Assembly: GCA_963663405.2 (NCBI GenBank)
Contig: CAXXSM010000140.1
Span: forward strand, 9,554 to 73,553
DNA length: 64,000 bases
DNA from: a bacterium
GTDB lineage: Bacteria > Hinthialibacterota > Hinthialibacteria > Hinthialibacterales > Hinthialibacteraceae
Direction: 5' to 3'
Shown here: positions 1 to 64,000 of the stretch, one piece after another
Layout of the letters: each line of letters begins with the position of its first letter
How positions within the stretch are numbered: the stretch's first letter is position 1
Made by a program: the position numbers and the translations under genes
Notes under the pieces: model-generated
Database searches by the model: none
What the model was told of the DNA's origin: nothing
Seen by the model: only the letters and a program-made list of their open reading frames with translations

Positions 1-656
1 GCGCCACCATAGGAGCCGGAATGAAGATCCTGATTCGCGGCGTCTACACGAATCTCGGTGGCGCAGATCCCCCGCAGCCCATAGCAGAGCGCCGGTTGAC
101 CAGGGCCGAACTGGCACGTGTCGCTGATTACGGCCACATCACTGCGCAATGAATCCCGATTTTCCCGCAGGAAAATCGAGACGTGATCGCTCGCGACTTC
201 TTCTTCCCCTTCGATGATATAAATGAGATTAACCGGCGCTGTTCCCTCGGTTTTGAGAAAGGCTTCAAGGGATTTAATATGCGCGAATAATTGTCCTTTA
301 TCATCCGTCGCCCCGCGCGCATAGACAATTTCATTATCCACACGTGGTTCAAATGGAGGGGATTTCCAAAGATCAAGCGGTTCCGGCGGCTGAACGTCGT
401 AATGACCATAAACCAGCACTGTAGGTTTATCGGCGCCGGCGTTATAACGCGCCAGAACGACTGGATTTCCGGCGGTGGGATGGATTTCCGCCTCGAGTCC
501 AAGACCGGTGAACTGATCCCGAACAAATTGAGCGGCCTTTTCACAATCGAGTTTATGTTCGCTCTTAGCGCTGACACTGGGAATTTTCAGAAATTCAATC
601 AGCTCATCAATAAACCGTTGTCTATTTTCTTTTATATAGGTTAATACAGAATCCAT
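1..656 (-). CDS. M20-family metallo-dipeptidase (ArgE/DapE-like), 3' end runs off the window
   Basis: Not in the ORF track because it has no stop in the window. Manual translation from ATG at 656: MDSVLTYIKENRQRFIDELIEFLKIPSVSA...TVLVYGHYDVQPPEPLDLWKSPPFEP...YARGATDDKGQ...IIEGEEEVAS...DLHSGSYGG, which carries the M20 metal-binding motifs (GHYDVQP, RGATDDKG, EGEEE). Lies 9 bp downstream of the POT transporter. Confidence 0.93.
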   Translation of the reverse strand, partial: MDSVLTYIKENRQRFIDELIEFLKIPSVSAKSEHKLDCEKAAQFVRDQFTGLGLEAEIHPTAGNPVVLARYNAGADKPTVLVYGHYDVQPPEPLDLWKSPPFEPRVDNEIVYARGATDDKGQLFAHIKSLEAFLKTEGTAPVNLIYIIEGEEEVASDHVSIFLRENRDSLRSDVAVISDTCQFGPGQPALCYGLRGICATEIRVDAANQDLHSGSYGG

Positions 657-665
657 ATCTCTCTC

Positions 666-2078
666 CTATTCTTTGTCCTCACCTTGGATAAAGGTTTGCT
701 CTTTATAAAAATACGCGACAAAGATAAAAATCACGGCGGTAATGAGCATCATCCCAGCGAAGAATAGATAATACCATTCCCCTTCCAGCTTGGTGGTTCC
801 ATCAGGATTTTGGATAAAGAGATTTACTAAAGAAGTAAAAGCGTTTCCCAATGAAATGGACATCAGAAAGATCGCCATAATAACCGATTTCATTTTTCTT
901 GGGGCTTGCGTGTAGGAAAACTCCAAACAAGTGATAGATACGAAAATTTCAGCAGCAGTAATGCAAATATATGCAAGGATCTGCCAAGCGATGTTAGGCT
1001 GTTCTCCCAATCCGATTTGGTATTCAATCCATGCGGGGATTAAAAACGAGGGGATTGCGATGAACATACCAATTGATATCTTGCGCAAGGGAGTCAAAGG
1101 GAATATCTTGTTGATCGCTGGATAGAGAATATAAGAAAACAGCGGGATGAAGATCAATACAAAAAGTGGATTGAGGGCTTGGATTTGGGAAGGAAGCCAT
1201 TCAATACCAAGCCAATGCCGGTCCATGTTTTCCGCTTGCAGCACCCAAGCGGAAGCGGTTTGATCGAACAACGCCCAAAACATGGCGACGAAGACGTAAA
1301 TAATCATCAATTTCCCAATACACTTAAGGCCAATAGGACTGAATACTTCTTTGATGAATGTTGTTCCCTTCGCTGGAATGTGGACGAACTTGCGCCGCCC
1401 CATCCAGAAAACCACGGTCGCGATGAACATCAAAATTCCAGGAACTCCAAACGCGACATGAGGTCCGAAATATTCCATTAATATAGGCGTCAGCAGAGTC
1501 GAGGCGAAAGAACCTACATTAATGGAAAAATAGAACCAATAATAAACTTTCTCGATCAATTTCTTATTTAGCGTTCCAAATTGATCGCCTACATTCGCGG
1601 ATACGCAAGGTTTAATGCCACCAGAACCAATAGCGATTAATGTTAAGCCGATCGCGAGTCCCCACCGCGTTTGATCGATCGCCATCGCCAAGTGCCCAAG
1701 ACAGTATACAATCGATAAAGCAATGATCGTTTTATACTTCCCAAAAAAGGCGTCAGCGATCAGAGCTCCGATAATGGGAGTAAAATAGACGGCGCAAACA
1801 AAGAAGTGAAAATAAGATTTCGCCGCCTCTTCCGTCATGACGTCCAACTGACCGTCCATCCCCATTAAATACTGAGTCATGAAAATGGTCAGAATCGCCC
1901 GGTTGCCATAGAAACTGAAACGTTCGGCGGCTTCATTTCCTACAATATAGGGAATTCCTCTGGGCATTTTTGTTGTTTGGGGAGGTATTGTCAGGTAGGG
2001 TTGCTTGCTTTTCGATGGTTTCTCTTCGGCCATTCTTGGATTCAGAGGTGGATCGTCGTAGAACGATTTATTATCCAT
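666..2078 (-). CDS. POT/PTR-family proton-dependent oligopeptide transporter (MFS)
   Basis: ExxERFxFYG motif (EAAERFSFYG), GSGGIKPCVSANVGDQF, FYFSINVGS, LEFSYTQAP; about 12 hydrophobic segments. Confidence 0.95.
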   Translation of the reverse strand: MDNKSFYDDPPLNPRMAEEKPSKSKQPYLTIPPQTTKMPRGIPYIVGNEAAERFSFYGNRAILTIFMTQYLMGMDGQLDVMTEEAAKSYFHFFVCAVYFTPIIGALIADAFFGKYKTIIALSIVYCLGHLAMAIDQTRWGLAIGLTLIAIGSGGIKPCVSANVGDQFGTLNKKLIEKVYYWFYFSINVGSFASTLLTPILMEYFGPHVAFGVPGILMFIATVVFWMGRRKFVHIPAKGTTFIKEVFSPIGLKCIGKLMIIYVFVAMFWALFDQTASAWVLQAENMDRHWLGIEWLPSQIQALNPLFVLIFIPLFSYILYPAINKIFPLTPLRKISIGMFIAIPSFLIPAWIEYQIGLGEQPNIAWQILAYICITAAEIFVSITCLEFSYTQAPRKMKSVIMAIFLMSISLGNAFTSLVNLFIQNPDGTTKLEGEWYYLFFAGMMLITAVIFIFVAYFYKEQTFIQGEDKE

Positions 2079-2391
2079 GTATTCAATTCCTTCATTTTTT
2101 TATCGATAACAGTCTTTATTATGATTTGTTCGAATTTGATAGGGAAGCGGAAGGCCCTGTTTTCGAGAAAAAAGCAAAGAGCACTCATGTTTTGAGAGGA
2201 GGATCGTACAAGGAAAACGGTTGTCGTGTATAATTATTGTAAAAAGAGCTAGAGAGGAAGAGAAATTCGTCTCTTTTGACTTGAACTATCCTTGTGGTAT
2301 TATTATTTTTCGATAAAGAGAATATAGTATTTTGTCCGATTATCAGTATCCGGTTTTATGTCCGGAGCGATTACAGAGAAGGCAAAGGAAA

Positions 2392-3453
2392 ATGAAAAAG
2401 AAGATCATTTTAGGAATCGTCGCAGGTGTAGGATTGCTGGTTCTAATACTGGGTATTTTCGCTTTTGTAGAATACCGGAAATGGACGACCGCATGGGGAA
2501 CGGATGAGGATACTTTTTATATCAATATTGAAAAAGGATGGACGGCCCGGACAATCGCTAATAGTCTGTACGAAAAGGGCGCGATCCCAAATACTGCAGG
2601 ATTTCTAATGATGGCGGATCTGCGTGGATTCGCAACGAAACTGCGGGCGGGTGAATATGAGATCAATGGCGCCTCGTCTCCCATTGAGATTGTGAATATG
2701 ATCGCTATTGGCTATGCGTACCGGCATAATGTGGTTGTCCCCGAAGGATTTACCCAATTACAAATAGCCGAACGATGCGATAAACTTGGAGTCTGCTCAA
2801 AAGAGGATTTTCTCCAACAATGCCGCTCAGAAAATTACTTTCAATTCGTGATTGCTCAGGCGCCGGAAAACGCGAACGCCTCCGTCGAGGGGATTCTGTT
2901 TCCTGACACCTACGAACTGGAAAAAAACACCCCTCCTGAAAAGATCACGAATAAAATGGTCAGGCGTTTCGAGCAAGTTTTTAATAAAATTAAGACCAAA
3001 GCCACAGAAGATAAGGAGAAAACGTGGTGGTGGATGGACGATCAATACGGCTCGACGCAGCAGATCCACCGTGTCATCGTACTTGCGTCTCTAGTCGAAC
3101 GAGAGGCAAAGCGCCCGGAAGACCGGCCTTTAGTGGCGTCAGTGTTTGTTAACCGCCTGAAAAAAAATATGCCCATGCAGGCGGATAGCACGATTCATTA
3201 CGCGCTCAATGATTGGAGCCGCCCATTGACAAAAAAAGATTTAGAACTGGATTCACCCTACAATACCTATAAAAACAATGGTCTACCTCCGGCGGCGATT
3301 TGTAATCCAGGGAAAGCGGCGCTTGAAGCGGCGTTGACTCCACCCGATACGACATATCTCTATTTCATCTCTTTCCCCAATGGAGAAACAAAATTCACCT
3401 CAACGTACGATGAATTTCTTAAATTGAAACAACAGTTGAAGCAGGGAGCGTGA
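2392..3453 (+). CDS. mltG: Endolytic transglycosylase MltG (YceG family)
   Basis: N-terminal TM; LRAGEY, VVVPEGFT, EGILFPDTY, ASLVEREA, VFVNRL, SPYNTY, GLPPAAICNPG. Start moved to ATG 2392, which follows the RBS-like AAGGAA. Confidence 0.95.
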   Translation: MKKKIILGIVAGVGLLVLILGIFAFVEYRKWTTAWGTDEDTFYINIEKGWTARTIANSLYEKGAIPNTAGFLMMADLRGFATKLRAGEYEINGASSPIEIVNMIAIGYAYRHNVVVPEGFTQLQIAERCDKLGVCSKEDFLQQCRSENYFQFVIAQAPENANASVEGILFPDTYELEKNTPPEKITNKMVRRFEQVFNKIKTKATEDKEKTWWWMDDQYGSTQQIHRVIVLASLVEREAKRPEDRPLVASVFVNRLKKNMPMQADSTIHYALNDWSRPLTKKDLELDSPYNTYKNNGLPPAAICNPGKAALEAALTPPDTTYLYFISFPNGETKFTSTYDEFLKLKQQLKQGA

Positions 3454-3541
3454 GATACTTTTGTATCGATTGATTTTGGCTCGTTCAAGATCAATCGTAT
3501 GGTGATCTCTGGTTTTGTGCGGGGACGCTCGTGTTCCTTTT

Positions 3542-6355
3542 TTAATTGAATGGGTGGATGATCCGGTAGGGAGTTTCGTTGAGTGAGTTGGGAACGCGGA
3601 TGGCGTTTCCATATTCATCGATCGCTTCCAACGCGTACTGCGCGCCAGCTGGGGTCAAGGGGAAATCTCCCGTAAACACGCCTTCTTTTCTCCGCGTCAT
3701 GGTGAGTTCTTTCCATTCGATGTACGAGGGAAATGGTTTCCAAAATAACTTCACTGACGCGATACCGGATGGATCTTCAAATTCCCCCGTTACCGTGACC
3801 TGATTTCGTGAACCGTTGATTTTATGGCTTATACCGAGCGCTCGAGGAGGCGTTGTATCATCCGTTATTATAATCGTATAGGCGTTTCCGCCTTCTCCAC
3901 TTGGAACAGATAAATTGACGCCATTCACTGTTCCAAACAGATAGTACTCAAATACTCCAGGTTTAACCTGTTCCGCTGGAATCTGCGCGTAATAAACACC
4001 CTGCATATTGGAGGATTTCATCTGCACACGGCCCGCCGTTCCAACGCTGTTTCGGTAGGAGACCAGCAATGTTCCAATATTGGCGTCTGGAGGAATTGAA
4101 ACGGTGAGTAGAAGCGGTTGATCGGGTTTACTTCTTCGTAAAGGGATATGCCCTAGTGTTTGGATCCATTTTTTCTTGGTTAGCCATTCTTGATAGGCGT
4201 TGGTCAGATCCTGAATATCCCGTTCCGCATTGGGTGGATATTGGTTCCAGTGAAATTGAGATCCACCGATAAGAAACGTTTCAAGAAACGGGTGGTAATG
4301 AATGGTTGTATAGTTACATAATTCTGTCCACGCTTTACTGGCGGCTTGAATCTTCTCTGTCGCGATGATTAAAGAAGGGAGATCACCCCGCTTTTGAAAC
4401 ACACCGAGATTTACGGCGGCGGAGGCTTTGTCGCGGTAAAACCGGCTCATCGCCTCAAGCGCTTGAAAATCCAGTGTCCAGGATTCCCATTCCCGATATG
4501 CTTTCATTTCCTTCGGATTCGAGGCGTTCATTGCTAATGGGCGTCTGATTTCGGAGACAGCCGTTCGCATTTCGGAAGCCGCTTGTGAGGCTTCGTTGGC
4601 GATGTCTGAAAGAAGAGTGAGGGGGGAGCGCCTTCCATCGGCTTGTCCGGAGATTAAATGATCCGCTTCTTCTTCAATCGACCGTACGCTGAAAGAATCA
4701 AATGACTTTGTTTTGAGGATTTCCGAGACCGGTAGTGGGGGAGAAATTTCTGGCGCGTGGCTGCGTTTATCCGGGCCGGAGGTGAGCGCAGCGGTGATGG
4801 TGGGGATTACATGGCTGATTTTTTGAAGCGCGTTGAATATAGCGCGGCCCGCTTTTTCGCCAAAATGGTATTCAAAACTCCGGATGAATACTTGATCTGA
4901 TTCTTGTGGATTGTACGCCAAACGGCCCCACATTAGAAAATAGTACCAATCCCGTTCATAAGTCCAATCGTAGTACCGGAAATCGGTCACCGCCGTATTT
5001 GAATACGCGTCTACATGAGGGTATCCTGTGGAATAGGTCTCCAGCGAAAAACCTTCCGCTTGGTACTGATTGACGCATTGCAGTGTGCGCCGGATGAACG
5101 TTAGATCTCCCCAGGGGAAGATCCTGTATGTGCCGTTCGCTTTTAACTCAAATAGAATTGAATACTTCCGGGGCTGATTGAAATAATCGAGATAGGAGTG
5201 ACTATGCCATTCCTTCATATGCCCACCCGTCACGGGATAAGGAAGCGCGAGATGATCGCCGTTGAATTTTATTTCTAACACTACATTATTGGGATACGAT
5301 TGAATCAAGTTCCGCAACGCGGGTGGATCAGTCAACCAAGTTCGAACGAACAGCGGCCGTTTCCTTTGATCCTGAGCAAGCGGTTTCAGAAAAGCTTCCT
5401 GGAAGAAATCCGGCTCCGCTCCTGATTCCCCGATACGAAATCCGATTCCATTCAACATCGGGCAATCTTCCAGCAGTTGTTTCAAGGCCTGAGAATTGTA
5501 TAGAGACAGTGTATTCTGATCTGTATCGGGAATCGGATTTTGAGGGATGGACCATGGAACGCTGTAATTCATCAAAGATACATTAATCCCACGTTTGTTC
5601 GCCATCTCAACAATGCGCCGCAGGGAGAATTTGTTGAGATCTGATTTTATCTTACCAACCCCAACTTGTGGATAATCAGATAGATATGTAAAATAGGGAA
5701 AGAGATTTGGGAATTGGGTGCTGACAAGGTCGAACGCGCCGTGAAGGTCTAAGAAATTGAATCGCGCTTTCGCGATTGTATTAAGAAAACCACTCCAGAA
5801 ATCCTCGGAATGAAACCATGAAAAACGGTCTTCGAGCGCTTGTGTATGAATAAGAAGGTTGATTCCACGAACGAGTATCGATGGCGCCAGTTTTTTTTCT
5901 TCAATCTTTAAAGTCTTCAATGATCGGTATCCACCGAGTTCAATCTGTTCGGCGATCTCGAACGCGGCGTACATCGTCCCTACATCGTCGCTGCCAATCC
6001 CGTAAACACGCGCCCCCCCTTCATGCGGAAAAAAGAGAGTCGCAAAGGATTCAGGCTGATTGGGGATCATGTTTTTGATTGCTTCTGGCCATTCGATTTT
6101 CGATTGTTCTGGATCAAAGGCCGCTATGTAAATTTCTAATTTAGGAATTGAATTGTTCGGTTGGCCACTGCCCAGCCGAGTTTCGACTTGCCAGTCAAGA
6201 GAGGTCAACACGCGATTGACCTCTTCGATTCCAATTTCAATCGGTCCCGTTGGCATGGTCTGATAGGACACAATATACGCCTGGTCAGCGAAGCCATTGG
6301 ATATAGATATCGCAGTCAATATTAATGATGCGAACAGCCATCGAACAATTTTCAT
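3542..6355 (-). CDS. Large secreted protein, probable glycoside-hydrolase-like (GH20/GH67/GH115-type N-domain, TIM barrel, C-terminal beta-sandwiches)
   Basis: Sec signal peptide; PESF...GIGSDDVGTMYAAFEIAE segment typical of the alpha/beta N-domain of GH20/67/115 enzymes; WGRLAYNP motif; C-terminal Ig-like segments. Confidence 0.55.
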   Translation of the reverse strand: MKIVRWLFASLILTAISISNGFADQAYIVSYQTMPTGPIEIGIEEVNRVLTSLDWQVETRLGSGQPNNSIPKLEIYIAAFDPEQSKIEWPEAIKNMIPNQPESFATLFFPHEGGARVYGIGSDDVGTMYAAFEIAEQIELGGYRSLKTLKIEEKKLAPSILVRGINLLIHTQALEDRFSWFHSEDFWSGFLNTIAKARFNFLDLHGAFDLVSTQFPNLFPYFTYLSDYPQVGVGKIKSDLNKFSLRRIVEMANKRGINVSLMNYSVPWSIPQNPIPDTDQNTLSLYNSQALKQLLEDCPMLNGIGFRIGESGAEPDFFQEAFLKPLAQDQRKRPLFVRTWLTDPPALRNLIQSYPNNVVLEIKFNGDHLALPYPVTGGHMKEWHSHSYLDYFNQPRKYSILFELKANGTYRIFPWGDLTFIRRTLQCVNQYQAEGFSLETYSTGYPHVDAYSNTAVTDFRYYDWTYERDWYYFLMWGRLAYNPQESDQVFIRSFEYHFGEKAGRAIFNALQKISHVIPTITAALTSGPDKRSHAPEISPPLPVSEILKTKSFDSFSVRSIEEEADHLISGQADGRRSPLTLLSDIANEASQAASEMRTAVSEIRRPLAMNASNPKEMKAYREWESWTLDFQALEAMSRFYRDKASAAVNLGVFQKRGDLPSLIIATEKIQAASKAWTELCNYTTIHYHPFLETFLIGGSQFHWNQYPPNAERDIQDLTNAYQEWLTKKKWIQTLGHIPLRRSKPDQPLLLTVSIPPDANIGTLLVSYRNSVGTAGRVQMKSSNMQGVYYAQIPAEQVKPGVFEYYLFGTVNGVNLSVPSGEGGNAYTIIITDDTTPPRALGISHKINGSRNQVTVTGEFEDPSGIASVKLFWKPFPSYIEWKELTMTRRKEGVFTGDFPLTPAGAQYALEAIDEYGNAIRVPNSLNETPYRIIHPFN

Positions 6356-6422
6356 TCTTGAATCCTGGATCAGTGTTTGTTATCTATTATAGGATTAAAC
6401 GATTGTGATTGCTAACATCGTT

Positions 6423-7274
6423 CTATCGATTGGGGATTGTTAAAGTGTAATATAGAATCTCTTCTTTTCCGTCCCGGTTCGCTTTGGCGAGGACGGTTCC
6501 ATCCGCCCCGTATATTGCGCATCCCCCTTCGCATTCATGCTGCCAGCTTTTCCCGATTCGGTTGGTCACCAAGATGGGCGCGCCAATTATGGCGGCTCGG
6601 GCGCCCATATCGGTATGGTCAGGCAGTTGGACGCGATTGTTTGGATAGAATACGAGTTCCGGTTTTAATTCTTTGGCTCTCTCGATACAGCGCGGCGCTT
6701 CGCCATCCGCGCAGATGAAGCAGGTTGCTTTAATTCCATTAATTTTAAAGAGTTCCGGACCCGGTCCTGGATCGTATCGCGCCCATTCATTGCGATATCC
6801 TTTGTCTGACGCGTCCCGCCATAACCAGGATTTACGGTACCGGTAGATGAGTCCCGCTGGATCGATAAAGGCTTGTGTGATATAGAATCGCGAATCCTCA
6901 CGTTCCGATAGGCCGAAACTGATCATACAGTTCAATTCCCGCGCCAGCGCTGTCATCTTTTTTGTTGTTGGTCCAGGAACCGGTTCCGCCAATTCCTCCA
7001 GTCGAGGAGTGTAATCGGTTAAACATCCCTCATGAAACATCACAAGACGCGCGCCGTTTTGAACCGCTTCGCGCGTCAATCTTTCCATCTGCTTGAGATT
7101 ATGGCTTGTTTTTTCGGCGATTGAATCGAATTGCACAAGCGCGATAGAAAGCGTTTTCGGCGATGGATTCGGTTCTCCGATGGGATCGATCATCACACAC
7201 GCTCCAAGTGAAACAAGAAGAAACATGAAAGAATACATCCCGAACCGGGATACCTGACCGTTCGATTGGAACAT
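6423..7274 (-). CDS. Carbon-nitrogen hydrolase (nitrilase superfamily), possible lipoprotein
   Basis: E-K-C triad (FHEG, YRKSW, FICADG), VTNRIG and GGCAIYGADG; hydrophobic N-terminus with the lipobox-like SLGAC. Confidence 0.88.
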   Translation of the reverse strand: MFQSNGQVSRFGMYSFMFLLVSLGACVMIDPIGEPNPSPKTLSIALVQFDSIAEKTSHNLKQMERLTREAVQNGARLVMFHEGCLTDYTPRLEELAEPVPGPTTKKMTALARELNCMISFGLSEREDSRFYITQAFIDPAGLIYRYRKSWLWRDASDKGYRNEWARYDPGPGPELFKINGIKATCFICADGEAPRCIERAKELKPELVFYPNNRVQLPDHTDMGARAAIIGAPILVTNRIGKSWQHECEGGCAIYGADGTVLAKANRDGKEEILYYTLTIPNR

Positions 7275-7323
7275 AGCGGTTTTCCCTCCTGGTTGATCAT
7301 CTGTATGAATCTCAAGACAGTTC

Positions 7324-8769
7324 TCACTGTTTCGGATTGCGCTCCGGCATTTGCGCGCTGACGTCTTTTCTCCATGATTTGAGTAAATTCCTCAATTCAG
7401 AGGCTTTTCCGGGCATGGCTTCCACTAGGTTATCCTTTTCTCCAAGATCCGTATTAAGATCGTATAATTCCATATGGTTATCTTCAAAATATTCGATTAG
7501 TTTCCAATGATCTTGACGAATGGCGCTGACGGGTGATGTAGTGGGATAATAATGGGGATAATGCCAATAAAGCGTATCTCGATCCAGTTTAGCGCTTGGA
7601 TTCTTCAAGAGTGGAACAAGGCTCAGACCGTCTACATCAGCATTATGCTGGGGGGCGCCGGTGAGTCCCGCAATTTCAAGGAGCGTGGGGTAAAAATCAA
7701 TCGAGCTGACGGGATGATCGCAAATCGCTCCCTCTTTTGTCATACCGGGCCAGCGTACAATCAACGGCACACGGATTCCGCCTTCATAAAGCGATCCCTT
7801 ACCTGAACGTAAGGGTTGATTGCTCGTGATTATCCCATATTCACTATTTTCGAGAAAACCACCATTGTCTGAGAAAAAAATGATAACGGTTCGATCCGTA
7901 AGACCGAGTTCTTCAACTTTGGTTAGAACGCGGCCAACATTCTCATCGAGACTGGCTGCCATGGCGGCGTATTCAGGATTTTGATGACGCATACCGGATT
8001 TCAATTTTTTCCGAAAACGTTCTATTAGATCCGGTTTGCCTTCAATCGGCGTGTGAACGGTGTGGTAGGCCAAGTGGAGGAAGAACGGCTTATCTTTCAT
8101 ATTGTCTATCACATGAAGCGCTTCATCCGTAAGTCGATCGGTGAGGTATTCGCCCTCTTTACCGAATTCTAAATGCGGCACGTATCGGAATTCATTCCCA
8201 TATCGTTGATCGCCGCTGTAGGGATAGAAGAACGTCGCGGGCGCGCCCCATAATGTTCCCCCAATGTTAACGTCGAATCCATGCGTCTGCGGATAATATC
8301 CCGCGCCACCCAGGTGCCATTTGCCAATGTGGGCGGTCTGATATCCCGCCTTATGAAAAACCTCAGCGATCGTTGTCTGTTCATGGGGCAAGTCGCCAAC
8401 CGTGATGGGGGGAATCAATTTGCGGTTCTGGGGGGGATTCTTTGACGCTTCGCGCCAGATCGTCATATGCAACCGGGCGGGATATTTGCCGGTCATGAGG
8501 GAAGCCCGTGTAGGGGAACAGACTGGACTCGCCGCATACGCGTCGGTGAATCGGGTCCCTTTTTGCGCAAGCCGGTCAATGTTCGGTGTCTCATGCAGAT
8601 CCGCGCCGTAGCATCCCAAGTCGCTCCAACCGAGATCATCGGCTACAATGAAAATAAAGTTTAACGGTTCAGAGGAATTCGCTAGTAACCGCGCAGGCGC
8701 CCCCAACGCAGCTGCGCTCAATCCTGCAAATCTAAGAAAGTCACGGCGGCCGCATCTATTCGCGCTCAT
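7324..8769 (-). CDS. Formylglycine-dependent sulfatase (S1), Tat-exported
   Basis: Twin-arginine GRRDFL; ADDLG, CSPTRASLMTG, GKWHLG, SDNGG, GKGSLYEGGIRVP. Confidence 0.96.
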   Translation of the reverse strand: MSANRCGRRDFLRFAGLSAAALGAPARLLANSSEPLNFIFIVADDLGWSDLGCYGADLHETPNIDRLAQKGTRFTDAYAASPVCSPTRASLMTGKYPARLHMTIWREASKNPPQNRKLIPPITVGDLPHEQTTIAEVFHKAGYQTAHIGKWHLGGAGYYPQTHGFDVNIGGTLWGAPATFFYPYSGDQRYGNEFRYVPHLEFGKEGEYLTDRLTDEALHVIDNMKDKPFFLHLAYHTVHTPIEGKPDLIERFRKKLKSGMRHQNPEYAAMAASLDENVGRVLTKVEELGLTDRTVIIFFSDNGGFLENSEYGIITSNQPLRSGKGSLYEGGIRVPLIVRWPGMTKEGAICDHPVSSIDFYPTLLEIAGLTGAPQHNADVDGLSLVPLLKNPSAKLDRDTLYWHYPHYYPTTSPVSAIRQDHWKLIEYFEDNHMELYDLNTDLGEKDNLVEAMPGKASELRNLLKSWRKDVSAQMPERNPKQ

Positions 8770-8919
8770 AGGTTCTTCGCTCCTTGGATGAAATCGTTAA
8801 GCCTTATTAAATACTGTGTCCTTCAAAAATACAATGAATTCTCTTATATATCAATTATCCAGAAGGACAAAAGTGGGAGTTAGTAATTGACTCTCATATG
8901 AAGATTCGCCGGGAAGGAC

Positions 8920-10116
8920 GTGAAAGTGAAAAAGAAGCCCATGATACCATTCGCGAAAGCGTATGATATTGTAATGAATCGCGCTGTCTTTTTGGGGAAG
9001 GAGCGGACACCGCTCGCGGACGCGTTGAATCGGATCTTGGCCCAAGATGTATGTTCGGATATGGATATCCCTCCATTCAACAAATCGCTCCGTGACGGTT
9101 ACGCATGCCGCCGGGAAGATCTCGGCTCCGAACTAACGGTTCTTGAGACAATCCATGCGGGGCGGACGCCTACACAAGCGATTCACAAAAATCAATGTTC
9201 AAAAATCATGACTGGCGCGATGGTTCCTAAAGGCGCGGATTGTGTTGTTATGGTGGAGTACACCGAACATCCTTCTGAAAACACAATGCGTTTCACGGGT
9301 GGAGCTACGGAAGATAACATTAGTCCACAAGGGGAAGACATGAGCGCAGGCTCCATAGTCTTACGCGTGGGAGAGCGCATCGCGCCTCAGCATATCGCCG
9401 TCTTGGCGGCGCTTGGTTGTGATTCTCCTTTCACAGCGCGCCGTCCCCATGTTGGAATTATTGAGACTGGAGATGAATTGGTTAAGCCCAGTCAAAAACC
9501 AGATGTATCGCAGATTCGGGCCTGCAACGGTCCTTCGCTCTACGCGCAAGTAATGAAAATGGGATGCGTTCCATTCTATTTTGGAATCGTGGGAGATACA
9601 GAAAAAGAGATCGATAACCAGCTCCAAAAGGCGCTCGCCGAGAGTGATGTGGTTCTGATTTCTGGTGGCGTATCGATGGGCGACTTGGATCTTGTACCAG
9701 ACAGCATGACAAAAAGCGATCTTGATATTCTTTTTAATTCTGTTGCGGTAAAGCCTGGAAAACCAACGACTTTTGCTGTCTCTTCTAGCAAATTCTGTTT
9801 CGGTCTTCCCGGCAATCCTGTATCGACATTCATCCAATTTGAATTGCTGGTCAAACCTTTCCTTTTTAAGATGATGGGACACGAGTACCGGCCGAAGCGT
9901 GTCTTGGCTCCTATATCCAAAACGGTCTCGCAAAAAAAGGTGGATCGTGAATCGTGGATTCCAGTTGCGCTGACTGAAAATGGAGAAGCGGCGCCCTGTG
10001 ATTATCATGGTTCTGCGCATGTGAACGCTTTATGCGGCGCGGATGGGTTGATCTCCCTGCCGGTTGGCTGCGCTTCGATTATGAAAGGGACTAAGACGTC
10101 AGTCCGGTTATTATAA
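8920..10116 (+). CDS. moeA: Molybdopterin molybdotransferase MoeA
   Basis: PPFNKSLRDGYA, IMTGAMVPKGADCVVMVE, TGDEL, SGGVSMGDLD, KPGKP, GLPGNPVS. Confidence 0.96.
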   Translation: MKVKKKPMIPFAKAYDIVMNRAVFLGKERTPLADALNRILAQDVCSDMDIPPFNKSLRDGYACRREDLGSELTVLETIHAGRTPTQAIHKNQCSKIMTGAMVPKGADCVVMVEYTEHPSENTMRFTGGATEDNISPQGEDMSAGSIVLRVGERIAPQHIAVLAALGCDSPFTARRPHVGIIETGDELVKPSQKPDVSQIRACNGPSLYAQVMKMGCVPFYFGIVGDTEKEIDNQLQKALAESDVVLISGGVSMGDLDLVPDSMTKSDLDILFNSVAVKPGKPTTFAVSSSKFCFGLPGNPVSTFIQFELLVKPFLFKMMGHEYRPKRVLAPISKTVSQKKVDRESWIPVALTENGEAAPCDYHGSAHVNALCGADGLISLPVGCASIMKGTKTSVRLL

Positions 10117-10140
10117 GAAGTTTGAACCTGGAGAAGAACA

Positions 10141-10596
10141 ATGGATCAATTATCACATACGGATGAATCAGGCCGGGCGGCTATGGTTGATGTAGGTCAT
10201 AAAACTCCACAGCGCCGTACAGCGAAAGCCGCTGGCTATATCCAAATGAAAGCGTCCACCATCCTGCTCATCGAAGAAAACAAGATGAAAAAGGGAGACG
10301 TCCTGACCGTCGCCGAAATCGCCGGCGTGCAAGCGGCGAAACGAACATTCGAACTGATTCCATTGTGTCATCTAATTCCGATTTCAAATATTCAAGTGAA
10401 GGCGAAACTCAAAGGAGAAGGAGTGTCTGTTGAGAGCGAAGTCTCTTCAACCGGACAGACCGGCGTAGAAATGGAAGCGTTAACAGCGGTCAGTGTAGCG
10501 TTGCTGACGGTTTACGATATGTGTAAAGCGGTGGATCAAACTATGAAAATTGGAGAAATAGTCCTGCTGGAAAAACAAAAAACAGATCTTGATTGA
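10141..10596 (+). CDS. moaC: Cyclic pyranopterin monophosphate synthase MoaC
   Basis: LSHTD..G.AAMVDV, KKGDVL, LIPLCH, TGVEMEAL, YDMCKAVD. Confidence 0.97.
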   Translation: MDQLSHTDESGRAAMVDVGHKTPQRRTAKAAGYIQMKASTILLIEENKMKKGDVLTVAEIAGVQAAKRTFELIPLCHLIPISNIQVKAKLKGEGVSVESEVSSTGQTGVEMEALTAVSVALLTVYDMCKAVDQTMKIGEIVLLEKQKTDLD

Positions 10597-10649
10597 TTTG
10601 ATAAGATTCATGCGTTCCATATTAAGTCAAACAGGAAAGGCGTTGTTGA

Positions 10650-11597
10650 ATGGATGACTATTCCACCCATACCGGTGAGATTGTCTCCGTTAATATTTCA
10701 ACGGAGAAGGGAACTGTGAAACGGCCTGTTCCCCGGATCACTATTGATGAACGCGGTGTCGTAGGTGACGCTCACGCGGGCAATTGGGATCGCCAAGTGA
10801 GTATACTCGCATGGGAAAGTATCGAACGCTTCTCCGTAGGAGCGGACCGGCGATTTCAATGCGGGGAATTCGCCGAGAATCTGACCGTGCGTGGCCTCGA
10901 TCTAGGCCAAACGGCGATTCTTGATACATTCCAGATTGGAGAAGTTATTTTGGAAGTTCGTCAATTGGGCAAAGCGTGTCATGGAGACCGTTGTGCGATC
11001 TTTCAAGAGGTAGGCCGCTGTGTGATGCCGAAGGAAGGATTATTTTGCCGTGTGATCAAGGGGGGATCGATCGAATTGGGCGCCACTATTACTCATGTCA
11101 TGCGTCCCTTTCGCATACGAGTGATAACATTGAGCGACCGCGTGAATCAGGGGGAGTATGAAGATCGAAGCGGCCCAAGGATCGTTGAACGGTTGAAAGA
11201 ATTTTTTCAAGATAAACGCTGGCATCCACGTATTGAATCCGTGGTTCTGCCTGACGAAGCGGCGCCGCTCCGCGATGAGATTGAAACGGCGTGTAAACGG
11301 GAGACGGATTTGATTATCACGACAGGGGGAACGGGACTCGGTCCAAGGGATATTACCCCGGATGTAGTGGCTGAAATGGCGGATAAATTAATCCCCGGTG
11401 TGATGGATTCGATCCGGTTAAAATATGGTTTGGACAATCCCAACGCCTTGCTTAGCCGATCCATAGCCGCTGTAGTGGGCTCTACGCTGATTTACACGCT
11501 TCCCGGCAGTGTGAAAGCGGTGGATGAATATCTTTGTGAAATATTTAAAACATTGGAACACACATTCTGTATGCTTCATGGTTTAGGTCACCATTGA
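10650..11597 (+). CDS. MOSC-domain / MogA-MoaB molybdopterin adenylyltransferase fusion
   Basis: N-terminal MOSC (GDAHAG..RQVSIL, GEFAENL, GKACH, CVMPKEG) fused to MogA (ITLSDR, EDRSGP, TTGGTGLGPRDITPD, LPGSVKAV). Confidence 0.92.
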   Translation: MDDYSTHTGEIVSVNISTEKGTVKRPVPRITIDERGVVGDAHAGNWDRQVSILAWESIERFSVGADRRFQCGEFAENLTVRGLDLGQTAILDTFQIGEVILEVRQLGKACHGDRCAIFQEVGRCVMPKEGLFCRVIKGGSIELGATITHVMRPFRIRVITLSDRVNQGEYEDRSGPRIVERLKEFFQDKRWHPRIESVVLPDEAAPLRDEIETACKRETDLIITTGGTGLGPRDITPDVVAEMADKLIPGVMDSIRLKYGLDNPNALLSRSIAAVVGSTLIYTLPGSVKAVDEYLCEIFKTLEHTFCMLHGLGHH

Positions 11598-11620
11598 TCG
11601 CAGTAAAGGGAGAATGAATT

Positions 11621-12553
11621 ATGGGAAAAAATCATAAACGAAAGACTGGATTAACCCGGCGCGGTTGGCTTACGAGCGCCGCGGCGGCCTTGTCGTGGAG
11701 CGTTCTGGCGCCGAAAAGTAGATCGGAAGAAACGGAGGAATCAAATCAAATCGCGCCCCCCGAAGGCTATCGGATTAAGAACGGCCGTATCAAACAAGCT
11801 GTTTATGGATGGTGTTTTCAGTCCGTCCCTATCGATCAATTTATCGGCGCCTGTCACCGCATGGGTGTCTCCGCCATAAATATCGGCCGTCAATACGTTC
11901 CCCAATTAAAAGAACGGGGAATGAACTTGGCGATGCTGAGCAGCCATTCGTTCAAAACAGGGCCATTCAATGTGGATAATCACGCGCATTGCATTGAAAA
12001 ATTGCGGGAAGGAATTGACGCCGCCGCGGAATATGGCGTATCCGATGTGATTACCTTTACAGGCATGCGGGAAAAAGGCGTCTCGGATTACCGGGGCGAG
12101 CGGAATTGTATTGAATGTTGGAAGAAAGTCATCGGATACGCGGAAAAGAAACAAGTGAATCTATGCCTGGAACAACTCAACACGCGCGACGATTCCCATC
12201 CAATGAAGGGACATCCCGGCTATTTCGGCGATGATGTGGATTTCTGCATCGAATTGATTAAAAAGGTTGATTCCCCCCGGATGAAGCTGCTGTTCGACGT
12301 GTATCACGCGCAGGTCATGAATGGGGATGTGATCCGGCGTATCCGCCAGTATAAAGATTACATCGGCCATTATCATGTAGCGGGTGTACCTGGCCGGGGA
12401 GAGCTGGACGATACACAGGAATTGAACTTCCCTGCGATTATGCGCGTGATTCTTGAAACAGGATATACAGGTTATGTGACACAGGAGTTTATACCAACAT
12501 GGAAGGATCCTCTCACGGCCTTGCGCCACGCGGTCCGTGTTTGTGATGTCTGA
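11621..12553 (+). CDS. Hydroxypyruvate isomerase-family TIM barrel, Tat-exported
   Basis: TRRGWL Tat motif; CLEQLN, LLFDVYHAQVMNGD, HYHVAGVPGRGE, QEFIP. Confidence 0.9.
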   Translation: MGKNHKRKTGLTRRGWLTSAAAALSWSVLAPKSRSEETEESNQIAPPEGYRIKNGRIKQAVYGWCFQSVPIDQFIGACHRMGVSAINIGRQYVPQLKERGMNLAMLSSHSFKTGPFNVDNHAHCIEKLREGIDAAAEYGVSDVITFTGMREKGVSDYRGERNCIECWKKVIGYAEKKQVNLCLEQLNTRDDSHPMKGHPGYFGDDVDFCIELIKKVDSPRMKLLFDVYHAQVMNGDVIRRIRQYKDYIGHYHVAGVPGRGELDDTQELNFPAIMRVILETGYTGYVTQEFIPTWKDPLTALRHAVRVCDV

Positions 12554-12555
12554 TT

Positions 12556-13518
12556 TCAGGCCAAGGCTTTCTCTAAGGCCTCTTTCATTTTCTCCAAGCC
12601 GATCCGGGCGGTTTCAAGAGCGTCTTTTTGCCAGTATTCCCGGTTGAATAATTCCAAGGAGAGGACTTTTCTTCCCCCAGTTGAGTGGTAATCGCGCAGG
12701 ATTTGCGTCAATGGCGCGATCCCATCTCCCGGCATGATCCGGTCACCGTCCCGAATGGTTTCGCGTGGAGGATCGGCTGGATAATCGTTAATATGAAAGA
12801 CTTGAATCATCGCGGAACTCAACAGTTTCAAACCGGAAAACGCGGAGCCGCCTTTGTAGACATGATAAACATCGGGAAGGAGGCAGGCCTTCGGATGACC
12901 ACTTTCAATTGCAACGAAGACGGACTCCCCTAATCGATGCAGATTCTTTGAACTTCCCCAGACTTCCACTTGTGGAACTACGCCCATCTGATCGCCCAAT
13001 TCTAATAACGCCCGATATCGCTCCGCCGCTATGAGGAGATCCAATCCCGGTTCACTCGTGGCGCCGGCGGGTGGCGCGGCGATTCGTTTTCCTCCAATTT
13101 GAGCGAGAACATCCATGTCCATCTTGGCGCCTTCCATCCCCTTCGCCCGCGTGGCTTCATCATCCACGATCCATTGATTGAAAGCGATCGCGCTTTCAAT
13201 CGTCAGTCCAAGATCTTCCGCTCGATGACGAAAATCTTTGAGAGATCCTCCTTCTTTCACGTAAGAGTGGATCGAACTGGTCCACGGTTCAATCGCGTCG
13301 TAACCTGCTTGTTTCGCGATTTCGAGTTCCTTAACCAATCCCAGTTGTTGCCCCCGGATCGTTGAGGTGTTCAGGCAGAAACAATAACTCGTTCCGGCGC
13401 CCTCGCCTTTGTTTAAATTGGACGCAGAAACTTCCACCGGCCGCTCCATCATAAGAGCCGCTAAGGACGCGCCGGATGTTGTTAACATTGCGCGTCTGGA
13501 TAATTGTACATTTTTCAC
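12556..13518 (-). CDS. Sugar phosphate isomerase/epimerase (xylose-isomerase-like TIM barrel), Tat-exported
   Basis: SRRAML Tat motif; LNTSTIRG, GYDAIEPW, VEVWG, DVYHVYKGG, HINDY, RIMPGDG, SLELFN. Confidence 0.9.
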   Translation of the reverse strand: MKNVQLSRRAMLTTSGASLAALMMERPVEVSASNLNKGEGAGTSYCFCLNTSTIRGQQLGLVKELEIAKQAGYDAIEPWTSSIHSYVKEGGSLKDFRHRAEDLGLTIESAIAFNQWIVDDEATRAKGMEGAKMDMDVLAQIGGKRIAAPPAGATSEPGLDLLIAAERYRALLELGDQMGVVPQVEVWGSSKNLHRLGESVFVAIESGHPKACLLPDVYHVYKGGSAFSGLKLLSSAMIQVFHINDYPADPPRETIRDGDRIMPGDGIAPLTQILRDYHSTGGRKVLSLELFNREYWQKDALETARIGLEKMKEALEKALA

Positions 13519-13644
13519 GGTATGCTCCAGAATTGATTAAAGTTTAAAAGGAATACAGAGAACGAGAATTATTGTAGAGGAGTGTTTATTTCATAAGAAG
13601 GGCTTATCTTAAGGGATTGTTTTGCTGATTGAGGATTTTCTTTA

Positions 13645-14982
13645 TTACGGTTCAATCTCTTCTTCCGTCTCACCAATGGGGAGGACGTCTGAGATTTCTC
13701 CTTTTGTATTCGCGTCATCAATATAGGCGCCCGTTTCTGGATCGATGACCATGATGGGGGCCAGAATATTGGGATCTGCAGGTGTGGGTAACGCGCCAGA
13801 GCGAAGTAAGAAATAGAGAACAATATTCACAACTTCACCGGTCACGTATGAGACCGGCGCCGTGATCCGGTACGTAATTTCCAATCCCACTTCTTCTTTA
13901 TAAACCGTCGAAATCATAGATTCAATTTCAACGGTCTTGTAAGGTATTGGAACCCAGGCATTTGCGCCTCCTGTGATGGGAAGGCGCGCAAATGCCATAA
14001 ATGGGGGATGGGGATAACATATTTTCAATTGTTTATTATCCCATACCGCTTTGATTTCCCATTGATATTGGGAGGCAAAAACGTCCTCTGGAATGAGAAC
14101 GGTTTGGTAAAAGGTTGTCACGAAATCACCGTTCACCTCTTCCCCGGTTTTACATAGACGAATGTGATGTCCTTTCATTAACGGGTAAAACGCGATCTGA
14201 GGGATATCCGGTTCACTCCTGAGTATAGCCGCATCAGAAATCCGGTCGGGCAGGGTATCTAAATCAGGAGAATCCAGAGGTTGCACTTCTGTACGTCTTT
14301 CGTAGAGTTCATAGCCACATAAGGGTTGGTTACGAACACGCAGTATGACCGCGCCGAAGTGGAATGTTAAAGGAGCGCCTGTGTTGATTATTTGAATTAG
14401 CTGAGTTTGCAGAAGAGAAAAATCGATTATGAGACTAAAATTGGTAAGGCTGATGGATTTGTATTCTGGCATAGCTGGATATTTAACAAAATCAGCTGTT
14501 CCGTTAATATCAAATTCATCGACGGGAGGAAAAAGCGGTTGCGGATCGTTGTTATTGGGATGGCTGAATAATAAATTTGGATTTTTTAATAGTTCAATAC
14601 CGTGATGAAAGGGAAATTCAACTTTAGTTTTTGTTATGTAATATTGAGCTTGCTCTTTGGCGACGGTTAAAAAGACGTGCGCTAAAGCATAATTACCTCG
14701 CCGGAGAAGTATCGGCAGCTTGCGGCTGCGCCAGTCTGGAAACAATGGATTCGCTGGATCAATGTAGATTGGTAAGTCTACATTCCCATATTGATCGTAA
14801 GAAAGTTTTTTTACCGAGCCAAAAGGGCCAGCCAGTCGGACGAAGATCTGGGTTGTTTCGAGTGTTGGCGCTCCCGTTCTTTCATCGGCGAAGGCGTCAT
14901 GATAGCCAGGATTTAAAAGACAAAAACATACGAAAGTCCATAGGAACGGGCGGTAGGAAGATAATGCTCTCATGCTACTCAT
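13645..14982 (-). CDS. Hypothetical secreted protein
   Basis: 445-aa ORF with a signal-peptide-like N-terminus (...YHDAFA/DE); no recognisable family motif. Confidence 0.7.
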   Translation of the reverse strand: MSSMRALSSYRPFLWTFVCFCLLNPGYHDAFADERTGAPTLETTQIFVRLAGPFGSVKKLSYDQYGNVDLPIYIDPANPLFPDWRSRKLPILLRRGNYALAHVFLTVAKEQAQYYITKTKVEFPFHHGIELLKNPNLLFSHPNNNDPQPLFPPVDEFDINGTADFVKYPAMPEYKSISLTNFSLIIDFSLLQTQLIQIINTGAPLTFHFGAVILRVRNQPLCGYELYERRTEVQPLDSPDLDTLPDRISDAAILRSEPDIPQIAFYPLMKGHHIRLCKTGEEVNGDFVTTFYQTVLIPEDVFASQYQWEIKAVWDNKQLKICYPHPPFMAFARLPITGGANAWVPIPYKTVEIESMISTVYKEEVGLEITYRITAPVSYVTGEVVNIVLYFLLRSGALPTPADPNILAPIMVIDPETGAYIDDANTKGEISDVLPIGETEEEIEP

Positions 14983-15292
14983 CTCCAGCTGGGATTAAAT
15001 CTTTATTATTTTCGGTTTTAAATATATTATCTTTAGTTAAACATTATTTGCTACGATAATCTAGAGATTCTTCTTTTATTAATTCATAAAAACAATCATG
15101 ATCGAGATCACAACCTGCAAATAAAAATGAGTCGTGGAAGAGTTTGCGAATGAGATAGTTATGGAAACTCATTTTCATATAAAATTACCATATAATATTA
15201 ATCCAGTCAACATATTTTTATTCCTAATAGGATGAATAACATTTAATTTTGTTTTTAGAAAATCTGCAAACATTCTCATTTTTTCTTGAGAT

Positions 15293-15970
15293 TCAAAGAT
15301 AATCCATTAGTCGTACGGTGAGGGCTTCCGCAATCGTCTCACGGGTTGGCAGAGGTTTGGAAACAGATAGTTTTTCAGAATTCTCCTTCCGCTCTATTAA
15401 ATAACCAATATGTCTGTCATCACCGATCTCTTCAATCCGATTGGCGATGACGACACGGGCTCCGCTGCGGTCCATTAAATCACTGGCGCGCCCGGTCAGT
15501 TCTTCCAGCGAGATCCGCGATTCCAATTTAAATCCAACAATCATTGTTCCCGACGCCCAGGAATGGATTTGTTCGATCAACTTTTCTCCCCGCTTTAATC
15601 GGATAATCCATTCGTCATCATGAGAGGATTTTTTGGACCGCATTCTTTCTACCGGGAAGTAATCCAGCACCGCAGCCGCCATGATAACCGTGTCAATCGG
15701 CTGTTCTTGAAGTATTTGAATCATCGAATCTTTCAATTGAGGAACTGTGCGAAAGCGTTGTAAATGGAGTCGTGGAAACAAATCGGGATCCGGCGCTTCG
15801 CTTGTTTCTCCCGCCAGCATATAGAGATTCGCTTGTTGCCGCAGAATGGCATGCGCGATGGCTGTTCCCAACCGCCCCGTTGAATGATTGGTAATAGAAC
15901 GAACCGCATCGAGAGGAGCGAATGTCGGACCAGAGGTCAGAAGAATCGTTTTTCCTTTGAGAGAAGCCAT
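15293..15970 (-). CDS. coaB: Stand-alone phosphopantothenate--cysteine ligase (CoaB domain)
   Basis: LLTSGPT..PLDAVRSITNHSTGRLG, MAAAVLDY, VGFKLE, VIANR; no CoaC flavoprotein domain. Confidence 0.88.
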   Translation of the reverse strand: MASLKGKTILLTSGPTFAPLDAVRSITNHSTGRLGTAIAHAILRQQANLYMLAGETSEAPDPDLFPRLHLQRFRTVPQLKDSMIQILQEQPIDTVIMAAAVLDYFPVERMRSKKSSHDDEWIIRLKRGEKLIEQIHSWASGTMIVGFKLESRISLEELTGRASDLMDRSGARVVIANRIEEIGDDRHIGYLIERKENSEKLSVSKPLPTRETIAEALTVRLMDYL

Positions 15971-16266
15971 CGTGGAGCCTTATCAATAAATCCGCTTTGC
16001 CTTTGGAGTTTTCAATCCTATACTTTATAAGATTTGCGGTCTAAATAGATTCATAGAACGCCGCTTCATTTTTATTAATCCAGTCAGTATTGAACGATCT
16101 TCATGATTTTGGATTGCGAATTTCATAATCCGCTGATCGACGGTTTCATTTTATCGAAAAAGTGATTTCTTTTTGTCCGAATGGCGCTTTGGTCAATCGA
16201 GCGCTATTATGATACCGTCAATAATGCGGGAAAGGAATTGCAGACTTATTTTTTTAGGTACAGACA

Positions 16267-17904
16267 ATGAAAAAAACAATCTATTGTATGGGCTTGAGTC
16301 TTTGTTTTGTTTCTTCCCTTCTTTGTCAACCGATCGATTTGAACGCGCCGCCGGATGGAACGATTCGATTTATTCGCGGATCATTGAATGGGGCGATTGG
16401 AGAGGTGGTGAGGAATATCGGGGATTTTAATGGCGATGGTTGGGATGATTTGGCTATCAGTTCTCCAGAGAACGACATTGTATCAATTATTTTCGGTAAA
16501 CGGCGTTTAAATCCAATTATCGATTTATCTTCTCTCCGTGTGGATGGGATCACCATCCGGGGAAATACGGGAACTGATTTTGGTGTGACGGTGGAACCGA
16601 TCGGGGATTTCAATCACGATTTTCTCCCGGATATCGCGATCGGCGCTCCCTTCGATGGGGAGGGCGGACGGGTTTATATACTCGGTGGAACCTTTTCACC
16701 TACAAATGTTCGTGTAACAGATGAAAATCAATTTATTGCGATCGTGGAAGGGACCAATGGAGAAAATTTGGGCCGCGTACCCATGAACGGGGGAGATTTA
16801 GATAGCGATCTGTTTTATGAACTGGTGATTCCCAATCCCTATGCGTTCCAAGAAGGGGGGGATTTTCGGCAGGGCGCTGTTTACATGATTTATGGACAAG
16901 ATGATTTTTCTGGAACCATCATACAAACGGATTCTTTGGATCCCGAATTGACTCTAACGATTTATGGTCCCAAACCAGGTGGTGTGATTACACAGGATTT
17001 CGCCCAATGCGCCCATTTCATCGGAGATTATACTGGAAACGGATTTAATGATCTCGCTCTATTCTCGGGTATCTATCAAATGGACCCCCCTGAAAGCCGC
17101 TTGGTGATTCTGCCTGGAGGGGAAAAACTCGTGGGTGTGTATGGAATTGAGGAATTGCCCATTGCATTGGGAGACATTACCTTCCGGACACATACACAAG
17201 CCGGCATGATGGCGATTGATACAATCCGTGGCGGTGACTTGAACGGGGATGGGAAAAATGATCTGGTTTGTGGGATGCCGCGTGGGAACACGCTAGGGGA
17301 TGACCGGACGGCAAGCGCCGCTGTGATTGTGCCGGGAACGCTGGCGATTTCTGAACCTCTCGTGATCGATCAAATCCCTCATCCTCGAACCACAGTGATT
17401 AAACATTGGCAGGGGGATATCCGCTACCGGTCTTCTATTGAACTTTCAGGGAACCGGCTCGCGTTCGGCGCCCCTTCTACACCCAGCGTCTACCGGGCGA
17501 CGGAAGTGACAGGCGCTGTTTATATCATTGATGGATTAAAGTTGGAAGCCGGTCAAGTGGAGCCGCGCCTATCCAGCGCCGCGTCAACGATCATCTATGG
17601 ACGTGGGCATGAGAATTTGGTTGGGATTTCCTTTACTCCCGTGGGCGACATCAATCGGGATGGGACTCCCGAGATTATTGTCAGCGCTCCAGGAGACTCA
17701 AGCTCAGATGGGGCAATCGCGTATCTCGTTTCGATTCGTTCAAGACCGGGAGACTTGAATGGGGATTTACACATCAATCCACGGGATCTGTTCTTTCTTT
17801 TACCCTATTGGAATGGAGCGGATTCGATTGGTGACTTGGATGGGAATGGTGTAACGGATGCGATGGATCTTCTTCAATTGCGATTGAATATATCCGTGTT
17901 TTAG
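16267..17904 (+). CDS. Secreted FG-GAP (integrin-alpha-like) beta-propeller protein with C-terminal dockerin-like domain
   Basis: Signal peptide; repeated GDFNGDGWDDLAI / GDFNHDFLPDIAIGAP / GDLNGDGKNDL / GDINRDGTPEIIVSAP; C-terminal tandem GDLNGDLHINPRDL...GDLDGNGVTDAMDL Ca-loop pair. Confidence 0.88.
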   Translation: MKKTIYCMGLSLCFVSSLLCQPIDLNAPPDGTIRFIRGSLNGAIGEVVRNIGDFNGDGWDDLAISSPENDIVSIIFGKRRLNPIIDLSSLRVDGITIRGNTGTDFGVTVEPIGDFNHDFLPDIAIGAPFDGEGGRVYILGGTFSPTNVRVTDENQFIAIVEGTNGENLGRVPMNGGDLDSDLFYELVIPNPYAFQEGGDFRQGAVYMIYGQDDFSGTIIQTDSLDPELTLTIYGPKPGGVITQDFAQCAHFIGDYTGNGFNDLALFSGIYQMDPPESRLVILPGGEKLVGVYGIEELPIALGDITFRTHTQAGMMAIDTIRGGDLNGDGKNDLVCGMPRGNTLGDDRTASAAVIVPGTLAISEPLVIDQIPHPRTTVIKHWQGDIRYRSSIELSGNRLAFGAPSTPSVYRATEVTGAVYIIDGLKLEAGQVEPRLSSAASTIIYGRGHENLVGISFTPVGDINRDGTPEIIVSAPGDSSSDGAIAYLVSIRSRPGDLNGDLHINPRDLFFLLPYWNGADSIGDLDGNGVTDAMDLLQLRLNISVF

Positions 17905-17932
17905 GGATAAAAGCCGCTATTGTATTCGAATA

Positions 17933-19096
17933 TTATCCAGGGAATGTTTTTTGGTAGGCTTGGATGAATTCGTCTTCGCGGAAGAGGGTAATATAACCAC
18001 GGGCGTGTTCGAAATCGTAAGCGTTTTTGGCGTGGCCCGCCCAATAATACGCGATCCCGATCCGGCCATCGGCGAGGCGCGCCGCGCTGGGATAACCGAA
18101 ATCCCCTCGTACCGGCCGGGAGAAAACGCATCGGTTATTGAGTTCCCAGGATCGTCCATTATCTTTGGACACCATGCCCAGGATCATCTTATCTTCTACG
18201 CTCCGATCTCCATATACAAGTAGAATCCACCCGTTAGATAGAAAAATGAGATCCGCTGGATGCTGACCATTATTGGTCAAGCGCAAAGGGGAGGTCCAAG
18301 TCTGAGCGCCATCGCGGCTGTGTGTGAGATTCAAACGTCCCCCCTTTTCGGTCCGGGCGCATGCCAGCAGATGACCGTCATGCAAGCGCAGCATGGCTGT
18401 TTCATTGCATCCCGCCGCGATTAAATTTGGCTGCTCCCAGGTTAATCCATTGTCCTTTGAACGGACTAAGTAGGCATAGTCCCTAAAATTGTTTTGTGTA
18501 TTGTTAACACCGGGAATTTTTTCAGTGAAAGGGCCATAGACATTCATAAGCAAGGTGTTGTCATTACCTAAAATGATGCGCCCATAGGGAGAGCAACTTT
18601 CCAAACCAGGAATGCCCAGCGGTTTCGGTTCCTCCCATGTTTTTCCTCCATCATCCGACCACGTTACCATACACCGGGCTTTTTTTAATGAGGGATCGTA
18701 TGTTCCTTCCGATGTATAACTGCCTTGTTGGTGATAGGCGAGAAGGAGCCGACCGGTGGGCGTAACGCAGAACGCCGGATTGCGGTCATCGTCTAACGTA
18801 TTCGCCGCGACGATTCCTTGTCCCCAAGTTGTCCCGTCTTCCTGGGTTTGATTGAGGATCAGATAGCCTCCATGTCCTAAATGCCCCCCGCCTCCACGAT
18901 AGACCGCAAACAATTGATTGCCCACACTGTTCAACACGGGGAAATAACCGCTTTTCATTGCGATCGTTGCATGATTGACGGAGGGCAGATCGAAAACATT
19001 CAGCGTTGCAGTGACCGGGATTGACTCTTGGGATTGAGGTTGTGTTCCAAATGTGAGAAACAGGAGAATGAGAATTGATATAAGGCGACCATTCAT
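17933..19096 (-). CDS. Secreted BNR/Asp-box sialidase-like beta-propeller
   Basis: Asp-boxes SDDGGKTW, SKDNGLTW, SRDGAQTW, SKDNGRSW; DDRNP; GYPS. Start moved to ATG 19096 (RBS AAAGGGG) because the upstream gene ends at 19116. Confidence 0.88.
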   Translation of the reverse strand: MNGRLISILILLFLTFGTQPQSQESIPVTATLNVFDLPSVNHATIAMKSGYFPVLNSVGNQLFAVYRGGGGHLGHGGYLILNQTQEDGTTWGQGIVAANTLDDDRNPAFCVTPTGRLLLAYHQQGSYTSEGTYDPSLKKARCMVTWSDDGGKTWEEPKPLGIPGLESCSPYGRIILGNDNTLLMNVYGPFTEKIPGVNNTQNNFRDYAYLVRSKDNGLTWEQPNLIAAGCNETAMLRLHDGHLLACARTEKGGRLNLTHSRDGAQTWTSPLRLTNNGQHPADLIFLSNGWILLVYGDRSVEDKMILGMVSKDNGRSWELNNRCVFSRPVRGDFGYPSAARLADGRIGIAYYWAGHAKNAYDFEHARGYITLFREDEFIQAYQKTFPG

Positions 19097-19115
19097 TATA
19101 ATCCCCTTTCGCAAT

Positions 19116-20479
19116 TTATTCGTCTTCTTCGTTCGAGCCTTCATATTCGTGCAGTTTCCGAATTAAAGTTCGTCTTCCGATTCCCAGAGCTTCTGCGGTT
19201 TTGGTGCGGTTTCCGTTATATTTTTCCAAGGTTTCCAAGATGACCTGTTTTTCGATTCGGATAACGTTGCATTTCCTGCGAGCAAGGGAGGGGAGACGGG
19301 ATCGGTTTGTTGACGCAGTTCGTAGGGAATATTTTCTACGGTAATCTCCTCTTTTTGAGCCATGATGACCATATTCTCAACCATGCCTTGCAGTTCCCGC
19401 ACATTTCCGGCCAGTCGTAGTGTTGGAAAATAGAGATAACCTCATCGGATACTTTCAAGGGCGCTTTTTCATTTTCTCCCGCATACTGGTTGGTAAAATG
19501 GCGGACCAGTAAAGGGATGTCTTCCAGCCGGTCACGGAGAGGGGGCACTTCTATGGTCATGACCTTGAGGCGGTAGAAGAGGTCTTCCGGAATTTGCCTT
19601 CTTTGACAAGCGTTTCCAAGTTTTGATTGGTCGCCGCTAAGATACGGATTATCGACCGAGATTGTTTCGGTTCCTCCGACGCGCTCAAATTTCTTTTTCT
19701 TGAAGTATGCGCAGGAGTTTGACTTGAATGGAAGCGTTGATTTCACTGATTTCATCGAGAAAGAGTGTACCTTGATCGGCGAGTTCAAAACGGCCTTTCC
19801 GTTGTTTGATCGCGCCGGTGAACGCGCCGCGTTCGTGACCGAAGAGTTCACTTTCGAGAAGGGTTTCCGATAAAGCCGCGCAATGGATTGGCACAAACAG
19901 GCGGTTAGCGCGCGGACTGAGATGATGGATCGCCTGGGCGACGAGTTCTTTGCCGGTTCCGGTCTCGCCGGTGATAAGGACTGTCGCTTTTGATGGAGCC
20001 AGTTGCGTCAGTTGCTTTTTAAGATTTTGAATCGCCGGGCTGGCGCCGATAATACTGTCTAAGCCTTCATTTCCTTTATTCTTTTCCCGGTGATATTCCA
20101 CTTCCGATTCGAGCCGCCGCTTTTCAAAGGCTTGATTTAAGAGCAATTCCAACTCATCGAGATTGATCGGTTTCGTAAGATAGTTGAAGGCGCCGAACTT
20201 CATCGCTTCGACCGCCATTTGAATCGTCCCGTAGGCGGTCATGAGGATCACGGTGGGAGGGGCGGATTCTTTGAGGACTTCTTTAAGTAAAGTCATGCCG
20301 TCTATTTCCGGCATACGGATATCGGTCAGGACAATATCATACGAATTTGTTTTCAGTTTTGCGAGAGCCGCTTTACCGTCCGCGGCCGTGTCCACATGAA
20401 GGGAGTTGGACGCAAGGGCTTTCCGGAGTCCCTCTCGCGCGTGTTCTTCATCGTCAACAATTAAAAGTGATCGCCGCAT
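19116..20479 (-). CDS. Sigma-54-dependent NtrC/AtoC-family response regulator (REC-AAA+-HTH), interrupted by about 5 single-base indels
   Basis: REC (VDDE, TDIRMP, KP), [20 protein letters not shown]. Frame-hopping recovers [52 protein letters not shown] ending in TAA at 19116-19118. Indels near 19690, 19650, 19590, 19408 and 19256, all in short base runs. Confidence 0.9.
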
Positions 20480-20833
20480 TGGATATTCCCTGCTATCCGG
20501 TTTCCGTGTTTACACTCTAAATTTAGTATTCTAATAAGTGATTGGATTCATGCAAGCGAGAGCCGATTTCGAAAACGTTAGACGTGATCGTTCGTATGTT
20601 TATGTGGCAAGTGTCTTGTTTCTATGATAGTGTATCTAGGTTTCATTGGCTCTTATACTTGAATTGTCTCAGACCAAAACCTTGACAGTAAACCGCTTTT
20701 TCTAAATGATTAAACCAACTTGCAATCACTCTCACCACTTTTGCAATAGAGCCCCACTCTCATGATGAAAATATAAGAATGGGGAAAGTTATACAGATAC
20801 AGAAAATAATTTAATTTACGAAAGGGGAACGAA

Positions 20834-21842
20834 ATGGTAACAAAAAATATGTATCTATTGTTGATTGCCGCTCTGCTATCAACCTTGCCAGCTTGGAGCC
20901 AGCCTAGACGGGACATGATATCCGATTCCGATGAGATTCGTCATCTGTCGACAATCCGGATGCGGGATGTGTGTATTCTTCCCGATCCAGCCACCGAAAC
21001 CTATTATATGGTTGGACCGGGAAGAAATAGCGTTCGCGTTTATACCAGCAAGGATCTTACAATGTGGCAGGGCCCCAAGACCATCTTCCGGACCCCGGAA
21101 GATATTTGGGGCGATATTCGCGTGATTGGTATTTGGGCGCCGGAATTGCACAAGTATAAAGGCAAATACTACTTGTTTCTTACATTTGACACTCGCAATA
21201 AATTTCCTGAACAATGGCGAAACTGGCTGCCCCGCGTTACGCGTGGCTCTCAAATCCTGGTTGCGGATCAGCCAACCGGCCCATTTACGCCTTTTGCCAG
21301 CCGGTCTACATTACCGCCGGATATGATGACACTCGATGGCACGCTTTGGGTTGAGGATGGAAAACCTTACATGGTTTTTTGCCATGAATGGGTTCAGATA
21401 ACGGACGGTACGATTGAATACATTCCACTAAAGGATGATCTTTCGGCGATCGATGGAGAATCCACACAACTTTTTCCGGGGCAGTTACGCGCCATGGGAA
21501 GTTGGCGGTGAACAGGGCCAGCATGTGACTGATGGCCCCTATCTCTATCAGAGCAAATCCGGAAAATTGTTTATGATTTGGTCCAGCTTTTCTCCCTTGT
21601 ATACAGTTGGGCTCGCGATCTCCGACTCTGGCAAACTCTCCGGCCCCTGGCGTCAGCAGGAAGAGCCGATTATTAATAAGGACACCGGACATGGGATGCT
21701 ATTCACGACCTTCGATGGAAGACTCATGATGGTTTTGCATTCACCCAATAACTTCGGAGCGCAACCACATATCTATGAAATGGAAGATACCGGCGAAACT
21801 CTGAAATTAATCAAGGAATTCACCGGTAAAGAGGAAAAATAA
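20834..21842 (+). CDS. Glycoside hydrolase family 43, secreted (one frameshift near 21475)
   Basis: MRDVCI, IWAPELH, TLDGTLW, FCHEWVQ, then after a frame change in the T run at 21471-21475: VTDGPYL, GHGMLF, LHSPN. Confidence 0.88.
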
Positions 21843-22048
21843 TTAAATCAGGCGATCCCTTTTTTCCAATATATGACTTTCCACAAGCATTTCCAACATA
21901 CTGTTTATCCGAGATCACCAAACATATCCGGGTTTTACCGATTAAAGACAGTATCTCAGAAAAAAAAGTTCATTATTGAAGGTATAGACATTATATCCTA
22001 ATCATTTTATATTCATTTTTGTATTATTTTATTGTATGGGGAGTATCA

Positions 22049-23893
22049 ATGATGAAGGTTTTTCCACCATGGGCCCTGAAAGCAGGGATCATTTTAGTTC
22101 TGATAATTTTGGTCGGCGCCGGGGGATTGTTGGCGTATCAAGCCCATCACAACGCGATACAAAACGCCTTGTTTGATGGCCCTTTCGAAGTGTGTGAACG
22201 AGAATCTCCTTCCTTTTATCCAAAAGTCAATTACAACACGGCTGAATATACCGCCGGAGAGAACGGGCATGGATCAAGCGAAATGTGGGGCGCGTCCAAG
22301 TTTTCAACGGAGTCCGACGCAGGAGAGATCGCTTGGGTGGATGGTGAAGCGCGGGATGAAGTCGAAGAGGCCATGCGGAAACATGCGGACCGGGTGAAAG
22401 AAAATTTAGATCTCACCCGCCTGCGGTACGCGTCTGTTTATAAAGATCGCCGTCCAAGCCAATCCCTCCAGATTGTCTTTCCCAATGATGGATCGATTTT
22501 TCCACCGAATCTATGCGCTCCCTATGTGTCGTGGGAAGATCCCACCAACACACTGTGGCAGGTGTGTGTTCAATTCAATGAGGAAAGCGAGCCATTGACG
22601 TTTATCACGTCAAAGAAAAGATGGCGGTTCCCAAAATCTCTCTGGCGCCAAATCTGTGAAAACGCAGGAGCGGATAAACCTTGTCTTTTCGTTAAAGGGA
22701 TCGAACTCGGTGAGTCAGGTCAAAAGAGTGGTTCCATCCAAGCGTCCGAAACGGTTCATTTCACAATCTCCAAGGATCCAGCGGATAACTACATTGTCTA
22801 CCGGCTTGTCGCGCCTCCATTCAGTTCGTACAAGACGCCCGATATTTATTCGCGGGATATTCGGGAAGATAAACCGAAAAGTTTTCTCTCTGCCCGCAGG
22901 CAGTATTGTTTAAATTGCCATAATTTCTCATCGAAACAGGGCCAGACGGGGAAACTGGCTCTGCAGGTCCGTAGCCTCGTCAAAGTGGAGAACAACCTGC
23001 CGACTTATTTAGCGATTTACGACATCGACAAACAAAAGGGTTTTAAAGTCCGTCTTCCCTTTGAAATTCAGATGACCACGTTCATGTCCTGGACTCGTGA
23101 TGGAAGTAAACTTGCATATTCCGCCAATCAAAAAGTCGCCGCCTTGAAGCCGATTGTTTTTGAAACTCAGCTGGCGGGAATGGCCACGTCGGATATCGCG
23201 ATTTATGACCTAGATAACAATGACACCTATCTTGTTCCGGGCGCGTCGGATCCGAATTTGCTGGAAATCTATCCTGAATGGTCGCCGGATGGGAGCCAGT
23301 TGATTTTCGCGCGCAGCCCAGTGGGAGATCATCCCGCGCATATTCTCTACGATCTCTGCATATTGGATTTGAATGGGGAAAACGAACCTGTGGCGCGGCC
23401 GATTGAAGGCGCCTCGAACAATTCCCGCAGTAATTTTTATCCGCATTATTCACCCGACGGCAAGTGGCTCTCCTTCTGTCAGAGTGATGGGGGGGATCTG
23501 ATCCGATCGTCCAGCGATATCTATCTCAAAGCGGCGGATCTAACCGGCCCCGCGCGGCGGTTGGAATTCAACGTAGACAGCGCCGCCGATTCGTGGCACA
23601 GCTGGAGTTCGAACAGCCGGTGGCTGGTTTTCGCTTCGAAACGTGAGGGGGGAGTCTACGCGTATCTCTATCTATCTCACATCGATGATGAAGGCCATGC
23701 GTCTCCAGCCATTCCTCTTCCGATCGAAGAAAGACCTTTGGCGAGTTTTAATATTCCAGAATTCGCCGCGCATCTGCCAACGATCCGGGAGAAGGAACTG
23801 TTCAACGCAATCCGGGTAGAGCCGGAGCCCCGTGAGGTTCATAAACGGGAATTCAGCAAAGGCGGCCGTCATGTCCAAGAAGAAAAAAGTTAA
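22049..23893 (+). CDS. Membrane-anchored TolB-like/PD40-repeat protein with a CxxCH motif
   Basis: N-terminal TM; YPEWSPDG, YPHYSPDG, SWHSWSSNSRWLVFASKR, SFNIPEF; CLNCH before the propeller. Start placed at ATG 22049 after GGGAG. Confidence 0.8.
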   Translation: MMKVFPPWALKAGIILVLIILVGAGGLLAYQAHHNAIQNALFDGPFEVCERESPSFYPKVNYNTAEYTAGENGHGSSEMWGASKFSTESDAGEIAWVDGEARDEVEEAMRKHADRVKENLDLTRLRYASVYKDRRPSQSLQIVFPNDGSIFPPNLCAPYVSWEDPTNTLWQVCVQFNEESEPLTFITSKKRWRFPKSLWRQICENAGADKPCLFVKGIELGESGQKSGSIQASETVHFTISKDPADNYIVYRLVAPPFSSYKTPDIYSRDIREDKPKSFLSARRQYCLNCHNFSSKQGQTGKLALQVRSLVKVENNLPTYLAIYDIDKQKGFKVRLPFEIQMTTFMSWTRDGSKLAYSANQKVAALKPIVFETQLAGMATSDIAIYDLDNNDTYLVPGASDPNLLEIYPEWSPDGSQLIFARSPVGDHPAHILYDLCILDLNGENEPVARPIEGASNNSRSNFYPHYSPDGKWLSFCQSDGGDLIRSSSDIYLKAADLTGPARRLEFNVDSAADSWHSWSSNSRWLVFASKREGGVYAYLYLSHIDDEGHASPAIPLPIEERPLASFNIPEFAAHLPTIREKELFNAIRVEPEPREVHKREFSKGGRHVQEEKS

Positions 23894-26849
23894 AAATCCC
23901 CATCCATCGGTTCCTCGGAATCAATGGAGCATGTGGAAAACCGCGCAAAAATATCCCTGGTTGTGGGCTATTTTATGGCTCGGAATTGTCTTACCCGCTG
24001 TCTATTATCCCACGTTCAACGCGCCTACATTGATTCTTCATGAAGAAAGCGCGCTTCGATTCCCGTTGCTTTCTCATGCGGGCAATATACCATATATTTT
24101 TACCCGCGATTTCCTGCTTTATACCGCCGGGCAATACCGTCCGTTGAGCTACGCCCTGCTGGCCATCGTGCGAAGCGTTGTTCCCGTCGAGAACGTTCTC
24201 TTCTGGCATCTCTGGTTGATGAGTTTTCATTTTATAAACGCATTGCTGGTCTTTGCGATCGTCCGGTATTTTACGCCTCGATTGTTTACGGGATTACTCG
24301 CCGCCTCCGTCTTTGCGCTGCATCCTCTTGGGACGGTTATGGTGAACGATATCAATCAGTTTCATATCATCCTTGGATTGACTCTTTGCTTGAGTTCTAT
24401 AAACGCATATATCCAATTTACAAAGCGGGGTGGTTGGATCTATTACGCCTTGTCGATCGCTCTCTTTTTTCTCGCATTGTTTACAGCCCGGTATGCGTTC
24501 GCTGTTGGAATGATCCTGCTTGCGTACGATCTCTTTTACGAGCGGACCGGTTTGAAACGCGCCGCTGTCCGGTTGATCCCGTTTGGATTGCTCCCCCTTG
24601 CATTCGCTCCTCTCTTATTCATGACAACACCGCATCCGTTGCACTTTAAGTATGTGCAAATGCATGCAGGATCGCTCTGGCATGGTTTTTATTCAATCAC
24701 CGGCGCTTCAGGATTTTTCGCAGGGGCTTTTCTTCTGGGGGCAAAGATACCTGTAATTCTTCATGAAACCGTCGTGCAGATTTATAACTGGTCGAATATG
24801 CGGTTTCTCTTGTGGATCATGTTTGACGGTCTCCTATTCGCTTTAGCGATATGGGCCTTGATTCGTAAGCGGTGGGCCGCTTTCGGTGTGGTGATTCTTT
24901 TCCTTGGGATGGTCCCATACGCGTCGGTGGCGTATAACCAGGTTGTTGATTATGTTTCTTGGGTGTACTTGTATTTGCCCTTAGTTGGATTCGCTTTGAT
25001 CGTGGGTGGATTGAGCGATCTTCTTAGTGGATGGTTGCAGCGGCGGTTTTTGAGGATCGCTGTACAGGTCATATTTATCGGCTCCGTGTTGTTTTGGGGA
25101 GTGAAAACCATCCAGTTGAATCAATACGCGCGGACACCGCAAACGTATTGGAATCATGTATGGGAACTTAATCCCAATGGTCAAATCGCCTTGATTAATG
25201 TTGGGAAAAATTATCTCGAAAACAATCAGCTGCCACACGCTCTGCATCACTTTTTCGCGCCGATGATTAAGGATTTAAAAGAGCCCTGTCTGACGATGGC
25301 CCGTTATTACTGTGAGAAGGGTGATTTTCTCGCTTCCGCCATCCATATGCGTTTTGGGTCGGGGGAAAAATCGACAGGCGTTGTTCTTGAAACCCAGTGT
25401 GTAACGGCGGCGGATCTATTGGCCGCAGCGGGAGCGCCGGATCATGCGGAAGAGAATTTGGGAAAAGCCTTAATGGTGAATCCATACAATACGGCTGCGA
25501 TGGCTCGTTTGGCGGAGGTCTGGTTCCTTAAAGGATTTGTCAGTGAAGCCAGGCGGATGTTAGATCGAGTGCGCGTGTTTTCTCCAAACGACAAGTATGC
25601 CGAAGCGATCGAGAAGAAATTTCAGGATTACGAACAACGGCTGCTGAAAGGCGAAAAAGCCCAAACGGTCGATCCACCCTCACCGGATTGGTTAAACTAC
25701 GTCTTGAAACAGCAGCGAAGCGCCGAGATGCGCCGCCGGATTATCGATCTTAGCTATAGGTCCGATCCAAACGACGCTGTGATTCAACTCGAAGCGGTGA
25801 TCTCATTGATAGAAAATGGGCAGTATGAAGAAGCGGCGCAAAAATCAGGAAATGTTTTTAAATGTTTGAACGGATACGCCTTCGCATGCTGCGCCGTATG
25901 CGAGGCCTTGGCGCGCGGCGGCGATGTGGAACGGGCGATTCAAATTGGTCATCGCGCGGTGACTTTGGATTCGCAAAGTGAGTTGGCGTGGAAGTGTTTG
26001 GCCATCGCCTACGCGCAAAAAGGAGTAATCGATGAACAAACCCAATCATTTATCAAAATGATTGAAAAAAATCCCCCTCTCGCGTCAATGTTTTTCTATA
26101 ATCTTGGATTACAGAATATTAATAAAGGACAACATAAAGAAGCGGCTGATTTATTGGACCGCGCTGTGAAAGCGGAACCCGCCAACATCGAAGCGCAACG
26201 CGCGCTTGGTCAATGTCTTTTGGAACTCAACCAATCCAAACAGGCGATTGCTGTCTTGAAGGAATCGCTGAAGATCAAGGCCGATGATCCCAATACCCAC
26301 ATGCGCTTAGGGCGCGCGCTGATGGCGCAGAATCAAGTAGAGGAAGGAATTCGAGCGTTACGGACAGCGGTTCAATTAGATCCGAAAAATCCTCTTAACC
26401 ATTACTACTTGGGTTTGGCGCTCGACGCTCGGAAGAATTACGAAGAATCCATGAAAGAATACCGCCGCGCCGTCCAATTAAATCCAAATTTCTCCAACGC
26501 CCATTTCAAACTGGGCAATTGTTATTTTCGAAAAAAACAGTATTCTCAAGCGGGCGCCGAATATCAGCGAACGGTTGAAATCAATACAAAATTCCAAAAC
26601 GCGCATTTGAATTTGGGAGCGATTTATCAATTGCAAGGATTAAATGACGACGCTGTTCGTGAATATGAGGAAGAATTGAAAAATTTCCCCCAATTCGCCG
26701 AACCGTATAACCGTATCATTCTTATTTACTGTAAACAAGAAGAATTCGAGAAAGCGAAAGACGCCGCGAGCCGCGCGGCTGAACAGGGAGTTGCGATCTC
26801 ACCGGAAGCGATAAGCGCGCTACAAACTGAAGATCAATCACATGAGTAG
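23871..26849 (+). CDS. GT-C-fold (TMTC-like) membrane glycosyltransferase-like protein with C-terminal TPR repeats
   Basis: YRPLSY and FALHPL motifs, about 11 TM segments, YLYLPLVG, followed by many TPRs (e.g. HYYLGLAL, HFKLGNCY, HLNLGAIY). Start ATG 23871 overlaps the upstream gene. Confidence 0.82.
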   Translation: MSKKKKVKNPHPSVPRNQWSMWKTAQKYPWLWAILWLGIVLPAVYYPTFNAPTLILHEESALRFPLLSHAGNIPYIFTRDFLLYTAGQYRPLSYALLAIVRSVVPVENVLFWHLWLMSFHFINALLVFAIVRYFTPRLFTGLLAASVFALHPLGTVMVNDINQFHIILGLTLCLSSINAYIQFTKRGGWIYYALSIALFFLALFTARYAFAVGMILLAYDLFYERTGLKRAAVRLIPFGLLPLAFAPLLFMTTPHPLHFKYVQMHAGSLWHGFYSITGASGFFAGAFLLGAKIPVILHETVVQIYNWSNMRFLLWIMFDGLLFALAIWALIRKRWAAFGVVILFLGMVPYASVAYNQVVDYVSWVYLYLPLVGFALIVGGLSDLLSGWLQRRFLRIAVQVIFIGSVLFWGVKTIQLNQYARTPQTYWNHVWELNPNGQIALINVGKNYLENNQLPHALHHFFAPMIKDLKEPCLTMARYYCEKGDFLASAIHMRFGSGEKSTGVVLETQCVTAADLLAAAGAPDHAEENLGKALMVNPYNTAAMARLAEVWFLKGFVSEARRMLDRVRVFSPNDKYAEAIEKKFQDYEQRLLKGEKAQTVDPPSPDWLNYVLKQQRSAEMRRRIIDLSYRSDPNDAVIQLEAVISLIENGQYEEAAQKSGNVFKCLNGYAFACCAVCEALARGGDVERAIQIGHRAVTLDSQSELAWKCLAIAYAQKGVIDEQTQSFIKMIEKNPPLASMFFYNLGLQNINKGQHKEAADLLDRAVKAEPANIEAQRALGQCLLELNQSKQAIAVLKESLKIKADDPNTHMRLGRALMAQNQVEEGIRALRTAVQLDPKNPLNHYYLGLALDARKNYEESMKEYRRAVQLNPNFSNAHFKLGNCYFRKKQYSQAGAEYQRTVEINTKFQNAHLNLGAIYQLQGLNDDAVREYEEELKNFPQFAEPYNRIILIYCKQEEFEKAKDAASRAAEQGVAISPEAISALQTEDQSHE

Positions 26850-26860
26850 TCTGTATATGA

Positions 26861-28147
26861 TCACTCAATATTCAATCCCATCTCAACCTTCCCATTGGTC
26901 TTGTTTTCGATTTTCGCTCCACCAGGGAAATGATTTCCGAAAATGGACGCGGCCTGGACACCGCTTTTTAATTGAATGTGATTCTTACTTTCATCGATGA
27001 ATTCACAGCCGTTGACGATCATTTTGCCACCTTCCACGATGATAGCTGGAGTTTCGGGATTCTGTCTCGCCCATCCCTCAAAGTGACAGGATGTAAAGAT
27101 TACCGTTCCCGATCCATCAATTTTGGCGTGATAATCCGTGGTTCCCATTCCCCAGAATCCACAGTTTGAGAATTTGACTGGGCCGCGATTTGTCTTGTTA
27201 ATTTCAATACCAGCCATCATCTGACAGTTTGAAAACGCCAGGCCGGCGTGACGCTGGGAGGCGTCTACACGGACCGCCACCGGGCCGATATCGGATCCGC
27301 ATTGCGTCAAGACAACGTTAGGATCTCCTGCCTCCGTGTGGACAAAGTGAAAACCAATTTTCGGGAAAATTACGAAACAATTGACCATGTATTCCCAATC
27401 GGTTTTTCCAATCCGAAAGCCAACTAAATTCTCCGGTAGGTATTTTAGCAATATGTTCCATTCTTCGCTTCCTTCGTTTGGGGGATTGGGGATGGCGGCG
27501 CGCGCCCAGGCGTGGGGATTGAAATGGACGTTCTCAATCCGTCCGATATCCGTGGTTTGGTTGATGAATATCCCTTCACGAAGCGGACAACCGAAGACGT
27601 TTCGGATGGTATGGAGTTCACATTGCTGGGTTCCAAGATCAATGGCGCGGTATGGATTGACTAACGTCACATCGATGACGCTGCAAAACATGCCCTGTCC
27701 ACGGATCGTCCAGGGATAGGGTTGAATCGATCGAACATCTTGTTCCGGATAAAAGATCGTCATCCCTTTTAGGCAACTGCTTTGCTGCAGTGTGATAAAA
27801 GGCTCTCCCTCTTCTTTCCCTTTTCCCGCGAGAACGAATAATTGACTCCCCCGGCCAATATCCGCATGATGCATGGATTCCCATACGCCGCGCAAAGTAA
27901 CGCCGGGTGGAATCACTATACGCTCTTTGAAGAGATACTGGCCCGATGGCACGGCGGTCACGCCACCCCCTTTTTCCGCGGTGTAATCCAGCGCTTTCTG
28001 GAACGCTTCAGCGCAATCCGTTTTTCCATCCGCTTTGGCGCCATGATCGAGAACCGACGTAATTACCAGCGGATCTGGGGCGGCGTTCGTTTCGATTCCT
28101 GTGTATAGACACAGCCAAATCAGCATTAGAATGATGGTTCGTTTCAT
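26861..28147 (-). CDS. Secreted right-handed beta-helix carbohydrate-active enzyme (pectate-lyase superfamily / GH55-like)
   Basis: SVLDHGAKADGKTDCAEAFQKAL, VPSGQY, GVTLRG, DIGRIENVHF; signal peptide. Confidence 0.82.
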   Translation of the reverse strand: MKRTIILMLIWLCLYTGIETNAAPDPLVITSVLDHGAKADGKTDCAEAFQKALDYTAEKGGGVTAVPSGQYLFKERIVIPPGVTLRGVWESMHHADIGRGSQLFVLAGKGKEEGEPFITLQQSSCLKGMTIFYPEQDVRSIQPYPWTIRGQGMFCSVIDVTLVNPYRAIDLGTQQCELHTIRNVFGCPLREGIFINQTTDIGRIENVHFNPHAWARAAIPNPPNEGSEEWNILLKYLPENLVGFRIGKTDWEYMVNCFVIFPKIGFHFVHTEAGDPNVVLTQCGSDIGPVAVRVDASQRHAGLAFSNCQMMAGIEINKTNRGPVKFSNCGFWGMGTTDYHAKIDGSGTVIFTSCHFEGWARQNPETPAIIVEGGKMIVNGCEFIDESKNHIQLKSGVQAASIFGNHFPGGAKIENKTNGKVEMGLNIE

Positions 28148-28328
28148 CCATACCTCCCATAGTTCTTTTAATAGTAGTAAGATCGATCGATAGAGATTAC
28201 AACTGAAATAGGTTTCGATTCAAGAAACCTGTGATTTGGAAGAAACACTGACCGAATTTTATACTCGTCTTTTGCGGTGATTTGGTTGCGCTTTTTTATA
28301 ATTATCTTGCAGAAAAGGAAATTAAAAA

Positions 28329-29510
28329 ATGAGCCAACGAATAAGGTTTTGGACCGGATTGGTGTTGGGCATGTTCGCGTTAAGCGCTTCAGCGCAGACG
28401 GTGATCTTCGAGGATGATTTCAGTAGTGATTCGTCCGCCTCGTACACCCATTTTTCTTACCCCGCGCCGGAGAATACGCTGATTGATTTTCAGTACGCAT
28501 ATCAGGATATTCTCAACGGATATGGAGAAACGATCCCTGTCTCGCCCAACACGCAGGACAGTGATCTCACGGCTCTGCTGGTATCATGCAATATTCTGGA
28601 TACTCCAGACAATGTGAATTCGTTTGTCGGTGTGTATATCGATCAAGTGTTCGCGGGTGATTATCAAGTTGTCTTTGATTTTTACTGCAATGTTATGGAT
28701 AGTGGGACGGGCACCACCAACCGGATTTCCGCCGGGATCAATCACAGCGGAGAAAAGATGGTGAATACCTACAATTCGGGGTACGACGCCAAAGGCGGTT
28801 ATACAACAGAAGATCTTCAAAATACAGATGGTTACATGTTCGGTATGTCATTTGATGAGGGGGATGGCGGCACATTTAAGGACTATCAATTCACCGAAGG
28901 AACACCGGGGATTGATGATAATCAATTGGGCGTCACACCGGGGAATGAGGCCGAGGAAATTCCCGCCGTTCTTCCGGATTACGCGCCGAAGTGGTTTTCC
29001 AATGAGATTCGTGAAGATTTAAGCGAGATTTCTGTCGTGGGCTGGCAGGGAGGCGATCACCGGTCGGATACGGTTCTGGATGAATATGTCTCTCCTACGG
29101 CGGTGACCGGCGAATTGTTTAACGTTCTATTCTCGAATGAATTTGGGAATCCTCCCGCTCTGTTCGCCGGGGCTCCGGGACTGGCGTGGCATACAATGCG
29201 GATCGATTATATCGATGGAATCGTTACGGTGTGGATCAAAAGCAGTACAATTGACGAATTCGCTTTTGAAGATTTTGACTGGATCGTTCATGATGACGAT
29301 GGATTCGTGAAAATCGTGGAATACGACGATCCGGACGACACCTATACGTCGGGCAAGGTTTATTTAGGCATGGAAGATGTATGGAGTTCCGCATGGGGCG
29401 CGCCCAGCAATCCAGACGCGCCACGCCTGCAATTTGTTCTCTATGACAATATCCAGATTATCCAGATCGGTGAACCACCGGTCGATGTGGATCACTGGGC
29501 TCTCTATTAG
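28329..29510 (+). CDS. Acidic secreted protein, likely ConA/LamG-like beta-sandwich, C-terminal ...VDHWALY tail
   Basis: Signal peptide ending ASA/Q; IFEDDFS start, WHTMRIDY, SGKVYLG, FVLYDNI; very Asp/Glu-rich. Confidence 0.7.
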   Translation: MSQRIRFWTGLVLGMFALSASAQTVIFEDDFSSDSSASYTHFSYPAPENTLIDFQYAYQDILNGYGETIPVSPNTQDSDLTALLVSCNILDTPDNVNSFVGVYIDQVFAGDYQVVFDFYCNVMDSGTGTTNRISAGINHSGEKMVNTYNSGYDAKGGYTTEDLQNTDGYMFGMSFDEGDGGTFKDYQFTEGTPGIDDNQLGVTPGNEAEEIPAVLPDYAPKWFSNEIREDLSEISVVGWQGGDHRSDTVLDEYVSPTAVTGELFNVLFSNEFGNPPALFAGAPGLAWHTMRIDYIDGIVTVWIKSSTIDEFAFEDFDWIVHDDDGFVKIVEYDDPDDTYTSGKVYLGMEDVWSSAWGAPSNPDAPRLQFVLYDNIQIIQIGEPPVDVDHWALY

Positions 29511-29561
29511 CCGGATATACTTTCAATTAGGTCTATTTTAACAGAAAATTCATAGCGGGCA

Positions 29562-29589
29562 TTGACAGAAAACGCGGGCGAAATACCAT
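29562..29589 (+). promoter_or_regulatory. Sigma70-type promoter of tRNA-Gln
   Basis: TTGACA (29562-29567), 16-bp spacer, TACCAT (29584-29589), 20 bp upstream of the tRNA. Confidence 0.6.
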
Positions 29590-29609
29590 ACTATTTATTC
29601 ACCAGATTC

Positions 29610-29683
29610 TGGGGAGTAGACGAATTGGTAAAGTCACCGGTCTTTGGCACCGGGATCTGCAGGTTCGAGTCCTGCCTCCCCAG
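29610..29683 (+). tRNA. trnQ: tRNA-Gln (UUG)
   Basis: Acceptor stem TGGGGAG/CTCCCCA, D arm GAC/GTC with TGG, anticodon stem CCGGT/ACCGG with loop CT-TTG-GC, T arm GCAGG-TTCGAGT-CCTGC, discriminator G. CCA is not encoded (CAA follows). Confidence 0.96.
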
Positions 29684-29845
29684 CAAATAATCCTTCCTAT
29701 CTCATTATCCCTTCTTAATTTATTGTTGGTTTAAAAAATGATTCGATGTTTTTATCCTGATTAGAATGAAGCAAGGGGATGATGTTTTATCTTGGCGAGT
29801 GTCAAAGGATGGAATGGCAGGGAATCATTGATTTATCATTGAAAA

Positions 29846-32758
29846 TCATTGTATGATTATTTCACCTAGATTTCGTTCTTCTCCAGGCTGACCGGGTAAA
29901 ATCATGATGTCCATCGTTATCCACTCGTCATTCTCATACCCTCGAACAATACCAAGAATTCCACCTGAAACAGGCACATTCGCAATTTTAAAATTTCCTT
30001 GTTCATCCGTATACGTTTGAGGATAGGAATTCGTTAAATAGTCATTCGGAGTCAACTTTTGATCCCACATATCCTGCAAATCCGAGTTGAGTTGCGGCCG
30101 GAAGAGAACGCGGGTTTTTGAAACCGCTTGCCCCGCCGCATCGAGCGCTCTTCCGGATAGGGAAAATGTTTCTTCTTTCAAAATGATGGTGACGTTTTGC
30201 CTTGATTCGTCTTTATTTAGGTGAATTACTTCAGAAAATGCTGGAGCCATATTCTCAGCGCGCGCCATAACCACAAATGGACTGTTGGCTACTGGAATTT
30301 CATTAAACACATATACTCCATCCGGATTCGATACGGACCGCCAATCGAAGTATTTCTCTCGAAGGCTCCATGGAATTAATTCAGTTCCAGTTGGAGTCAG
30401 TTTGATTTCGTAATTCTGAATGGGTTGATCCTGCTCATCCAATACAATCCCGGCGATGCTTCCATAATCTTCCTCTCGTTTTTGCAAAATGATCTGAATA
30501 TTTTTCGCCCAGCGTTCATTGATGGTTACACTTGCGCTTTCATATGTTTCATTGGAATTTACGCGCACAATAAATTGAGTGATATCAGATGGAACCGGGC
30601 GGCTTGCTTCCACTTTGAAACGGCCTTCACGATTGGAGATCGTGTGCCCAACAAACCACTCAGGTGATTCGGAATGAACATCCAACATGATTCTGCTGAC
30701 AGGCTCACCATCTTCATTCATTACCACTCCTTCAAAAGATTCATCACCTTCTTCCAACACAAAATTGATATTGTCCAGTTCCTGATTTTCTTCGAGTACA
30801 ATCGGTTGTTCCAATTTTTTGGATTGGTAGCCTCCTTTGTGGGCCCATACTTCATATTCCCCCGGTTTGATGTACGCTTCGTAGGCGCCGTCGGAATTTG
30901 TATAAAACTCTCCCCACTTTTCTTCACTTTTTAAGTTGATCGCTACTGCTCTCAGCGGCTCTCCATCTGTATCCGTGACCAAACCCCGCACGACGGCTTT
31001 GGATTCGTAGACTAAGTCGATACCACTTAGTTCTTCGCCTGGTTTGGGTTTGATTTGCTTTCCTTTTCCATCAAGGGCTTTTCGATATGTGTTGTGATCG
31101 GTGTTGATATAGAGTTTGAAACTAGAAGAAAACACGTGTTGATTACCCTGAAAGCGATATGTTCCATCAGAGCCGGTAATCGTGGCGTAATCCCCATCAT
31201 TTTCACCTTCTCCAAAAGCGATATATTGGATGAATCCATAATCCTCTCCCGTTTGTCCATCATCTTCGTATTCAGCGCGCAACCGGATTCTCGCATCGGA
31301 CAAAGGTGTTCCATTATTGAGGGTGACTTTCCCCGATACGGCCCAGGAACGCTGGAGGCCGATTTCCACTCCTTCGATATCGGATTCTTCCCGCATCATA
31401 ATCGTTGGCGTTTTACGTCCAAAATCAAAATGTGAAGTGAATGGACGATATACGTATTCCCGCTGGGGGGGGACGCCGATGGTATAGGAGCCTCCAGGCA
31501 ATCCTTCGAATTGGAAGGCTCCATCGGATTCGGCGCTCGTTTTCGCGTCTGGCTTTACTTCATATTTTCCATTCTTTAAATTACACACTCGTTTCAAAGT
31601 ATTTATACGCTCTTCCAGAAACGCATACACTTCCACACCGCTGACACCTTCACCAGACTGTTCGTCAAACACCCGGCCGGATACGTTGTATTCACGTTTG
31701 TTAAGCGTGAGGGTAACCTTTTCTTCACTCGATTTGATCTCGACCGTTTTTTTATTTTCAGTCTCATCCTTGAACCAAACATGCTCAGCGAAGATCTCAT
31801 ACAGGCCAGGAGGAATCGATTCAAAAAGCGTCTGACCGGTGGATTCGCTTGTTTCCTGAATCAATCGGAACCCCGAATCTTGAGCGAGTTGCATGGTGAC
31901 TTTGGCGTGATAGACCGGCAAAGAGTTTTGATCGAGCACCGATACACGCACTTGACTATGTGTGCTTAACGTAAGCGTCACTGTAGTTGATTGAATGGCC
32001 GCTGAGAGCGTTTTTTGTAAAGGCAAATACGATGGCGCGGATACGGAAACAATATACTCGCCCAAAACCAGTGGATTAAATGAGAACAAGCCATTGGAAT
32101 CTGTTTTCTGCGCTAAGGGAGTAGATTGAGGAAGATCAAATTCATCATTCACTGGATTGAGTCTGATCTCCGCTCCACTGACCGGTTCAGAGAAAGCATT
32201 GATCACATAGCCTGCAAGAATTGCGCGCCGCGCCGCGATAATATCGATGCGTTCGGTATCCGCTTCGATCGTTTTCACAAACCGGGAATTATTGAAAAGG
32301 CTTGGATGGTATACATCGATTACCGCTTCCCCCACAGACAATTCTTTCAGTATTGTTTGTCCTTGATCGTTTAACTGAAATGATTGAGATTCATTGTTAT
32401 TGAGGATGGTTCCACTCGCATTAGCTATTGGATGGCCCGCCGTATCACTCACAGTCAGAGTGATTACGATGGTAGAAACGGGTGGTTCGACAATCTCTTC
32501 TTGCGAATCAGTAGCCTTTTTTATAAGCGCAGGGGTAATTAATAATTTTGGTGATTCCCTATCCGTGACACGAATGGTTTGCCCTGCGGATACACTCAGT
32601 CTTGAATCATCATCATTGGTTTGGTAATCCACTTGACCGGAAAACACTTCTATTTCCAATCCATTTGTAGGAACTTTCGTTTTCGTTCCCAAAAAAACAG
32701 CAAGAAAAACGGCGCAAACAATGAAAAATACGAGGATGACTAAATAGTAGGTACGCAT
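29846..32758 (-). CDS. Membrane-anchored protein with tandem carboxypeptidase-regulatory-like (prealbumin/Cna-B) domains
   Basis: N-terminal TM; about 8 repeats of the type xSGxVxDxxGxPxxxAxV...TDxxGxFxxxxLxxGxY. Confidence 0.85.
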   Translation of the reverse strand: MRTYYLVILVFFIVCAVFLAVFLGTKTKVPTNGLEIEVFSGQVDYQTNDDDSRLSVSAGQTIRVTDRESPKLLITPALIKKATDSQEEIVEPPVSTIVITLTVSDTAGHPIANASGTILNNNESQSFQLNDQGQTILKELSVGEAVIDVYHPSLFNNSRFVKTIEADTERIDIIAARRAILAGYVINAFSEPVSGAEIRLNPVNDEFDLPQSTPLAQKTDSNGLFSFNPLVLGEYIVSVSAPSYLPLQKTLSAAIQSTTVTLTLSTHSQVRVSVLDQNSLPVYHAKVTMQLAQDSGFRLIQETSESTGQTLFESIPPGLYEIFAEHVWFKDETENKKTVEIKSSEEKVTLTLNKREYNVSGRVFDEQSGEGVSGVEVYAFLEERINTLKRVCNLKNGKYEVKPDAKTSAESDGAFQFEGLPGGSYTIGVPPQREYVYRPFTSHFDFGRKTPTIMMREESDIEGVEIGLQRSWAVSGKVTLNNGTPLSDARIRLRAEYEDDGQTGEDYGFIQYIAFGEGENDGDYATITGSDGTYRFQGNQHVFSSSFKLYINTDHNTYRKALDGKGKQIKPKPGEELSGIDLVYESKAVVRGLVTDTDGEPLRAVAINLKSEEKWGEFYTNSDGAYEAYIKPGEYEVWAHKGGYQSKKLEQPIVLEENQELDNINFVLEEGDESFEGVVMNEDGEPVSRIMLDVHSESPEWFVGHTISNREGRFKVEASRPVPSDITQFIVRVNSNETYESASVTINERWAKNIQIILQKREEDYGSIAGIVLDEQDQPIQNYEIKLTPTGTELIPWSLREKYFDWRSVSNPDGVYVFNEIPVANSPFVVMARAENMAPAFSEVIHLNKDESRQNVTIILKEETFSLSGRALDAAGQAVSKTRVLFRPQLNSDLQDMWDQKLTPNDYLTNSYPQTYTDEQGNFKIANVPVSGGILGIVRGYENDEWITMDIMILPGQPGEERNLGEIIIQ

Positions 32759-32886
32759 AATAGGAGCCTTATATTAAGAATAATTTAAGTTTGGAACATC
32801 TAAATCAGTATGGGTAGCAAAGGCAAGGTTTTTCATCTGCCTTTGCCTTATTTCAGATAACATTTGAGAAAGCACATTCCTCTATC

Positions 32887-32963
32887 CCCAGGATTAAAAT
32901 CCTGGGCTATTTTCTTATGTCCCGGAGGGACATTGGATACTAGCCCAGACTTTTAAGTCTGTG
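32887..32963. repeat. REP/REPIN-like element: two inverted palindromic arms flanking a central hairpin
   Basis: Left arm CCCAGGATTAAAATCCTGGGCTA (32887-32909), central ATGTCCC-GGA-GGGACAT (32917-32933), right arm TAGCCCAGACTTTTAAGTCTGTG (32941-32963), an imperfect inverted copy of the left arm. Confidence 0.65.
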
Positions 32964-33041
32964 TGAACATGGATACGCAATCTTCCATGAAAGAGAACAA
33001 TTATTACTTTACGTACTCACTAATGGATGAATCATATTTTT

Positions 33042-33704
33042 TTATTCTTCGAGAATCCGAACTCTGAATTCTGTCCCAACGACCTTCACGCGGCCGTGTG
33101 GAGTTTCGATTACCATGGGATTATTGGGATTGGATTGGGCTTGGACATAGATCTCGCCGCAATACATATGAAAGGAACGGGTGTCGGCTGGAATAAACGC
33201 CAGTTGGGTTCCCGGCTTACAAACGATTTGTGTATCGTCTTTAAGCGTAACTTGAAGGGACGTATGACTTGGAGCCTGAACCGTGAATCCATGCCGCGTT
33301 TTCCAATCGTTCCACCAACTCAGAGAAATGGAATTCTCTTCAGATTGACAGCGAATGGATTGAAGATTCGGATTTTCCGGCAAAAGGAAAAATCCACCGC
33401 CAATGATCGCAACGCATAAGAGAAGACAAAGGCCACGGATCGCAAATGGATGGAACACAACGCTTTCCCATTGTATACCTTGCCATTGAAACCATTTTCC
33501 TTTTCCGCAACGCAGTTCACTTCGCAATTTCCGCATCAATTGTTCTTCATCAGCTTTTGGAACGGGCATGGTATGCAGGAGATCCCGGAGTTCGCTATAC
33601 GATTGAAAAAGGCGTTTTTCATCTTCATTCGCGAAATCCTTATCACCTTTTTCGAATCGTTCCGCATATGAAAATTCTTGTTCTTCAGGAATCTCGTTTC
33701 TCAT
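33042..33704 (-). CDS. FecR-type anti-sigma factor (FecR domain truncated just after GTEF)
   Basis: 4-bp overlap with the ECF sigma gene; single TM; TLKDDTQI, GEIYVQA, VIETPHGRVKVVGTEFRV. Confidence 0.82.
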   Translation of the reverse strand: MRNEIPEEQEFSYAERFEKGDKDFANEDEKRLFQSYSELRDLLHTMPVPKADEEQLMRKLRSELRCGKGKWFQWQGIQWESVVFHPFAIRGLCLLLCVAIIGGGFFLLPENPNLQSIRCQSEENSISLSWWNDWKTRHGFTVQAPSHTSLQVTLKDDTQIVCKPGTQLAFIPADTRSFHMYCGEIYVQAQSNPNNPMVIETPHGRVKVVGTEFRVRILEE

Positions 33705-34264
33705 AATTCACCTCGATACTTTTCCAATCGCTGGCGTAATTTTCTTCTGGCCCGGTGGAGTTGCGTTTTGACTTGACTGAGTGGGATTTGGAGCGCATCC
33801 GCTATTTCTTTATAGGAATCACCCTTGAACTCAAATAAAACAAATATCAACCGTTGGTTTTCTGGAAGTGAATCCAACGCGTTTGCTAGAATGGTGTGTA
33901 TATCCCGTTCCCGCGCAACGCTGTAGGGGGATTCTGGAAGGTTCCAATCGTTGTTGATTTGAATTTGCTTCTGACTTTTTGCGCGAATCGTACGCTGTCT
34001 TACTCGATCGATACATAGATTCCTCGCGCAGGTAAGCAAAAAACTTTTGATAGAACCATTATGCAAGCCAAATTGACCACTTTTTATCCGCTGGATCAAT
34101 TTCAGAAATGTTTCTTGTAACACATCCTCCGCTTCATCATGATTGCCGAGAATCAAATACGCGAGACGAAACACATCGTCAGAGTGCCACTGAACCACTT
34201 GTTCAAAAGCGGAGACTTCCAGTTTTTGCAAACGTTCTATGAAATCAACCGAATCGGATTTCAT
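33701..34264 (-). CDS. ECF sigma-70 factor
   Basis: DEAEDVLQETF, ARNLCID, LPENQRLIFVL, SYKEIADAL, VKTQLHRARRKLR. Confidence 0.95.
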   Translation of the reverse strand: MKSDSVDFIERLQKLEVSAFEQVVQWHSDDVFRLAYLILGNHDEAEDVLQETFLKLIQRIKSGQFGLHNGSIKSFLLTCARNLCIDRVRQRTIRAKSQKQIQINNDWNLPESPYSVARERDIHTILANALDSLPENQRLIFVLFEFKGDSYKEIADALQIPLSQVKTQLHRARRKLRQRLEKYRGEL

Positions 34265-34374
34265 TCTTAACTAACCTTTCCTGCATAATACACGGATATA
34301 GCCTACTCAATGTTTCAGAAAAATGAAAAAAGATGGATGGGGGCGCTTAATTTCAGACGCTGATCGATATGAGG

Positions 34375-34397
34375 GCAGGGGCGAGGATTGCCCCTAC
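34375..34397 (-). repeat. GTAG-type REP-like hairpin
   Basis: Minus strand GTAGGGGC-AATCCTC-GCCCCTGC; single copy in the window. Confidence 0.45.
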
Positions 34398-34494
34398 GTG
34401 AAGAGTTGAAGATACAATTTGCCTTTTATCTGGAGTCTGATAGTTTTCCAGACCAATGGTTATCGAGTCTATTTCGTTTTTTTAGTATGCTCAT
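34398..34494 (-). pseudogene. Probable 5' remnant of a further integron cassette gene
   Basis: ATG about 14 bp after the R' box of the distal attC; removing one A from an A7 run gives MSILKNEIDSITIGLENYQTPDKRQIVSST, which runs into the REP hairpin. Confidence 0.35.
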
Positions 34495-34508
34495 TTCTTA
34501 CTTTGGGG

Positions 34509-34575
34509 TGCTAACGGTAAGTTCACCGATTAAGGCCGCGCAGCAGACTTAATCCGGTGAAACGTCTTGTTAGAC
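34509..34575 (-). mobile_element. Integron attC site (distal, intact-looking)
   Basis: Minus strand: R'' GTCTAAC, aagac, L'' GTTTCACC, central ggattaag...cttaatc arms, L' GGTGAAC, ttacc, R' GTTAGCA; 67 bp, with an extra base in L''. Confidence 0.85.
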
Positions 34576-34635
34576 CATACGTATTGCTCAGTTACGGCGC
34601 GCCGTTCCCCTGTTAACTGCAGCAAGTGGTTAAGC
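34574..34635 (-). mobile_element. Integron attC site (proximal, degenerate R')
   Basis: Starts immediately after the stop codon of 34636..35679: R'' GCTTAAC, cactt, L'' GCTGCAGT (extrahelical G), L' ACTGAGC, aatac, R' GTATGGT (GTT changed to GTA). Confidence 0.75.
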
Positions 34636-35679
34636 TTAGTTTTCGATATTTGCTTTTTTACTATTTTCCAGAACTGACTGATAGTCTGTAATTTCTTTGT
34701 AAAAATCTATGCTATTACCCATATCGACCTTTTCGCAAAAAAACAATCGTTCATAAGGTCCACCGTTATTGTTGAAATAGCAGTATATATGCGGATCGTA
34801 ATAGTACTCATCACCTTCCCAATTTACTGTTTCGATAGATTCGAATGGAATTTCTCCAACTAGAAGTGCGCTAATTTCTCTTTCTTCATTGTTTTTATAA
34901 TCCGTATATCTATAACCCCCTTCACATTCAGTTAAACCTACCCATCTTAATCCGACTTTTATGCCTCTGGTATATGTTTCAAGTATACCAATACGGAACC
35001 ATGATGAAATTCCGGTATCTTCATCATCTGTGTTAGGGTAACCATCCACCCTATCTATATCTCTGATTATGACATCTCCTCTAAGCTTCTCAGCTCGAAT
35101 TTTAAATTCTTTTCTTAGTTTTTCTCTGTGATGAACTAACTCAACATTTGAAGAAAATTTTGCTTCTGATGACTTAGTTTGGTTTAAGAAAGGATATAGT
35201 GCTGATTTTAAGGAAGCTACTAGAGATTTTCTGATGTTTGATTTATCCGTAAAGTTATTTGAAGAAAGTTCATACTGTATAGGCCAACGCTTGTGAGATA
35301 AATCAAAAGGCAAATTTCCCTCCGGTTTTCCAAATGCTGTGTTCATTACATTTATAATTCGATTGTCTCTTAATGCGTTCAAAGCATAGCCGAGTTCAAT
35401 CATGACATTGGGATTTGAAACAAGCTTTTTACTATCAACTGTCTTAGCGATAAATGTTATATCACCTATAAAAATATCACTTTTTTCTATTTTATTTAAT
35501 ATTGTAGATACAATATCAGGCGTACCCTGAACATTCTTTGTGTCGTGATCTAGTCTAAGAGGTTCTTCAATTTTTAATTCTTCGTTTAGTAGTTTTATTG
35601 CTCTTTCAAGGCACTCTTTTATGAAGTTTCGATTGTATTTCGCATCAATATCGCTTTGCCATGAATAGAAAATTATCAA
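34636..35679 (-). CDS. Integron cassette gene: TIR-like/nucleoside-deoxyribosyltransferase-like N-domain plus uncharacterised C-domain (candidate defence protein)
   Basis: IFYSWQSD...TILNKIEKSDIFIGDIT...NPNVMIELGYA...LPFDL; clearly more AT-rich than flanking genes; bounded by GTTAAGA upstream and an attC downstream. Confidence 0.75.
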   Translation of the reverse strand: MIIFYSWQSDIDAKYNRNFIKECLERAIKLLNEELKIEEPLRLDHDTKNVQGTPDIVSTILNKIEKSDIFIGDITFIAKTVDSKKLVSNPNVMIELGYALNALRDNRIINVMNTAFGKPEGNLPFDLSHKRWPIQYELSSNNFTDKSNIRKSLVASLKSALYPFLNQTKSSEAKFSSNVELVHHREKLRKEFKIRAEKLRGDVIIRDIDRVDGYPNTDDEDTGISSWFRIGILETYTRGIKVGLRWVGLTECEGGYRYTDYKNNEEREISALLVGEIPFESIETVNWEGDEYYYDPHIYCYFNNNGGPYERLFFCEKVDMGNSIDFYKEITDYQSVLENSKKANIEN

Positions 35680-35705
35680 TTTACACCTCTTCTTACTAAT
35701 TTAAT

Positions 35706-35724
35706 TCTTAACAAGATGTTCAGT
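35706..35724 (-). mobile_element. attI-like recombination site (5' cassette boundary)
   Basis: Minus strand ACTGAAC-atctt-G/TTAAGA; TTAAG is complementary to the cassette's own R'' (GCTTAAC), as expected for an integrated circular cassette. Confidence 0.55.
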
Positions 35725-35733
35725 AGTTACTGT

Positions 35734-35762
35734 AGTTTATACAGCATTTTCTTGACAGTCAA
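35734..35762 (-). promoter_or_regulatory. Pc-like sigma70 promoter facing the cassette; -35 lies in the perfect palindrome TTTCTTGAC-A-GTCAAGAAA
   Basis: Minus strand TTGACT (35762-35757), 17 bp, TAAACT (35739-35734). Confidence 0.55.
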
Positions 35763-36018
35763 GAAAGAATCGCATTAATTTAGCCTGTATTCTAATTATT
35801 GTTAATGATTGATGCATTATAGATTGTCGAGAGTAGTTTGTGAATGAATAGCAATAACAATCGACTCATTCGTTTTAGAGGATAAGCAGTGAATATAATG
35901 TAGTCGCTACCCGTCGCGGAAGAGACACATGTTTCCCGTTGCACCGTATTCTTCTGTTAGAAGAAAACATAACGATATGGGAGAGTAGGTGAGGGAATTT
36001 TGTTTCAGCGGCGTTTCT

Positions 36019-37329
36019 TTACTTCTCTTCATTATTTCTATTGAAGGGGCGGTTGAAGAAGTTCTGCCCTGTAATCAATCGCGCGCCGCAGTTGCGGGTG
36101 AAGTAATGCCAGGCCCATTGGATGAATACGAGAACGCGGTTTTCAAATTCTACGATGTACATCAGATGGACGAAAAGCCATAGAATCCAGGCGAAGAATC
36201 CACTGAATCGCAATCGTTCTCCCAGATTGGCGACGGCTGCGGAACGGCCGATGACCGCCAGAGAGCCCCTATTGAAATATTTGAATGGCTCGATTTTTTG
36301 ACCTCGCAACCGTTTTTTGATACATTTCGCCAGGTATCTCCCCTGCTGCATAGCGACAGGCGCGACACCGGGTAATGGTTTCTCACCCGGATGATTGAAA
36401 TGGGCGAGGTCACCGATGGCGTAAATATCAGGATATTTAGTCACACTCAGATCTGGATTGACGATAATTTTTCCCATCTTATCGAGATCCGCGCCTGTCC
36501 GGTTGCCCGCTAACCGCCCAAAGCCTGTCGTCTGCACACCTGCGGCCCATAGAACGGTTTGTGTTTTGATGATTTCAGGTTTATCGTCCGACTGAATGCG
36601 TACCAATCGTGGTTCAATATCGGTCACGCTGGTGTTTCTCCGGACTGAGATCCCAAGCCGTTTAAGGGACCGTTCCGCTTTTCGGGAAAGGAGTGGGGGA
36701 AACGCATTGAGTATTTTCTTGTTTCGTTCCAATAGAATTATACGGGCGTTGGAAGGATCGATATTGCGAAAGTCATGTCTAAGGGTGTGGTTGGCGAGTT
36801 CCGCAAGCGCTCCCGCTAATTCTACGCCGGTCGGTCCACCGCCGACAACGACAAAGGTAAGCAGTTCCCGCTGCATTTCAGGGCTGTCTACTCGTTCCGC
36901 TTTTTCGAAGGATGAAAGGATGCGGCTGCGGATCTGGGTCGCGTCTTCAATTGATTTTAATCCCGGCGCGTTTAGAGTCCATAGATCGGCTCCAAAATAG
37001 CAATGGCGGACTCCTGTGGATAGAATGAGAATGTCGTAGGACAGTTCTCCTTCTTTTAAAATCAGCCGTTTGCCGTTTGGATCAATATCGGCGGCTTCAT
37101 CCATGATAACCGTTACGTTTTTCCGCCGTTTCAGTATGGATCGAAGGGGAGACGCGATATCGCCGGGTGAGAGTCCTCCAGTGGCGACTTGGTATAACAA
37201 AGGTTGGAAAAGGTGGTAGTTCCGGCGGTCGACTAGTGTGACTCGTATCGAATTGTCATTTAAATTCGAAGCGGCGCTTAGTCCTCCCGCTCCCCCGCCG
37301 ACAATGACAACATGTGTTTCCTTATCCAT
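36019..37329 (-). CDS. ndh: Type II NADH:quinone oxidoreductase
   Basis: GGGAGG, HLFQPLLYQVATG, VVVGGGPTGVELAG, WAAGV, AIGD, APVAMQQG, WLFVHL. Confidence 0.94.
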   Translation of the reverse strand: MDKETHVVIVGGGAGGLSAASNLNDNSIRVTLVDRRNYHLFQPLLYQVATGGLSPGDIASPLRSILKRRKNVTVIMDEAADIDPNGKRLILKEGELSYDILILSTGVRHCYFGADLWTLNAPGLKSIEDATQIRSRILSSFEKAERVDSPEMQRELLTFVVVGGGPTGVELAGALAELANHTLRHDFRNIDPSNARIILLERNKKILNAFPPLLSRKAERSLKRLGISVRRNTSVTDIEPRLVRIQSDDKPEIIKTQTVLWAAGVQTTGFGRLAGNRTGADLDKMGKIIVNPDLSVTKYPDIYAIGDLAHFNHPGEKPLPGVAPVAMQQGRYLAKCIKKRLRGQKIEPFKYFNRGSLAVIGRSAAVANLGERLRFSGFFAWILWLFVHLMYIVEFENRVLVFIQWAWHYFTRNCGARLITGQNFFNRPFNRNNEEK

Positions 37330-37389
37330 AGTATGCGCTTCAATTGACCGCTGTACAGTTCATGCGCGCCGATACGAAATCGGATGAAC

Positions 37390-38241
37390 TCATAAATACC
37401 GGTTCATAATATCCGACAAACGTTTTTTATTCAGATCCTGCTTAACTAATGGCCCCTCACGCAGAAACGGATATTGTTCGTCGAATGTTGGACGATCGCA
37501 CTTATAAATTATACCAATGGGAATCCGTTCTTCCCATTCTTTGGCTTCCTTCATAGCCGCCTCCCAATCTGTTGGATCGTAGTCCGGGGGCAATTCTTGA
37601 CATCGTTTTTTGTACCACGCGAATGTATTGAGTCGGTTGAATGAGACGCAAGGGTGAAGGATTTCAAGGAACGAGAGTCCTTTGTGGGCGATCGCCTTTT
37701 GGATCATATCCGACAGATGATCTTGGGTTCCAGAAAAACTGCGGGCGACAAAACTCGTGCGAAGCGCGATGGCGGTGGCAATGGCGTTAAAGGGTTCGGA
37801 AAAAACCCCAGTGGGCTGATATTTCGTTTTTAGCCCTCTGGCCGAGGTTGGACTCGCCTGTCCTTTGGTCAATCCATAAATCTGGTTGTTATGAGCGAGC
37901 AGAGTTAGATTGACATTCCGGCGCAGAGCGGCGAGGAAGTGATTGCCTCCTTCCCCGTAAATACAGCCATCGCCACTTTCCACAATCACATTCAGTTCCG
38001 GATTGACAAGTTTCGCGGCTGTGCCAATCGGCAATGCGCGCCCATGAAGGCCATTGAACACGTTCGCGTTCAAGTAATGCGGCATTTTCGCCGCCTGACC
38101 GATCCCTGAAACCATCAACAATTCAGATGGCTTGATATTACTGGCGGCCAGAGCGCTTTTCAAAGTTTTTAGAATGGGGAAGTTCCCACAGCCGGGGCAC
38201 CAGCTGGTTTCGTATGCGCCAAAATCTTCAATCGTTACCAT
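37390..38241 (-). CDS. korB: 2-oxoacid:ferredoxin oxidoreductase beta subunit
   Basis: WCPGCGNF, LHGRALP, GDG...NNQIYGLTKGQASPT (TPP-binding), PCVSFN. Confidence 0.93.
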   Translation of the reverse strand: MVTIEDFGAYETSWCPGCGNFPILKTLKSALAASNIKPSELLMVSGIGQAAKMPHYLNANVFNGLHGRALPIGTAAKLVNPELNVIVESGDGCIYGEGGNHFLAALRRNVNLTLLAHNNQIYGLTKGQASPTSARGLKTKYQPTGVFSEPFNAIATAIALRTSFVARSFSGTQDHLSDMIQKAIAHKGLSFLEILHPCVSFNRLNTFAWYKKRCQELPPDYDPTDWEAAMKEAKEWEERIPIGIIYKCDRPTFDEQYPFLREGPLVKQDLNKKRLSDIMNRYL

Positions 38242-38258
38242 GATGGTGATTTCCTTGT

Positions 38259-39947
38259 TCAGGATTCCAGTTCACGAAGAATCGATTCGGGAGTGATGAC
38301 TCGCCCGTCATATCGAAGGATGCGTTTGGGGATATGAAAACCTGTTTCCCGCCGAATCAGCCGTGTGAATTGCGCTGTCGCGTTTCCTTCCACACAGATG
38401 ACTTGTTCCGCGGATTCCAACCGGGCAAGAAACTGTTCGGGAACCAGCGGCCAAACTTGGGAGAAATGAAGCGCCGCGGCGGATCTCCCCTTTGCAGAAA
38501 GCTGGGCGGCCGCTTCGATCGCAGATCCTTTTGTTGATCCCCAGGAGACGAGTAGGATACTTGGATTTTCGTCGCCAATGAATTCGGGCGGTGTAGTTTC
38601 CTGCCGAAGCGCTTCTTCTTTCTTGGCGCGTTTTTCAACCATCTGTTTGCGAACACTTGTATCTTCGGTGATGTGACCCGCTTCGGTATGTTCGTGACTG
38701 TCCGCGACAACAAGATGTTCACTCATTCCAGGAAGAAGGCGGGGGGAGATTCCGTTATCCGTCAGGGCGTACCGGCGATAGGGCGCTGTGATTGATGCGG
38801 GATCGACTCCACATCGAACTGGAGAAAGATTCTCAATGTCGAATGGATCAGCCGCGCGGTAGGAGTCAGCGAGAAATTGATCGGTCATCAGAAAGACCGG
38901 CCCTTGATAACGTTCCGCTAGTTCGAACGCTTTTCGTGTGAGATGGAAGCATTCTTCCAACGATCCCGGCGCGAAGATACAACGGGGGAAATCCCCGTGA
39001 CCGGCGTGAAGAACCATTTCAAGGTCACCTTGTTCGGTGCGGGTCGCCATCCCTGTCGCGGGGCCGGGACGTTGGGCGATGACGATGACTACGGGAGTTT
39101 CCGTGATCCCTGCAAGACTAACTGATTCAACCATCAAAGCGAATCCGCCGCCGGAAGTGGGAACCAAGCTGGGAACACCGGCGAACGAGGCGCCGATCGC
39201 CATATTCACGGCGGCGATTTCATCTTCCGCCTGCTCAATAATCACTCCCATATCCGCCGCGTAAGCGGTCATGTTTGTGATAATGGATGTCGCCGGTGTC
39301 ATAGGATAATACGAGCAGAATTTAACACCCGCTGAGAGAGCGCCCAGGACAATCGCTTCATTGCCGTGAATCATAAGATGGGGGGAGGATTCAACGGCTT
39401 TGGCAACCGGGAACGGGGATGTCTTGCCTTGTTCTTTCTGCCAGTGATACGCTTGTATCAACGCTTCCCGATTGGCTTCACCAATTTTAGGATCTTTTTT
39501 TCCAAATTGTTTCTCGACAATTTGCGAAACTGTTTGGAGATCGAGATCAAGCAAAGCCGCAGTAACGCCTAAGATGGCGATGTTTGCGTATTTAGACGCG
39601 CCCAAATCTTTTGTGGGGATACTGTATATACCATCATTCGATTCTGTTAACGCTTCATCCGCTAAAACGAGACCGTTCGGAGACAAGGCTTCCCGATCTT
39701 CCGTTAGAGAACGAGTATCCAATGCGATCAGATAGTCGATGGATTCGCATGGCGCGGCTACTTCAGATGAATTGAAACGAATCGCGAACGTATTGTGACC
39801 ACCCCGAATGCGGGAGTAATAACTTTGTGTCACTACGATGGAATAACCGGATCGGACAAGGCTTTTCGCGAGCAGATATCCGACGGTGGCGACTCCTTGT
39901 CCCGCCTCTCCACCGATGACTATATTGAGAGAATCCTCTTGCTGCAT
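38259..39947 (-). CDS. korA: 2-oxoacid:ferredoxin oxidoreductase alpha subunit (fused gamma domain)
   Basis: GGEAGQG, SRIRGGH, YPMTPAT, QAEDEIAA, TSGGGF, QRPGPATG, TRTEQGDL, WGSTKG. Confidence 0.93.
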   Translation of the reverse strand: MQQEDSLNIVIGGEAGQGVATVGYLLAKSLVRSGYSIVVTQSYYSRIRGGHNTFAIRFNSSEVAAPCESIDYLIALDTRSLTEDREALSPNGLVLADEALTESNDGIYSIPTKDLGASKYANIAILGVTAALLDLDLQTVSQIVEKQFGKKDPKIGEANREALIQAYHWQKEQGKTSPFPVAKAVESSPHLMIHGNEAIVLGALSAGVKFCSYYPMTPATSIITNMTAYAADMGVIIEQAEDEIAAVNMAIGASFAGVPSLVPTSGGGFALMVESVSLAGITETPVVIVIAQRPGPATGMATRTEQGDLEMVLHAGHGDFPRCIFAPGSLEECFHLTRKAFELAERYQGPVFLMTDQFLADSYRAADPFDIENLSPVRCGVDPASITAPYRRYALTDNGISPRLLPGMSEHLVVADSHEHTEAGHITEDTSVRKQMVEKRAKKEEALRQETTPPEFIGDENPSILLVSWGSTKGSAIEAAAQLSAKGRSAAALHFSQVWPLVPEQFLARLESAEQVICVEGNATAQFTRLIRRETGFHIPKRILRYDGRVITPESILRELES

Positions 39948-40114
39948 TTTTTTTAACCTATGAGGAGGATTGGTAGATAATGGAGCGGCTGAAACCGTAT
40001 CCAGGTTGTTCTCCGTTATAGGAGTGAAAGTTAATTATAAGATATTTATATTACTTTTCTGGGATTTCAGCCGCTTTGTCATTAATAAAAATTTATGTTC
40101 AAATCGTGGGGTTA

Positions 40115-40576
40115 TTAACTCCATTCCGGATCCAATATGCGATCGTCGTATTCGAGTTCAAAACGGAGTTTGTGCTTGGCTTCTTCCTGAGCCAACGCTA
40201 AGAGTGTTTGTTTCAGTTCTTCATCATTCGTTGTTTCCGCCAGATCCGAATAGAGTTTGAAAGCCGCTTTTTCTGCTTTCATGGCGATAATCAACGCGTC
40301 TTGATAATCCATGTCACTGCTGGCTTCACCTTCAACTAGATAATCTCCGATTTTGAGATCCAGCACTGTATCCTTGAAGGTCATTTTCAGATTGCCCGAT
40401 TTTACCGCGAGGAGTTTCGCTTTATGACCCTTTTCTTCCTGCGCGAATTCTAAAAAGATCTTTTTCATCCATTGTTTTTTTACTTTATCTGCCAGTTCGG
40501 TATAGAATTGCGCCGCATCTTCTTCATTTTTAATCGCGAAATCCAGAATTTCATCGACGGATTGAAGGTTTGCCAT
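40115..40576 (-). CDS. Rubrerythrin/ferritin-like di-iron protein
   Basis: AIKNEEDAAQFY...EEKGH and AMKAEKAAFKLY...EEAKH (two ExxH halves). Start moved to ATG 40576 after GAGGAGAG. Confidence 0.9.
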   Translation of the reverse strand: MANLQSVDEILDFAIKNEEDAAQFYTELADKVKKQWMKKIFLEFAQEEKGHKAKLLAVKSGNLKMTFKDTVLDLKIGDYLVEGEASSDMDYQDALIIAMKAEKAAFKLYSDLAETTNDEELKQTLLALAQEEAKHKLRFELEYDDRILDPEWS

Positions 40577-41156
40577 ATTATCTCTCTCCTCGTTTTTAAT
40601 CTTTTTGCTATAAATTTTCATTTCAATTGCGGCGGATCTACGCCGCGTTCCTCTCTTGAAGAATATCGCATTCCCGCATGATTTCGAAGGTGTCCCTAAA
40701 AAAAATAAAGCCGATTTTCTGAAATTAAGGGGGAATTATTGGGAATCGGCTGATGGATGCGCTTGAAAGGGAAAAACGAAGCGGAAGTAGACTTTAGTAT
40801 TGATCGCAAAGCCAATAAAAATGGTTCATCCAGTAAGTGGATAATTTTAAACTATAAAAATAGTATAATTATCTACTATAAACATAATTGTACATTTTAT
40901 GATACGTTTTTTAGATTTATTTATTTTCCCAAAACCAAAAATTGAGAAAAAAAAATACGAATCGGCGGAAGAAATAGAGTATATTTGATCTTCTAAAATA
41001 TCTTAACTATTTGAAATATATATATTTATATGTTGATAAAAAAAATATGATTATTTTGTTTATGACTCTAGAAATCACTTTTGATCTATGTTAAAACCAT
41101 ATGAAATACCTTTTTAAAAGGTATTCATATTCATTATTAGAAGGGGAGATACAGAT

Positions 41157-43040
41157 ATGAGGAAGAAACTTGTATCCGCAGTAGCGATCCTGACGTTTGC
41201 CTCGATCGCGCCGGCGTTTGCAGCGATTGGCATTTTTGACGCCAATGTGGACGTCGACAATGGTAGTCTCGGAGCGGCGGGAAGCGCAACCTATGACGCC
41301 GATTCTGACACCTACACTATTGAAGGCAGCGGTCAGGACACCTGGAATGACGTTGGCAGCAATTTCCATTTCGTCTACAAAGAATGGAGCGGCGATTTCA
41401 ACTTGGTCGCTGACGTCACTGTAGGTGGAAACGAAGGTCAGGATTGGATTAAATCCATGCTGATGTGCGCTCAAGGCTTAGGCGGGTGGGACAATTACAT
41501 CACGACCCGTGTTCGCCGGGACGGTCAGTACAGCACCCAGTGGCGTACGGGAGGCGAAGGTTCGGATGGTAGTACCGCTTCAGATCTCCGCGTATCGGGT
41601 TTAAATCCAGCCACGCAGCGTTTGGAGCGTGTTGGTGATACGTTTACTACGTATTACAAAGATGAAACCGGCGCTTGGGTTGTGATCGACAGCAATGAAT
41701 GCGTGTTGACGGATCCAGTACTGGTCGGTTTTGGTGTTTGCGCTCACGATTTAGGCGCGATCGCCACTGGCACATTCAGCAACGTGTACCTCGGTGTCAA
41801 CGCGGTCGACGCGCCGGTGGGCGTGTTCGAGAATACCGTTACGCTGGACGCGCTTGAGTACGATAATACCCCGCTTGCAGGTAGCATAACGGAAGCCGAT
41901 GGTGTCTATACCATCTCTGGTGATGGCCGCGACATCTGGGACAATGGCGATGAAGGATTCTTCGCCTACACAGAACTGTCCGGCGCCAATTCCATTTCCG
42001 CTAAAGTGAAATGGATCAATGGTGGTATTGGAAATGACTGGTCTAAAATTGGTGTGATGGTTCGTGAAAATGGAAACGATCCTGCGTCGAAACATTATTG
42101 GATCGAAATGCGGAGCGGCGCTGAAGATGCAGATGGTAATGCTCTTGGTGATCGCACTGACGCCCAGTGGCGTGATGCAACCGGACAGTCTTCTGGCAAT
42201 GTCGAAATACCTTCGGATGGCGCAAATATGGCTTCAGTTGACGGAATGTGGTTCCGTGTAACCCGTGAGGGCGATAACTTCACTTCTGAATATTCGATGG
42301 ATGGAAGTGCGTGGTCCGTCGCCAACACAAGGTCTATTCCGATGCAGGATGAGGTCGCTTATGGTGTGATTATCACATCGCACTGTACAACGGCCGTAGA
42401 AGGCAATGAATTAGTCACAGCGGAAGTGAGTGATGTGCAGATCGAAGCCATTCCGGTTCCGGGCTATCGTTTCGATCATCCCGAATGGGTTCTCGAAGAT
42501 GGCGTGATGAAAAACATCTCGACTGAACGTTTAGATCCCAAACACCTTTGGGTCAATCAAGACATTCCACAAGATTGTACGCTCAAATGTGATGTCAAAG
42601 TTGTGGAATGGAACGAAGGCGATGATTGGAGCCGTTGCGGAATCGGCGGACGGTTAGCGCCCGTAGACGGTAGAGTGGAAGGTCTCAATCTTCTCTTCCA
42701 CCAAAATGCGGGTAACGTTCAATTCCTGAATGACTATTCCGGATGGGGACCGAATGCCGCTATACCGTGGGCGCCGGGAATCTGGTACACCTTGACATTG
42801 AATATCGAGGGAACCATGTTGTCAGGCAGTTTTGGCGTCAAAGGCGCTCCCCCGGTTGAAATGGAACCATGGGAATCCGCGGGAACTGTTCGTACGGGAA
42901 CTGGATTCGGTCTGGCTGGCAACTCCGACGTGGGTGTAACCTATTATGATAACTTCTCAATCAGCGTTGATGGCGAAGTGATCTTCAGTGATTCATTTGA
43001 TGATCCTTCCTCTATGGCGAATTGGGAAATATTACAGTAA
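41157..43040 (+). CDS. Secreted multi-domain ConA/LamG-like protein (two tandem repeats plus a third beta-sandwich), C-terminal ...SSMANWEILQ tail
   Basis: Signal peptide ending AFA; repeats YTIEGSGQDTWND..FHFVYKEWSGDF and YTISGDGRDIWDN..GFFAYTELSGAN, each with R-G-D-x-F-T; RBS AAGGGGAG. Confidence 0.78.
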   Translation: MRKKLVSAVAILTFASIAPAFAAIGIFDANVDVDNGSLGAAGSATYDADSDTYTIEGSGQDTWNDVGSNFHFVYKEWSGDFNLVADVTVGGNEGQDWIKSMLMCAQGLGGWDNYITTRVRRDGQYSTQWRTGGEGSDGSTASDLRVSGLNPATQRLERVGDTFTTYYKDETGAWVVIDSNECVLTDPVLVGFGVCAHDLGAIATGTFSNVYLGVNAVDAPVGVFENTVTLDALEYDNTPLAGSITEADGVYTISGDGRDIWDNGDEGFFAYTELSGANSISAKVKWINGGIGNDWSKIGVMVRENGNDPASKHYWIEMRSGAEDADGNALGDRTDAQWRDATGQSSGNVEIPSDGANMASVDGMWFRVTREGDNFTSEYSMDGSAWSVANTRSIPMQDEVAYGVIITSHCTTAVEGNELVTAEVSDVQIEAIPVPGYRFDHPEWVLEDGVMKNISTERLDPKHLWVNQDIPQDCTLKCDVKVVEWNEGDDWSRCGIGGRLAPVDGRVEGLNLLFHQNAGNVQFLNDYSGWGPNAAIPWAPGIWYTLTLNIEGTMLSGSFGVKGAPPVEMEPWESAGTVRTGTGFGLAGNSDVGVTYYDNFSISVDGEVIFSDSFDDPSSMANWEILQ

Positions 43041-43065
43041 TTAGTATCTCTTAGATTGCATTCAT

Positions 43066-43098
43066 ACGGCCCGGTTTATATACCGGGCCGTTTTGTTT
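43066..43098 (+). terminator. Rho-independent terminator
   Basis: ACGGCCCGGT-ttatat-ACCGGGCCGT followed by TTTGTTT, between convergent genes. Confidence 0.85.
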
Positions 43099-43136
43099 GA
43101 ATGCTATATTAAAATCTCTGAGTGTGTAATCAACCA

Positions 43137-45041
43137 TCACTCACTGGAAAGTTGTATCGATGAGTTCCATTCCACGTTTTGATCCGTCGTACGAACCATC
43201 AGAAAACTCATTTGTTGGTTGGCTGGATTATCGGGGCATACGCCGATGAAAAATTCGAATGGGCGCTTTGATTGTGTTTGGATTGTCAACGTTCCGGGAA
43301 CATCGCGCAGCTGATACGTTAAAGAAATCGTTTGAGCCACAGTTCCCGTTTTAATGTCCTTTAACATATCATAGCCCTGCCGCTGCTCAAAACCATCATA
43401 CGGTTTTTGGGGAAGGGAACATTTGATTAATTCGCCCCGGAAATGATAAAAGAGATCATATTGATGTTCGTCTTTGGATTGAGCGGTAACACGATCGAGA
43501 ATTCCGTCCGATTGCAGAGTGATAGAACGGCGAATATCAACTCCATCGAAGGCGTCTTTCACACCCGCCTCGACATGAGTAGGGCTGTAATCAATATAAT
43601 ACCCATCACAACGCTTCTGCCGCTTCTCATCCACGATCAATAGATTATGAGACGCCGGCGCGCGGAACCATTTTCCATTCAGGGGAATCCCGTATCCGGA
43701 GGTGCCTAAATCGGGGATAATGAATCGGCCGTTACCGAACAGAATCAGATTCAACCGATCATAATGATCGTGACCACCACCATATGGGCTGAATTTCAGA
43801 AGCGCATTGACTGATTCATTTCGCAGAATGGCGATCCCGGATTCTTTAAACAGAACGCTTTCAAGAGGCAGGTCTTGATTTTTAGGGATCTCAGACGGGC
43901 CATACAGAAGAGCGTTCAACGAATCCCGGGATTTATTCCGGTAGATCGCGGCCAATGTTGAGAGGAATTGAGAATCATGGGTCATCGCATAGGCGGCTTC
44001 AAAGTACGAATCCATGTTTTCAATATTAATGCGAGTCCAACCATCGTTCATCGCTGGAAATTCACCGTTTGGAAACGCGAATTGGATGGGGGCGGAGTAC
44101 ATACGGAAAAATTTCCCGGTTCCTTCAAGTGGATAGTTTTGCGCTTTCGCCGCAAGATATAATGGCTGCATCGATTGGATCGTATAAAAATGATATCCGA
44201 TGGAGCCTTCATACCAAAATCCATCTTCGATGATCCCTTTTTGGATTTGCTGTTTTAAACCATGCGGTCCGTCAATTGCTTGTTGTACCAATTCACAATC
44301 GCCCACAGCGAAACCAACCAAACCTACAGCTGAATTGTGCCAACTGTGAATATTGTGAATACGATTTGTCTGTTGATGAATGAATTTCGCATCGGGAATT
44401 AAAAATTTCGTGGTGATTGTTTCCCGGTCTTCGCCGCATAAATCTTTGCAGATATCCCAATACGCATGGGCTAAACGTACCAATTGCGTCGCTTCATCCA
44501 AAGATTGTTCGCGAATCCAGCCTTTTCCAGCATGATTGCCATGCGATTCAAATTCATTGAAATGAACGGCGTACCAGAGCAGCGTTTCTTTGACGTAATT
44601 GAAATACTTTGTATCGCCTGTAATGCAATAGAGCGCTCCGGCTTGTTCGGCGGCGGTGGCGATACTGCTATGAACGAGAGACCGCCAGCAGTCATCATAT
44701 GGAGAGCCGCTGTATACGTGGCCGCATTGGGGGCAGACGTGCTCATGCGGCTTTTGTGGATCAAATCGCAACCGGTTCGCGTCTTCATCACAATAATATT
44801 CATGCAACCAGCCCGTCGTTCCCAATGGGGGAGTTTTGTGCAACGATTGCGTTCGATTTACATTGCGTTTCAGATCCTCTACGATCGCTTGCGCCCATGC
44901 CCAGGTCTCGATTTTCTGTCGTACTGCTTTCCAGTCGATCCCTCTCGAACCAGGATCGGAGAGCGGAGCGGAAACGGAAGTGGATGCGAAAAAAAATGCG
45001 ATCAAAAACGATTGGATAAACGATTTGTATGTCATTGCCAT
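43137..45041 (-). CDS. Secreted alginate-lyase / heparinase II-III domain protein (PL17-like oligo-uronate lyase)
   Basis: HNIHSWHN, DGFWYEGSIGYHFY, FPAMNDG, GGGHDHYDRL, DLGTSGYG, SHNLLIVD. Confidence 0.85.
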   Translation of the reverse strand: MAMTYKSFIQSFLIAFFFASTSVSAPLSDPGSRGIDWKAVRQKIETWAWAQAIVEDLKRNVNRTQSLHKTPPLGTTGWLHEYYCDEDANRLRFDPQKPHEHVCPQCGHVYSGSPYDDCWRSLVHSSIATAAEQAGALYCITGDTKYFNYVKETLLWYAVHFNEFESHGNHAGKGWIREQSLDEATQLVRLAHAYWDICKDLCGEDRETITTKFLIPDAKFIHQQTNRIHNIHSWHNSAVGLVGFAVGDCELVQQAIDGPHGLKQQIQKGIIEDGFWYEGSIGYHFYTIQSMQPLYLAAKAQNYPLEGTGKFFRMYSAPIQFAFPNGEFPAMNDGWTRINIENMDSYFEAAYAMTHDSQFLSTLAAIYRNKSRDSLNALLYGPSEIPKNQDLPLESVLFKESGIAILRNESVNALLKFSPYGGGHDHYDRLNLILFGNGRFIIPDLGTSGYGIPLNGKWFRAPASHNLLIVDEKRQKRCDGYYIDYSPTHVEAGVKDAFDGVDIRRSITLQSDGILDRVTAQSKDEHQYDLFYHFRGELIKCSLPQKPYDGFEQRQGYDMLKDIKTGTVAQTISLTYQLRDVPGTLTIQTQSKRPFEFFIGVCPDNPANQQMSFLMVRTTDQNVEWNSSIQLSSE

Positions 45042-45356
45042 TCTCCTCAGTTATTATATTGATTTCATACCAATTTGATGGAGTTCTTAAATCCTATAGA
45101 GGATAGCAAGAAATCAAAGTTTTTGGACAGGGAAGGGAATTAGGTCCGGTACTGATTCATCATGAGAGAGATATCCTCATTCTATTCGATTGATTCTGCA
45201 GATAAAAAACAGAGAAAACTTGTACTCCTTATAAAAAGTGAGTACTCTTGCTAAATAATTACTTTTAAATTCGTTTTCGATTGATCTTACTCGGTTTATT
45301 GGAACTTATTCTTTGTATGAAAAGAATCCGTCCAGGTGAAAGAAACTCAATACATC

Positions 45357-46544
45357 ATGAAAAAGAAAAACAATTCATTTCCTACATCGGAAGAGATTGT
45401 AGAGATCCTTAGTAAAAAAAATGAAGCTCTTGCTCGATTGTTGACGGATGAACTTCTTGAATTAATGATGGCGAACGCTGTGGTGAAGCGGTATCCCGTC
45501 GGCAAAGAAATTATTAAGCAGCATAAACCATCTGATTCTCTTTATATCGTTTTAGAAGGACGCTGTCATGTGTTAATCAATGATGAGTTGATCAGCCAAA
45601 TGGAAACGGGAGATTTATTTGGTGAGATGGGCGTGATTCAAAATATGCCAAGAAGCGCGACAGTCATTACGACGGAAAAAACCCGCGCGCTTCGAATTCC
45701 CGGCGCCGATTTTAAAAAGATGTTATATAATCCGAAATTGGCTCAGTGGATAATGGTTCTCCTGACCGATCGCTTAAAACGCAGTTCCCTTGACGCTGTC
45801 CGCGCAATGAAAGAAAAAGAGGAGATTCTTCAGGACCAAATAGAACTGGCGCGCGTGCAACGCTCGCTATTGCCCAATGAACTGCCAACCGATATGCGTG
45901 TCCGGCTGCAAGTGCTGTATTCTCCCTGTACATACGCCGGAGGGGATTATTATGATTCGATTTTACTCGATCATGATCGTCTTCTGCTAATCGTCGCGGA
46001 TGTCACAGGACATGGGGCCCAAGCTTCCATTTCCATGGCGATTGTGCGCTCCTTTATTCATCAGCCCAACATAGGAAAAAGAGCGTCAACCATTCTCAAA
46101 CGATTGAATAACTATCTTTTGGAATACGGTCCCTCACAACATTTTGTCACCGCGCAGGTTGCAATCCTGGATTTAAATACGCGGAAACTCCAATACGCGT
46201 ACGCAGGGCATCCTCCGATTTTGCTTTTGCGGAATGGTGTTTGCAAACCACTGCCCGCGCCCCGCGCTTATTTTCTCCGTTTTCATTGGGACGCGTCATA
46301 TGAATACTCGACAATTTCATTGAAACCTGGAGACCGGATCGCCCTTTTCACGGACGGAGTTGTCGAGACCTTCAATCCTTCGGGCGCGATGTTCAACATG
46401 GAAGGATTACAGAATTTAATCGTGAATACACGAATGAAATCCCTTCCGGAAATTCCTTCTCTATTAGAAGCGGAACTAAAACGCTTCCGGAAAGGCAGTC
46501 CCGTAGAGGATGATATTACATTTCTAGTGGCGGAAATACAATGA
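45357..46544 (+). CDS. Cyclic-nucleotide-binding domain plus PP2C/SpoIIE phosphatase
   Basis: FGEMG...PRSATV (cNMP domain); GGDYYD, ADVTGHG, AGHPP, FTDGVVE, DDIT (PP2C). Confidence 0.92.
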   Translation: MKKKNNSFPTSEEIVEILSKKNEALARLLTDELLELMMANAVVKRYPVGKEIIKQHKPSDSLYIVLEGRCHVLINDELISQMETGDLFGEMGVIQNMPRSATVITTEKTRALRIPGADFKKMLYNPKLAQWIMVLLTDRLKRSSLDAVRAMKEKEEILQDQIELARVQRSLLPNELPTDMRVRLQVLYSPCTYAGGDYYDSILLDHDRLLLIVADVTGHGAQASISMAIVRSFIHQPNIGKRASTILKRLNNYLLEYGPSQHFVTAQVAILDLNTRKLQYAYAGHPPILLLRNGVCKPLPAPRAYFLRFHWDASYEYSTISLKPGDRIALFTDGVVETFNPSGAMFNMEGLQNLIVNTRMKSLPEIPSLLEAELKRFRKGSPVEDDITFLVAEIQ

Positions 46545-46587
46545 TGACAGGTGGGCCGCTTTACCTATTCACATTAGTAGAATTTTT

Positions 46588-47265
46588 TTATGAATTCTTC
46601 GCGGTGATCTGGCTGTAGTCCAATCGGATTTCAATTCTCCGGTTGATTTTGGATTCGATTTTATCTTCGAGGGGCTGGTATTCGCCATAACCGATCGCGG
46701 AGATGCGATTCATTTCTAATTTTACATTTGTATTATCCTCTTGAGATAGTTGGTGAAACAAGCGGACAACCGCTAAAGCCCGTTCACTGGACAATTCCCA
46801 ATTATCCTCGTAGCGGCCACTATGGATAGGCAGGCGGTCTGTATGCCCTTCCACTTCAATTAACAACTTGGGATGACCATATTCGGTTAGAAATTGCGCG
46901 AGGTGGGTTAAGACTTCCCTTCCTCTTGGTTGTAGATTGGCTTCCCCTTTCACAAATACAATGTCAGCAGAGAAACGTAATCGTTGTAAACTGCCTTTTC
47001 TCTCTTCTGTAATGGCGCCTTTTTCAATGGCTTCTTGAAAGATTGAGTTTTCTCTGAACTGCCGCCAAAACAACTCTTGTTGCTGTTTTCGTGTGAGTTC
47101 ATCAAAAACCTGGGACAATTCCAAGAACTGCGCGACTAACATAAAGACAAAAAACAAAACGAGAGCCATGGAAATATCCGAAAAGACAGGCCATACATCA
47201 TCCGTGCTTGAATAGGCGCTGTCAATGAATGGATCGTGTCGATATCTATGGTTGCGTTTGCTCAT
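46588..47265 (-). CDS. MotB/OmpA-family stator subunit (ZorB-like)
   Basis: Single TM with a conserved Asp (VWPVFSDISMALVLFFVF); OmpA-C motifs IVFVKGEANL, IEVEGHTD, NWELSSERALAV, NRRIEI. Confidence 0.9.
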   Translation of the reverse strand: MSKRNHRYRHDPFIDSAYSSTDDVWPVFSDISMALVLFFVFMLVAQFLELSQVFDELTRKQQQELFWRQFRENSIFQEAIEKGAITEERKGSLQRLRFSADIVFVKGEANLQPRGREVLTHLAQFLTEYGHPKLLIEVEGHTDRLPIHSGRYEDNWELSSERALAVVRLFHQLSQEDNTNVKLEMNRISAIGYGEYQPLEDKIESKINRRIEIRLDYSQITAKNS

Positions 47266-47273
47266 GAAAACAT

Positions 47274-49130
47274 TTATCTTTTCGGTTTCAAAAATGTAAA
47301 TAGATTAGAAATTCTCTGTCCCCATCGTATGTTTTTCTCACGGATCGATTGAGTAAGAAGCAGAAGCGCTTGTGTTGTTTTTCGTAATTCCGCATGCAAT
47401 GAATCCTGCTCTTGATTGGTTTCAGAAGATTGTTTTGTTCGCGTGGATTCACTGATTGACGTTGACAATTCATTGGATGGCGCATTCGGAATGTTAGCAA
47501 GGTTTGTTTGATTTACATTCATTTCATCAACGCTGTCTTTTAATAGATTCCATGATTCGATTGATGTGGAATCACGATTGATCCGCTCTAAAATCTTGGC
47601 CGCTTTATCCATTTTCTTGTGTATCGCGATCATTTCTGTTTTGATTTCAATCAGTGGATTCACAATTACATTCGGGAAGACCGATAATTTGTTATTCAAG
47701 TTTTTCAGTGGGAAGTGCGCCGCTTGTTCTTCCAATCCTTTTTGCAAAGAATCAACATGTTCCCGGATTGATTCCACCGTGTGTGCAAGAAGCGCCGCTG
47801 GTGGACGAAATTCGGCAGTGAATCTATCTGATTGATCGGCCATCCACGCTTTCATGTCATCCAATCGGATTTGTACATCACGTATCGTAGTCTTTAAATC
47901 GGATAGATTCGAGATCCCCTCGTTTTGAATTTGTGATAAATTGACATCCATGTCAGAAGACGCCTGATCAATGCTGGATTGCAGGCGGTTCAGCGCAGGA
48001 ACAATTTGCTGTATTTGTTCTAGTTCTTTGCTATTGAATTCTGTAATTTGTGACCAGTGTTTCGCAAGTTCCTGCTCCAACACCTTTCCGATTGTTTTAA
48101 CGACTTCTAACCGGAGTTCACTTTCAGGTGTAATTTTCGCGATGGTATCATTGAGCTGATTGATACGTTCGCGCATAAAACCGAGTACATGATTTGTTTT
48201 TTCCGCGGCGTCAGAAAAATAACCGGCTGCGTGTTCTAAGCGATCGATGACTTCTTGTATATTGATTTGTCGATCCGCCGCAGTTTGTACAGCGGAGACC
48301 AATTGCACGCAGAGTTGGTTGATCGCATTGGATGTGCTTTCCACTGTTTCTGTGAAGGTCTTTTCCACTACTTGGCGGCTGACGGTTTCCACCATTTCTC
48401 GAATCGATTGCAGTAAATCATCATTATCCGGCGCCGCCAGTGGCACAATGGATGTAGTCAAGATCGTATCCACTTGTTTGAGTAAATGATTGTTCATCCA
48501 GCGGGAAGCGATTAAAAGCGGTGATAGAACCACTGCGCCGATGACTCCAAATAATGTGGTTGTAAAGGCCGTGCCCAATCCGGAAAGTGTATTTCGTAAT
48601 GGTTCACGCAGGTTTTCAATACTTGTGAGGGATTCGATATCAAAATATACATTTTGAATAGCCATCGTGAGACCGATCAATGTGCCGATCAGGCCTAATA
48701 AAATACACATGCGTTGAAACAATTGTAACAATCCTACAGGCTTGTAACGCGCAAGGCTTAATTCCACGACATCATCGACTAACCGGCGCGCAGAATGGCG
48801 ATCAAGCCGTTCAATCATTCGAATTGCATTTTTAAGGACAGGGACATGCCAACAGATTTTTCGCAATCGTGCAATTGTATCTTCTGTGCCGGAAGAAGTT
48901 GAATTCATTTTTGAAATACGGCTATGAATCCAACGGATAGCGGCGATCGTATATCCCCGCCATGAAAATTGAATGAGAAATAGGATAAATCCTATATCCA
49001 CTATCCAGCGGATTATAAAAATAATGTATTCCGCTTCAGCAGATAAAGAAGTGAAGATACTTTTTTGAAAGTCAATTGGCAAAAAAGAAAACAAAAAATC
49101 AGTCAGCATTGAACTGTATCCAGTTGACAT
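47274..49130 (-). CDS. MotA/TolQ/ExbB-family stator subunit with a ~400-aa helical C-terminal tail (ZorA-like)
   Basis: Three TMs including LLGLIGTLIGL and LSGLGTAFTTTLFG, then a long heptad-rich tail. Alternative start at ATG 49109. Confidence 0.88.
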   Translation of the reverse strand: MSTGYSSMLTDFLFSFLPIDFQKSIFTSLSAEAEYIIFIIRWIVDIGFILFLIQFSWRGYTIAAIRWIHSRISKMNSTSSGTEDTIARLRKICWHVPVLKNAIRMIERLDRHSARRLVDDVVELSLARYKPVGLLQLFQRMCILLGLIGTLIGLTMAIQNVYFDIESLTSIENLREPLRNTLSGLGTAFTTTLFGVIGAVVLSPLLIASRWMNNHLLKQVDTILTTSIVPLAAPDNDDLLQSIREMVETVSRQVVEKTFTETVESTSNAINQLCVQLVSAVQTAADRQINIQEVIDRLEHAAGYFSDAAEKTNHVLGFMRERINQLNDTIAKITPESELRLEVVKTIGKVLEQELAKHWSQITEFNSKELEQIQQIVPALNRLQSSIDQASSDMDVNLSQIQNEGISNLSDLKTTIRDVQIRLDDMKAWMADQSDRFTAEFRPPAALLAHTVESIREHVDSLQKGLEEQAAHFPLKNLNNKLSVFPNVIVNPLIEIKTEMIAIHKKMDKAAKILERINRDSTSIESWNLLKDSVDEMNVNQTNLANIPNAPSNELSTSISESTRTKQSSETNQEQDSLHAELRKTTQALLLLTQSIREKNIRWGQRISNLFTFLKPKR

Positions 49131-50371
49131 GAATGTGTTTTGAGCACAGGTAGATAAGCGATCGAATGATCCCGCCTGTTATGTATTGTGATAATATCGG
49201 TCCATAAATCCTGCGAAGGTCTACAGGGAAGATACAAGGTTGTTCGTATTGGATCAGAATCGTCCATTTCTACTTCTGTATTTTCTAATTCTGGTGGGAA
49301 ATAGAATAGTAAATCCATACCATCTCCACGAACATCATTAATGGATTTGACAAGAATAGAGACGATCTGATTGTCCGTATTCCAATTGATCAAAGGTGGA
49401 AAAATATTGAGTCTTTGACGCTTAGGGAATTGAATGATGCGCTTGCGATTTGTGATAATCGTTTCATCTGTTTCAACAGTTACGTTATAGGAAAATATAT
49501 CTGAGTCACGACCGCAGGAAAGTTCGATTGTATTAATCGGAGAAGTGTTAGACAATAATAAATCTTGTTTTATGTGCGTCTTTCCACCCTTTTTCCGTAT
49601 CCTCGCTTTAACAGGCCGTTCTCCGATTAATTTTAATCTTAACGTATATCGATCGAGATGCTCATCATCAAATTTATCCAACTGATGTTCTATCGTAACC
49701 ATTGGCGATTGCAAGAGAAAGACAATAGTTGTTTCGAGTTCTGGAATTGATAATCGGTAACGTATAGGTAAATTCGTTGTCGGTAAATCTGTATTCGTTG
49801 GATATCGCACTAAGAACGTATTTTTTGTAGTCTTATCACACTCAATATAGAGACCCAGCGGATTTTTATTAAGTAAATTCAGTAATAAAGGCTGTGGCAT
49901 TGAAATCAGAAAACCAGGATTAAACATAACATAACTTAAAATTCCTCGAGAATATAGATAAACATTATGCCGAATTGAGGGGAGAGGGCTTGATAGACGT
50001 TTTTCATTCGTAACAATTCCAATTTTTAGATCCCTTATTACTTCATCAAATCGCAGCCAAATCCCTTCCGTTGAGTCCCACTCGTATTGGATCGGATAAT
50101 CCTGTATATAGCCATTCCTATCTAAAATGTATTTACCTGCAATCCATCGATTTTTAGAGAGCGCTCCAATACAGAATTGACCATTTCCACCAGTTACCAA
50201 TGTTAGCTCAGAATGAGATTGGAGACGAACCTTGTATGTTTCGGATAGAGGCAATTTCGGTGGGATATGACCTAAAGGTTCTAGTTGTAAACGATCGATA
50301 TCTACGGGTGTGGCAATGACTCCCGAATTGGTCCAGATTGTTTCATTCAATGAAAAAGATATGTCATTCAT
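49103..50371 (-). CDS. Hypothetical beta-rich cytoplasmic protein, tightly linked to the MotA-like gene
   Basis: 422-aa ORF that overlaps the next gene; no recognisable motif, signal peptide or TM. Confidence 0.75.
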   Translation of the reverse strand: MNDISFSLNETIWTNSGVIATPVDIDRLQLEPLGHIPPKLPLSETYKVRLQSHSELTLVTGGNGQFCIGALSKNRWIAGKYILDRNGYIQDYPIQYEWDSTEGIWLRFDEVIRDLKIGIVTNEKRLSSPLPSIRHNVYLYSRGILSYVMFNPGFLISMPQPLLLNLLNKNPLGLYIECDKTTKNTFLVRYPTNTDLPTTNLPIRYRLSIPELETTIVFLLQSPMVTIEHQLDKFDDEHLDRYTLRLKLIGERPVKARIRKKGGKTHIKQDLLLSNTSPINTIELSCGRDSDIFSYNVTVETDETIITNRKRIIQFPKRQRLNIFPPLINWNTDNQIVSILVKSINDVRGDGMDLLFYFPPELENTEVEMDDSDPIRTTLYLPCRPSQDLWTDIITIHNRRDHSIAYLPVLKTHSCQLDTVQC

Positions 50372-50379
50372 GAGCGCAA

Positions 50380-51867
50380 TTATACTATCTCTACATCAGG
50401 TTTACGAAGAATTTTTTTGGTTGATCGCCAGTAGAATCCTCTGTGTATGACTCGTTTGATACGCCCATTTGTTTTAGGATCAGCCCAGGTTACTAATTGA
50501 TGTTGAGCAGGATTGAATGGCTCTCCATGAGAAGGTTGCATGATTTCAAGATCAAACAATTCGGCAATCTCCAGAAAATGATGAACAAGGGTAGTATAGA
50601 ATTCTTCGGCTTCTATTGTGTCCTGTTCCTGTTCTTCCCATTGATATACATAATTTAAAAAATATTTCTGCACGACGGTTGGAAGAAATTGGTTTTTCTG
50701 AGCGAGTGGTTTACGTGTGCGAATCGCTTTGGAAAATGCTTTGTCAATAATAACAAATATGTATTGCATGAATCCACTTTCATCACGAGTAAGAGACATC
50801 GCATGTCGATATTCTCCATGCTGATAAAGCAGTTCGCGATAATCGTTGAAATCCGATAAAAATTTTCCAAATTCTATCATTAAATCATCCGCAGACAGTT
50901 GAAAAGGCAATACAGGTCCGATATTGGAAAGAAATTCATACAAATTATCTCTAAAGTTTGTTACGAAGGAACTTGCGGATGGATTCACTCTGAGAAGTAT
51001 CATGATAGCGCCATTTTTTTGATCCACTTTGTTAAAGAATTGTATCGCAATATCAAAATCCTCCACATCGACGCTGCAATAATTCTGAATATCCTGTGTT
51101 TCCAATTTCCACTTGGCATTCATAAACTCAGTCAGATCGTTGCACTGCTCACGAACACGCTCTACAGGTGATTGCGCGCGAAACTGGAAAGATTGAGATT
51201 GATTGTCAGTTTTCATCAAAGAAATCGATTCAGATATAGGTTCAGGTTCTTCATGCTCTGCAGATGAATACCGATCGTTTACGATTTTCCCTGTAACTTC
51301 TGGATGTTGAGTAATAAGTTTTTCTAGAATCTGAGATAGTTTCTTCTCCCGGTTAAAAAAAATCCAAATCATAATAAACCAGGAAATCATTATAATGCAA
51401 ATAAGAATAGTAAATATTATTAAGTAAAAAGAAAAATCGGAAGTACCGGCTGTGTCGTAGTCAGTAGAATTATCACTTGGTACTTGTCTTGGCTCCGGTA
51501 ATGGTTTCAATTTATTTTCATTTATGAATATCAGTATAGGATAATAACCGGAAGGGATTCCATATAAAGCGTACGTCTTTGTATTCAAAACACACAAAGA
51601 TGGAAAAAGAGAGGATAAAATCGATGAAGGGACATTCAACCAAAAGGAACTTATATTATTCTGAAAATCTATGGTTGAAGATGAATTGATTATTAGAGAA
51701 GATATGACTGGACTCGGTGACTGTATTTCAGTATGGTTTCTTGCAGTATTATCGTGATTCTCAACTGCATAAGATTGATGGAGAAACAGAGGAATGAAGA
51801 AGAAAGAAAACAGGAAGCATAAATACATGATTCGAACAGTTTTTGTATACCCAAGCGATCTATACAT
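50380..51867 (-). CDS. Membrane protein with a C-terminal GrpE-like head domain
   Basis: Signal peptide, extracytoplasmic segment, TM (FYLIIFTILICIIMISWFIMIWIFF); C-terminus GEPFNPAQHQLV...GRIKRVIHRGFY...ILRKPDVEIV matches the GrpE pattern G-x-x-F-D-P-x-x-H...G-x-I-x-x-V...G-Y...R-x-A-x-V-x-V. Confidence 0.72.
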   Translation of the reverse strand: MYRSLGYTKTVRIMYLCFLFSFFFIPLFLHQSYAVENHDNTARNHTEIQSPSPVISSLIINSSSTIDFQNNISSFWLNVPSSILSSLFPSLCVLNTKTYALYGIPSGYYPILIFINENKLKPLPEPRQVPSDNSTDYDTAGTSDFSFYLIIFTILICIIMISWFIMIWIFFNREKKLSQILEKLITQHPEVTGKIVNDRYSSAEHEEPEPISESISLMKTDNQSQSFQFRAQSPVERVREQCNDLTEFMNAKWKLETQDIQNYCSVDVEDFDIAIQFFNKVDQKNGAIMILLRVNPSASSFVTNFRDNLYEFLSNIGPVLPFQLSADDLMIEFGKFLSDFNDYRELLYQHGEYRHAMSLTRDESGFMQYIFVIIDKAFSKAIRTRKPLAQKNQFLPTVVQKYFLNYVYQWEEQEQDTIEAEEFYTTLVHHFLEIAELFDLEIMQPSHGEPFNPAQHQLVTWADPKTNGRIKRVIHRGFYWRSTKKILRKPDVEIV

Positions 51868-51890
51868 AATAGAATCCTAAATAGAAGTAA

Positions 51891-53390
51891 TCATCCAAGT
51901 CTCACCGTAGGTTTGCGAATGGGATTGCCTTGGATCCGTTTGACTCCTCGTCTTACGATCGATTGAATACGGCCTGAGTTAGAACTCGATTCCTGTGCAA
52001 ATTCTTCCAGCGTATGTTGAAGAGGATCAAAAGTATCATGGATTTTTACATCCGTCAGTTCCATTCCCAGTGGTTTTAATAAAGAACTTAGATAATCCGT
52101 AAGGATCGGTGATAATTCGGGAATTGTGTTGCTATATTTCTTTTCTAAAATTTCAAGTTCATCAATATGTTCCATCACATCAACTTTCGCGATCCGATTC
52201 AATTCTTCCGTCAGCGTTTCGATAGAAATGTGTGAGGATTGAATTTCATGAATCGCATCCAATAGAATTGTATTATAAAAGGAAAATACATAGTGACGGT
52301 AGGCAATAACTGGGTCCAATCGATCGTTCGAAGGGATATCTTCTTTCCCTATCAATCCCACAATCGTATGATAATAATCCGAATGAAGAAACTCGTTATA
52401 TTTTTTGGGATTCTGATCAGTAAAATTAGGTATTTTTGTCACTCCAAACATGGCGTTGTATTTAGACTGGATCTGCTCGCGAAATCCCCCTACTTTAAAT
52501 TTGAAGGCGGAATGGGATTGTTCAATAGTTTGAATCGCAGGATTATCCGGCGAAAAAGAATTGATAAGCGTGTTAAACGCAATGAAAGCGGGATGATTTT
52601 CTAAGTCTGGAATCAAATTCAATTGCGCTTCCCGGATGCATTTATATTTATTAACAGAAAACGCACGTTTTACAAGTTCTATAAATTCCTGGTAATCCTC
52701 TTGCGCTTTACGGTGATCGCTTACAGACAATAAATCATGTTTAAGAGAACGAATTTCATTCTGAAGGATGCGATTGTATGTTTCACCAGTCTCAATGGTT
52801 GATAGTTTTGAAAAGAGTTTGTTAAATGATAATTCTGTTTTGGAAATGAATTCAACTACTTTGCTATGTTGATTGTTGAATTGATTCAGAAAACCTTTGT
52901 AGCTTACAGACAACGCGTTCAGTTGTTCTGATAGATATGTGAATTGATCCGATGAGTTTGTTGATGGAAATGAGATTATATTTTTTTGCTCTGACTTATA
53001 ATCAGATGTTGTATTCATGGATAAAGATATTTTTACTATATATTTGCGATCAATTGGATGTGGCCAAATTTGTAGATTAAAATGTACTTCATCAAAATCT
53101 TCCGGCTTTGATAATTTAATATAATATCTTGATTTGAAGATACCATTATAATAACTTAATGGACATTTTTGTTTGTTTTTGTTTAGGATAAAATGGCCAT
53201 CCACAATATTAAAATCATTAGTGCGTTGAATTTTAGGAATCAATTGTATATAGTTACTATGTTCGTCTGGGATAAAATCGATGATGCCTTTCTTAACGAT
53301 AGGAGAATTGTGATTTGCGCGTAAAATTTCATAAAAAATAACATATTCTCCTATTATTATTGTATTTTCATAACATTTCATTGGACGCAT
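51891..53390 (-). CDS. Coiled-coil protein with a C-terminal GrpE-like head domain
   Basis: Heptad-rich middle; C-terminus LGMELTDVKIHDTFDPLQHTL...GRIQSIVRRGVKR...IRKPTVRLG. Confidence 0.72.
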   Translation of the reverse strand: MRPMKCYENTIIIGEYVIFYEILRANHNSPIVKKGIIDFIPDEHSNYIQLIPKIQRTNDFNIVDGHFILNKNKQKCPLSYYNGIFKSRYYIKLSKPEDFDEVHFNLQIWPHPIDRKYIVKISLSMNTTSDYKSEQKNIISFPSTNSSDQFTYLSEQLNALSVSYKGFLNQFNNQHSKVVEFISKTELSFNKLFSKLSTIETGETYNRILQNEIRSLKHDLLSVSDHRKAQEDYQEFIELVKRAFSVNKYKCIREAQLNLIPDLENHPAFIAFNTLINSFSPDNPAIQTIEQSHSAFKFKVGGFREQIQSKYNAMFGVTKIPNFTDQNPKKYNEFLHSDYYHTIVGLIGKEDIPSNDRLDPVIAYRHYVFSFYNTILLDAIHEIQSSHISIETLTEELNRIAKVDVMEHIDELEILEKKYSNTIPELSPILTDYLSSLLKPLGMELTDVKIHDTFDPLQHTLEEFAQESSSNSGRIQSIVRRGVKRIQGNPIRKPTVRLG

Positions 53391-53400
53391 TTTATCAACC

Positions 53401-54421
53401 CTACTGCATTAATATAGGAAATTCAAAATAGTCTACAAAACGGCCAAACGAACCAGTCAGGCAAGTTTGTACACGCCCATCCATAAGGCGATGAGATTCC
53501 AGTACAACCTTTTCGGGAGCCATATACAATCGGCGCTTTTTTAGGTTTATGGTTTTAAGAGGATGCAATGCTATACCCGGATAGCCGAACCAAAATTCAA
53601 CAAACGGGATTACACCGTTGGAAGAAGTGAGAGCATCTATCCGGCCTCCTGTAATTGGATCTTCTTCATGAATTAAAGGCAGAAAATCCCACAATCCATG
53701 ACGAATACCAATCGCTCCATTACGACGGATCGATATTGTACTAAATCCACTACGAATTTCATCTAAATATAAGGAGACATTTTTGAGAGCTTGCTCCGTT
53801 GTTGAATCTAAAATGAAAGGTACAGAACTGGAAAGATCTCGAGAAAATACAAGAAAACGGTTATGCGCGTTCTCACTCGATTCATCCCGAAGTTGGTGTT
53901 GAATCACTGCTTCACTATGCAAATTATTATGCTGGACAGTAATCCATGACGCTTCAACTACACATTCCCGCTGGCGAAGAACGATAATGGAATCATTGTG
54001 ATTATTCTCCTTGATAGCGGCTAATGCAAATAATGGCGCGCCATCCGCGAAACAACACTCCCCCTTTCCAGCCCAAATGAGTCAGGAGTGAACTAAGGGA
54101 TTCTTGAGTCGATGTTGATACTCCAGTAGGGAGCATCATAACTAGCCAATCACTTTCATTCATTTGACGATTTTTTAGAGCGCGTGAAAAAAAGGGATGA
54201 AGAGCGGCGGCGATTTCGCTTGATGGTAATGTATCTATGAATTGCGCAGGATTTGAAATTACCACTCCTTCATAGGATGAGGGGGGCCACGGACCGCCAT
54301 CCCAAATCAATCCCTCTTCTGTTTTACGTCCAAGCCAGCTATCAGGAATGTGGCCGGAATTTCCATCGGAATCGGCCCATGCTGGATTTACGGGACAAAA
54401 ATCAAACACGAGTGTAACCAT
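53401..54421 (-). CDS. Degenerate Hsp70/actin-fold protein (one frameshift near 54050)
   Basis: ATG 54421 lies 7 bp after the Hsp70 stop. TLVFDFC...LVMMLPTG...TQESLSSLLTHLG; a frame change in the T run gives FADGAPLFALAA...SIIVLRQRECVVEASWI and joins ORF 53401..53922. Confidence 0.55.
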
Positions 54422-54428
54422 GATCGGC

Positions 54429-57400
54429 TCAACAATCGGAAAGGATTGTATCCTTACATGCATTAATCGGAGGCCATAAGGAATAGGGCTCCAACTCCGC
54501 GCCGTGACTGGGATTCGGTTCGAGCGTGACGCGCAGTTCCTCATCCCGTGTTAAAATCACCTTCATCCGCGCGCTTTCAATCTGTTCGTCTGTCCATCCA
54601 TCGGGAAGAATTTGAAATTTGGCTATATCGCGAAATTCCTGATCTTTTTTACCAGTGATCAAGTTTGAACTGACTTGTAAATTGATAAAAGATTCAACCA
54701 AGGTGACCGTTTTCCCACGGCAAAGAGGAAAATTCTCACATACCGCTTCCGCGGGGAGAGGCGTCAATCGATCGATAACGGGAATGTAACCTTTGGATCC
54801 GATGATCCGTCCACGAAGGAAAATATAGACCCGGCTTACGCGATTCATTTCAACGTTTATATATTCGCGCATGTATCCATAGATGGCGCTTCCCATGGCG
54901 ACCGCTTCTTTGATGTTCGCAAGAGGCACAATCTCAACAGGTTTTCCATCATTGGCTTCCAGCACAGCTTGCCGAAGCATCTCTTGGATTAAAGGCATAC
55001 GGCTGGACTGACCGGACATCAATACTTTGGTGAGAGAACATTGGGAATCCATCTGTTTGACATTCCGGATCATGGTCTTGGCTTTTTCAAGCGCGCCGGA
55101 TAACGCCTGTTTGATCTGGGATTCGATCGCGTCTTTTTTGCTGACAATATCCGTAAAAAACTGGATTCGCTTTGGTTCGCTGTCAGGATTCTTTTTCTCA
55201 ATTCCACTGACCGATATATTCATCTCATCGGTCGAACCACTGGTGAAGATGTATATTTTTAGCAGTTCGGCTATCCAGTATAAATTCCAATAATTCAAAG
55301 TCGCTAAGTTGGTATACCGGCCCGATTCTTGAGTCAGTGTTTCTATACGTGAATATGGAATGATTATGGCGTCTTCTTCCTCATTCTCCGATTCTTCCCA
55401 ATCCGTATTTGGATTCGCTTGTATAGATTTAGCACGGTTTCCCACAGTGGACTTTGTGGAGAGTTCAGATAAATCTAAAAGTTCCTCTTCATCTTCGTCC
55501 GGCGACCAGATCGGAAATTCATCATTCCTTGCGTCAAACGCAGTATTCGCGTTAGAAGCAGAAGGATTCTGTTCTCGTCGGTTCGAGTTTTTTCCATTCG
55601 GAAAAGTGGTTTGATATTCCTCTTCTCTTCCATTCGCCACGTTTTTAGCGCGCCTGTACAATTGTTTCTGAATGATCTCCGTTAGATATTCCCCTCCCAA
55701 ATCGTTCGTGCCGTCAAAATCCAAGTGACGGATCGAGATTCTCTCACTCACCGCGTCGTAAGTGACTTCGCAAAGGGTCATATCAATTGTCCCCCCACCG
55801 AAATCAAACACAAGAATGATCTCTCGTTCGTCCGGGACTCTCGCTTTGCTATTGGATTCGAAATAACGTCCAGCGACTAAGTAGTATAACAAAACGGAAG
55901 ACGCTTCATCGATGAATCCAACAGACAATTGATTGGGATTAATATTAGACGCTTCCGTGCTCTTAATTAGCGCGTCCCGCAAGGCCAATCGCTGCTTGGT
56001 CCAAAAGCGGACGGGATGACTCAGTATAACATGAAGATAATCATATCCTGTTTCCTCCCGTGTGACGGTTAATAAGTTTTTCAAGTAATCATAGGCGATG
56101 GAATCGACTGTTTTATTCTTGACATTGGGCATAAAGGGAAAATGATGATGAAAATCCAGTCCAATTTTGGGTTTAAAAAATGTAATGGTTTTATAGCCAA
56201 TTTGAGGAGACGCCTGCAATGCGTCGAGCGCCGGTCCTCCCACCTCTTCGACTTCCACTTCCTTACTTTCCCATTCTGACGCGAAACCTCCCGCCGCCCG
56301 GTATTTCACAATCGTCGGCACAACGATGGGATTATCTTTATTGCACCCTTTCCGCTGGATCAGAGGAGGGAGGGGAATCATCTCTGGAAGATTGTTATCG
56401 TTAATAATCGCCACACAAGAATTGGTATTGCCGAAATCGATTCCCATCGGCAGTTCCCACTCGATTTGGCACACGACAATCTCCATAGGAAACGATTTTG
56501 TAAATGAGGGTTCGGGAATCTCATCGACTCGAATGTGGATACGGAATTCGCTTTTTTCTCCAGCGCTATCCCACTGTGTCATATCCAACGTTATTTTCCC
56601 TAGAAAAAGGAGCCGTTCGCTCTCCATCGCTTTATCCACCATGAGCGGGAATGGTTTATTGGGGATAAAAGCGCTATAGACGCCGTGTCCGGTGATATGT
56701 TCGGGGAGTTCCACATCGATCGCGTCAATCGAAAACACGCGCCGGCTGTGGTGTTTCATCCATAATTCAAACGAACGCTTACAGCCTTTCAAGATCCGGG
56801 GGGTGATGCCTTCCGGCAGTTCCAAGTAGATTTCAAATTCAGTCTTCGGGATGTAATGGAGAGTGAACGTGTCCGTGAAAACGGACGCGCCCATTTCAAC
56901 GATGGGGACTTCCAGCCGCACCGTTCGTGTTGTCACGCCTTCTGAGAAAAACGATTCCAGATCCGCGACATGAATGGGAATCGGCAGGTTGACTTTTAGT
57001 TGGCGCGTTGAAATATCTTCTCTTTCGACAGTGGCGGTTTGATTGGTTTCTATATTGTGTAAAACGATGTTCTCTTCGTGCGAGAGCGTTAGGTCTCTGT
57101 CAAGAGAGACGAGGTTAAATTGTATACCCTTTTTGGGATCCGCGATACGCAACAGGCGGAAATCCCCGCTAATCTGAACATCTACGCGGGGAGGCGGTTT
57201 CAATGGAATCTGGACCGGATCGACTTTTACACCGGATTCAGCGCGGTCCTCCGAACCGGTCAAAAGGTGAAATGTGAGTAATTCAGCAAGCCGGGCGTTT
57301 TCATGGAGTGGAATGGTTAGGGAAATGATTTCGCGCGACTTGGGGGCGAGGGAAACGGGCCGTGGGAAGTCGATTGTCCGTTCGTCCTCAGACGCGGGCC

Positions 57401-57644
57401 GGGGGGATCTCCATTTCAATCCACGCGCAGTGATGGATATACTGCCAGTATTTTCAAGCAGCAGATTGACGCCGATCTCCTCACTGCCCCGTATCCAGGG
57501 CATTCGCGGCCCTTCCTGCGGTTGTACACTTAACGTACGCAGCCTCCGGCCGCAAAATCCACAGAACGAGTCGGTCTCCGGATTGACCGGCCACTTCAAC
57601 ATGCAGGGACAATGCTCGACTTGGTTCTCTTTCATATTCCACAA
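54429..57644 (-). CDS. Atypical Hsp70-family ATPase with N-terminal Zn-ribbon and Ig-like domains
   Basis: CPC...FCGFCG at the N-terminus; ATPase motifs MGIDFGNTNS, FFKPKIG, SHPVRF..KQRLAL, FIDEAS, VFDFGGGTID, LGGE, AELLK, SGQSSRMPLI, KEAVAMG. Likely start ATG 57635. Confidence 0.9.
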   Translation of the reverse strand: MWNMKENQVEHCPCMLKWPVNPETDSFCGFCGRRLRTLSVQPQEGPRMPWIRGSEEIGVNLLLENTGSISITARGLKWRSPRPASEDERTIDFPRPVSLAPKSREIISLTIPLHENARLAELLTFHLLTGSEDRAESGVKVDPVQIPLKPPPRVDVQISGDFRLLRIADPKKGIQFNLVSLDRDLTLSHEENIVLHNIETNQTATVEREDISTRQLKVNLPIPIHVADLESFFSEGVTTRTVRLEVPIVEMGASVFTDTFTLHYIPKTEFEIYLELPEGITPRILKGCKRSFELWMKHHSRRVFSIDAIDVELPEHITGHGVYSAFIPNKPFPLMVDKAMESERLLFLGKITLDMTQWDSAGEKSEFRIHIRVDEIPEPSFTKSFPMEIVVCQIEWELPMGIDFGNTNSCVAIINDNNLPEMIPLPPLIQRKGCNKDNPIVVPTIVKYRAAGGFASEWESKEVEVEEVGGPALDALQASPQIGYKTITFFKPKIGLDFHHHFPFMPNVKNKTVDSIAYDYLKNLLTVTREETGYDYLHVILSHPVRFWTKQRLALRDALIKSTEASNINPNQLSVGFIDEASSVLLYYLVAGRYFESNSKARVPDEREIILVFDFGGGTIDMTLCEVTYDAVSERISIRHLDFDGTNDLGGEYLTEIIQKQLYRRAKNVANGREEEYQTTFPNGKNSNRREQNPSASNANTAFDARNDEFPIWSPDEDEEELLDLSELSTKSTVGNRAKSIQANPNTDWEESENEEEDAIIIPYSRIETLTQESGRYTNLATLNYWNLYWIAELLKIYIFTSGSTDEMNISVSGIEKKNPDSEPKRIQFFTDIVSKKDAIESQIKQALSGALEKAKTMIRNVKQMDSQCSLTKVLMSGQSSRMPLIQEMLRQAVLEANDGKPVEIVPLANIKEAVAMGSAIYGYMREYINVEMNRVSRVYIFLRGRIIGSKGYIPVIDRLTPLPAEAVCENFPLCRGKTVTLVESFINLQVSSNLITGKKDQEFRDIAKFQILPDGWTDEQIESARMKVILTRDEELRVTLEPNPSHGAELEPYSLWPPINACKDTILSDC

Positions 57645-57726
57645 GCGTTGATTTTTTTCACAGAAGGTCTCTTTAGTTTATGTTTTGTAATTCCTGACTG
57701 GGCGCTGTTGTATTGTCGAAAAAATA

Positions 57727-60700
57727 TTACTCTATGTGAGGATAATTCTCCTGTTCGATGTTGGAATCGGAAAATAAATTTGTATCCCGTGTTGTCTCCA
57801 TCTGCTGCGATCGGATTTCTTCAATGAACAAAGTATTAATCAATCGATCACCGAGTTCACGAAACCGTTTTTTCTTATACAGATTGGTCTCGTATTTCGC
57901 CAGATTCTCATTAATCACGGCTTGAACAATCTCAATACCGATCAACGAGATGACGTTCTTGATGCGTTCGATAAAGTCCAGCGACGCTTGTCCTTCATCC
58001 ACTAGCGCAAAGTTTCCAAGGTCCTTGTCCGCGTGTAAATTGACTTCCTCCGAGATGCCGTTTCGGCTGATGTAGTAATAGGTCACATCTCTTGTTTTCG
58101 CGTCCCGGTTTAAGAAACTCTGCGTCTCCAACTGCTCCCAAAAAAGATCGACGATATCCACCCAAAACGTGAGTTCATCGATGATTTTCCGCAGTTTCGG
58201 GTGATAGTGCAATGCGCCGATTTTGTGGGTGTAATGATTGGCGTAGGGAGAATGCGCCTGATTCTGCGCTTCAGAGCGTCCACCATGACGGAGCAAGTGA
58301 TCCAGGTCATCTGCAATCAGCCAATCCTCCAGCGATAAAGCGGCCGCTTCATCATAAAAAATCACCATGTTGTCCAACGTGCATTCAATGGTTTCAAACG
58401 AGGGCAGTTTGGGATCGATCGCATTCAATTGATTCTGCATTTCAACAAGACGGGATTTTGAATGACGTGGGCCTATGATCATATCCGGTTCGTCACATCC
58501 TTTGTTGGGCACTTCGCCTTGCGGGAACTGAAGCCAAGGGATGCAGCCACGGGCGACCTCGAGTTTGGTTTGATTGGAATACCGGTCGGTCTCCAATTCA
58601 TCGAGAATGCTGATCGGTTGCGCCGTGCGCCAACATTCGGCTTGATAATATTTGAGAAGCAGTTTTTCCGCTTCCTCCGCGTTTTTAGAGATGAACTGAT
58701 TGAAACTGATTCGTTCCATTCCGTCTTGCAGGAATTCCTGATACACATTGATATGGCGATGTTTATTTTTCACGACATTGGCGAGTTCTTCGGCGTCCGC
58801 GGCGAGCACGCCCTTCTTAGTCACCATCCGCATGCTTCCCAAATCTCTCTCCCGGATGATTTCATTCCAACGGTTCTGCAAAGCGGGCGCGACCTTGTTT
58901 TTCAACCGGTTGAAGCGGTCTCTCATCTGAAGACGAATCGAGGCGGTCTCTTGTTGATATTCACCTCCCACAAGGTTCTCTCCGAGAAACTCTTCATGCG
59001 CTTCTTCACAGATTTTCCGCATTACGGCGCCAGCGATATTCTCGATTTGTTGTTTGAGTTTCTCCGAGATATTATCAATCGCCCGTTCAATGTAATACCG
59101 CTGAACCGGCGCGCGGGCCATTAAAATCGATAGCCATAGGTCTTTGCAGACATCTTTGAACCGCAGAGAAATACCTCGTAAAGAGGGCCAGGGAACACTC
59201 AACGGCTCTACTTTTACGGGCAGTTCGTTGATTGTTTTTTGCATAAAGGCAGGGAGCAAATCGAGATATTTAACGATCTCTTCCACACTGCTCCATTGCC
59301 CCTCGGCGATCTCATTCGTATGACGCTCCGCTTTTTTCTGGATAGCGTCCAATAACTGTTTCTTTAATTTCCGCGCTTCGGCGAGAAAATGATTGTGCAG
59401 GGCGCCGTTCGGTTGCAACGCGTCGATAAGATTTACATTCCCTCCTTGTACATTGGGGAGCGTTAATTCGTTCTTTAGAAGAGAAAGAATCGCTTGCGCC
59501 GAATTGACAGAAGCGAGGGATAAGGCGGTATTCACCTGTTCGAGCGTATGCGTCAGGATATTGAACTCATTCACTTCCAGCAATTGACTGCGGATCGTTC
59601 CATAGATCTCTTCCCAGTCTCCTTCCGCGCACTTGTTCGCTTGATTCAAATTGCCTTCTTTCGTCCATTCATCCACAAGAGCGAGGCTCAAGTGACAGGC
59701 GGCGGCGGTGGCGATCATGAATTTAGGATAGAAAAAGCCGGACAGGCCGTGCGATTGAATCTGCTGAACGTACATTCCATTCTTTGAACGGCGTCCAATC
59801 TCTTCTGTGATTTCGTATTGCGCGCGCTGTTGATCTTTATAGGCCCGCACTTGCGGGACTAAATCTAAATAAAGTGATGTCGAAATCGAAGCATGCAACG
59901 CGCTCAGATCGTAATCCTGCCCGTTCCACGTAACGGATCGGATCCCGCTGTCATTGGACGGCGAGATAATATTCATAAAGGTATAAGGGCCTCGGTCATT
60001 CGGTTGGGGAGGAAAATTGGTGGAGTCATCCAATGGATGTTTGATATAGTAATGATGATCCCCGCTGGCCCAATAGTCATATTCAACCATCGCAGCCCAG
60101 CAGTTCATCGAACAGACAACATCCGAACGCTTGCGGCTCATGACCATGCTGCGGTCTACCACCGTAAACGTGCCATGCACGTAGGAATCATTGATCGCCG
60201 CGTCCAACAAGGCTTCCTGCGCCATATAGCCCACTTCCCAAAACGTGCCCGAGCAGGTTCCCCCGCAGAGAGAGCCGCAGATGTAAATTCGGAATGTCTG
60301 TTGGACCAGTTCTTCATCCGGACGCGGGATATTTTGGGAATCGTAATGCTGTTCCAACATGCGGATGGTTTCATCCCGTCCTCCGCGCGCGTTGTTGATG
60401 GCGGAGACTAAGGATTTATAGACACGTTCCCAGTTCGCCCATAAACAAAACCGTCCAGCCATCCGCCAGCCCCGCGCGCCTGATTCAAACGCCGTGCCTG
60501 ATGTCACTTCTTTATCCAGCCAATCGGACCAACCATCATGGAAATCCGGGCTTCGTGGATCAACTTTGCTTTTCAGTTGATTGAGTCCTTGGCGGCTGAC
60601 GGTGAGTGGAATTAATTGAAGCCTTTGCCAGGGCTTGTTCTGATCCGTGACATAAATATCCATTGTGGATGATGGACGGATGGAGAGCGTTTCGAGACTC

Positions 60701-60820
60701 AAAAAACGCATGCAAGGGCAAACCCGGCACGCCATATTCTTCAAACAACAGGCGGCGCACTCCTTGAATGATTTCCGTTCCCGATGTGCCGAGTCCGATG
60801 AAGACTGTAGGCATAACCAT
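57727..60820 (-). CDS. Tubulin/FtsZ-like GTPase (Tubulin_2 / FtsZl1-type) with a long helical C-terminus (one frameshift near 60715)
   Basis: RBS AAGGAG then ATG 60820: TVFIGLGTSGTEII; after an indel, RFLSLET...GARGWRMAGR...ICGSLCGGTCSG (tubulin signature variant)...NCWAAMVE; about 1030 aa in total. Confidence 0.88.
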
Positions 60821-60831
60821 AATAAATCTCC

Positions 60832-61192
60832 TTACCGCCTCTGTTTTTCCGCAGCCCGTACATAGTGCGAATACCTGGGATTAAATATGAGTTGAATTAA
60901 AAACACATCCAATAGAATGCACCCAATATATACCAACAATGTGGGCCACCAATCCCAGAAATTCTCCGTCGGTCCTAGTTTTCGAAACCAGAGGATGTAT
61001 TCCACGATCCCCGTAATCAAGCCCGCGAACATATGCAAATAGATCAGGTTGATGGTCCCATCGATAAGCGCTGGATTCCGGTGTGCCTTTTTTCGTTGGC
61101 CGTCCGCGTGGCAGTATCATTTCTAGAAGTAGAAACGCCACAACCAATCCACCGAAATACCATAGTAAAACAATCGTTACGTCCATATTCAT
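60832..61192 (-). CDS. Small multi-pass membrane protein (frameshift near 61040-61060)
   Basis: RBS AAGGAG; TM1 in ORF 60881..61192 and two further hydrophobic segments in ORF 60832..61038; ends 11 bp before the tubulin-like gene. Confidence 0.6.
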
Positions 61193-61221
61193 TCTCCTTC
61201 ACCCTGTCTGTTCCAGTGGCT

Positions 61222-62981
61222 CTATTGTATGTGGCCGTTCTTTTTGAAGGGTGGGCCAATCGATTTCAAAGATAACTTTCTTCGGTTTTGGTTGAAATGC
61301 GTCTTTCTTCTACAACGGGGATGGGATCGCTTGCCGTCGTTCCTGGGTGGAGGGGAATTGTCCACGCGGTACGCTGGTTTCGATTCATCCTCATCTTCAA
61401 TCTCATATTCCTCGAGTTCAATTTCCCGTTGATACGCGATATCATCATCCACAACTTCTACATTGCCCGAGAAGAATCCCCGCTTGTATTGTATCGACAA
61501 CGAATTCACTTTTCGATCGGGGAATTCCAATTCGTTGTTTATGATAATCGTATCTCCCCCATTCATCTCTACGGAATTTGATGCGATTTTATTTCCTATA
61601 TCACTAACGAGATAGCCTTTGATCACGATTGTTTTGGGAGGCCGTATTCTCCACTGGATGTATAAACCACCAAAAAGCGCAATAACAGCGATCACCACAA
61701 GCACAATCCAGAACCAGAATGGATTCACCGGCTGGAACTTGGCGTTAAATTGGCTTTTCGTTAGCGCCGATATACGTCCTGTCGGATCGTTGAAGGTAAA
61801 TTGCGTGGAAGCAGGCCATTCCCTTCTCTTCGATCGTAGCGAACACAAGCGAACCGGTCGCAGGAAGAAGCGTATCTCCTTTAAAGGCTAAAAAACCTTC
61901 CGCGATTATCCGCCCTTCATTATTGTGGAGACGCGCTTGAATCGTCGGAATAGGGACTTGCGCCTCAGGAGCTTTATTCACATAAAGCCCAATCGGTTTG
62001 GATTCGATCCGTCCGCCTCGCTGAAATAAGATCACTTCCGATTGTTCCACTTGCATGGTGACTTCACAAGGAGTCGGCGTTGTTGGAGGTTGTGTAGGAA
62101 TAGGTGTATTCGTTGGTGGAACCGGTGTTTTCGTCACTCGAACTGGCGTTGACGTATGCGGGGGAGCGGCCGGTATGACGGTCGGCATCAAGAGTTTCAT
62201 CATGCCAGATCCGGTCCGCCTTAATCATAATACGATGCGTGAAGGAAGGATCGGATGGAACGCATGGAATGACGATCTCAAACAACGCCTGCCGTTTTTT
62301 CTTCAAATTCTGGTGCTTGGTCACATACGCGTCGGTTAAATTTGGATCGTATCCTTCCGGCACGTTATCGGTGACCAACACTAGGTAGGTGTCATTGGTG
62401 TCTGGAATCATAGACTGTAACGCTCGTGGATGTTCGAACGCGTCAATCTGCGGCCGTACCCAATTTGTTTGCAGTCCCATGTAGCGAGAATCCTGGCGGT
62501 CCGGACGGGGTAGAAATTCCCGCAAAAGGGAGAGCCGGTCTCCACTGGGGGGGAGGATGCTCTCGTACAATGAATAACCATATCGTTCCCGGTTGAATAG
62601 AAACGCGGTCAGCAGCGTTTGATCGTCCACTAAAGGCCCAGCGGTTTCTTGCCGGGGAACATACCAGGTCCATTGTGGATCGTTGGCTCGTGGTTGTATT
62701 CCATGAAACAAAAGTGCGAATACCCGGTCATGTACAACCTGCAGTTCTTCATTACTCACCATCCAAACCAGCCTTGGAGGATTTATGTTTCGGTTGTACC
62801 GCTTGAACCATGCTCTGAGAGCAGTCCCCAAAGGAGCACGACACGCTTCTTGTAAGGTTGGGAGGATACATTGGATTCGGCGGCTGCGAGAAACATCGCC
62901 GTTATGCAGAAAGTGGAAAGCCATCCACCAACGCTCCCCATCCATTGTGTCCAAAGGTTCCCCGCCATTCTTTTTCATCAT
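61222..62981 (-). CDS. Exported vWA-domain protein with Pro/Thr linker, TM anchor and acidic cytoplasmic tail (several frameshifts; 3' end approximate)
   Basis: Fragments: signal peptide WLSTFCITAMFLAAAES; KKRVVLLW|DCSQSM (MIDAS DxSxS after an indel in the run at 62826-62829); YLVLVTDN; PTNTPIPTQPPTTPTP; TM FWFWIVLVVIAVIALFGGLYI; EIELEEYEIEDEDE. Confidence 0.65.
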
Positions 62982-62994
62982 AACCTCGGAATAA

Positions 62995-64000
62995 TTAAAA
63001 TCGTTTTTGGAACAATTGTTTTACCGTAGGGAGAATAAACCGTCCCTTCGACCAAATAGGCCCTCCAACGGCAGTATTCATCTGTTCGGGAATCGCGCCA
63101 AGAACCTGCGCTTTTTTCAATTGGAAATCAAATGTATAGAGTATTCCAGTATTTGGATGCGTTAGGAATAAATGATCCCCTTCAATATATGACCAAGGAG
63201 GGAATGCTTTAAAATTCTCTTGATAGGAAAAAATCTTAGGCTTTGGAATCACACCTTTTTGAATTAAATTAAACTCATCAAGGCCAAGAAGACACATCCG
63301 TTTTGGGCCGGAATAAATCACTTGATTGGTAAAACGGGTTCGAATCAATGGATTCCAAGCCCATTGTGGATCCATTCTTTCCGGATCTTCAAAAATATCA
63401 CTGGCGATCCAATCCGCCTTTTCCCATTGACAATTCCCCAAATTATCAATCGAATCCGAAAGCCCAATCGCGCTCTCTTCCCCAGCGAGAAAGACCCACC
63501 AGATTCCCTCCGGTGTCACAGCGGGGGAAAGCAGGCGCCCCGGATTTACCATTTGTTATTTGGGTATGTTCTTCCCGTATAAATTCTCCTTTTTCATCAA
63601 ACCAGGAGATAAAAACATGGCCGTTAACATGCGGCGTAACGATGGCGTATCCTTCTCGGCCGTTCTCTCGTACAGGAATATAGAGAGGAGATAAAATCCC
63701 TTCCGGTTTGACGTTCCACGTCGAAATCGTATTCACATTAAATTCGCTTCCTTCGATCACGAGCTTGTTTAAATCAATGGTGGTCAAACCGGAAATTGTA
63801 GCGATATAAATCCGCCGCAAGTCGGATTCCCCATTCGTCCACTGATTCCGGGCTACGTACAAAGGCGCCGCGTCCGGACACGCGGGATCGCTCAATGTGA
63901 CGGTCAAAGGTCTTTGCAGGTCCGGTTGAGGCAGCAACCGTAGTGACGCCATTCCGTTGATGAGATTAACAACCCAAAACTGCTAACATCCGCGACTGGC
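62995..64000 (-). CDS. Probable beta-propeller (PQQ/BamB-like repeats) protein, 5' end beyond the window, frameshifted
   Basis: ORFs 63446..63952 and 62995..63552 join near 63535; repeated short-strand motifs (LSPLYI, LSPAVTPEGIW, PPWSYIEGDHLFL, GGPIWSKGRFIL); stop 13 bp before the vWA gene. Confidence 0.5.

Follow-up and report, generated by a model that had tools for sequence, protein, structure and literature searches.

A conserved operon combining a ZorAB-like motor, a tubulin-like protein and a private Hsp70/GrpE set, with a proposed role in envelope conflict

Background

Zorya systems, which join ZorAB to ZorC/D, ZorE or ZorF/G, are among the closest described relatives of the locus presented here. 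That ZorAB is the Zorya core, as the first-pass annotation of this DNA stated, agrees with the available part of PMC11946911. As in Zorya, the MotA of our locus carries a cytoplasmic tail several hundred residues long, its MotB combines an Asp in the TM helix with an OmpA-type peptidoglycan-binding domain, the best PADLOC models are ZorB3 and ZorA1, and soluble partners are encoded beside the motor. Unlike Zorya, it lacks the Zorya effectors (PADLOC); in their stead are a vWA membrane protein, a pair of Hsp70-fold proteins, adaptors with GrpE tails and a tubulin-like GTPase. Its MotA tail has about 400 residues, whereas that of E. coli ZorA has about 500, going by the deletion 223-729 given in the same part of PMC11946911. 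The present system is known from its genes, and a defence role for it is only proposed.

A different likeness is offered by FtsZl1 operons (Makarova and Koonin 2010, PMC2875224), whose main text confirms that Tubulin_2/FtsZl1 genes lie beside vWA, GTPase and OmpA genes, as had been stated. In both cases a Tubulin_2 protein with a long C-terminal extension adjoins a membrane vWA protein and an OmpA-domain protein, the distribution is patchy, and planctomycete and other versions include protein kinases. However, that main text contains no Hsp70, GrpE or MotA (DnaK has 0 occurrences, and “chaperone” is used solely for a DnaJ-like Cys-rich domain), and it reads the OmpA proteins as porin-like, whereas here the OmpA-domain protein is a stator B subunit.

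The available part of the article on GAP1-N2 DO-GTPase systems (Kaur et al. 2020, PMC7159879) describes a tubulin and membrane vWA theme, a theme of HSP70, GrpE and a second truncated HSP70, N-terminal Zn ribbons on switch NTPases, and kinase variants. HSP70 and tubulin are treated there as assembly components of conflict systems, which are read as membrane-proximal and NTP-driven. In that part of the article, the tubulin, HSP70 and kinase themes are non-overlapping and occur mainly in Actinobacteria and Firmicutes, whereas they are combined here; similarly, MotA, ExbB and TolQ are absent from its main text, while our locus has a MotAB/ZorAB-type motor. Neither the defining DO-GTPase nor the P-loop GTPase typical of FtsZl1 operons was found here, as the Walker A motif is absent from every operon protein.

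The literature thus yielded parts only (FtsZl1 with vWA and OmpA; tubulin with vWA, or HSP70 with GrpE), and none of the papers we found covers the set as a whole together with a motor of the ZorAB type. The earlier interpretation is supported in part, in its gene labels and in its view of the full set as undescribed. The Hsp70/GrpE association is not wholly new, because the available part of PMC7159879 already contains the tubulin plus vWA and the HSP70, GrpE and second-HSP70 themes. The combination of a ZorAB-like motor, a tubulin-like protein and a private Hsp70 set is undescribed, and its function is only proposed.

Organization of the operon

The window, the whole stretch of 64,000 nucleotides analysed, ends at 64000 with the end of contig C140. 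In the ORF listing, checked against intact orthologs, 46588-64000 contains 11 genes, all on the minus strand; at least 11 with tight gaps had been noted before. From the MotB side, the intergenic distances are 8, -28, 8, 23, 10, 7, 82, 17, 29 and 13 bp. The genes are listed below in their order from the contig end (G-numbers denote related genomes).

62995..64000 (-): cytoplasmic Zn-ribbon/beta-propeller-type protein, C-terminal two thirds; breaks near 63935 and 63540
61222..62981 (-): vWA-TM membrane protein; three ORFs, breaks near 62822, 62100 and 61830
60838..61192 (-): small membrane protein; frame break near 61057; matched by tblastn in two frames
57727..60820 (-): Tubulin_2/FtsZl1-type GTPase, about 1000 aa; Pfam Tubulin_2 2.1e-22
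54429..57644 (-): Zn-ribbon Hsp70; Pfam HSP70 2.5e-8
53401..54421 (-): mini (degenerate) Hsp70, about 340 aa; frame break near 54050; identified by the fold of its G006 ortholog
51891..53390 (-): soluble GrpE-tailed protein; GrpE-type C-terminal beta domain from tail alignment A7
50380..51867 (-): membrane-anchored GrpE-tailed paralog; Pfam GrpE 4.5e-4 over residues 427-494 (20.4 bits, below the cut-off of 25.8)
49103..50371 (-): beta-rich protein, mostly beta; 23-24% identity to its G006, G019 and G014 counterparts
47274..49130 (-): ZorA-like MotA/ExbB channel subunit; Pfam MotA_ExbB 1.9e-6 (28 bits, cut-off 22.9); PADLOC ZorA1 1.1e-9
46588..47265 (-): ZorB-like MotB; Pfam OmpA 1.8e-13; PADLOC ZorB3 1.1e-24, nearly full length

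Within the window, Pfam directly supports OmpA, MotA_ExbB, HSP70 and Tubulin_2 and, below threshold, the GrpE tail of the membrane-anchored paralog; the remaining labels needed orthologs. All the gene labels given previously were borne out, with a strength that varies among Pfam, PADLOC, ortholog and fold evidence.

Motor proteins

MotB consists of one TM helix with Asp30, a residue kept in the window, G006 and Poribacteria, followed by an OmpA-type peptidoglycan-binding domain. MotA has three TM segments (hydropathy) and a cytoplasmic tail of 404 residues (P+G 4.5%, charged residues 25%), and its residues 114-379 align with positions 87-361 of the 683-position PADLOC ZorA1 profile. Scores against the ZorA and ZorB profiles are modest; on the C-terminal domain, general MotB/OmpA models do about as well. 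Throughout the window lineage, the gene for the beta-rich protein lies immediately upstream of MotA; in the window, the end of its frame and the start of MotA overlap by 28 nt. This protein matched no family in Pfam, PADLOC or NCBIfam and nothing above 0.80 in an atlas search, and its AF2 model (pLDDT 42.7) is unusable.

Hsp70 and GrpE proteins

The Zn-ribbon Hsp70 begins with a Zn ribbon (CxC...CxxC) and a beta-rich N-terminal region of ~380 aa, followed by the NBD and a short beta-rich C-terminal region; the helical lid is absent. Aligned with the DnaK that the genome retains elsewhere as a normal copy, its NBD keeps the phosphate-1, phosphate-2, catalytic Glu and adenosine motifs, and these intact motifs predict an ATPase-competent protein. 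Ig-like Pfam matches were obtained for the Poribacteria Hsp70 ortholog only, and the Hsp70s of Poribacteria and of the Desulfobacterales MAG L022 also match MreB_Mbl weakly.

The mini-Hsp70 has no sequence match in Pfam or PDB, and the earlier label of a degenerate Hsp70 was confirmed by fold in its G006 ortholog, whose AF2 model reaches a pLDDT of 86.2 and a pTM of 0.86. All 40 of the 40 Foldseek PDB matches listed are Hsp70-family proteins or Hsp70-containing complexes (E 1e-12 to 1e-7), including DnaK, BiP, Hsc70, mortalin, Ssb, RAC/Ssz1 and Hsp110:Hsc70, and VIA-align gave Z 14.7 across 303 residues; for the NBD by itself, Z was 13.6 with an rmsd of 4.5 and 222 residues aligned. The protein combines a pared-down NBD with a substrate-binding-type beta sandwich, and the absence of ATP-binding motifs predicts that it is catalytically dead.

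Of the two GrpE tails reported previously, that of the membrane-anchored paralog has the sub-threshold Pfam match listed above and that of the soluble protein follows from alignment A7, in which a His and a Gly are invariant (...DP..H...G...) across 15 tails. The soluble protein has no Pfam match in its window copy, and its G006 ortholog matches Pfam GrpE at 0.002. The paralog has two hydrophobic segments (hydropathy) and lies within a low-GC stretch; it has no tblastn match in relatives and does not adjoin the operon in G006, G019 or G014.

The Hsp70-GrpE pairing that had been suggested was modelled with two GrpE tails and the Hsp70 NBD. This complex scored 0.64 against 0.20 for the best of three controls and passed a mark that 58 of 80 solved complexes reach, as against 2 of 110 mismatched pairs, a pass that may reflect likeness because DnaK-GrpE complexes are solved. 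Partner pLDDT was at least 66, and the runs share at least 70% of contacts. The GrpE beta domain contacts two separated NBD stretches, residues 384-434 and 629-783 of the modelled chain; in keeping with the solved structures of DnaK with GrpE, we take these to lie in NBD lobes I and II. Moreover, Hsp70 and GrpE-tail fusions occur at L017 and L025, and the Hsp70 C-termini of P0006, P0008 and P0009 resemble the GrpE-type tail by eye, while P0007 ends before the tail.

The NBD with all nucleotide-binding motifs and the GrpE-type C-terminal beta domain are shared with canonical DnaK-GrpE. In contrast to it, the system here has neither a helical lid nor a DnaJ partner in the operon, its Hsp70s bear large N-terminal Zn-ribbon/beta-rich or kinase modules, and the GrpE domain forms the last ~70 residues of proteins of 350-560 residues, one of them membrane-anchored.

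Tubulin, vWA, small membrane and beta-propeller proteins

The tubulin, the only Tubulin_2 gene in the genome, has a long C-terminal extension and 50-52% identity to its G006 and G014 orthologs over ~975 residues. Its first ~39 residues, comprising the glycine-rich nucleotide loop, lie in another frame after a break near 60710; these 39-40 residues, read in frame -1, are 78-85% identical to orthologs.

The vWA-TM orthologs of G006 (588 aa) and G014 (578 aa) match the window in three frames and have a signal peptide, a divergent vWA domain, a Pro/Thr-rich linker, a beta-rich region, a TM helix and a cytoplasmic tail. This protein has no Pfam or PDB sequence match; its vWA label is sustained by MIDAS-like residues (D37, S39, S41, T169 and D170) invariant in 12 sequences from two lineages and by an hhalign match (probability 63%, E 6.9e-5) to a same-genome profile of 16 Pfam-confirmed VWA_2 domains, in which DxSxS and TDG are aligned. 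The window-lineage and Poribacteria vWA-TM proteins match at 94.7% (hhalign). Orthologs of the small membrane protein have 131 aa and 2-3 TM helices (hydropathy), with a 50% hhalign match to the Poribacteria counterpart.

Intact orthologs of the beta-propeller-type protein in G006 (516 aa) and G014 (504 aa) match 62995..64000 in frames -2/-1/-2 (tblastn), and because the contig ends there, ~167 N-terminal residues including the Zn ribbon are missing. Neither the window nor the G006 protein has a Pfam match; the beta-propeller label comes from the acidobacterial positional counterpart in L027 (DZR and PQQ_2 4e-23). That counterpart matches the Poribacteria one at 86.5% (hhalign), and the window-lineage protein gives no profile signal to either.

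Distribution in other genomes

The Hsp70-like gene is present in four of the 41 related genomes (G000, G006, G014 and G019), the same four have MotA and the 37 others do not; of 121 Poribacteria sampled, 18 carry a Tubulin_2 ortholog and 16 MotA, with tubulin on the same contig within 10 kb in 16/16 MotA carriers, tubulin only in two and MotA only in none, counts that overstate independence because carriers within each lineage are kin. The Poribacteria pattern could represent one clade with vertical inheritance. Their gene order differs, with MotA-MotB first, and is stable across about 14 species loci. L022 encodes a ZnR protein, a small protein, Tubulin_2, a kinase-Hsp70 fusion, two GrpE-tailed proteins (tails at 31.9 and 30.8 bits, cut-off 25.8) and, at the locus edge, MotA. 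A CHAT-TPR protease heads the acidobacterial version, and the N-terminal domain of Hsp70 is swapped between Zn-ribbon/Ig and protein kinase.

In G014 the set is split, with the genes from beta-propeller to mini-Hsp70 on C104 and those for the GrpE-tailed protein, beta-rich protein, MotA and MotB on C179. Since both blocks are internal to contigs >60 kb, both modules are kept though unlinked, and the GrpE adaptor goes with the motor module. Ortholog identity is very uneven: MotB (57-58%) and the tubulin (50-52%) are much better conserved than the GrpE adaptor (19-29%) and the beta-rich protein (23-24%). The tubulin query found no match in plasmids, and none of 30 viral-contig loci with distant Hsp70s has any other component. 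A chance mosaic, which the first-pass annotation had equated with a lack of co-occurrence elsewhere, is contradicted by the set being found together in three lineages. The gene set is a real, conserved and rare two-module system.

Proposed function

Alongside the observed gene identities, conserved co-occurrence, Hsp70-GrpE fusions and modelled GrpE-tail/NBD interface, we infer a stimulus, a series of coupling steps and a role in conflict or defence. The reading we favour, tentatively and a little short of an even balance, is a conflict system that senses the envelope: its proton-driven stator would gate a switch based on Hsp70 nucleotide exchange, and this switch would control a tubulin-like polymer. 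Module B would comprise the ZorAB-like stator, the GrpE-tailed adaptor and the beta-rich protein. Module A would be a membrane-proximal assembly set of the extracytoplasmic vWA protein with its TM anchor, the small TM protein, the Zn-ribbon beta-propeller, the Tubulin_2/FtsZl1 GTPase, the putatively ATPase-competent Zn-ribbon Hsp70 and the predicted dead mini-Hsp70. By analogy with the Zorya mechanism, as given in the available part of PMC11946911, an envelope disturbance (phage, another invader or wall damage) would lead MotB to engage peptidoglycan, and proton flow would turn MotA and its tail. The tail would act on the GrpE-tailed proteins, and these would set off the exchange of nucleotide by the private Hsp70. 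Cycling of this Hsp70, in which the mini-Hsp70 would serve as a partner or a decoy, might then release or reshape the tubulin-like GTPase, which would assemble at the membrane beside the vWA/TM proteins, so that the site is sealed, walled off or remodelled.

Several observations point toward conflict: the patchy spread (4/41 and 18/121), the uneven ortholog divergence, the swapping of Hsp70 N-terminal domains and the CHAT-TPR protease of the acidobacterial version. Against it, PADLOC on 10 window proteins recovered no nuclease, toxin, other recognised effector or ZorC/D/E/F/G, giving one match of 0.004 beyond ZorA/ZorB, and the window neighbours are pyruvate:ferredoxin oxidoreductase, NDH-2, rubrerythrin, heparinase and PP2C. 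The flanks are not defence islands; 10 proteins of four other loci, either flanking or accessory, gave PADLOC matches only to TPR models and, weakly, to PDC-M43B (one match, 3.3e-9). It also counts against this reading that FtsZl1 polymerisation has never been demonstrated (Makarova and Koonin 2010, PMC2875224), as do the modest ZorA and ZorB scores, the kinship of the carriers within each lineage, and the negative results for plasmids and for the 30 viral-contig loci.

Alternative explanations

A housekeeping or stress machine for membrane or envelope remodelling, devoid of a conflict role, would use the stator for energy or wall anchoring, the tubulin-like GTPase to shape the inner membrane and the Hsp70 set for assembly and recycling. 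A membrane-remodelling role was proposed for FtsZl1 operons by Makarova and Koonin (PMC2875224), and every component here is membrane-bound or plausibly membrane-proximal; the missing toxic effector, the metabolic flanks and the stable gene order in Poribacteria agree with such a machine. We nevertheless consider it somewhat unlikely: for a core function, so restricted a presence among the relatives and Poribacteria sampled would be unusual, the adaptor and beta-rich protein diverge fast while domains are swapped, and the best profile matches of the stator are Zorya ZorA and ZorB. Quite improbable, in our view, is a trans-envelope adhesion or surface-motility apparatus like the myxobacterial Agl-Glt gliding machinery, which combines a vWA adhesin with a cytoskeletal filament and a motor of the TolQR/MotAB type. 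The MotAB-type motor, the cytoskeleton-family GTPase, the actin-fold ATPase with its weak MreB_Mbl matches and the exported vWA domain on a Pro/Thr-rich stalk recall this machinery; however, a vWA protein with a single inner-membrane anchor would be periplasmic in a diderm rather than at the surface, Pfam identified nothing in the operon as an outer-membrane component, and gliding machines are not known to have a counterpart of the GrpE/Hsp70 parts.

That the cluster has no function in this genome, being either a remnant in decay or a group of unrelated genes that adjoin by chance, is barely plausible. Such a reading would draw on the about eight frameshifts that break five of the 11 genes within roughly 10 kb (tblastn with intact orthologs), while the remaining 46 kb of the window has mostly long intact ORFs, and on the low-GC stretch at 50-54 kb (GC 0.36-0.37), which suggests a foreign insertion. 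The conservation of the set in three lineages speaks against both versions, and decay is countered by the open frames of the long genes (3.2 kb of Hsp70, 2.9 kb of tubulin, MotA, MotB and both GrpE genes). The broken frames are most likely assembly errors, because contigs of public runs have a 1-base indel within 5 nt of six of the eight break points. Among these indels are those at 63538 and 63939 in the beta-propeller-type gene, at 61057 in the small membrane protein gene (deletion in runs X2 and X3), at 60714 in the tubulin gene (deletion in X2) and at 54050 in the mini-Hsp70 gene (deletion in X1 and X2). Apart from 54050, run X1 has 0 mismatches to the window over 7.6 kb.

Operon organization and assembly quality

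The assembly comprises 8.4 Mb in 170 contigs, and the window is the final 64 kb of contig C140, with position 64000 at the contig end. Within 46588-64000, the ORF listing places every real gene on the minus strand, and alignment with intact orthologs gives a count of 11 genes, spaced by 8, -28, 8, 23, 10, 7, 82, 17, 29, and 13 bp. The first-pass annotation had proposed a co-oriented operon of motor, tubulin, Hsp70, GrpE, and vWA genes, and this is confirmed by ORFs, Pfam, PADLOC, and orthologs.

Pfam matches of operon proteins in the window
46588-47265, minus strand: OmpA (MotB), 1.8e-13
47274-49130, minus strand: MotA_ExbB (MotA), 1.9e-6
50380-51867, minus strand: C-terminal GrpE match (membrane-anchored paralog), 4.5e-4, 20.4 bits, slightly below the cut-off of 25.8
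54429-57644, minus strand: HSP70, 2.5e-8
57727-60744, minus strand: Tubulin_2, 2.1e-22

When the relatives' orthologs are aligned to the window, their matches switch frame near 63935, 63540, 62822, 62100, 61830, 61057, 60710, and 54055, and short homopolymers adjoin several of these eight sites. Outside the operon, the ORFs of the window are mostly long and unbroken, and the other Hsp70 genes of the same genome are intact. Logan contigs from four public sequencing runs (X1, X2, X3, and X5) were aligned to window 53001-64000, and differ from it by 1-base indels at 54050 in X1 (otherwise identical across 7.6 kb) and X2, at 60714 in X2, at 61057 in X2 and X3, at 62806 and 62826 in X3, at 63538 in X5, and at 63939 in X3 and X5. 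These indels lie no more than 5 nt from six of the eight inferred breaks, 54050 being the only break site covered by a run resembling the window's own strain and the other sites being covered by strains 90-98% alike. The frame breaks of the operon are probably assembly errors. Because the run contigs carry indels near six of the eight breaks, we regard the natural operon as unbroken and use the orthologs of G006, a related genome, as stand-ins.

Elsewhere in the window, two pairs of long same-strand ORFs show overlaps, of 212 nt (19336-20479, minus) and 62 nt (22019-26849, plus), which may represent further assembly frame errors. The GC content falls to 0.36-0.37 at window 50000-54000, compared with 0.47 for the genome, in a stretch that includes both genes for GrpE-tailed proteins and a portion of the mini-Hsp70 gene; a second low-GC stretch (34001-36000, 0.365) contains a 347-aa ORF without a Pfam family (34636-35679, minus). 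Scans for promoters (32, versus 36.8 in shuffles) and terminators (14, versus 16.5) showed no excess.

Conservation and phylogenetic distribution

In the 41-genome set of relatives, the Hsp70-like gene is found in G000, G006, G014, and G019, and MotA is found in exactly the same four. The operon of G006 is entirely intact and identical in order, without the membrane GrpE paralog, and a 12.9-kb contig of G019 covers the end of the tubulin gene through MotB in the same order as the window. The G014 set is split between two contigs, with the genes from the beta-propeller to the mini-Hsp70 on C104 and the GrpE-tail, unknown, MotA, and MotB genes on C179, each block lying in the interior of a contig that exceeds 60 kb. 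Because of this split, we distinguish two modules, each kept when unlinked, with the GrpE adaptor accompanying the motor.

Close homologs of the operon Hsp70 are very rare: a collection of 5.8 billion proteins contains five at 37% identity or more, including the query. A pattern scan for the Hsp70 subfamily, using one genome per species, returned 178 relatives; among the best 80 of these 178 loci, which were retained, 19 carry a Tubulin_2 gene, and in another two, fragments of tubulin lie where the contig ends. The Poribacteria version follows the order MotA, MotB, ZnR-propeller, vWA-TM, small TM, Tubulin_2, and ZnR-Ig-Hsp70, continuing with a 410-aa protein, two GrpE-tailed proteins (one membrane, one soluble), and two further proteins, and this order is kept in about 14 species loci. 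Within a sample of 121 Poribacteria, tubulin is present in 18 and MotA in 16 (tubulin only in 2, MotA only in 0), and in all 16 MotA-bearing genomes the tubulin gene shares the contig with MotA and lies no more than 10 kb away. For the mini-Hsp70, beta-propeller, and unknown proteins, hhalign gave no link between the window lineage and Poribacteria, and their equivalence across lineages is judged from position and, for the window-lineage mini-Hsp70, also from fold.

Versions exist in other lineages as well. The Desulfobacterales MAG locus L022 encodes a ZnR protein, a small protein, Tubulin_2, a fusion of an N-terminal protein kinase to Hsp70 (L022:7976-11728, plus), two GrpE-tailed proteins, and a protein related to the accessory Poribacteria protein p860, with MotA at the locus edge. 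An acidobacterial version (L027) has at its head a 1217-aa TPR-CHAT (caspase-like) protease (963-4616, plus), and MotAB was not seen on the examined part of its contig. The operon tubulin had no match on plasmids in the collection searched, and 30 loci with distant Hsp70s on viral contigs contained other components in 0 of 30 cases. The possibility that the operon is a chance mosaic, raised in the first-pass annotation, fails because the gene set co-occurs in relatives, Poribacteria, and the Desulfobacterales MAG; it is very likely a real, conserved system.

Two local features of these loci were also recorded. Behind the acidobacterial CHAT protease come a sigma-70-like protein and a Zn-ribbon/B-box/TM2 protein. 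The Poribacteria locus L017 (G042:C1:5687331-5693144) carries tandem Tubulin_2 copies with internal stops (two TAA and one TAG), which could reflect duplication with decay or assembly errors.

Motor pair and preceding protein

MotA matches MotA_ExbB at 28 bits in Pfam (cut-off 22.9) and ZorA1 at 1.1e-9 in PADLOC. With three TM segments and, after the last of them, a 404-residue tail of low Pro/Gly content, its sequence predicts a channel subunit of MotA/ExbB type whose cytoplasmic tail is long, as expected of a Zorya ZorA. MotB matches ZorB3 at 1.1e-24 over residues 14-213, nearly its full length, and its Asp30, conserved across the window, G006, and Poribacteria, sits in the TM helix; the predicted architecture, a single TM helix with Asp plus a peptidoglycan-binding domain, is that of ZorB. 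ZorB3 and ZorA1 are the best PADLOC models of the two genes. The MotA ortholog of G019 is divided into two ORFs in a frameshift-like manner (L012:7094-8921; G019:C83:7187-8573).

The protein encoded before MotA (49103-50371) belongs to no family in Pfam, PADLOC, or NCBIfam and has no ESM atlas match above 0.80. A search for homologous proteins returned the query alone, and its AF2 model, built from 3 sequences, has a pLDDT of 42.7.

Chaperone components

The operon Hsp70, which scores above the Pfam HSP70 cut-off, has an actin-fold nucleotide-binding domain (NBD) that retains the phosphate-1, phosphate-2, catalytic Glu, and adenosine motifs in alignment with the genome's own DnaK, and it carries a long acidic insert. 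Approximately 150 residues after the NBD align loosely to the DnaK beta domain, and nothing aligns to the helical lid.

The second Hsp70-like protein, of 340 aa, has only 8 representatives among 1.84 billion. Its AlphaFold model from 7 sequences (pLDDT 86.2, pTM 0.86) matches full-length DnaK, BiP, and Hsc70 with a Foldseek E of 1e-12 and a VIA Z of 14.7 over 303 residues, while the NBD alone gives a VIA Z of 13.6 (rmsd 4.5, 222 aligned). As modeled, the protein is a pared-down Hsp70, composed of an NBD remnant and a beta sandwich, that has lost the ATP-binding motifs. An ESM atlas search gave DUF5716 as a lead, in 29 of 30 matches at about 0.91. The pieces of this gene had no match in Pfam, PADLOC, or NCBIfam, and profile searches of its alignments A2 and A3 against PDB sequences gave nothing below E 0.1.

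The GrpE likeness of both GrpE-tailed proteins is confined, by alignment, to the last ~70 residues, and orthologs or analogs exceed the Pfam threshold at L022 (31.9 and 30.8 bits), L027 (32.6), and L037 (31.8). Hydropathy indicates that one of the two window paralogs is membrane-anchored (50380-51867); no counterpart of it was found beside the operon in G006, G019, or G014. Hsp70 fused to a GrpE-type C-terminal tail was recognized by eye in the metagenomic proteins P0006, P0008, and P0009, and such fusions also occur in two Poribacteria (L017:8948-12442 and L025:8930-12559). A complex model of the window Hsp70 NBD with two soluble GrpE tails scored 0.64, against 0.20 for the best control. It thereby passes a mark that 58 of 80 solved complexes attain, compared with 2 of 110 mismatched pairs; its partner pLDDT is at least 66, and no less than 70% of contacts are shared between runs. 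Since solved structures of DnaK-GrpE complexes already exist, this pass may stem from likeness to them.

Upstream genes

The first gene (516 aa in G006) encodes an N-terminal Cys-rich Zn ribbon without a signal peptide. Its positional counterpart in the acidobacterial locus combines a double Zn ribbon with a PQQ-type beta-propeller (PQQ_2, 4e-23) and is linked to the Poribacteria counterpart at 86.5% probability by hhalign, which gave no profile signal between either of them and the window-lineage protein.

The second gene is characterized by a signal peptide, a Pro/Thr-rich linker, and a TM helix. Its D-x-S-x-S and T-D motifs, read from orthologs in which they are invariant, the window copy being frame-broken at the N-terminus, resemble the MIDAS residues of a vWA domain. 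An hhalign comparison of its N-domain profile with 16 Pfam-confirmed VWA_2 domains from the same genome gave 63% and E 6.9e-5 with the MIDAS residues aligned. The protein had no match in Pfam or among PDB sequences, and a profile search of its alignment A5 against PDB sequences yielded nothing below E 0.1. These sequence features point to a probable, very divergent vWA protein.

The third gene encodes 131 aa with 2-3 TM helices. The Tubulin_2 protein, the sole one in the genome, is matched more strongly in G006 (E 5.1e-31) than in the window. The six upstream ORF pieces of the window returned nothing from Pfam, PADLOC, or NCBIfam.

Comparison with known systems

The similarity to Zorya noted in the first-pass annotation was checked with PADLOC and extends to the ZorA/ZorB-like pair, with no other Zorya protein. 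The effectors (ZorC+ZorD, ZorE, and ZorF+ZorG) were absent both from 10 window proteins and from 10 proteins that accompany or flank the system at other loci. Because an effector was sought and not found, the operon is not a Zorya member; it joins Zorya-type stators to FtsZl1/HSP70 conflict-type modules.

Makarova and Koonin 2010 (PMC2875224) described FtsZl1 with vWA, P-loop GTPase, and OmpA proteins, and their main text does not mention Hsp70, GrpE, or MotA. Tubulin_2 and OmpA-family proteins are both present here, the latter as the MotB/ZorB-like subunit, but the divergent P-loop GTPase of the FtsZl1/vWA operon is not. Walker A is absent from the operon proteins of the window, G006, and the Poribacteria genome G041, apart from a low-complexity match in the Hsp70 linker of G006 and two further ones in the accessory Poribacteria p860, and Pfam and NCBIfam identify no GTPase family among them.

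The accessible text of Kaur et al. 2020 (PMC7159879) describes tubulin+vWA, HSP70+GrpE+second HSP70, and kinase themes in DO-GTPase/GAP1-N2 systems as non-overlapping accessories, mostly in Actinobacteria and Firmicutes, and does not mention MotA, ExbB, or TolQ. The tubulin and HSP70 themes, separate in that text, are merged here; the DO-GTPase is missing (no Walker A), and a ZorAB-like motor is added. The second Hsp70 here also keeps a beta sandwich, whereas the form in the same text is an NBD only. We found no description in the literature of a MotAB/ZorAB motor with Tubulin_2 and Hsp70, and the combination does not appear in the available portions of PMC9871819, bioRxiv 10.1101/2024.07.22.604496, or bioRxiv 10.64898/2026.10.19.760177; the supplements of PMC2875224 and PMC7159879 may list such neighborhoods. 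The novelty initially claimed appears to hold for the motor+tubulin+Hsp70/GrpE combination as a whole, but not fully for the Hsp70/GrpE association, a theme that is present in the accessible text of PMC7159879.

Proposed mechanism and biological role

According to the available part of PMC11946911, the Zorya ZorA5B2 complex is a proton-driven motor whose ZorB domains bind peptidoglycan upon envelope perturbation, and whose long ZorA tail relays the signal to soluble effectors. The input may be the same here, with the ZorAB-like motor sensing envelope perturbation, and the output would consist of NTP-dependent assembly proteins instead of nucleases. The GrpE-tailed adaptors, one of them membrane-tethered, would couple the working of the motor to nucleotide exchange on the private Hsp70, whose cycle would govern the tubulin-like GTPase beside the vWA/TM proteins.

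We advance this mechanism, together with a role in conflict, tentatively and at somewhat less than even chances. A conflict role fits the patchy spread of the system, the uneven divergence of its proteins (MotB keeps 57-58% and tubulin 50-52%, whereas the adaptor falls to 19-29% and the unknown protein to 23-24%), the swapping of Hsp70 domains, the CHAT protease of the acidobacterial version, and published accounts, PMC7159879 among them, that interpret tubulin and HSP70 as parts of conflict systems. Against it, no recognized effector was found, the flanks examined are not defense islands, and in the collections searched the system was seen neither on plasmids nor on viral contigs. An envelope-remodeling machine is the principal rival, which we consider less likely, and the remaining alternatives are minor.

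A more specific version can be formulated, in which the ZorA-like tail of a proton-driven rotary stator, by rotating or engaging, gates GrpE-type exchange on the dedicated Hsp70, which licenses FtsZl1 assembly at the membrane. Such a chaperone switch over a cytoskeletal polymer would constitute a fourth, effector-less class of Zorya-like immunity. This proposal is speculative and rather improbable; if true, the entry site would be walled off or repaired instead of the DNA being cut, and FtsZl1 would gain its first function. To our knowledge, no function has been known for FtsZl1/Tubulin_2 proteins since 2010, and the Zorya motor has been known so far solely as a nuclease trigger. A conserved gene set now connects the two, suggesting that ZorAB-type stators are general envelope sensors with differing outputs, here a tubulin-like GTPase under a private Hsp70/GrpE cycle. 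Should the coupling be real, it would amount to a prokaryotic signaling chain from motor to chaperone to cytoskeleton. Testable parts are Asp30 of MotB, the ATPase motifs of the Hsp70, the GrpE tail, and the glycine loop of the tubulin, and intact versions are available in several genomes.

Neighboring genes

A cNMP-binding PP2C (SpoIIE-type) phosphatase gene (45336-46544, plus) converges on MotB, with 43 bp between them, and kinase/PP2C pairs accompany related systems in the accessible text of PMC7159879. Its candidacy as a system member was dropped, since tblastn gave no match around the G006, G014, and G019 loci. In G014, the product of the second gene downstream of MotB (L118:5121-6251, minus), 376 aa long, matches the PADLOC candidate PDC-M43B at 3.3e-9 over residues 276-360, the sole match to the PADLOC defense library in any flank examined.

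Follow-up and report, generated by a model that had tools for sequence, protein, structure and literature searches.

What does a MotA/MotB-like gene pair drive when it lies apart from flagellar and Ton/Tol genes and is accompanied by none of the known Zorya effectors? Such a pair forms the 3' end of a tightly packed eight-gene operon (Table 1) in a bacterial window of 64,000 nucleotides, by which we mean the whole stretch of DNA analyzed here. Zorya systems occur as type I (zorABCD), type II (zorABE) and type III (zorABFG). To our knowledge, no MotAB-type motor other than that of Zorya passes a signal into the cell by way of a long tail, and the known outputs of Zorya are all nucleases. An initial annotation had proposed that Hsp70, GrpE and tubulin proteins encoded upstream of the pair take the place of those nucleases, in either a new Zorya-like subtype or a non-defence use of the motor.

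Table 1. Genes of the operon, in window coordinates, with the basis of each assignment.
Feature	Position	Strand	Product and basis
ZorB/MotB-like B subunit	46588..47265	(-)	225 aa; Pfam OmpA, PADLOC ZorB3, alignment
ZorA-like A subunit	47274..49130	(-)	618-aa ORF; Pfam MotA_ExbB, PADLOC ZorA, topology, Foldseek, tree
All-beta soluble protein, no family	49103..50371	(-)	422 aa, mostly beta; kept in L001
Membrane-anchored protein, GrpE-like C-terminus	50380..51867	(-)	495 aa; TM 11-29, 149-167; weak Pfam GrpE
Soluble GrpE-like paralogue	51891..53390	(-)	499 aa; orthologue of L001 4293-5816
Gene without family, ~344 aa in L001	53401..54421	(-)	two ORFs here, frame change
Hsp70-like ATPase	54429..57644	(-)	1071 aa; Pfam HSP70 E 2.5e-8
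FtsZl1/Tubulin_2-type GTPase	57727..60822	(-)	about 1030 aa; Pfam Tubulin_2 E 2.1e-22

The A subunit, which likely starts at Met8 (49109), where the 611-aa database copy P0001 also begins, had been described as a MotA-family protein with three transmembrane (TM) segments and a tail of about 400 aa, and this description held. Three hydrophobic segments (residues 35-53, about 134-163 and 184-202) are present, Pfam MotA_ExbB matches residues 99-206 above its cut-off (28.0 bits against 22.9; E 1.9e-6), and the rest of the protein, from about residue 211 to 618, is a helical tail of some 408 aa. The domain between TM1 and TM2 is basic: its loop 57-140 contains 16 lysines and arginines, whereas residues 1-33 contain one and residues 164-185 two. 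The positive-inside rule thus places the part beyond TM3 in the cytoplasm and not in the periplasm. The AF2 monomer model is of low confidence (mean pLDDT 58, with 70-83 in the TM core) and helical throughout, its tail consisting of eight long helices with short breaks between them. The term heptad, which had been applied to this tail, proved acceptable but inexact: hydrophobicity is indeed periodic, but its peak (z 8.7 against 200 shuffles) lies at 3.55 residues, with z 7.9 at a period of 3.50, and it differs also from the period of about 3.65 residues in the tail of E. coli ZorA type II.

The B subunit follows after 8 bp (bases 47266-47273) and comprises a basic cytoplasmic N-terminus, a single TM segment (residues 27-45) with the motif FSD (Asp30) and a periplasmic OmpA-like peptidoglycan-binding domain. 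Both Pfam OmpA (E 1.8e-13) and PADLOC ZorB3 (E 1.1e-24; protein residues 14-213 on positions 5-200 of 215 in the profile) match it. When the protein is aligned with MotB and type II ZorB of E. coli, Asp30, GHTD, N155, LS..R and NRRIEI all have counterparts, and W25, D30, GHT, N155, LS, R162 and RR209-210 are invariant. The ORF positions, the Pfam match and this alignment all agree with the initial reading of a MotB/OmpA protein that keeps FSD and the peptidoglycan motifs. The plug segment of E. coli MotB (alignment columns 59-121) is absent from the B subunit, from ZorB type II and from the orthologue in a divergent Omnitrophota MAG (L001), to which the B subunit is 58% identical.

These properties bear on whether the pair could simply be the stator of a flagellum, like MotAB and PomAB, or serve a Ton/Tol system, like ExbBD and TolQR. 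Although the top PDB matches of the B subunit are the OmpA domains of MotB, PomB and MotS (E 3.4e-13 to 4e-12), and NCBIfam MotD reaches 89 bits on its C-terminal part only (cut-off 283), flagellar A subunits have four TM segments with a large TM2-TM3 torque domain, whereas the present A subunit has three and a 400-residue tail. In Foldseek its best matches were ExbB (the top one), ZorA and TolQ chains (TM-score on target 0.43-0.64), while flagellar PomA scored merely 0.32-0.33. The three-TM core fold is thus common to ExbB and TolQ, but those proteins are tailless and of about 230-245 aa, as opposed to 618 aa here; ExbD and TolR, moreover, are without the OmpA domain that the plugless B subunit carries, and the pairs depend on TonB or TolA. 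None of the NCBIfam models for MotA, ExbB and TolQ matched the A subunit at E <= 0.01, and the scanned ORFs of the window included no gene of flagellar, TonB, TolA or Pal type (for TonB and TolA, ORFs of at least 150 aa). A flagellar or Ton/Tol identity is contradicted by the topology, fold, HMM and B-subunit domain tests, and we regard it as extremely unlikely.

By sequence, the A subunit resembles ZorA, though weakly. Against four E. coli A subunits, BLAST gave a significant match to ZorA type II only (37% over 62 aa, E 1.5e-5), and the HMM of the family core scored ZorA-II at 24.3 bits, ExbB at 6.7, TolQ at 4.9 and MotA at 2.1. Five PADLOC ZorA models match the A subunit (E 1.1e-9 to 5.3e-6, 23-36 bits), the best of them with 35.5 bits, aligned along 265 residues to a profile of 683 positions; NCBIfam gave no match. 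For true members, PADLOC ZorA scores would be in the hundreds of bits. Among the 59 nearest relatives scanned, none exceeded 72 bits on any PADLOC ZorA model.

A phylogenetic tree sets the A subunit apart from ExbB and TolQ. In this tree, built on 135 columns and with the single canonical ZorA on a very long branch (4.95) and not clearly placed, the A subunit of the window falls into a six-row clade with P0002-P0006 (support 95), and ExbB and TolQ (99) group outside the 80 rows of tail-bearing proteins (support 82). The pair belongs to a rare clade of its own, apart from flagellar stators and ExbBD/TolQR pairs. Relatives score down to E 2.8e-83, so the ORFs are real and not chance. Six representatives, including the query itself, were found at E <= 1e-30 among 1.84 billion searched (that is, five other clusters) and 374 at E <= 1e-3, and a pattern-limited scan of 185,579 species genomes returned one close relative; such rarity fits an accessory system rather than a core one.

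With Zorya the pair shares the gene order A then B, a three-TM MotA/ExbB-family A subunit whose helical tail runs for hundreds of residues in the cytoplasm, a B subunit that combines the essential TM aspartate and an OmpA-like peptidoglycan-binding domain but has no MotB-type plug, and conserved threonines in TM2 and TM3, of which Thr143 (TM2) and Thr184/Thr185 (TM3; P0001 numbering) are invariant in all six family members. It is very likely, in our judgement, that the pair is of ZorAB type. The locus differs from Zorya in the weakness of the match to canonical ZorA, in the separate six-cluster clade, and in its partners, which lie upstream rather than downstream and are tubulin-like, Hsp70-like, GrpE-like and two family-less proteins. 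PADLOC found no ZorC/D, ZorE, ZorF/G, helicase or nuclease in 47 window ORFs (10 + 37), in line with the earlier statement that no such gene adjoins the pair. Upstream of the operon, the sequence analyzed extends to position 64000; the contig has a length of 73,553 bp. The site 3' of zorB, where canonical effectors would be expected, is closed: a convergent gene with cNMP_binding and SpoIIE/PP2C domains (45336-46544, (+)) ends the operon, as first noted, and unrelated ThuA and GFO/IDH genes take this place in L001.

Of the upstream partners that had been proposed, the Hsp70-like and tubulin-like proteins were recovered by Pfam, whereas GrpE stayed under the threshold. In the first gene of the operon, Pfam Tubulin_2 covers residues 29-357 of the long ORF (profile positions 53-355), and an extension of about 640 aa follows the GTPase domain. 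We take Tubulin_2 to be the FtsZl1 family, whose architecture matches. The T4 loop (GGT.SG) is conserved in five of five aligned sequences, the one in the window included, and the N-terminus, which contains the conserved T1 loop (GLGTSGTE), is encoded from 60820 in a different frame, whereas it is in frame in four relatives. The Hsp70-like ATPase begins with a zinc ribbon (CPC...CGxCG) and an unassigned beta-rich stretch of about 350 aa; its nucleotide-binding domain has all phosphate and adenosine motifs plus an acidic insertion, and GIDFGNTN, DFGGGTIDMT and GQSSR.PLIQE are invariant in all three Hsp70-like sequences. Partial NCBIfam DnaK and HscA matches were also obtained, and identity to the L001 protein is 38%. 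By eye, the protein ends in a beta substrate-binding-like part without a helical lid.

GrpE combines a long helix and a four-helix bundle with a beta domain at its C-terminus, by which it binds the nucleotide-binding domain of Hsp70. The likeness to GrpE is confined to the C-termini of two paralogues and of their L001 counterpart. In the 495-aa protein, whose C-terminus lies on the cytoplasmic side and resembles the GrpE C-terminal domain, Pfam GrpE matches residues 427-494 (profile positions 97-163) with 20.4 bits (E 4.5e-4), below the cut-off of 25.8, and its last 90 aa compare with E. coli GrpE at z 3.7 (1 of 500 shuffles equal). The 499-aa protein gives 11.6 bits (E 0.23; cut-off 25.8) at profile positions as in the 495-aa paralogue and is not significant on its own in pairwise comparison with E. 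coli GrpE (z 0.9; 97 of 500 shuffles equal); the L001 protein, to which it is 28% identical over 146 aa, scores 19.1 bits, again below 25.8. All three matches fall within about 65 C-terminal residues (profile positions 96-163), and an HMM built from these C-terminal parts matches residues 127-190 of E. coli GrpE with 13.1 bits, whereas whole-length hhalign with E. coli GrpE gave a probability of 1.35%. Two proteins are without a family. The 344-aa gene had no match in Pfam and other family searches, Atlas giving a weak DUF5716_C lead only, and the 422-aa protein had none in Pfam, NCBIfam, PADLOC or PHROG. The latter shares 23% identity with L001 5874-7196 across 393 aa, its AF2 model is poor (pLDDT 42; 57-80 only at residues about 320-412), and it is separated from the zorA-like gene by 5 bp or overlaps it by 28 nt, depending on the start.

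Two of these genes carry frame breaks that qualify the earlier description of the upstream genes. The tubulin-like gene changes frame about 35 codons past its start, near 60719-60722, and the 344-aa gene does so near a G5 run at about 54050-54065; the intact L001 ORF 3247-4281 matches the window in two different frames, first along 54421-54050 and then along 54063-53410. Were these breaks real, the system could be a decaying remnant with the pair standing outside any working system, and further overlapping ORFs in different frames upstream, at 61222-63952, could be taken in the same sense. However, a housekeeping sigma-54 activator in the window is split alike, and the G5 run at the 344-aa break and an A5 run in the sigma-54 ORF overlap form the pattern of assembly indels. 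The broken genes are otherwise long open frames with conserved motifs, and the zorA-like gene of L001 has a similar one-base shift, although the protein is intact in another record (P0003). The two breaks in the operon are therefore probably assembly indels, and we consider decay improbable.

Evidence that the pair and its upstream neighbours work together comes from gene order. The intergenic gaps of the operon measure 5-23 bp, except for a single one of 82 bp. L001 retains the tubulin-like, Hsp70-like, 344-aa, GrpE-like, beta, ZorA-like and ZorB-like proteins in the same order, with 23-58% identity and at a GC content of 0.58 as against 0.46 in the window; the tubulin-like protein of that lineage (P0156) has its end at L001 2-217, with the Hsp70-like gene following immediately. 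In a further MAG, tubulin-like and Hsp70-like relatives each lie on contigs of 63,979 bp. Conservation of the order in so divergent a genome indicates that the linkage is functional and not accidental, and the different flanks in the two genomes (cNMP-PP2C here, ThuA/GFO in L001) indicate that the block moves or persists as a unit. The pair might otherwise be an orphan or independent module that merely adjoins a tubulin/Hsp70 operon, given that ZorAB-like tail-bearing proteins form a large and varied cloud (the 374 representatives above) with many kinds of neighbour, the locus L002 described below being one example. Such a chance association, however, is difficult to reconcile with an order and few-base gaps kept across 12 GC points, and with flanks that differ around a constant block; we find it very unlikely, and consider it likely that the eight genes form one system.

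Several features of the operon and its setting count against a Zorya-like role in defence. Its surroundings consist of carbohydrate-degradation and housekeeping genes, so the locus lies, unlike Zorya, outside any defence island, and the scan of 47 window ORFs revealed no other defence system. Neither an integrase nor a mobile element was found near the operon, and there were no plasmid or phage relatives. The GC content of the L001 operon equals that of its flank, so a recent transfer is not obvious there. No recognizable toxic or enzymatic effector was found in the operon.

Parts of this gene set have been described before, so the operon is not wholly new. Makarova and Koonin (2010) described an association of FtsZl1 with membrane proteins and OmpA-family genes, for which they suggested a part in membrane remodelling (PMC2875224). 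Like those operons, the one in the window encodes, along with OmpA-family and membrane proteins, a large protein (about 1000 aa) in which an FtsZ/tubulin-like GTPase domain (T1, T4) precedes a long C-terminal extension. It is unlike them in that neither a vWA protein nor a P-loop GTPase or protein kinase was found: the operon proteins matched no family of these three kinds at E <= 0.01, and the family-less proteins none even at E <= 1. Its OmpA partner, moreover, is a stator B subunit rather than an outer-membrane barrel. MotA, MotB, ExbB, Hsp70 and DnaK each have no occurrence in PMC2875224, and we found no description in the literature of tubulin/Hsp70/GrpE genes combined with a ZorAB-type motor. 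The presence of a Zorya-type motor together with a tubulin-like GTPase and an Hsp70 set, in place of nucleases, suggests a new use of the motor.

How might such a system operate? The reading that we prefer, although we hold it tentatively, is that the pair is a ZorAB-type stator serving as the membrane module of an eight-gene tubulin/Hsp70 system with Zorya logic, with defence as the favored purpose. The analysis shows the architecture of both subunits, the cytoplasmic position of the tail, the lack of Zor effectors, the close packing of the operon and its synteny in a second genome; a 5:2 assembly, rotation, coupling of the tail to partners, a polymer output and a role in defence are what we infer. 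Zorya motors have A5B2 stoichiometry with the tails in a pentameric bundle, and their protection against phage depends on the TM aspartate and the tail. The ZorB-like protein would be anchored to peptidoglycan through its OmpA domain, with Asp30 accepting a proton or ion, and the ZorA-like protein would form a three-TM ring around it, from which a tail some 400 residues long would reach into the cytoplasm. The soluble part would comprise the FtsZl1-type GTPase, the two family-less proteins and a private Hsp70 machine made up of the zinc-ribbon ATPase and the two proteins with GrpE-like ends, one of them tethered to the inner membrane. Were the envelope disturbed, for instance by an entering phage, ion flow and rotation could start; the tail could relay this signal to cytoplasmic partners, and the Hsp70/GrpE cycle could gate assembly of the tubulin-like protein at the disturbed membrane site. 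The output would then be a local polymer or remodelling response and not DNA cleavage. In its most specific form, which we offer as speculation and think rather unlikely as it stands, a tail of about 55-60 nm would command a private cytoskeleton: rotation set off at the envelope would be read by the zinc-ribbon Hsp70 and the tethered exchange factor, which would license GTP-dependent assembly of the FtsZl1-type tubulin into a polymer or membrane barrier at the breach. In this form the system would represent a new output class for Zorya-type motors and would provide the FtsZl1 family with its first defined job.

Whether the system as a whole acts in defence or conflict is a separate matter, and we see such a role as a reasonable possibility short of a probable one. 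The ZorA tail is required for the signal to soluble partners, and long tails of this type are so far known only from a defence system (PMC11946911). The gene set could also be a non-defence machine in which the stator energises or positions a tubulin-like cytoskeleton at the envelope, for division, vesicle formation or maintenance, with Hsp70/GrpE as an assembly chaperone. The membrane remodelling proposed for FtsZl1 and OmpA-family operons would accord with this, as would the housekeeping context, the GC match between the L001 operon and its flank, and the lack of a toxic effector domain; the related motor TolQR, moreover, does envelope and division work (PMC12505986). The patchy spread of the motor, however, would be odd for a core machine. 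The middle genes, moreover, have diverged fast, to 23-28% identity between the window and L001, and the GrpE-like gene is duplicated in the window genome but not in L001. Together with the tail, these points leave a non-defence role somewhat doubtful in our view.

If the preferred reading is correct, the motor with its tail would be a general envelope-to-cytoplasm transducer with exchangeable outputs. We know of no function assigned to the FtsZl1 family since 2010, and the operon would provide an experimental handle on these tubulins. The eight-gene system could be studied in a laboratory strain.

The same reading would join the Zorya field to the predicted assembly-type conflict systems, for which Kaur et al. 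(2020) proposed tubulin, HSP70 and GrpE as modules with a multimerising rather than an enzymatic output (PMC7159879). Those systems likewise have tubulin-domain proteins with C-terminal helical extensions, HSP70 and GrpE, zinc ribbons and membrane-proximal components, but tubulin and HSP70/GrpE appear there as separate themes, whereas the window has both in one operon; the terms MotA, TolQ, ExbB, "proton channel" and "flagellar" have no occurrence in that paper. A further difference is that a ZorAB-type motor stands in place of the DO-GTPase/GAP1 core, for which the Pfam models gave no match in the visible operon, although they did match a second locus (L002). In that locus, a short MotA_ExbB protein is encoded within a GAP1-N2/DO-GTPase2 gene set.

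The A and B subunits best fit a ZorAB-type, envelope-anchored motor that forms the membrane module of a tubulin/Hsp70 system. The initial annotation had described a MotA-family protein with a tail, followed 8 bp on by a MotB/OmpA protein, and this description is correct at the coordinates of the pair as judged by ORFs, Pfam and PADLOC. Residues 99-206 of the A subunit (whose database copy, P0001, begins at Met8) match Pfam MotA_ExbB at 28.0 bits, against a gathering score of 22.9, and PADLOC assigns the protein to ZorA1 (E 1.1e-9) and to four ZorA3 models. The B subunit matches Pfam OmpA (E 1.8e-13) and, across nearly the whole protein, PADLOC ZorB3 (E 1.1e-24), together with six other ZorB models; Zorya models were the sole PADLOC matches of the pair.

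A hydropathy scan placed three TM segments in the A subunit, at residues 35-53, ~134-163 and 184-202. Lys and Arg are concentrated in the 84-residue TM1-TM2 loop (16 residues, with one in the N-terminus and two in the TM2-TM3 loop), and for this reason the N-terminus is placed outside and the ~408-residue tail after TM3 in the cytoplasm rather than the periplasm. The topology is of the ExbB/ZorA type. From an alignment of the six family members, AF2 produced a low-confidence model (mean pLDDT 58; 70-83 for the TM core) that is helical from end to end, with eight long helices and short breaks between them in the tail. When the first ~220 residues were compared with the PDB by Foldseek, the matches were chains of ExbB (9ddo, 5sv0), ZorA (8qyk, 8vvn, 8qyd) and TolQ, at E 2e-3 to 1e-1 and TM-scores on the target of 0.43-0.64, and the sodium stator PomA gave TM-scores of 0.32-0.33; because no match reached E <= 0.001, the comparison indicates the fold class of the A subunit and nothing finer. 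The tail carries a strong amphipathic repeat, which in a windowed test with 200 shuffles peaked at 3.55 residues (z 8.7; z 7.9 at 3.50), and the E. coli ZorA-II tail peaked at 3.65 (z 15.8). A whole-tail Fourier test had seemed to speak against a heptad pattern and was superseded by the windowed test. Within the mid-tail, a Thr-Pro-Glu triplet is invariant in all six family members and falls at a break in the predicted helices, where it may serve as a conserved hinge or docking point.

The B subunit has a basic N-terminus and a single TM segment (residues 27-45) with an FSD motif. It was aligned with its orthologue from L001, an Omnitrophota MAG contig of 12.9 kb, and with E. coli ZorB type II and E. 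coli MotB, and the invariant positions (W25, Asp30, GHT(D), N155, L158-S159, R162 and R209-R210) span the ion-binding Asp and the OmpA peptidoglycan-binding signature. In this alignment MotB has a long plug-holding segment after the TM helix, whereas the window protein and ZorB-II lack it; the available text of Hu et al. (PMC11946911) describes ZorB as having no MotB-like plug. The best PDB sequence matches of the B subunit are the OmpA domains of flagellar MotB, PomB and MotS (E ~1e-12 to 1e-13), and it also aligns from end to end with 8vvn_B, a type I ZorB chain, at E 6.3e-5, but these scores do not discriminate between kinds of stator because the OmpA domain dominates them.

For the A subunit, NCBIfam returned no MotA, ExbB or TolQ model at E <= 0.01, the sole match at that threshold being a weak MCE-family match in the tail. 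Among four E. coli references taken from annotated genomes (MotA, ExbB, TolQ and the ZorA of the Sakai Zorya II island), only ZorA-II was significant by BLAST, with 37% identity over 62 residues of TM2-TM3 and E 1.5e-5 in this small set, and an HMM of the family TM core scored ZorA-II at 24.3 bits, ExbB at 6.7, TolQ at 4.9 and MotA at 2.1. A quick ML tree was computed from 84 TM cores, namely the window protein, its relatives P0002-P0080 (79 of the 150 listed representatives) and the four references. It placed ExbB and TolQ (support 99) outside an 80-row group of tail-bearing proteins (support 82) and the window protein in a six-row clade with P0002-P0006 (support 95); the tree spans 135 columns, has a single canonical ZorA, whose branch is 4.95 long, and leaves 39 of its 81 inner branches unresolved. 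As a whole, these comparisons show that the pair is clearly neither a flagellar stator nor a Ton/Tol pair. PADLOC ZorA models gave no score above 72 bits on the 59 nearest relatives scanned. The pair is ZorAB-like in architecture, and it is a distant, separate branch outside the three canonical ZorA families.

A conserved eight-gene operon ends with the pair, whose convergence with the cNMP-PP2C gene, already seen in the initial annotation, was confirmed. The upstream genes lie on the same strand with gaps of 5-23 bp, and 82 bp before the last; outward from the A subunit they encode the 422-aa, 495-aa, 499-aa, ~344-aa, 1071-aa Hsp70-like and tubulin-like proteins. By tblastn, L001 keeps this gene order, with identities of 58% for the ZorB-like protein, 42% and 31% (in two pieces) for the ZorA-like protein and 38% for the Hsp70-like protein. 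It has one GrpE-like protein (28% identical, matching at the C-terminus), a 344-aa gene in one ORF and a beta-protein counterpart of the 422-aa protein (23% over 393 residues). L001 begins within the preceding gene, and the stretch present there encodes the C-terminal 72 residues of P0156 at 100% identity; P0156 is itself tubulin-like (51% identity to its window counterpart), and so the tubulin-like gene belongs to this block too. In a further NCBI Omnitrophota MAG, a tubulin-like protein (P0155, 52%) and an Hsp70-like protein (P0152, 38%) are both listed on contigs of 63,979 bp, which suggests that their genes share one contig. Synteny of the operon is shown in two genomes, and because these differ strongly in GC (0.46 in the window genome and 0.58 in L001) and in the flanking genes (cNMP-PP2C in the window, ThuA and GFO/IDH in L001), the block has been kept as a unit. 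Promoter and terminator scans of 45000-64000 gave sites no more numerous than in shuffled sequence.

Coordinates of features in the window and in two related loci
Feature	Sequence	Coordinates	Strand	Remarks
A subunit (ZorA-like)	window	47274-49130	-	618 aa
B subunit (ZorB-like)	window	46588-47265	-	225 aa
cNMP_binding + SpoIIE/PP2C gene	window	45336-46544	+	convergent; next downstream of B subunit
Thr-Pro-Glu of A-subunit tail	window	~48123-48131	-	residues 334-336
422-, 495- and 499-aa genes	window	49103-53390	-	AT-rich
Frame change, 344-aa gene	window	54040-54080		near G5 run at ~54064
Acidic insertion, Hsp70-like protein	window	55400-55640	-	residues ~670-760
Frame change, tubulin-like gene	window	60700-60822		~35 codons past start at 60820
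Five ORFs upstream of operon	window	61222-63952	-	152-305 aa
Sigma-54 activator	window	19336-20479		split by frame change
tRNA-Gln	window	29610-29684
Polysaccharide-degradation genes	window	1-45000
End of P0156 gene	L001	2-217
Frame shift, zorA-like gene	L001	7816-7818		one base
GAP1-N2/DO-GTPase2 locus	L002	1300-15453

Two genes of the operon are interrupted by frame changes, in the tubulin-like gene between the GLP and CMRF codons, a few bases upstream of a T6 run (by alignment with relatives), and in the 344-aa gene at a homopolymeric G run. Real decay of these genes is improbable: the sigma-54 activator, a housekeeping gene, is split likewise by a single frame change, and the frame-shifted zorA-like gene of L001 has an otherwise identical, intact counterpart in P0003. 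The breaks look like assembly indels instead. Further upstream on the same strand, five ORFs, one with a TM segment, gave no family match. They overlap one another, in different frames, by 100-140 bases, and additional indels may have split one or two longer genes here.

The partner proteins could be labelled with differing firmness. The tubulin-like protein matches Pfam Tubulin_2 (E 2.1e-22), has retained the T1 (GLGTSGTE) and T4 (GGT.SG) loops and then runs on for ~640 more residues, the same layout as is given for FtsZl1 in the available text of Makarova and Koonin (PMC2875224). The Hsp70-like protein matches Pfam HSP70 at E 2.5e-8; from the N-terminus it consists of a conserved zinc ribbon, ~350 residues without a recognised family, a nucleotide-binding domain in which GIDFGNTN, DFGGGTIDMT and GQSSR.PLIQE are kept in all three sequences and, as judged by eye, a beta substrate-binding-like region without a lid at its C-terminal end. 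A long acidic low-complexity insertion lies within the nucleotide-binding domain, and the L001 protein aligns in two blocks flanking it. The 495-aa protein has two TM segments and a GrpE-like end, and the 499-aa protein is its soluble paralogue. Pfam GrpE matches only the last ~65 residues of the GrpE-like proteins, always at profile positions 96-163, with scores (20.4, 19.1 and 11.6 bits) below the 25.8 cut-off. Compared by profile over their whole length, the three matched E. coli GrpE with a probability of 1.35%, an HMM of their C-termini aligned with GrpE residues 127-190 at 13.1 bits, and the pairwise z-scores of the C-termini against E. coli GrpE were 3.7, 3.6 and 0.9. A GrpE-like C-terminal domain is nonetheless probable, and we accept this weakest of the partner labels because the genes adjoin the Hsp70 gene. 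For the nucleotide-binding domain of the Hsp70-like protein paired with the GrpE-like end of the 495-aa protein, a complex prediction scored 0.00; with the fold of the partner itself uncertain, this score weighs neither for nor against binding. For the 422-aa protein, AF2 reached pLDDT 42 on a two-row alignment, and the best ESM Atlas score was 0.80, with nothing usable. The intact L001 copy of the 344-aa protein gave a weak ESM Atlas lead to DUF5716_C (0.90, 116 shared features), which Pfam at E <= 1 did not confirm and which we rejected.

The pair is rare. An HMMER search of 1.84 billion representatives, query included, yielded 374 sequences at E <= 1e-3, 11 at E <= 1e-10 and 6 at E <= 1e-30, and a word-indexed search found one relative, annotated as from a Candidatus Omnitrophota MAG. 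A pattern scan that took one genome from each of 185,579 species gave 71 pattern matches, two of which encode a relative: L001 and, as a weak match, L002, a Planctomycetota MAG locus. Plasmid sequences had no tblastn match to the ZorA-like, tubulin-like or Hsp70-like protein and phage sequences none to the tubulin-like protein, and PHROGs gave generic OmpA and Hsp70 matches only.

In keeping with the initial annotation, PADLOC on 47 window ORFs found no ZorC, ZorD or ZorE, and no ZorF or ZorG. Its matches outside the operon were generic, to the AAA domain of the sigma-54 activator and the cNMP-binding domain of the PP2C gene; this nucleotide-binding domain alone accounts for a match of the PP2C gene to Pycsar effector models (E 6.8e-18). 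This gene is probably unrelated to the operon, since it is absent beside the operon in L001. The window is not a defence island: the rest of it encodes sulfatase, heparinase-like, BNR, GH43, molybdopterin synthesis and 2-oxoacid:ferredoxin oxidoreductase proteins and an ECF sigma/FecR pair; these surrounding window genes showed no integrase. The 422-, 495- and 499-aa genes, the three least conserved of the operon, have a GC of 0.34-0.38 against a window median of 0.47. We do not take this as recent transfer, because the Hsp70-like and tubulin-like genes are at background GC and the L001 operon matches its flank.

The initial annotation had proposed that the upstream Hsp70, GrpE and tubulin proteins replace the nuclease effectors, in a new Zorya-like subtype or a non-defence use of the motor, and this is partly supported. 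Motors with such a tail are, to our knowledge, described to date only in a defence system. This, the extremely scattered distribution, the rapid evolution of the middle genes, the difference in gene content between the two genomes and the likeness of the partner set to predicted assembly-type conflict modules lead us to prefer, tentatively, a role of the eight-gene system in conflict or defence. The housekeeping gene context and the absence of a toxic domain from the operon leave membrane remodelling as a real, though less probable, alternative.

The gene combination can be set beside earlier descriptions. According to the available text of Hu et al. (PMC11946911), ZorA5B2 is a proton-driven motor whose ~70 nm tail is needed for the signal to ZorC/D. 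Makarova and Koonin, in the part of their text available (PMC2875224), link FtsZl1 to vWA, GTPase and "OmpA family" genes and take the OmpA proteins as outer-membrane barrels; MotA, MotB, ExbB, Hsp70 and DnaK do not occur in that text. GTPase-centred conflict systems with tubulin and HSP70/GrpE themes are described in the available text of Kaur et al. (PMC7159879), in which MotA, TolQ, ExbB and "proton channel" have no occurrence. As far as its available text goes, a 2025 survey of MotAB homologues (PMC12505986) omits ZorAB from its trees and makes no mention of Hsp70. No description of a ZorAB-type motor with tubulin and Hsp70 was found in the literature searched, which lay outside subscription journals and supplements.

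Rfam and tRNA scans of the window found a tRNA-Gln only. The first 45,000 nucleotides are rich in genes for sulfated-polysaccharide degradation (sulfatase, heparinase II/III-like, BNR sialidase-like, GH43 and pectate-lyase-like) and also encode large TPR, PD40 and FG-GAP proteins, a content that suggests a glycan-degrading lifestyle. Finally, the L002 locus encodes a tailless 290-aa MotA_ExbB protein, a vWA protein, a GYF-domain membrane protein, an FHA-trypsin protein and a Ser/Thr kinase. It thereby puts a stator-family protein within a predicted GTPase-centred conflict system, and it hints at a wider use of such proteins in these systems.

Follow-up and report, generated by a model that had tools for sequence, protein, structure and literature searches.

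Two long GrpE-like proteins beside an Hsp70-like ATPase in an operon with a ZorAB-like stator pair and a tubulin-like GTPase

GrpE is a small, soluble and general co-chaperone that carries out nucleotide exchange for DnaK. What, then, would be the task of two adjoining proteins, each more than twice as long and one of them membrane-spanning, that end in a GrpE-like domain and are encoded next to an Hsp70-type gene? Such a pair occurs in the 64,000-nt stretch of contig CAXXSM010000140.1 (assembly GCA_963663405.2), from an uncultured organism, analyzed here and referred to as the window, whose positions serve as coordinates throughout. The reading that we somewhat favor is that the two proteins, G1 and G2, are GrpE-derived exchange modules acting on the Hsp70-like ATPase of their operon within a ZorAB-like machine; the binding, the exchange, the coupling to the stator and the role of the machine we infer from genes, profiles and predicted structures.

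Tandem genes for two long GrpE-like proteins

The earlier note on this DNA had placed two minus-strand open reading frames here and described a C-terminal motif common to both; the two frames were recovered with exactly those end points, and the motif is present in each. G1 (50380..51867, minus strand) encodes a membrane-anchored long GrpE-like protein of 495 aa and G2 (51891..53390, minus strand) a soluble one of 499 aa, with a gap of 23 nt between the frames. G2 is the orthologue of the sole GrpE-like gene in related operons, and G1 is a diverged paralogue of G2. The shared motif reads FNPAQH...GRIKRVIHRG...LRKPDV in G1 and FDPLQH...GRIQSIVRRG...IRKPTV in G2. By BLASTP the alignment of the two proteins is confined to this C-terminal end (33% identity over 61 columns, E 2e-4), and a G2-family profile built without G1 aligns with about 215 residues of it (family positions 284-500 with G1 280-493; hhalign probability 94.9%, E 4.7e-8). 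A chance open frame of 495 codons is very unlikely at 34-36% GC, where about 7% of random codons would be stops by an arithmetic estimate, and parts of both genes are covered without indels by contigs from three public runs belonging to two studies. A search for expression data returned none.

In the AF2 model, G2 is composed of an N-terminal β-sandwich domain (residues 5-127; 53010..53378, minus strand; pLDDT about 55-65), a linker, a helical region of about 190 aa (residues 156-345) and the GrpE module (residues 346-499). The β-sandwich yielded generic fold matches only, to CBM-like domains and the TcdA1 receptor-binding domain (Z 6-7), and is kept throughout the family, even in its distant members P0008 and P0009. 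Hydropathy analysis found no hydrophobic segment in G2, in line with its earlier description as soluble; the description of it as solely coiled-coil gives way to the modeled N-terminal β-sandwich.

GrpE homology of the C-terminal ends

The C-terminal ends of G1 and G2 are a diverged yet complete GrpE module. A profile of the final 110 residues of eight sequences of the long GrpE-like family matches the GrpE chains 3a6m_A (E 1.7e-6), 8gb3_E (E 3.3e-3) and 4ani_A (E 0.17), the remaining seven matches of that search being non-GrpE (E 0.053 to 2.9), with two of them ranked above 4ani_A. The Pfam GrpE family, PF01025, is matched at E≤1 by all eight members (best 2.3e-5), and any other family by at most one of the eight. 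When searched against 1.84 billion representatives, the full-length family profile returned 45 matches at E≤1e-3, and 31 of the 33 that rank below the long family itself (P0013-P0045) carry PF01025 above its cut-off; GrpE homology is detectable by profile in both directions. The Pfam gathering cut-off of 25.8 bits is reached by neither protein: G1 scores 20.4 bits (E 4.5e-4; residues 427-494 against profile positions 97-163), or 22.4 bits in a six-frame genome scan, and G2 scores 13.3 bits on its final 110 residues and has no match at full length.

The fold comparisons rest on predicted models of G1 and G2, and in both models the GrpE fold, comprising a long helix, bundle helices and a C-terminal β domain, is present. 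The best VIA-align match of the G2 model is 1dkg_B (Z 7.8, 146 of 151 residues aligned, model residues 346-499 against chain residues 38-193), at an rmsd of 12.3 that is high because the long helix is hinged; five more GrpE entries match with Z of 5.6-6.5. GrpE entries fill the first seven places for the G1 model (Z 9.6 to 5.8), ahead of the best unrelated match at 5.4. The module of G2 (51894..52355, minus strand) is modeled as a long helix, two bundle helices and a β domain. Together, the profile matches to solved GrpE and the top fold matches bear out the suggestion that both proteins carry GrpE-like ends. Each nevertheless has ~350 residues beyond GrpE (495 and 499 aa, against about 200 aa), and the two are multi-domain GrpE descendants, not GrpE proper.

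A nine-gene operon with a stator pair and a tubulin-like GTPase

The operon around G1 and G2 runs, in order, from a membrane protein through a 131-aa protein, an FtsZl1/Tubulin_2 protein, a 1071-aa Hsp70-like protein, a 340-aa protein, the GrpE-like protein and a 430-aa protein to a ZorA-like and a ZorB-like protein, with spacers of 8-23 nt in the window and metabolic genes rather than a defense island as surroundings. Its composition, with the stator pair and the tubulin-like GTPase, had been missing from the earlier note.

The first gene (61222..62981, minus strand, as are all that follow) corresponds to a membrane protein, some 520-630 aa long, that contains a Pro/Thr-rich linker and for which no Pfam or PDB match was found. 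It is present in the window as three ORF fragments (62064-62981, 61745-62203 and 61222-61848), the three frames being matched in tblastn by intact relatives (L008:44-1609 and L007:70-1299), and its break points lie outside the coverage of other assemblies. The conserved 131-aa protein (60844..61171) occupies two frames in the window, with an extra base at 61057 that is absent from the X3 and X4 contigs; without this base 121 codons are open. The tubulin-like GTPase (57727..60826, main ORF 57727-60744) carries a helical C-terminal extension of about 650 aa, is 50-53% identical to its relatives and matches PF13809, Pfam Tubulin_2, at E 2.1e-22 (80.3 bits, cut-off 27); this family we take to be the FtsZl1 family of Makarova and Koonin 2010. 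Its start, ~55 residues with the GxGTSG loop, lies in a different frame (60665-60826), and base 60714 is absent from the X4 contig; without that base 1050 codons are open, including the loop motif. The conserved 340-aa protein (53401..54421), which has no Pfam or PDB match, falls into two ORFs in the window owing to a single additional base at 54050, which the X1, X3 and X4 contigs lack; without it 345 codons are open, and relatives have a single gene for 337-344 aa.

Beyond G1 lies the gene for a conserved 422-aa protein of the 430-aa family (49103..50371), a family always encoded between the GrpE-like gene and ZorA. It is 23-24% identical to proteins of 429-440 aa from L008, L124 and L025, and gave no leads in Pfam, PDB or Atlas. 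The ZorA-like stator subunit (618 aa, 47274..49130) has three hydrophobic segments, a MotA/ExbB channel domain and a helical cytoplasmic tail of ~400 aa; it matches PF01618 (E 1.9e-6), PADLOC ZorA1 over residues 114-379 (E 1.1e-9) and four ZorA3 models. The ZorB-like subunit (225 aa, 46588..47265) has an Asp (FSDISMAL) ahead of its one TM helix (residues 23-55) and an OmpA-type peptidoglycan-binding domain (PF00691, E 1.8e-13), and matches PADLOC ZorB3 (E 1.1e-24) and ZorB1 (E 4.1e-21).

The Hsp70-like ATPase and its modeled complex with G2

As proposed beforehand, G1 and G2 have an Hsp70-like gene as neighbor: it belongs to the same operon (54429..57644, minus strand), and its 1071-aa product matches Pfam PF00012 above the cut-off (33 bits) and, in part, NCBIfam DnaK/HscA models. 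The protein begins with a zinc-ribbon-like CxC...CxxC motif and a β-rich extension of about 350 aa, continues with an ATPase domain (about residues 395-935) that bears an acidic insert, and ends in a β substrate-binding-like part without a helical lid. The nucleotide-binding motifs GIDFGNTN, FFKPKIG, IDEA, FDFGGGTID, GQSS and EAVAMG are kept in all four Hsp70-like orthologues. A large variable insert in the ATPase domain is located at the position of DnaK subdomain IIB, the part of DnaK gripped by GrpE, which counts against docking of the GrpE kind. In the window, as in the related loci L008, L009 and L124, the distance from the Hsp70-like gene to the GrpE-like gene downstream is 1-2.6 kb. No J domain was found in the operon, as already noted, and the search extended to the whole contig found none either.

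Complex prediction with two copies of G2 346-499 and the Hsp70-like ATPase domain (395-935) gave a score of 0.59 (runs 0.00, 0.68 and 0.59), against 0.00 for the best of three controls; across the runs, contact agreement was at least 0% and partner pLDDT at least 68, with no interface given. The mark applied to this score is attained by 116 of 157 solved complexes and 2 of 215 mismatched pairs, and at the mark, scores of 0.60 or below came from just 18 of the 157 solved complexes plus both passing mismatched pairs. GrpE-DnaK complexes have already been solved (by title, PDB 1dkg, 8gb3, 4ani and 9bls are GrpE entries with the DnaK ATPase domain), so the score may reflect memory and speaks for likeness rather than binding. 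The modeled complex lends weak support to binding of G2 to the Hsp70-like ATPase domain.

Distribution of the long GrpE-like family

Of 20 genomes of one bacterial family, the same 4 carry the tubulin-like, the Hsp70-like and the ZorA-like gene, with intact copies of the nine-gene operon in L124 and G006. The ZorA/ZorB-like stator pair is the membrane link common to all copies, and the tubulin-like GTPase is a core part. We found no description in the literature of a stator-Hsp70-tubulin operon with long GrpE-like proteins; the operon is a rare, undescribed union of a Zorya-like membrane motor, a giant Hsp70-like ATPase and a tubulin-like GTPase.

The long GrpE-like family is more widespread, being found in 8 of the 20 genomes, and might serve housekeeping or other Hsp70 paralogues as a lineage-specific co-factor, with a secondary place in the operon and no special link to its Hsp70-like or ZorAB-like proteins. 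Stand-alone copies occur elsewhere in this genome (contig C88) and in G009, G011 and G012, and three have ordinary metabolic surroundings: the C88 copy adjoins a Na/Ca exchanger gene, and those of G012 and G009 adjoin a B12-radical-SAM gene. In G001 the family is represented by two fragments only. Hsp70-like, tubulin-like and ZorA-like queries found no match in G001, G009, G011 or G012; with copies away from all of these genes, the family is not tied to the operon's Hsp70. Several more Hsp70 paralogues of this genome have no GrpE next to them (C40, C45 and C23). We still consider such a role unlikely, as the GrpE-like gene holds a constant position in all four system-bearing genomes, flanked by the 340-aa and 430-aa genes or followed directly by the 430-aa, ZorA and ZorB genes. 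In one of them (G014) the GrpE-like, 430-aa, ZorA and ZorB genes stand together, and the tubulin-like, Hsp70-like and 340-aa genes are on a separate contig. The short spacers in the window argue the same way, as do the four Pfam-significant GrpE paralogues of this genome (C76, C129, C165 and C89), each of which adjoins an Hsp70 paralogue of its own.

Retained and lost GrpE signatures

Comparison with 18 canonical GrpEs showed that G..FDP..H, V..(R)G and the last V are common to these and the long family. The R..A...N...R signature of the long helix, at least 70% kept in the canonical proteins, is absent from the long family; only the H of the HEA motif is retained, the EA being gone, and GY is absent in most members. 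With the helix signature and the EA gone, the proteins may present another surface for contact, or may have lost exchange activity. In the latter case the proteins might be docking or dimerization scaffolds that hold or inhibit the Hsp70-like protein, or a coiled-coil stalk, a possibility also in keeping with the Pfam match below cut-off, the lack of a J domain for a normal Hsp70 cycle and the long helical regions in both proteins. We regard it as quite improbable, because G..FDP..H, V..RG and the terminal strand are kept family-wide, including in the distant members P0008, P0009 and P0012, and the β domain is modeled at a pLDDT of about 90.

Membrane topology and evolution of G1

G1 has two hydrophobic segments, a signal-like or anchor segment (residues 10-31; 51775..51840, minus strand; hydropathy 2.18, N-terminal charge +3) and a TM helix (residues 140-174; 51346..51450, minus strand; hydropathy 3.03); the model has a helix at residues 144-187. 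The ~110 Ser/Thr-rich residues ahead of the TM helix are predicted to be extracytoplasmic. The charges (+3 at the N-terminus, -4 before and +2 after the TM helix) predict a cytoplasmic location for the GrpE-like end, which forms part of the region homologous to G2 (residues 280-493; 50386..51030, minus strand), with the GrpE head at 427-494. The signal peptide, outside segment and TM helix previously proposed for G1 agree with this topology. The further idea of a receptor-type exchange factor fits the cytoplasmic GrpE end, but the absence of G1 from the three related operons tells against a general receptor role. These have a single soluble G2-type gene, making G1 a lineage-specific extra copy.

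G1 was seen only in this genome and one near strain (X3), no relative was found by word search in 5.8 billion clusters, and its branch length of 2.86 indicates fast evolution. Among 31 of 35 differences listed between G1 and X3 there are 19 non-synonymous and 8 synonymous codon changes, which cluster at residues 188-226. Although such features, and an outside segment modeled at a pLDDT of about 30, would suit a drifting tandem duplicate that has no function of its own and owes its receptor look to a replaced N-terminus, this is very unlikely in view of the 495 open codons at 36% GC, an X3 contig that covers 967 nt of G1 without an indel and whose 27 readable codon changes introduce no stop, a well-kept GrpE end (pLDDT 75-91, GrpE as top fold), and the same build of two hydrophobic segments ahead of a GrpE module in the unrelated library proteins P0011 and P0022.

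Discussion

G1 and G2 are most likely dedicated nucleotide-exchange adaptors of the operon's Hsp70-like ATPase, and possibly link this ATPase to the stator. By analogy with GrpE and DnaK, the GrpE module would dock on the ATPase domain of the 1071-aa protein and set ADP/ATP exchange, and the extra N-terminal parts of G1 and G2 would position this activity. For G2 the site would be elsewhere in the system, most likely on the 430-aa protein and the ZorA tail, because the G2-type gene travels with their genes; for G1 it would be the inner membrane. The whole operon would specify a stator-driven, ZorAB-like, envelope-linked machine with the Hsp70-like ATPase and the tubulin-like GTPase as cytoplasmic working parts; the GrpE-like proteins would gate the ATPase, replacing the J protein/GrpE pair.

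The likeness to GrpE lies in the final ~150 residues, whose elements are arranged as in GrpE (a long helix, then two bundle helices, then a small β domain), in the G..FDP..H, V..(R)G and terminal-strand motifs, and in the adjoining Hsp70-type gene. Unlike GrpE, G2 adds a β-sandwich and a helical region, and G1 adds a signal-like segment, an outside stretch and a TM helix; the Pfam match is below cut-off, R..A...N...R is missing, and the putative partner is a lidless Hsp70-like protein with no J protein.

Zorya systems of types I-III combine ZorA and ZorB with ZorC/D, ZorE or ZorF/G, and ZorAB is a proton-driven sensor with a long tail. The operon resembles them in its stator pair: the MotA-like subunit has a long helical tail, and the MotB-like subunit encoded after it has an Asp ahead of the TM helix as well as an OmpA-type domain. 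A PADLOC scan of the nine operon proteins found no match to ZorC, D, E, F or G, the sole other match being that of the Hsp70-like protein to PDC-M61B (E 0.0043). The partners of the stator pair here are instead the tubulin-like GTPase, the Hsp70-like ATPase, the GrpE-like proteins and four proteins of unknown family.

In the sections of Makarova and Koonin 2010 (PMC2875224) drawn on here, FtsZl1 operons are linked to proteins of the OmpA family and to a large number of membrane proteins that are lineage-specific, and membrane remodeling is their proposed role. The main text of that paper does not contain the words Hsp70, DnaK, GrpE or MotA, and the vWA protein and GTPase that it describes were not found here by Pfam. 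In passages of Kaur et al. 2020 (PMC7159879), tubulin-like and Hsp70-plus-GrpE parts appear as accessories of multi-gene, often membrane-associated systems. The two themes are described there as non-overlapping, around DO-GTPase and GAP1 cores; the DO-GTPase/GAP1-N2 conflict systems, in which N-terminal zinc ribbons are common, occur chiefly in actinobacteria and firmicutes (PMC7159879). In contrast to the systems in those passages, the tubulin-like and Hsp70/GrpE parts are together in the present operon and are joined by ZorAB-like genes. By Pfam profiles, no GTPase families were found in the operon proteins of the window or its relatives.

A more far-reaching reading, which we hold to be doubtful, is a new stator-driven system in which a ZorAB-like proton motor in the envelope would signal its state, by way of its long tail and the 430-aa protein, to the multi-domain GrpE-like factor. 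The latter would switch a J-independent giant Hsp70-like ATPase, and this in turn would act on, or together with, a tubulin-like polymer. It might serve Zorya-type defense, with a cytoskeletal or chaperone effector and no nuclease, or envelope remodeling, with G1 adding a direct outside input in this genome.

For the preferred reading of G1 and G2 as exchange adaptors, a GrpE module serving as output end in large proteins, of which one spans the membrane, suggests a different use of GrpE, and the module may be hard-wired to a dedicated Hsp70-like ATPase that works without a J protein. Should regulation act on exchange, Hsp70 would here be a switch rather than a folding machine. The combination of a ZorAB-like stator of the 5:2 type with a chaperone-fold ATPase and a tubulin-like GTPase, in place of nucleases, bears on what stator units beyond flagella and Zorya drive, and on the role of the FtsZl1 tubulins.

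Two tandem proteins with GrpE-like C-terminal ends

G2 (51891–53390, 499 aa) and G1 (50380–51867, 495 aa), the two GrpE-like proteins of the window, are encoded on the minus strand where the earlier note had placed two open reading frames, with G1 following G2 after 23 nt, and the C-terminal motif described there is present at both ends. The proposal that these ends resemble GrpE is borne out by profile matches, a library search and fold comparison of predicted models. The Pfam GrpE profile (PF01025) matches G1 at 20.4 bits (E 4.5e-4), short of the cut-off of 25.8, and full-length G2 gave no match to it; orthologues in related genomes show a sub-threshold match at the same place in four cases, and a scan of the last 110 residues was alike. 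A sub-threshold Pfam result is insufficient by itself, and the homology is established by four additional kinds of evidence.

A profile of the last 110 residues of eight family members, searched against PDB sequences, retrieved GrpE from Thermus (3a6m_A, E 1.7e-6), Mycobacterium tuberculosis (8gb3_E, E 3.3e-3) and Geobacillus (4ani_A, E 0.17); the other seven matches were non-GrpE proteins at E 0.053 to 2.9, two of which outrank 4ani_A. At E ≤ 1, PF01025 matched all eight members, and no second family was matched more than once. A full-length profile built from nine sequences gave 45 hits at E ≤ 1e-3 among 1.84 billion representatives, about a dozen of which are long family members or their fragments; of the remaining 33 (P0013–P0045), all but P0013 and P0022 are ordinary GrpEs that pass the PF01025 cut-off (31 in all). 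Word-based homologue searches with G1 and G2 returned only the query itself.

The predicted model of G2 has a mean pLDDT of 69, with values of 75–95 across residues 223–499, and its top match by VIA-align is the E. coli GrpE of the DnaK complex (1dkg_B; Z 7.8, rmsd 12.3), with 146 of 151 residues aligned between 346–499 of the model and 38–193 of the chain. Five further GrpE entries follow below it (Z 5.6–6.5). The G1 model has a mean pLDDT of 55, with 75–91 across residues 394–494, and its best seven matches are all GrpE (Z 9.6 to 5.8), the best unrelated entry standing at Z 5.4. The high rmsd values are attributable to the hinged long helix. Foldseek with the whole G2 model found nothing at E ≤ 0.001 and placed GrpE chains at ranks 21 and 27.

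Compared with 18 canonical GrpEs, the long family has G..FDP..H, V..(R)G and the final strand in common; missing are the long-helix signature R..A...N...R and, from HEA, the EA. It differs further by its large added domains. Profile comparison by hhalign found no domain in common between the G2 family and either the Hsp70-like family of the operon (E 0.86) or the 430-aa family, to which the window's 422-aa protein belongs (E 0.9).

G1 is a membrane-anchored paralogue of G2

By BLASTP, the similarity of G1 and G2 is confined to the end of the proteins (33% identity over 61 columns, E 2e-4). A G2-family profile built without G1 aligns with the last ~215 residues of G1 (hhalign probability 94.9%, E 4.7e-8), and this extent indicates that G1 is a diverged paralogue of G2, related beyond the common small domain. 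The tree of the family (13 members) is unresolved at 7 of 10 inner branches, and its branches to G1, G2, P0011 and P0012 (the last two from the public library) are long; it gives no order of events.

Two hydrophobic segments are found in G1, at residues 10–31 and 140–174, and none in G2. The flanking charges (N-terminal +3; second segment, −4 on the upstream and +2 on the downstream side) predict that a Ser/Thr-rich stretch of ~110 residues lies outside and the C-terminal 320 residues inside, which agrees with the membrane topology proposed previously and places the GrpE-like end of G1 in the cell interior. The G2 model is predicted to comprise an N-terminal β-sandwich (residues 5–127), with generic CBM-like or receptor-binding-domain-like fold matches at Z 6–7, a disordered linker, and a helical region (156–345). 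In G1, this G2-type front part gives way to a signal-like segment, the Ser/Thr-rich outside stretch and a TM helix.

Two of the 43 other library hits, P0011 and P0022, likewise carry two hydrophobic segments before the GrpE-like end, and the GrpE-related library protein P0018 has N-terminal hydrophobic segments. P0011 (536 aa) combines a signal-like segment and TM helix with a GrpE score above the Pfam cut-off. Membrane-anchored GrpE-like proteins may thus be a recurrent, undescribed build; we found no account of such proteins in the searched literature.

In all four of the sequencing runs compared, a short stretch inside G1 (51674–51705, 32 bases) has a counterpart, with two differences, on long and deeply covered contigs that come from other organisms. 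These contigs measure 66.7 kb in X1 and X2, and the one in X4 is 19.5 kb long at depth 77. The match is probably due to chance or low complexity.

The genes belong to an operon with tubulin-like, Hsp70-like and ZorAB-like proteins

G1 and G2 are the seventh and sixth genes of a minus-strand operon that went unrecognized in the earlier note. It begins with a membrane protein that is fragmented in the window (61222–62981), followed by a 131-aa protein (60844–61171), a tubulin-like GTPase (57727–60744; Pfam Tubulin_2, E 2.1e-22), a 1071-aa Hsp70-like protein (54429–57644) and a 340-aa protein (53401–54421; 337–344 aa in relatives). Downstream of G1 lie the 422-aa protein (49103–50371), a 618-aa ZorA-like protein (47274–49130; PADLOC ZorA1, E 1.1e-9) and a 225-aa ZorB-like protein (46588–47265; ZorB3, E 1.1e-24) with an OmpA domain (E 1.8e-13). 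Neither Pfam nor, below E 0.16, family profiles against PDB sequences gave a match for the 340-aa, 430-aa and first-gene proteins, and an Atlas look-up of the 422-aa protein gave scores of at most 0.80 and no lead. On the opposite strand, 43 nt beyond the ZorB-like stop, is a cyclic-nucleotide-binding SpoIIE/PP2C phosphatase (45336–46544, plus strand), a gene not kept beside the related operons.

Genomes G006 (locus L008) and G019 (L009) and the metagenome contig L124 have the same gene order with a single, G2-type GrpE-like gene, and on L124 all nine genes are intact; L124 was the one useful locus from a scan with the tubulin-like alignment, which otherwise gave a 1.1-kb fragment. In G014 the system is split, with the tubulin-like, Hsp70-like and 337-aa genes on one contig and the GrpE-like, 429-aa, ZorA and ZorB genes on a second, so that the GrpE-like gene keeps with the stator half. 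The tubulin-like, Hsp70-like and ZorA-like genes occur together in four of 20 genomes from the bacterial family (the window's own genome G000, G006, G014 and G019), the other 16 being 85–99% complete.

The long GrpE-like family is present in 8 of these 20 genomes and in none of the 15 others of the phylum in the collection of 35. Four or five of its copies are solitary, in unremarkable gene neighbourhoods, among them L022:10260–11747, L023:10221–11762, L024:9217–10677 and L026:9936–11366. The first of these, on contig C88, adjoins a Na/Ca exchanger and is the third long GrpE-like member of the window's genome; copies in two other genomes lie downstream of a B12-binding radical SAM gene, and that of G011 has an internal TAA stop. 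A metagenome scan with the library proteins P0008 and P0009 found no relative.

State of the locus

Logan contigs of four runs from three studies were compared with the window; no RNA run was listed among those that contain the sequence. An extra base at 54050 is absent from X1, X3 (a near strain) and X4 (a relative ~97% identical), Logan's own contig of the best-covering run being among those without it; dropping it opens the 340-aa gene to 345 codons. One at 61057 is absent from X3 and X4, and its removal opens the 131-aa gene to 121 codons. A third, at 60714 in the 5′ end of the tubulin-like gene, is absent from X4 only, and without it the tubulin-like gene opens to 1050 codons, GxGTSG loop included. 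With depth only 2–3 fold, all three breaks are probably assembly errors. Decay of the operon is largely dismissed, the breaks at 54050 and 61057 being absent from the contigs of other assemblies. The contigs span neither of the two breaks in the first gene, and G1 and G2 carry no indel in any contig compared. Elsewhere in the window, a GH43 glycosidase reads as two overlapping frames (20834–21842) and a sigma-54 activator stops after 264 aa, within its ATPase domain (19685–20479); both look like either additional single-base errors or genuine breaks.

The interval 48.8–54.0 kb (48800–54000) has a GC content of 0.28–0.39 against 0.42–0.56 in the flanks, and spans the 5′ end of ZorA, the 422-aa gene, G1, G2 and the 3′ half of the 340-aa gene, with its upper edge near the frame break at 54050. 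GC3 is 0.30–0.32 in this block and 0.52–0.56 in the Hsp70-like and tubulin-like genes. Its genes are the least conserved of the operon: identity to orthologues is 18–28% for G2 and 23–24% for the 422-aa protein, against 50–53% for the tubulin-like protein and 57–58% for ZorB. The block may be a swapped cassette or a site of local fast evolution. The X3 strain, whose contig is of low depth, differs from the window in 27 codons of G1 (8 synonymous, 19 non-synonymous; 31 of 35 differences listed), mostly in linker residues 188–226.

The Hsp70-like protein as putative partner

The phosphate- and adenosine-binding motifs of the Hsp70-like protein (GIDFGNTN, FDFGGGTID, GQSS, EAVAMG) and its Lys and Glu positions (FFKPKIG, IDEA) are kept in all four orthologues. 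The N-terminus carries a conserved zinc-ribbon-like CPC...CGxCGRR motif (CxC...CxxC) within residues 1–390, and a β-rich extension of ~350 aa has no family match. A variable acidic insert interrupts the ATPase domain, and the short β end is substrate-binding-like, with no lid. A word search returned two orthologue clusters only. The orthologue P0047 is labelled in its source "Hsp70 family protein [Candidatus Omnitrophota bacterium]". In the public gene call (P0046), the start is set too far downstream, giving 1024 aa and losing the zinc-ribbon-like motif. A scan of genome contigs with the Hsp70-like alignment returned 80 ordinary DnaK loci with generic DnaK patterns and was uninformative.

The absence of a J domain from the operon, remarked on previously, is upheld by Pfam, which found no match in the operon proteins of the window and its relatives or on the whole contig; the genome holds six J-domain matches, none on this contig. 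All four Pfam-significant GrpE paralogues of the genome adjoin an Hsp70 paralogue (contigs C76, C129, C165 and C89), with a J-domain gene beside two of the pairs (C129 and C165). These pairs make up an unusually large set of Hsp70 systems, and no GrpE adjoins the additional Hsp70-like pieces on C40, C45 and C23.

A complex of two copies of G2 (346–499) with the Hsp70-like protein (395–935), predicted from inputs given as alignments, scored 0.59 (runs 0.00, 0.68 and 0.59; best of three controls 0.00), weak support that may reflect likeness only, since GrpE–DnaK complexes are already solved. Of 157 solved complexes, 116 reach the mark for such predictions, as do 2 of 215 mismatched pairs; scores of 0.60 or less include only 18 of the 157 together with both passing mismatches. 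Contact agreement between the runs was at least 0%, and the pLDDT of the partner was at least 68.

Proposed role of the GrpE-like proteins

The best-supported account, alongside the demonstrated homology, fold, topology, gene order and co-occurrence, is that the GrpE-like proteins are dedicated adaptors. The GrpE module would be their working end, devoted to the Hsp70-like ATPase of the operon, and the added domains would set where and when the module acts. We infer that they bind the Hsp70-like protein and have exchange activity. The split in G014 and the gene order suggest, in addition, that they may connect with the 430-aa protein and the tail of ZorA. The earlier idea of a receptor could hold at most for G1, the extra copy of this lineage; the membrane component of all copies is the stator pair.

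As to the system as a whole, its patchy occurrence and the variability of its middle genes are in keeping with a Zorya-like conflict system, and the metabolic neighbourhood and the FtsZl1 literature fit a role in the envelope or in membrane remodelling. Makarova and Koonin (2010, PMC2875224) connected the genes of FtsZl1, a tubulin-like family, with OmpA-family, vWA and GTPase genes and put forward a role in membrane remodelling; the words Hsp70, DnaK, GrpE and MotA are absent from the main text. DO-GTPase systems, as described by Kaur et al. (2020, PMC7159879), show one of two themes, tubulin or Hsp70-plus-GrpE, which are stated not to overlap and belong mostly to Gram-positive phyla. A defence-island setting was sought and not found, the other 30 open reading frames being metabolic or regulatory by Pfam scan (not PADLOC). 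Literature on Zorya and Hsp70 yielded titles on chloroplasts, plant proteomics and membrane-protein folding and none on phage defence, and in the searched literature, which takes in few subscription journals, we found none that connects Hsp70, GrpE or tubulin with ZorAB or Zorya.

Homology and context are all that is established. A variant of GrpE stands within a gene set for which we found no description in the searched literature; the observation holds, and its context gives it more interest than the earlier note described.
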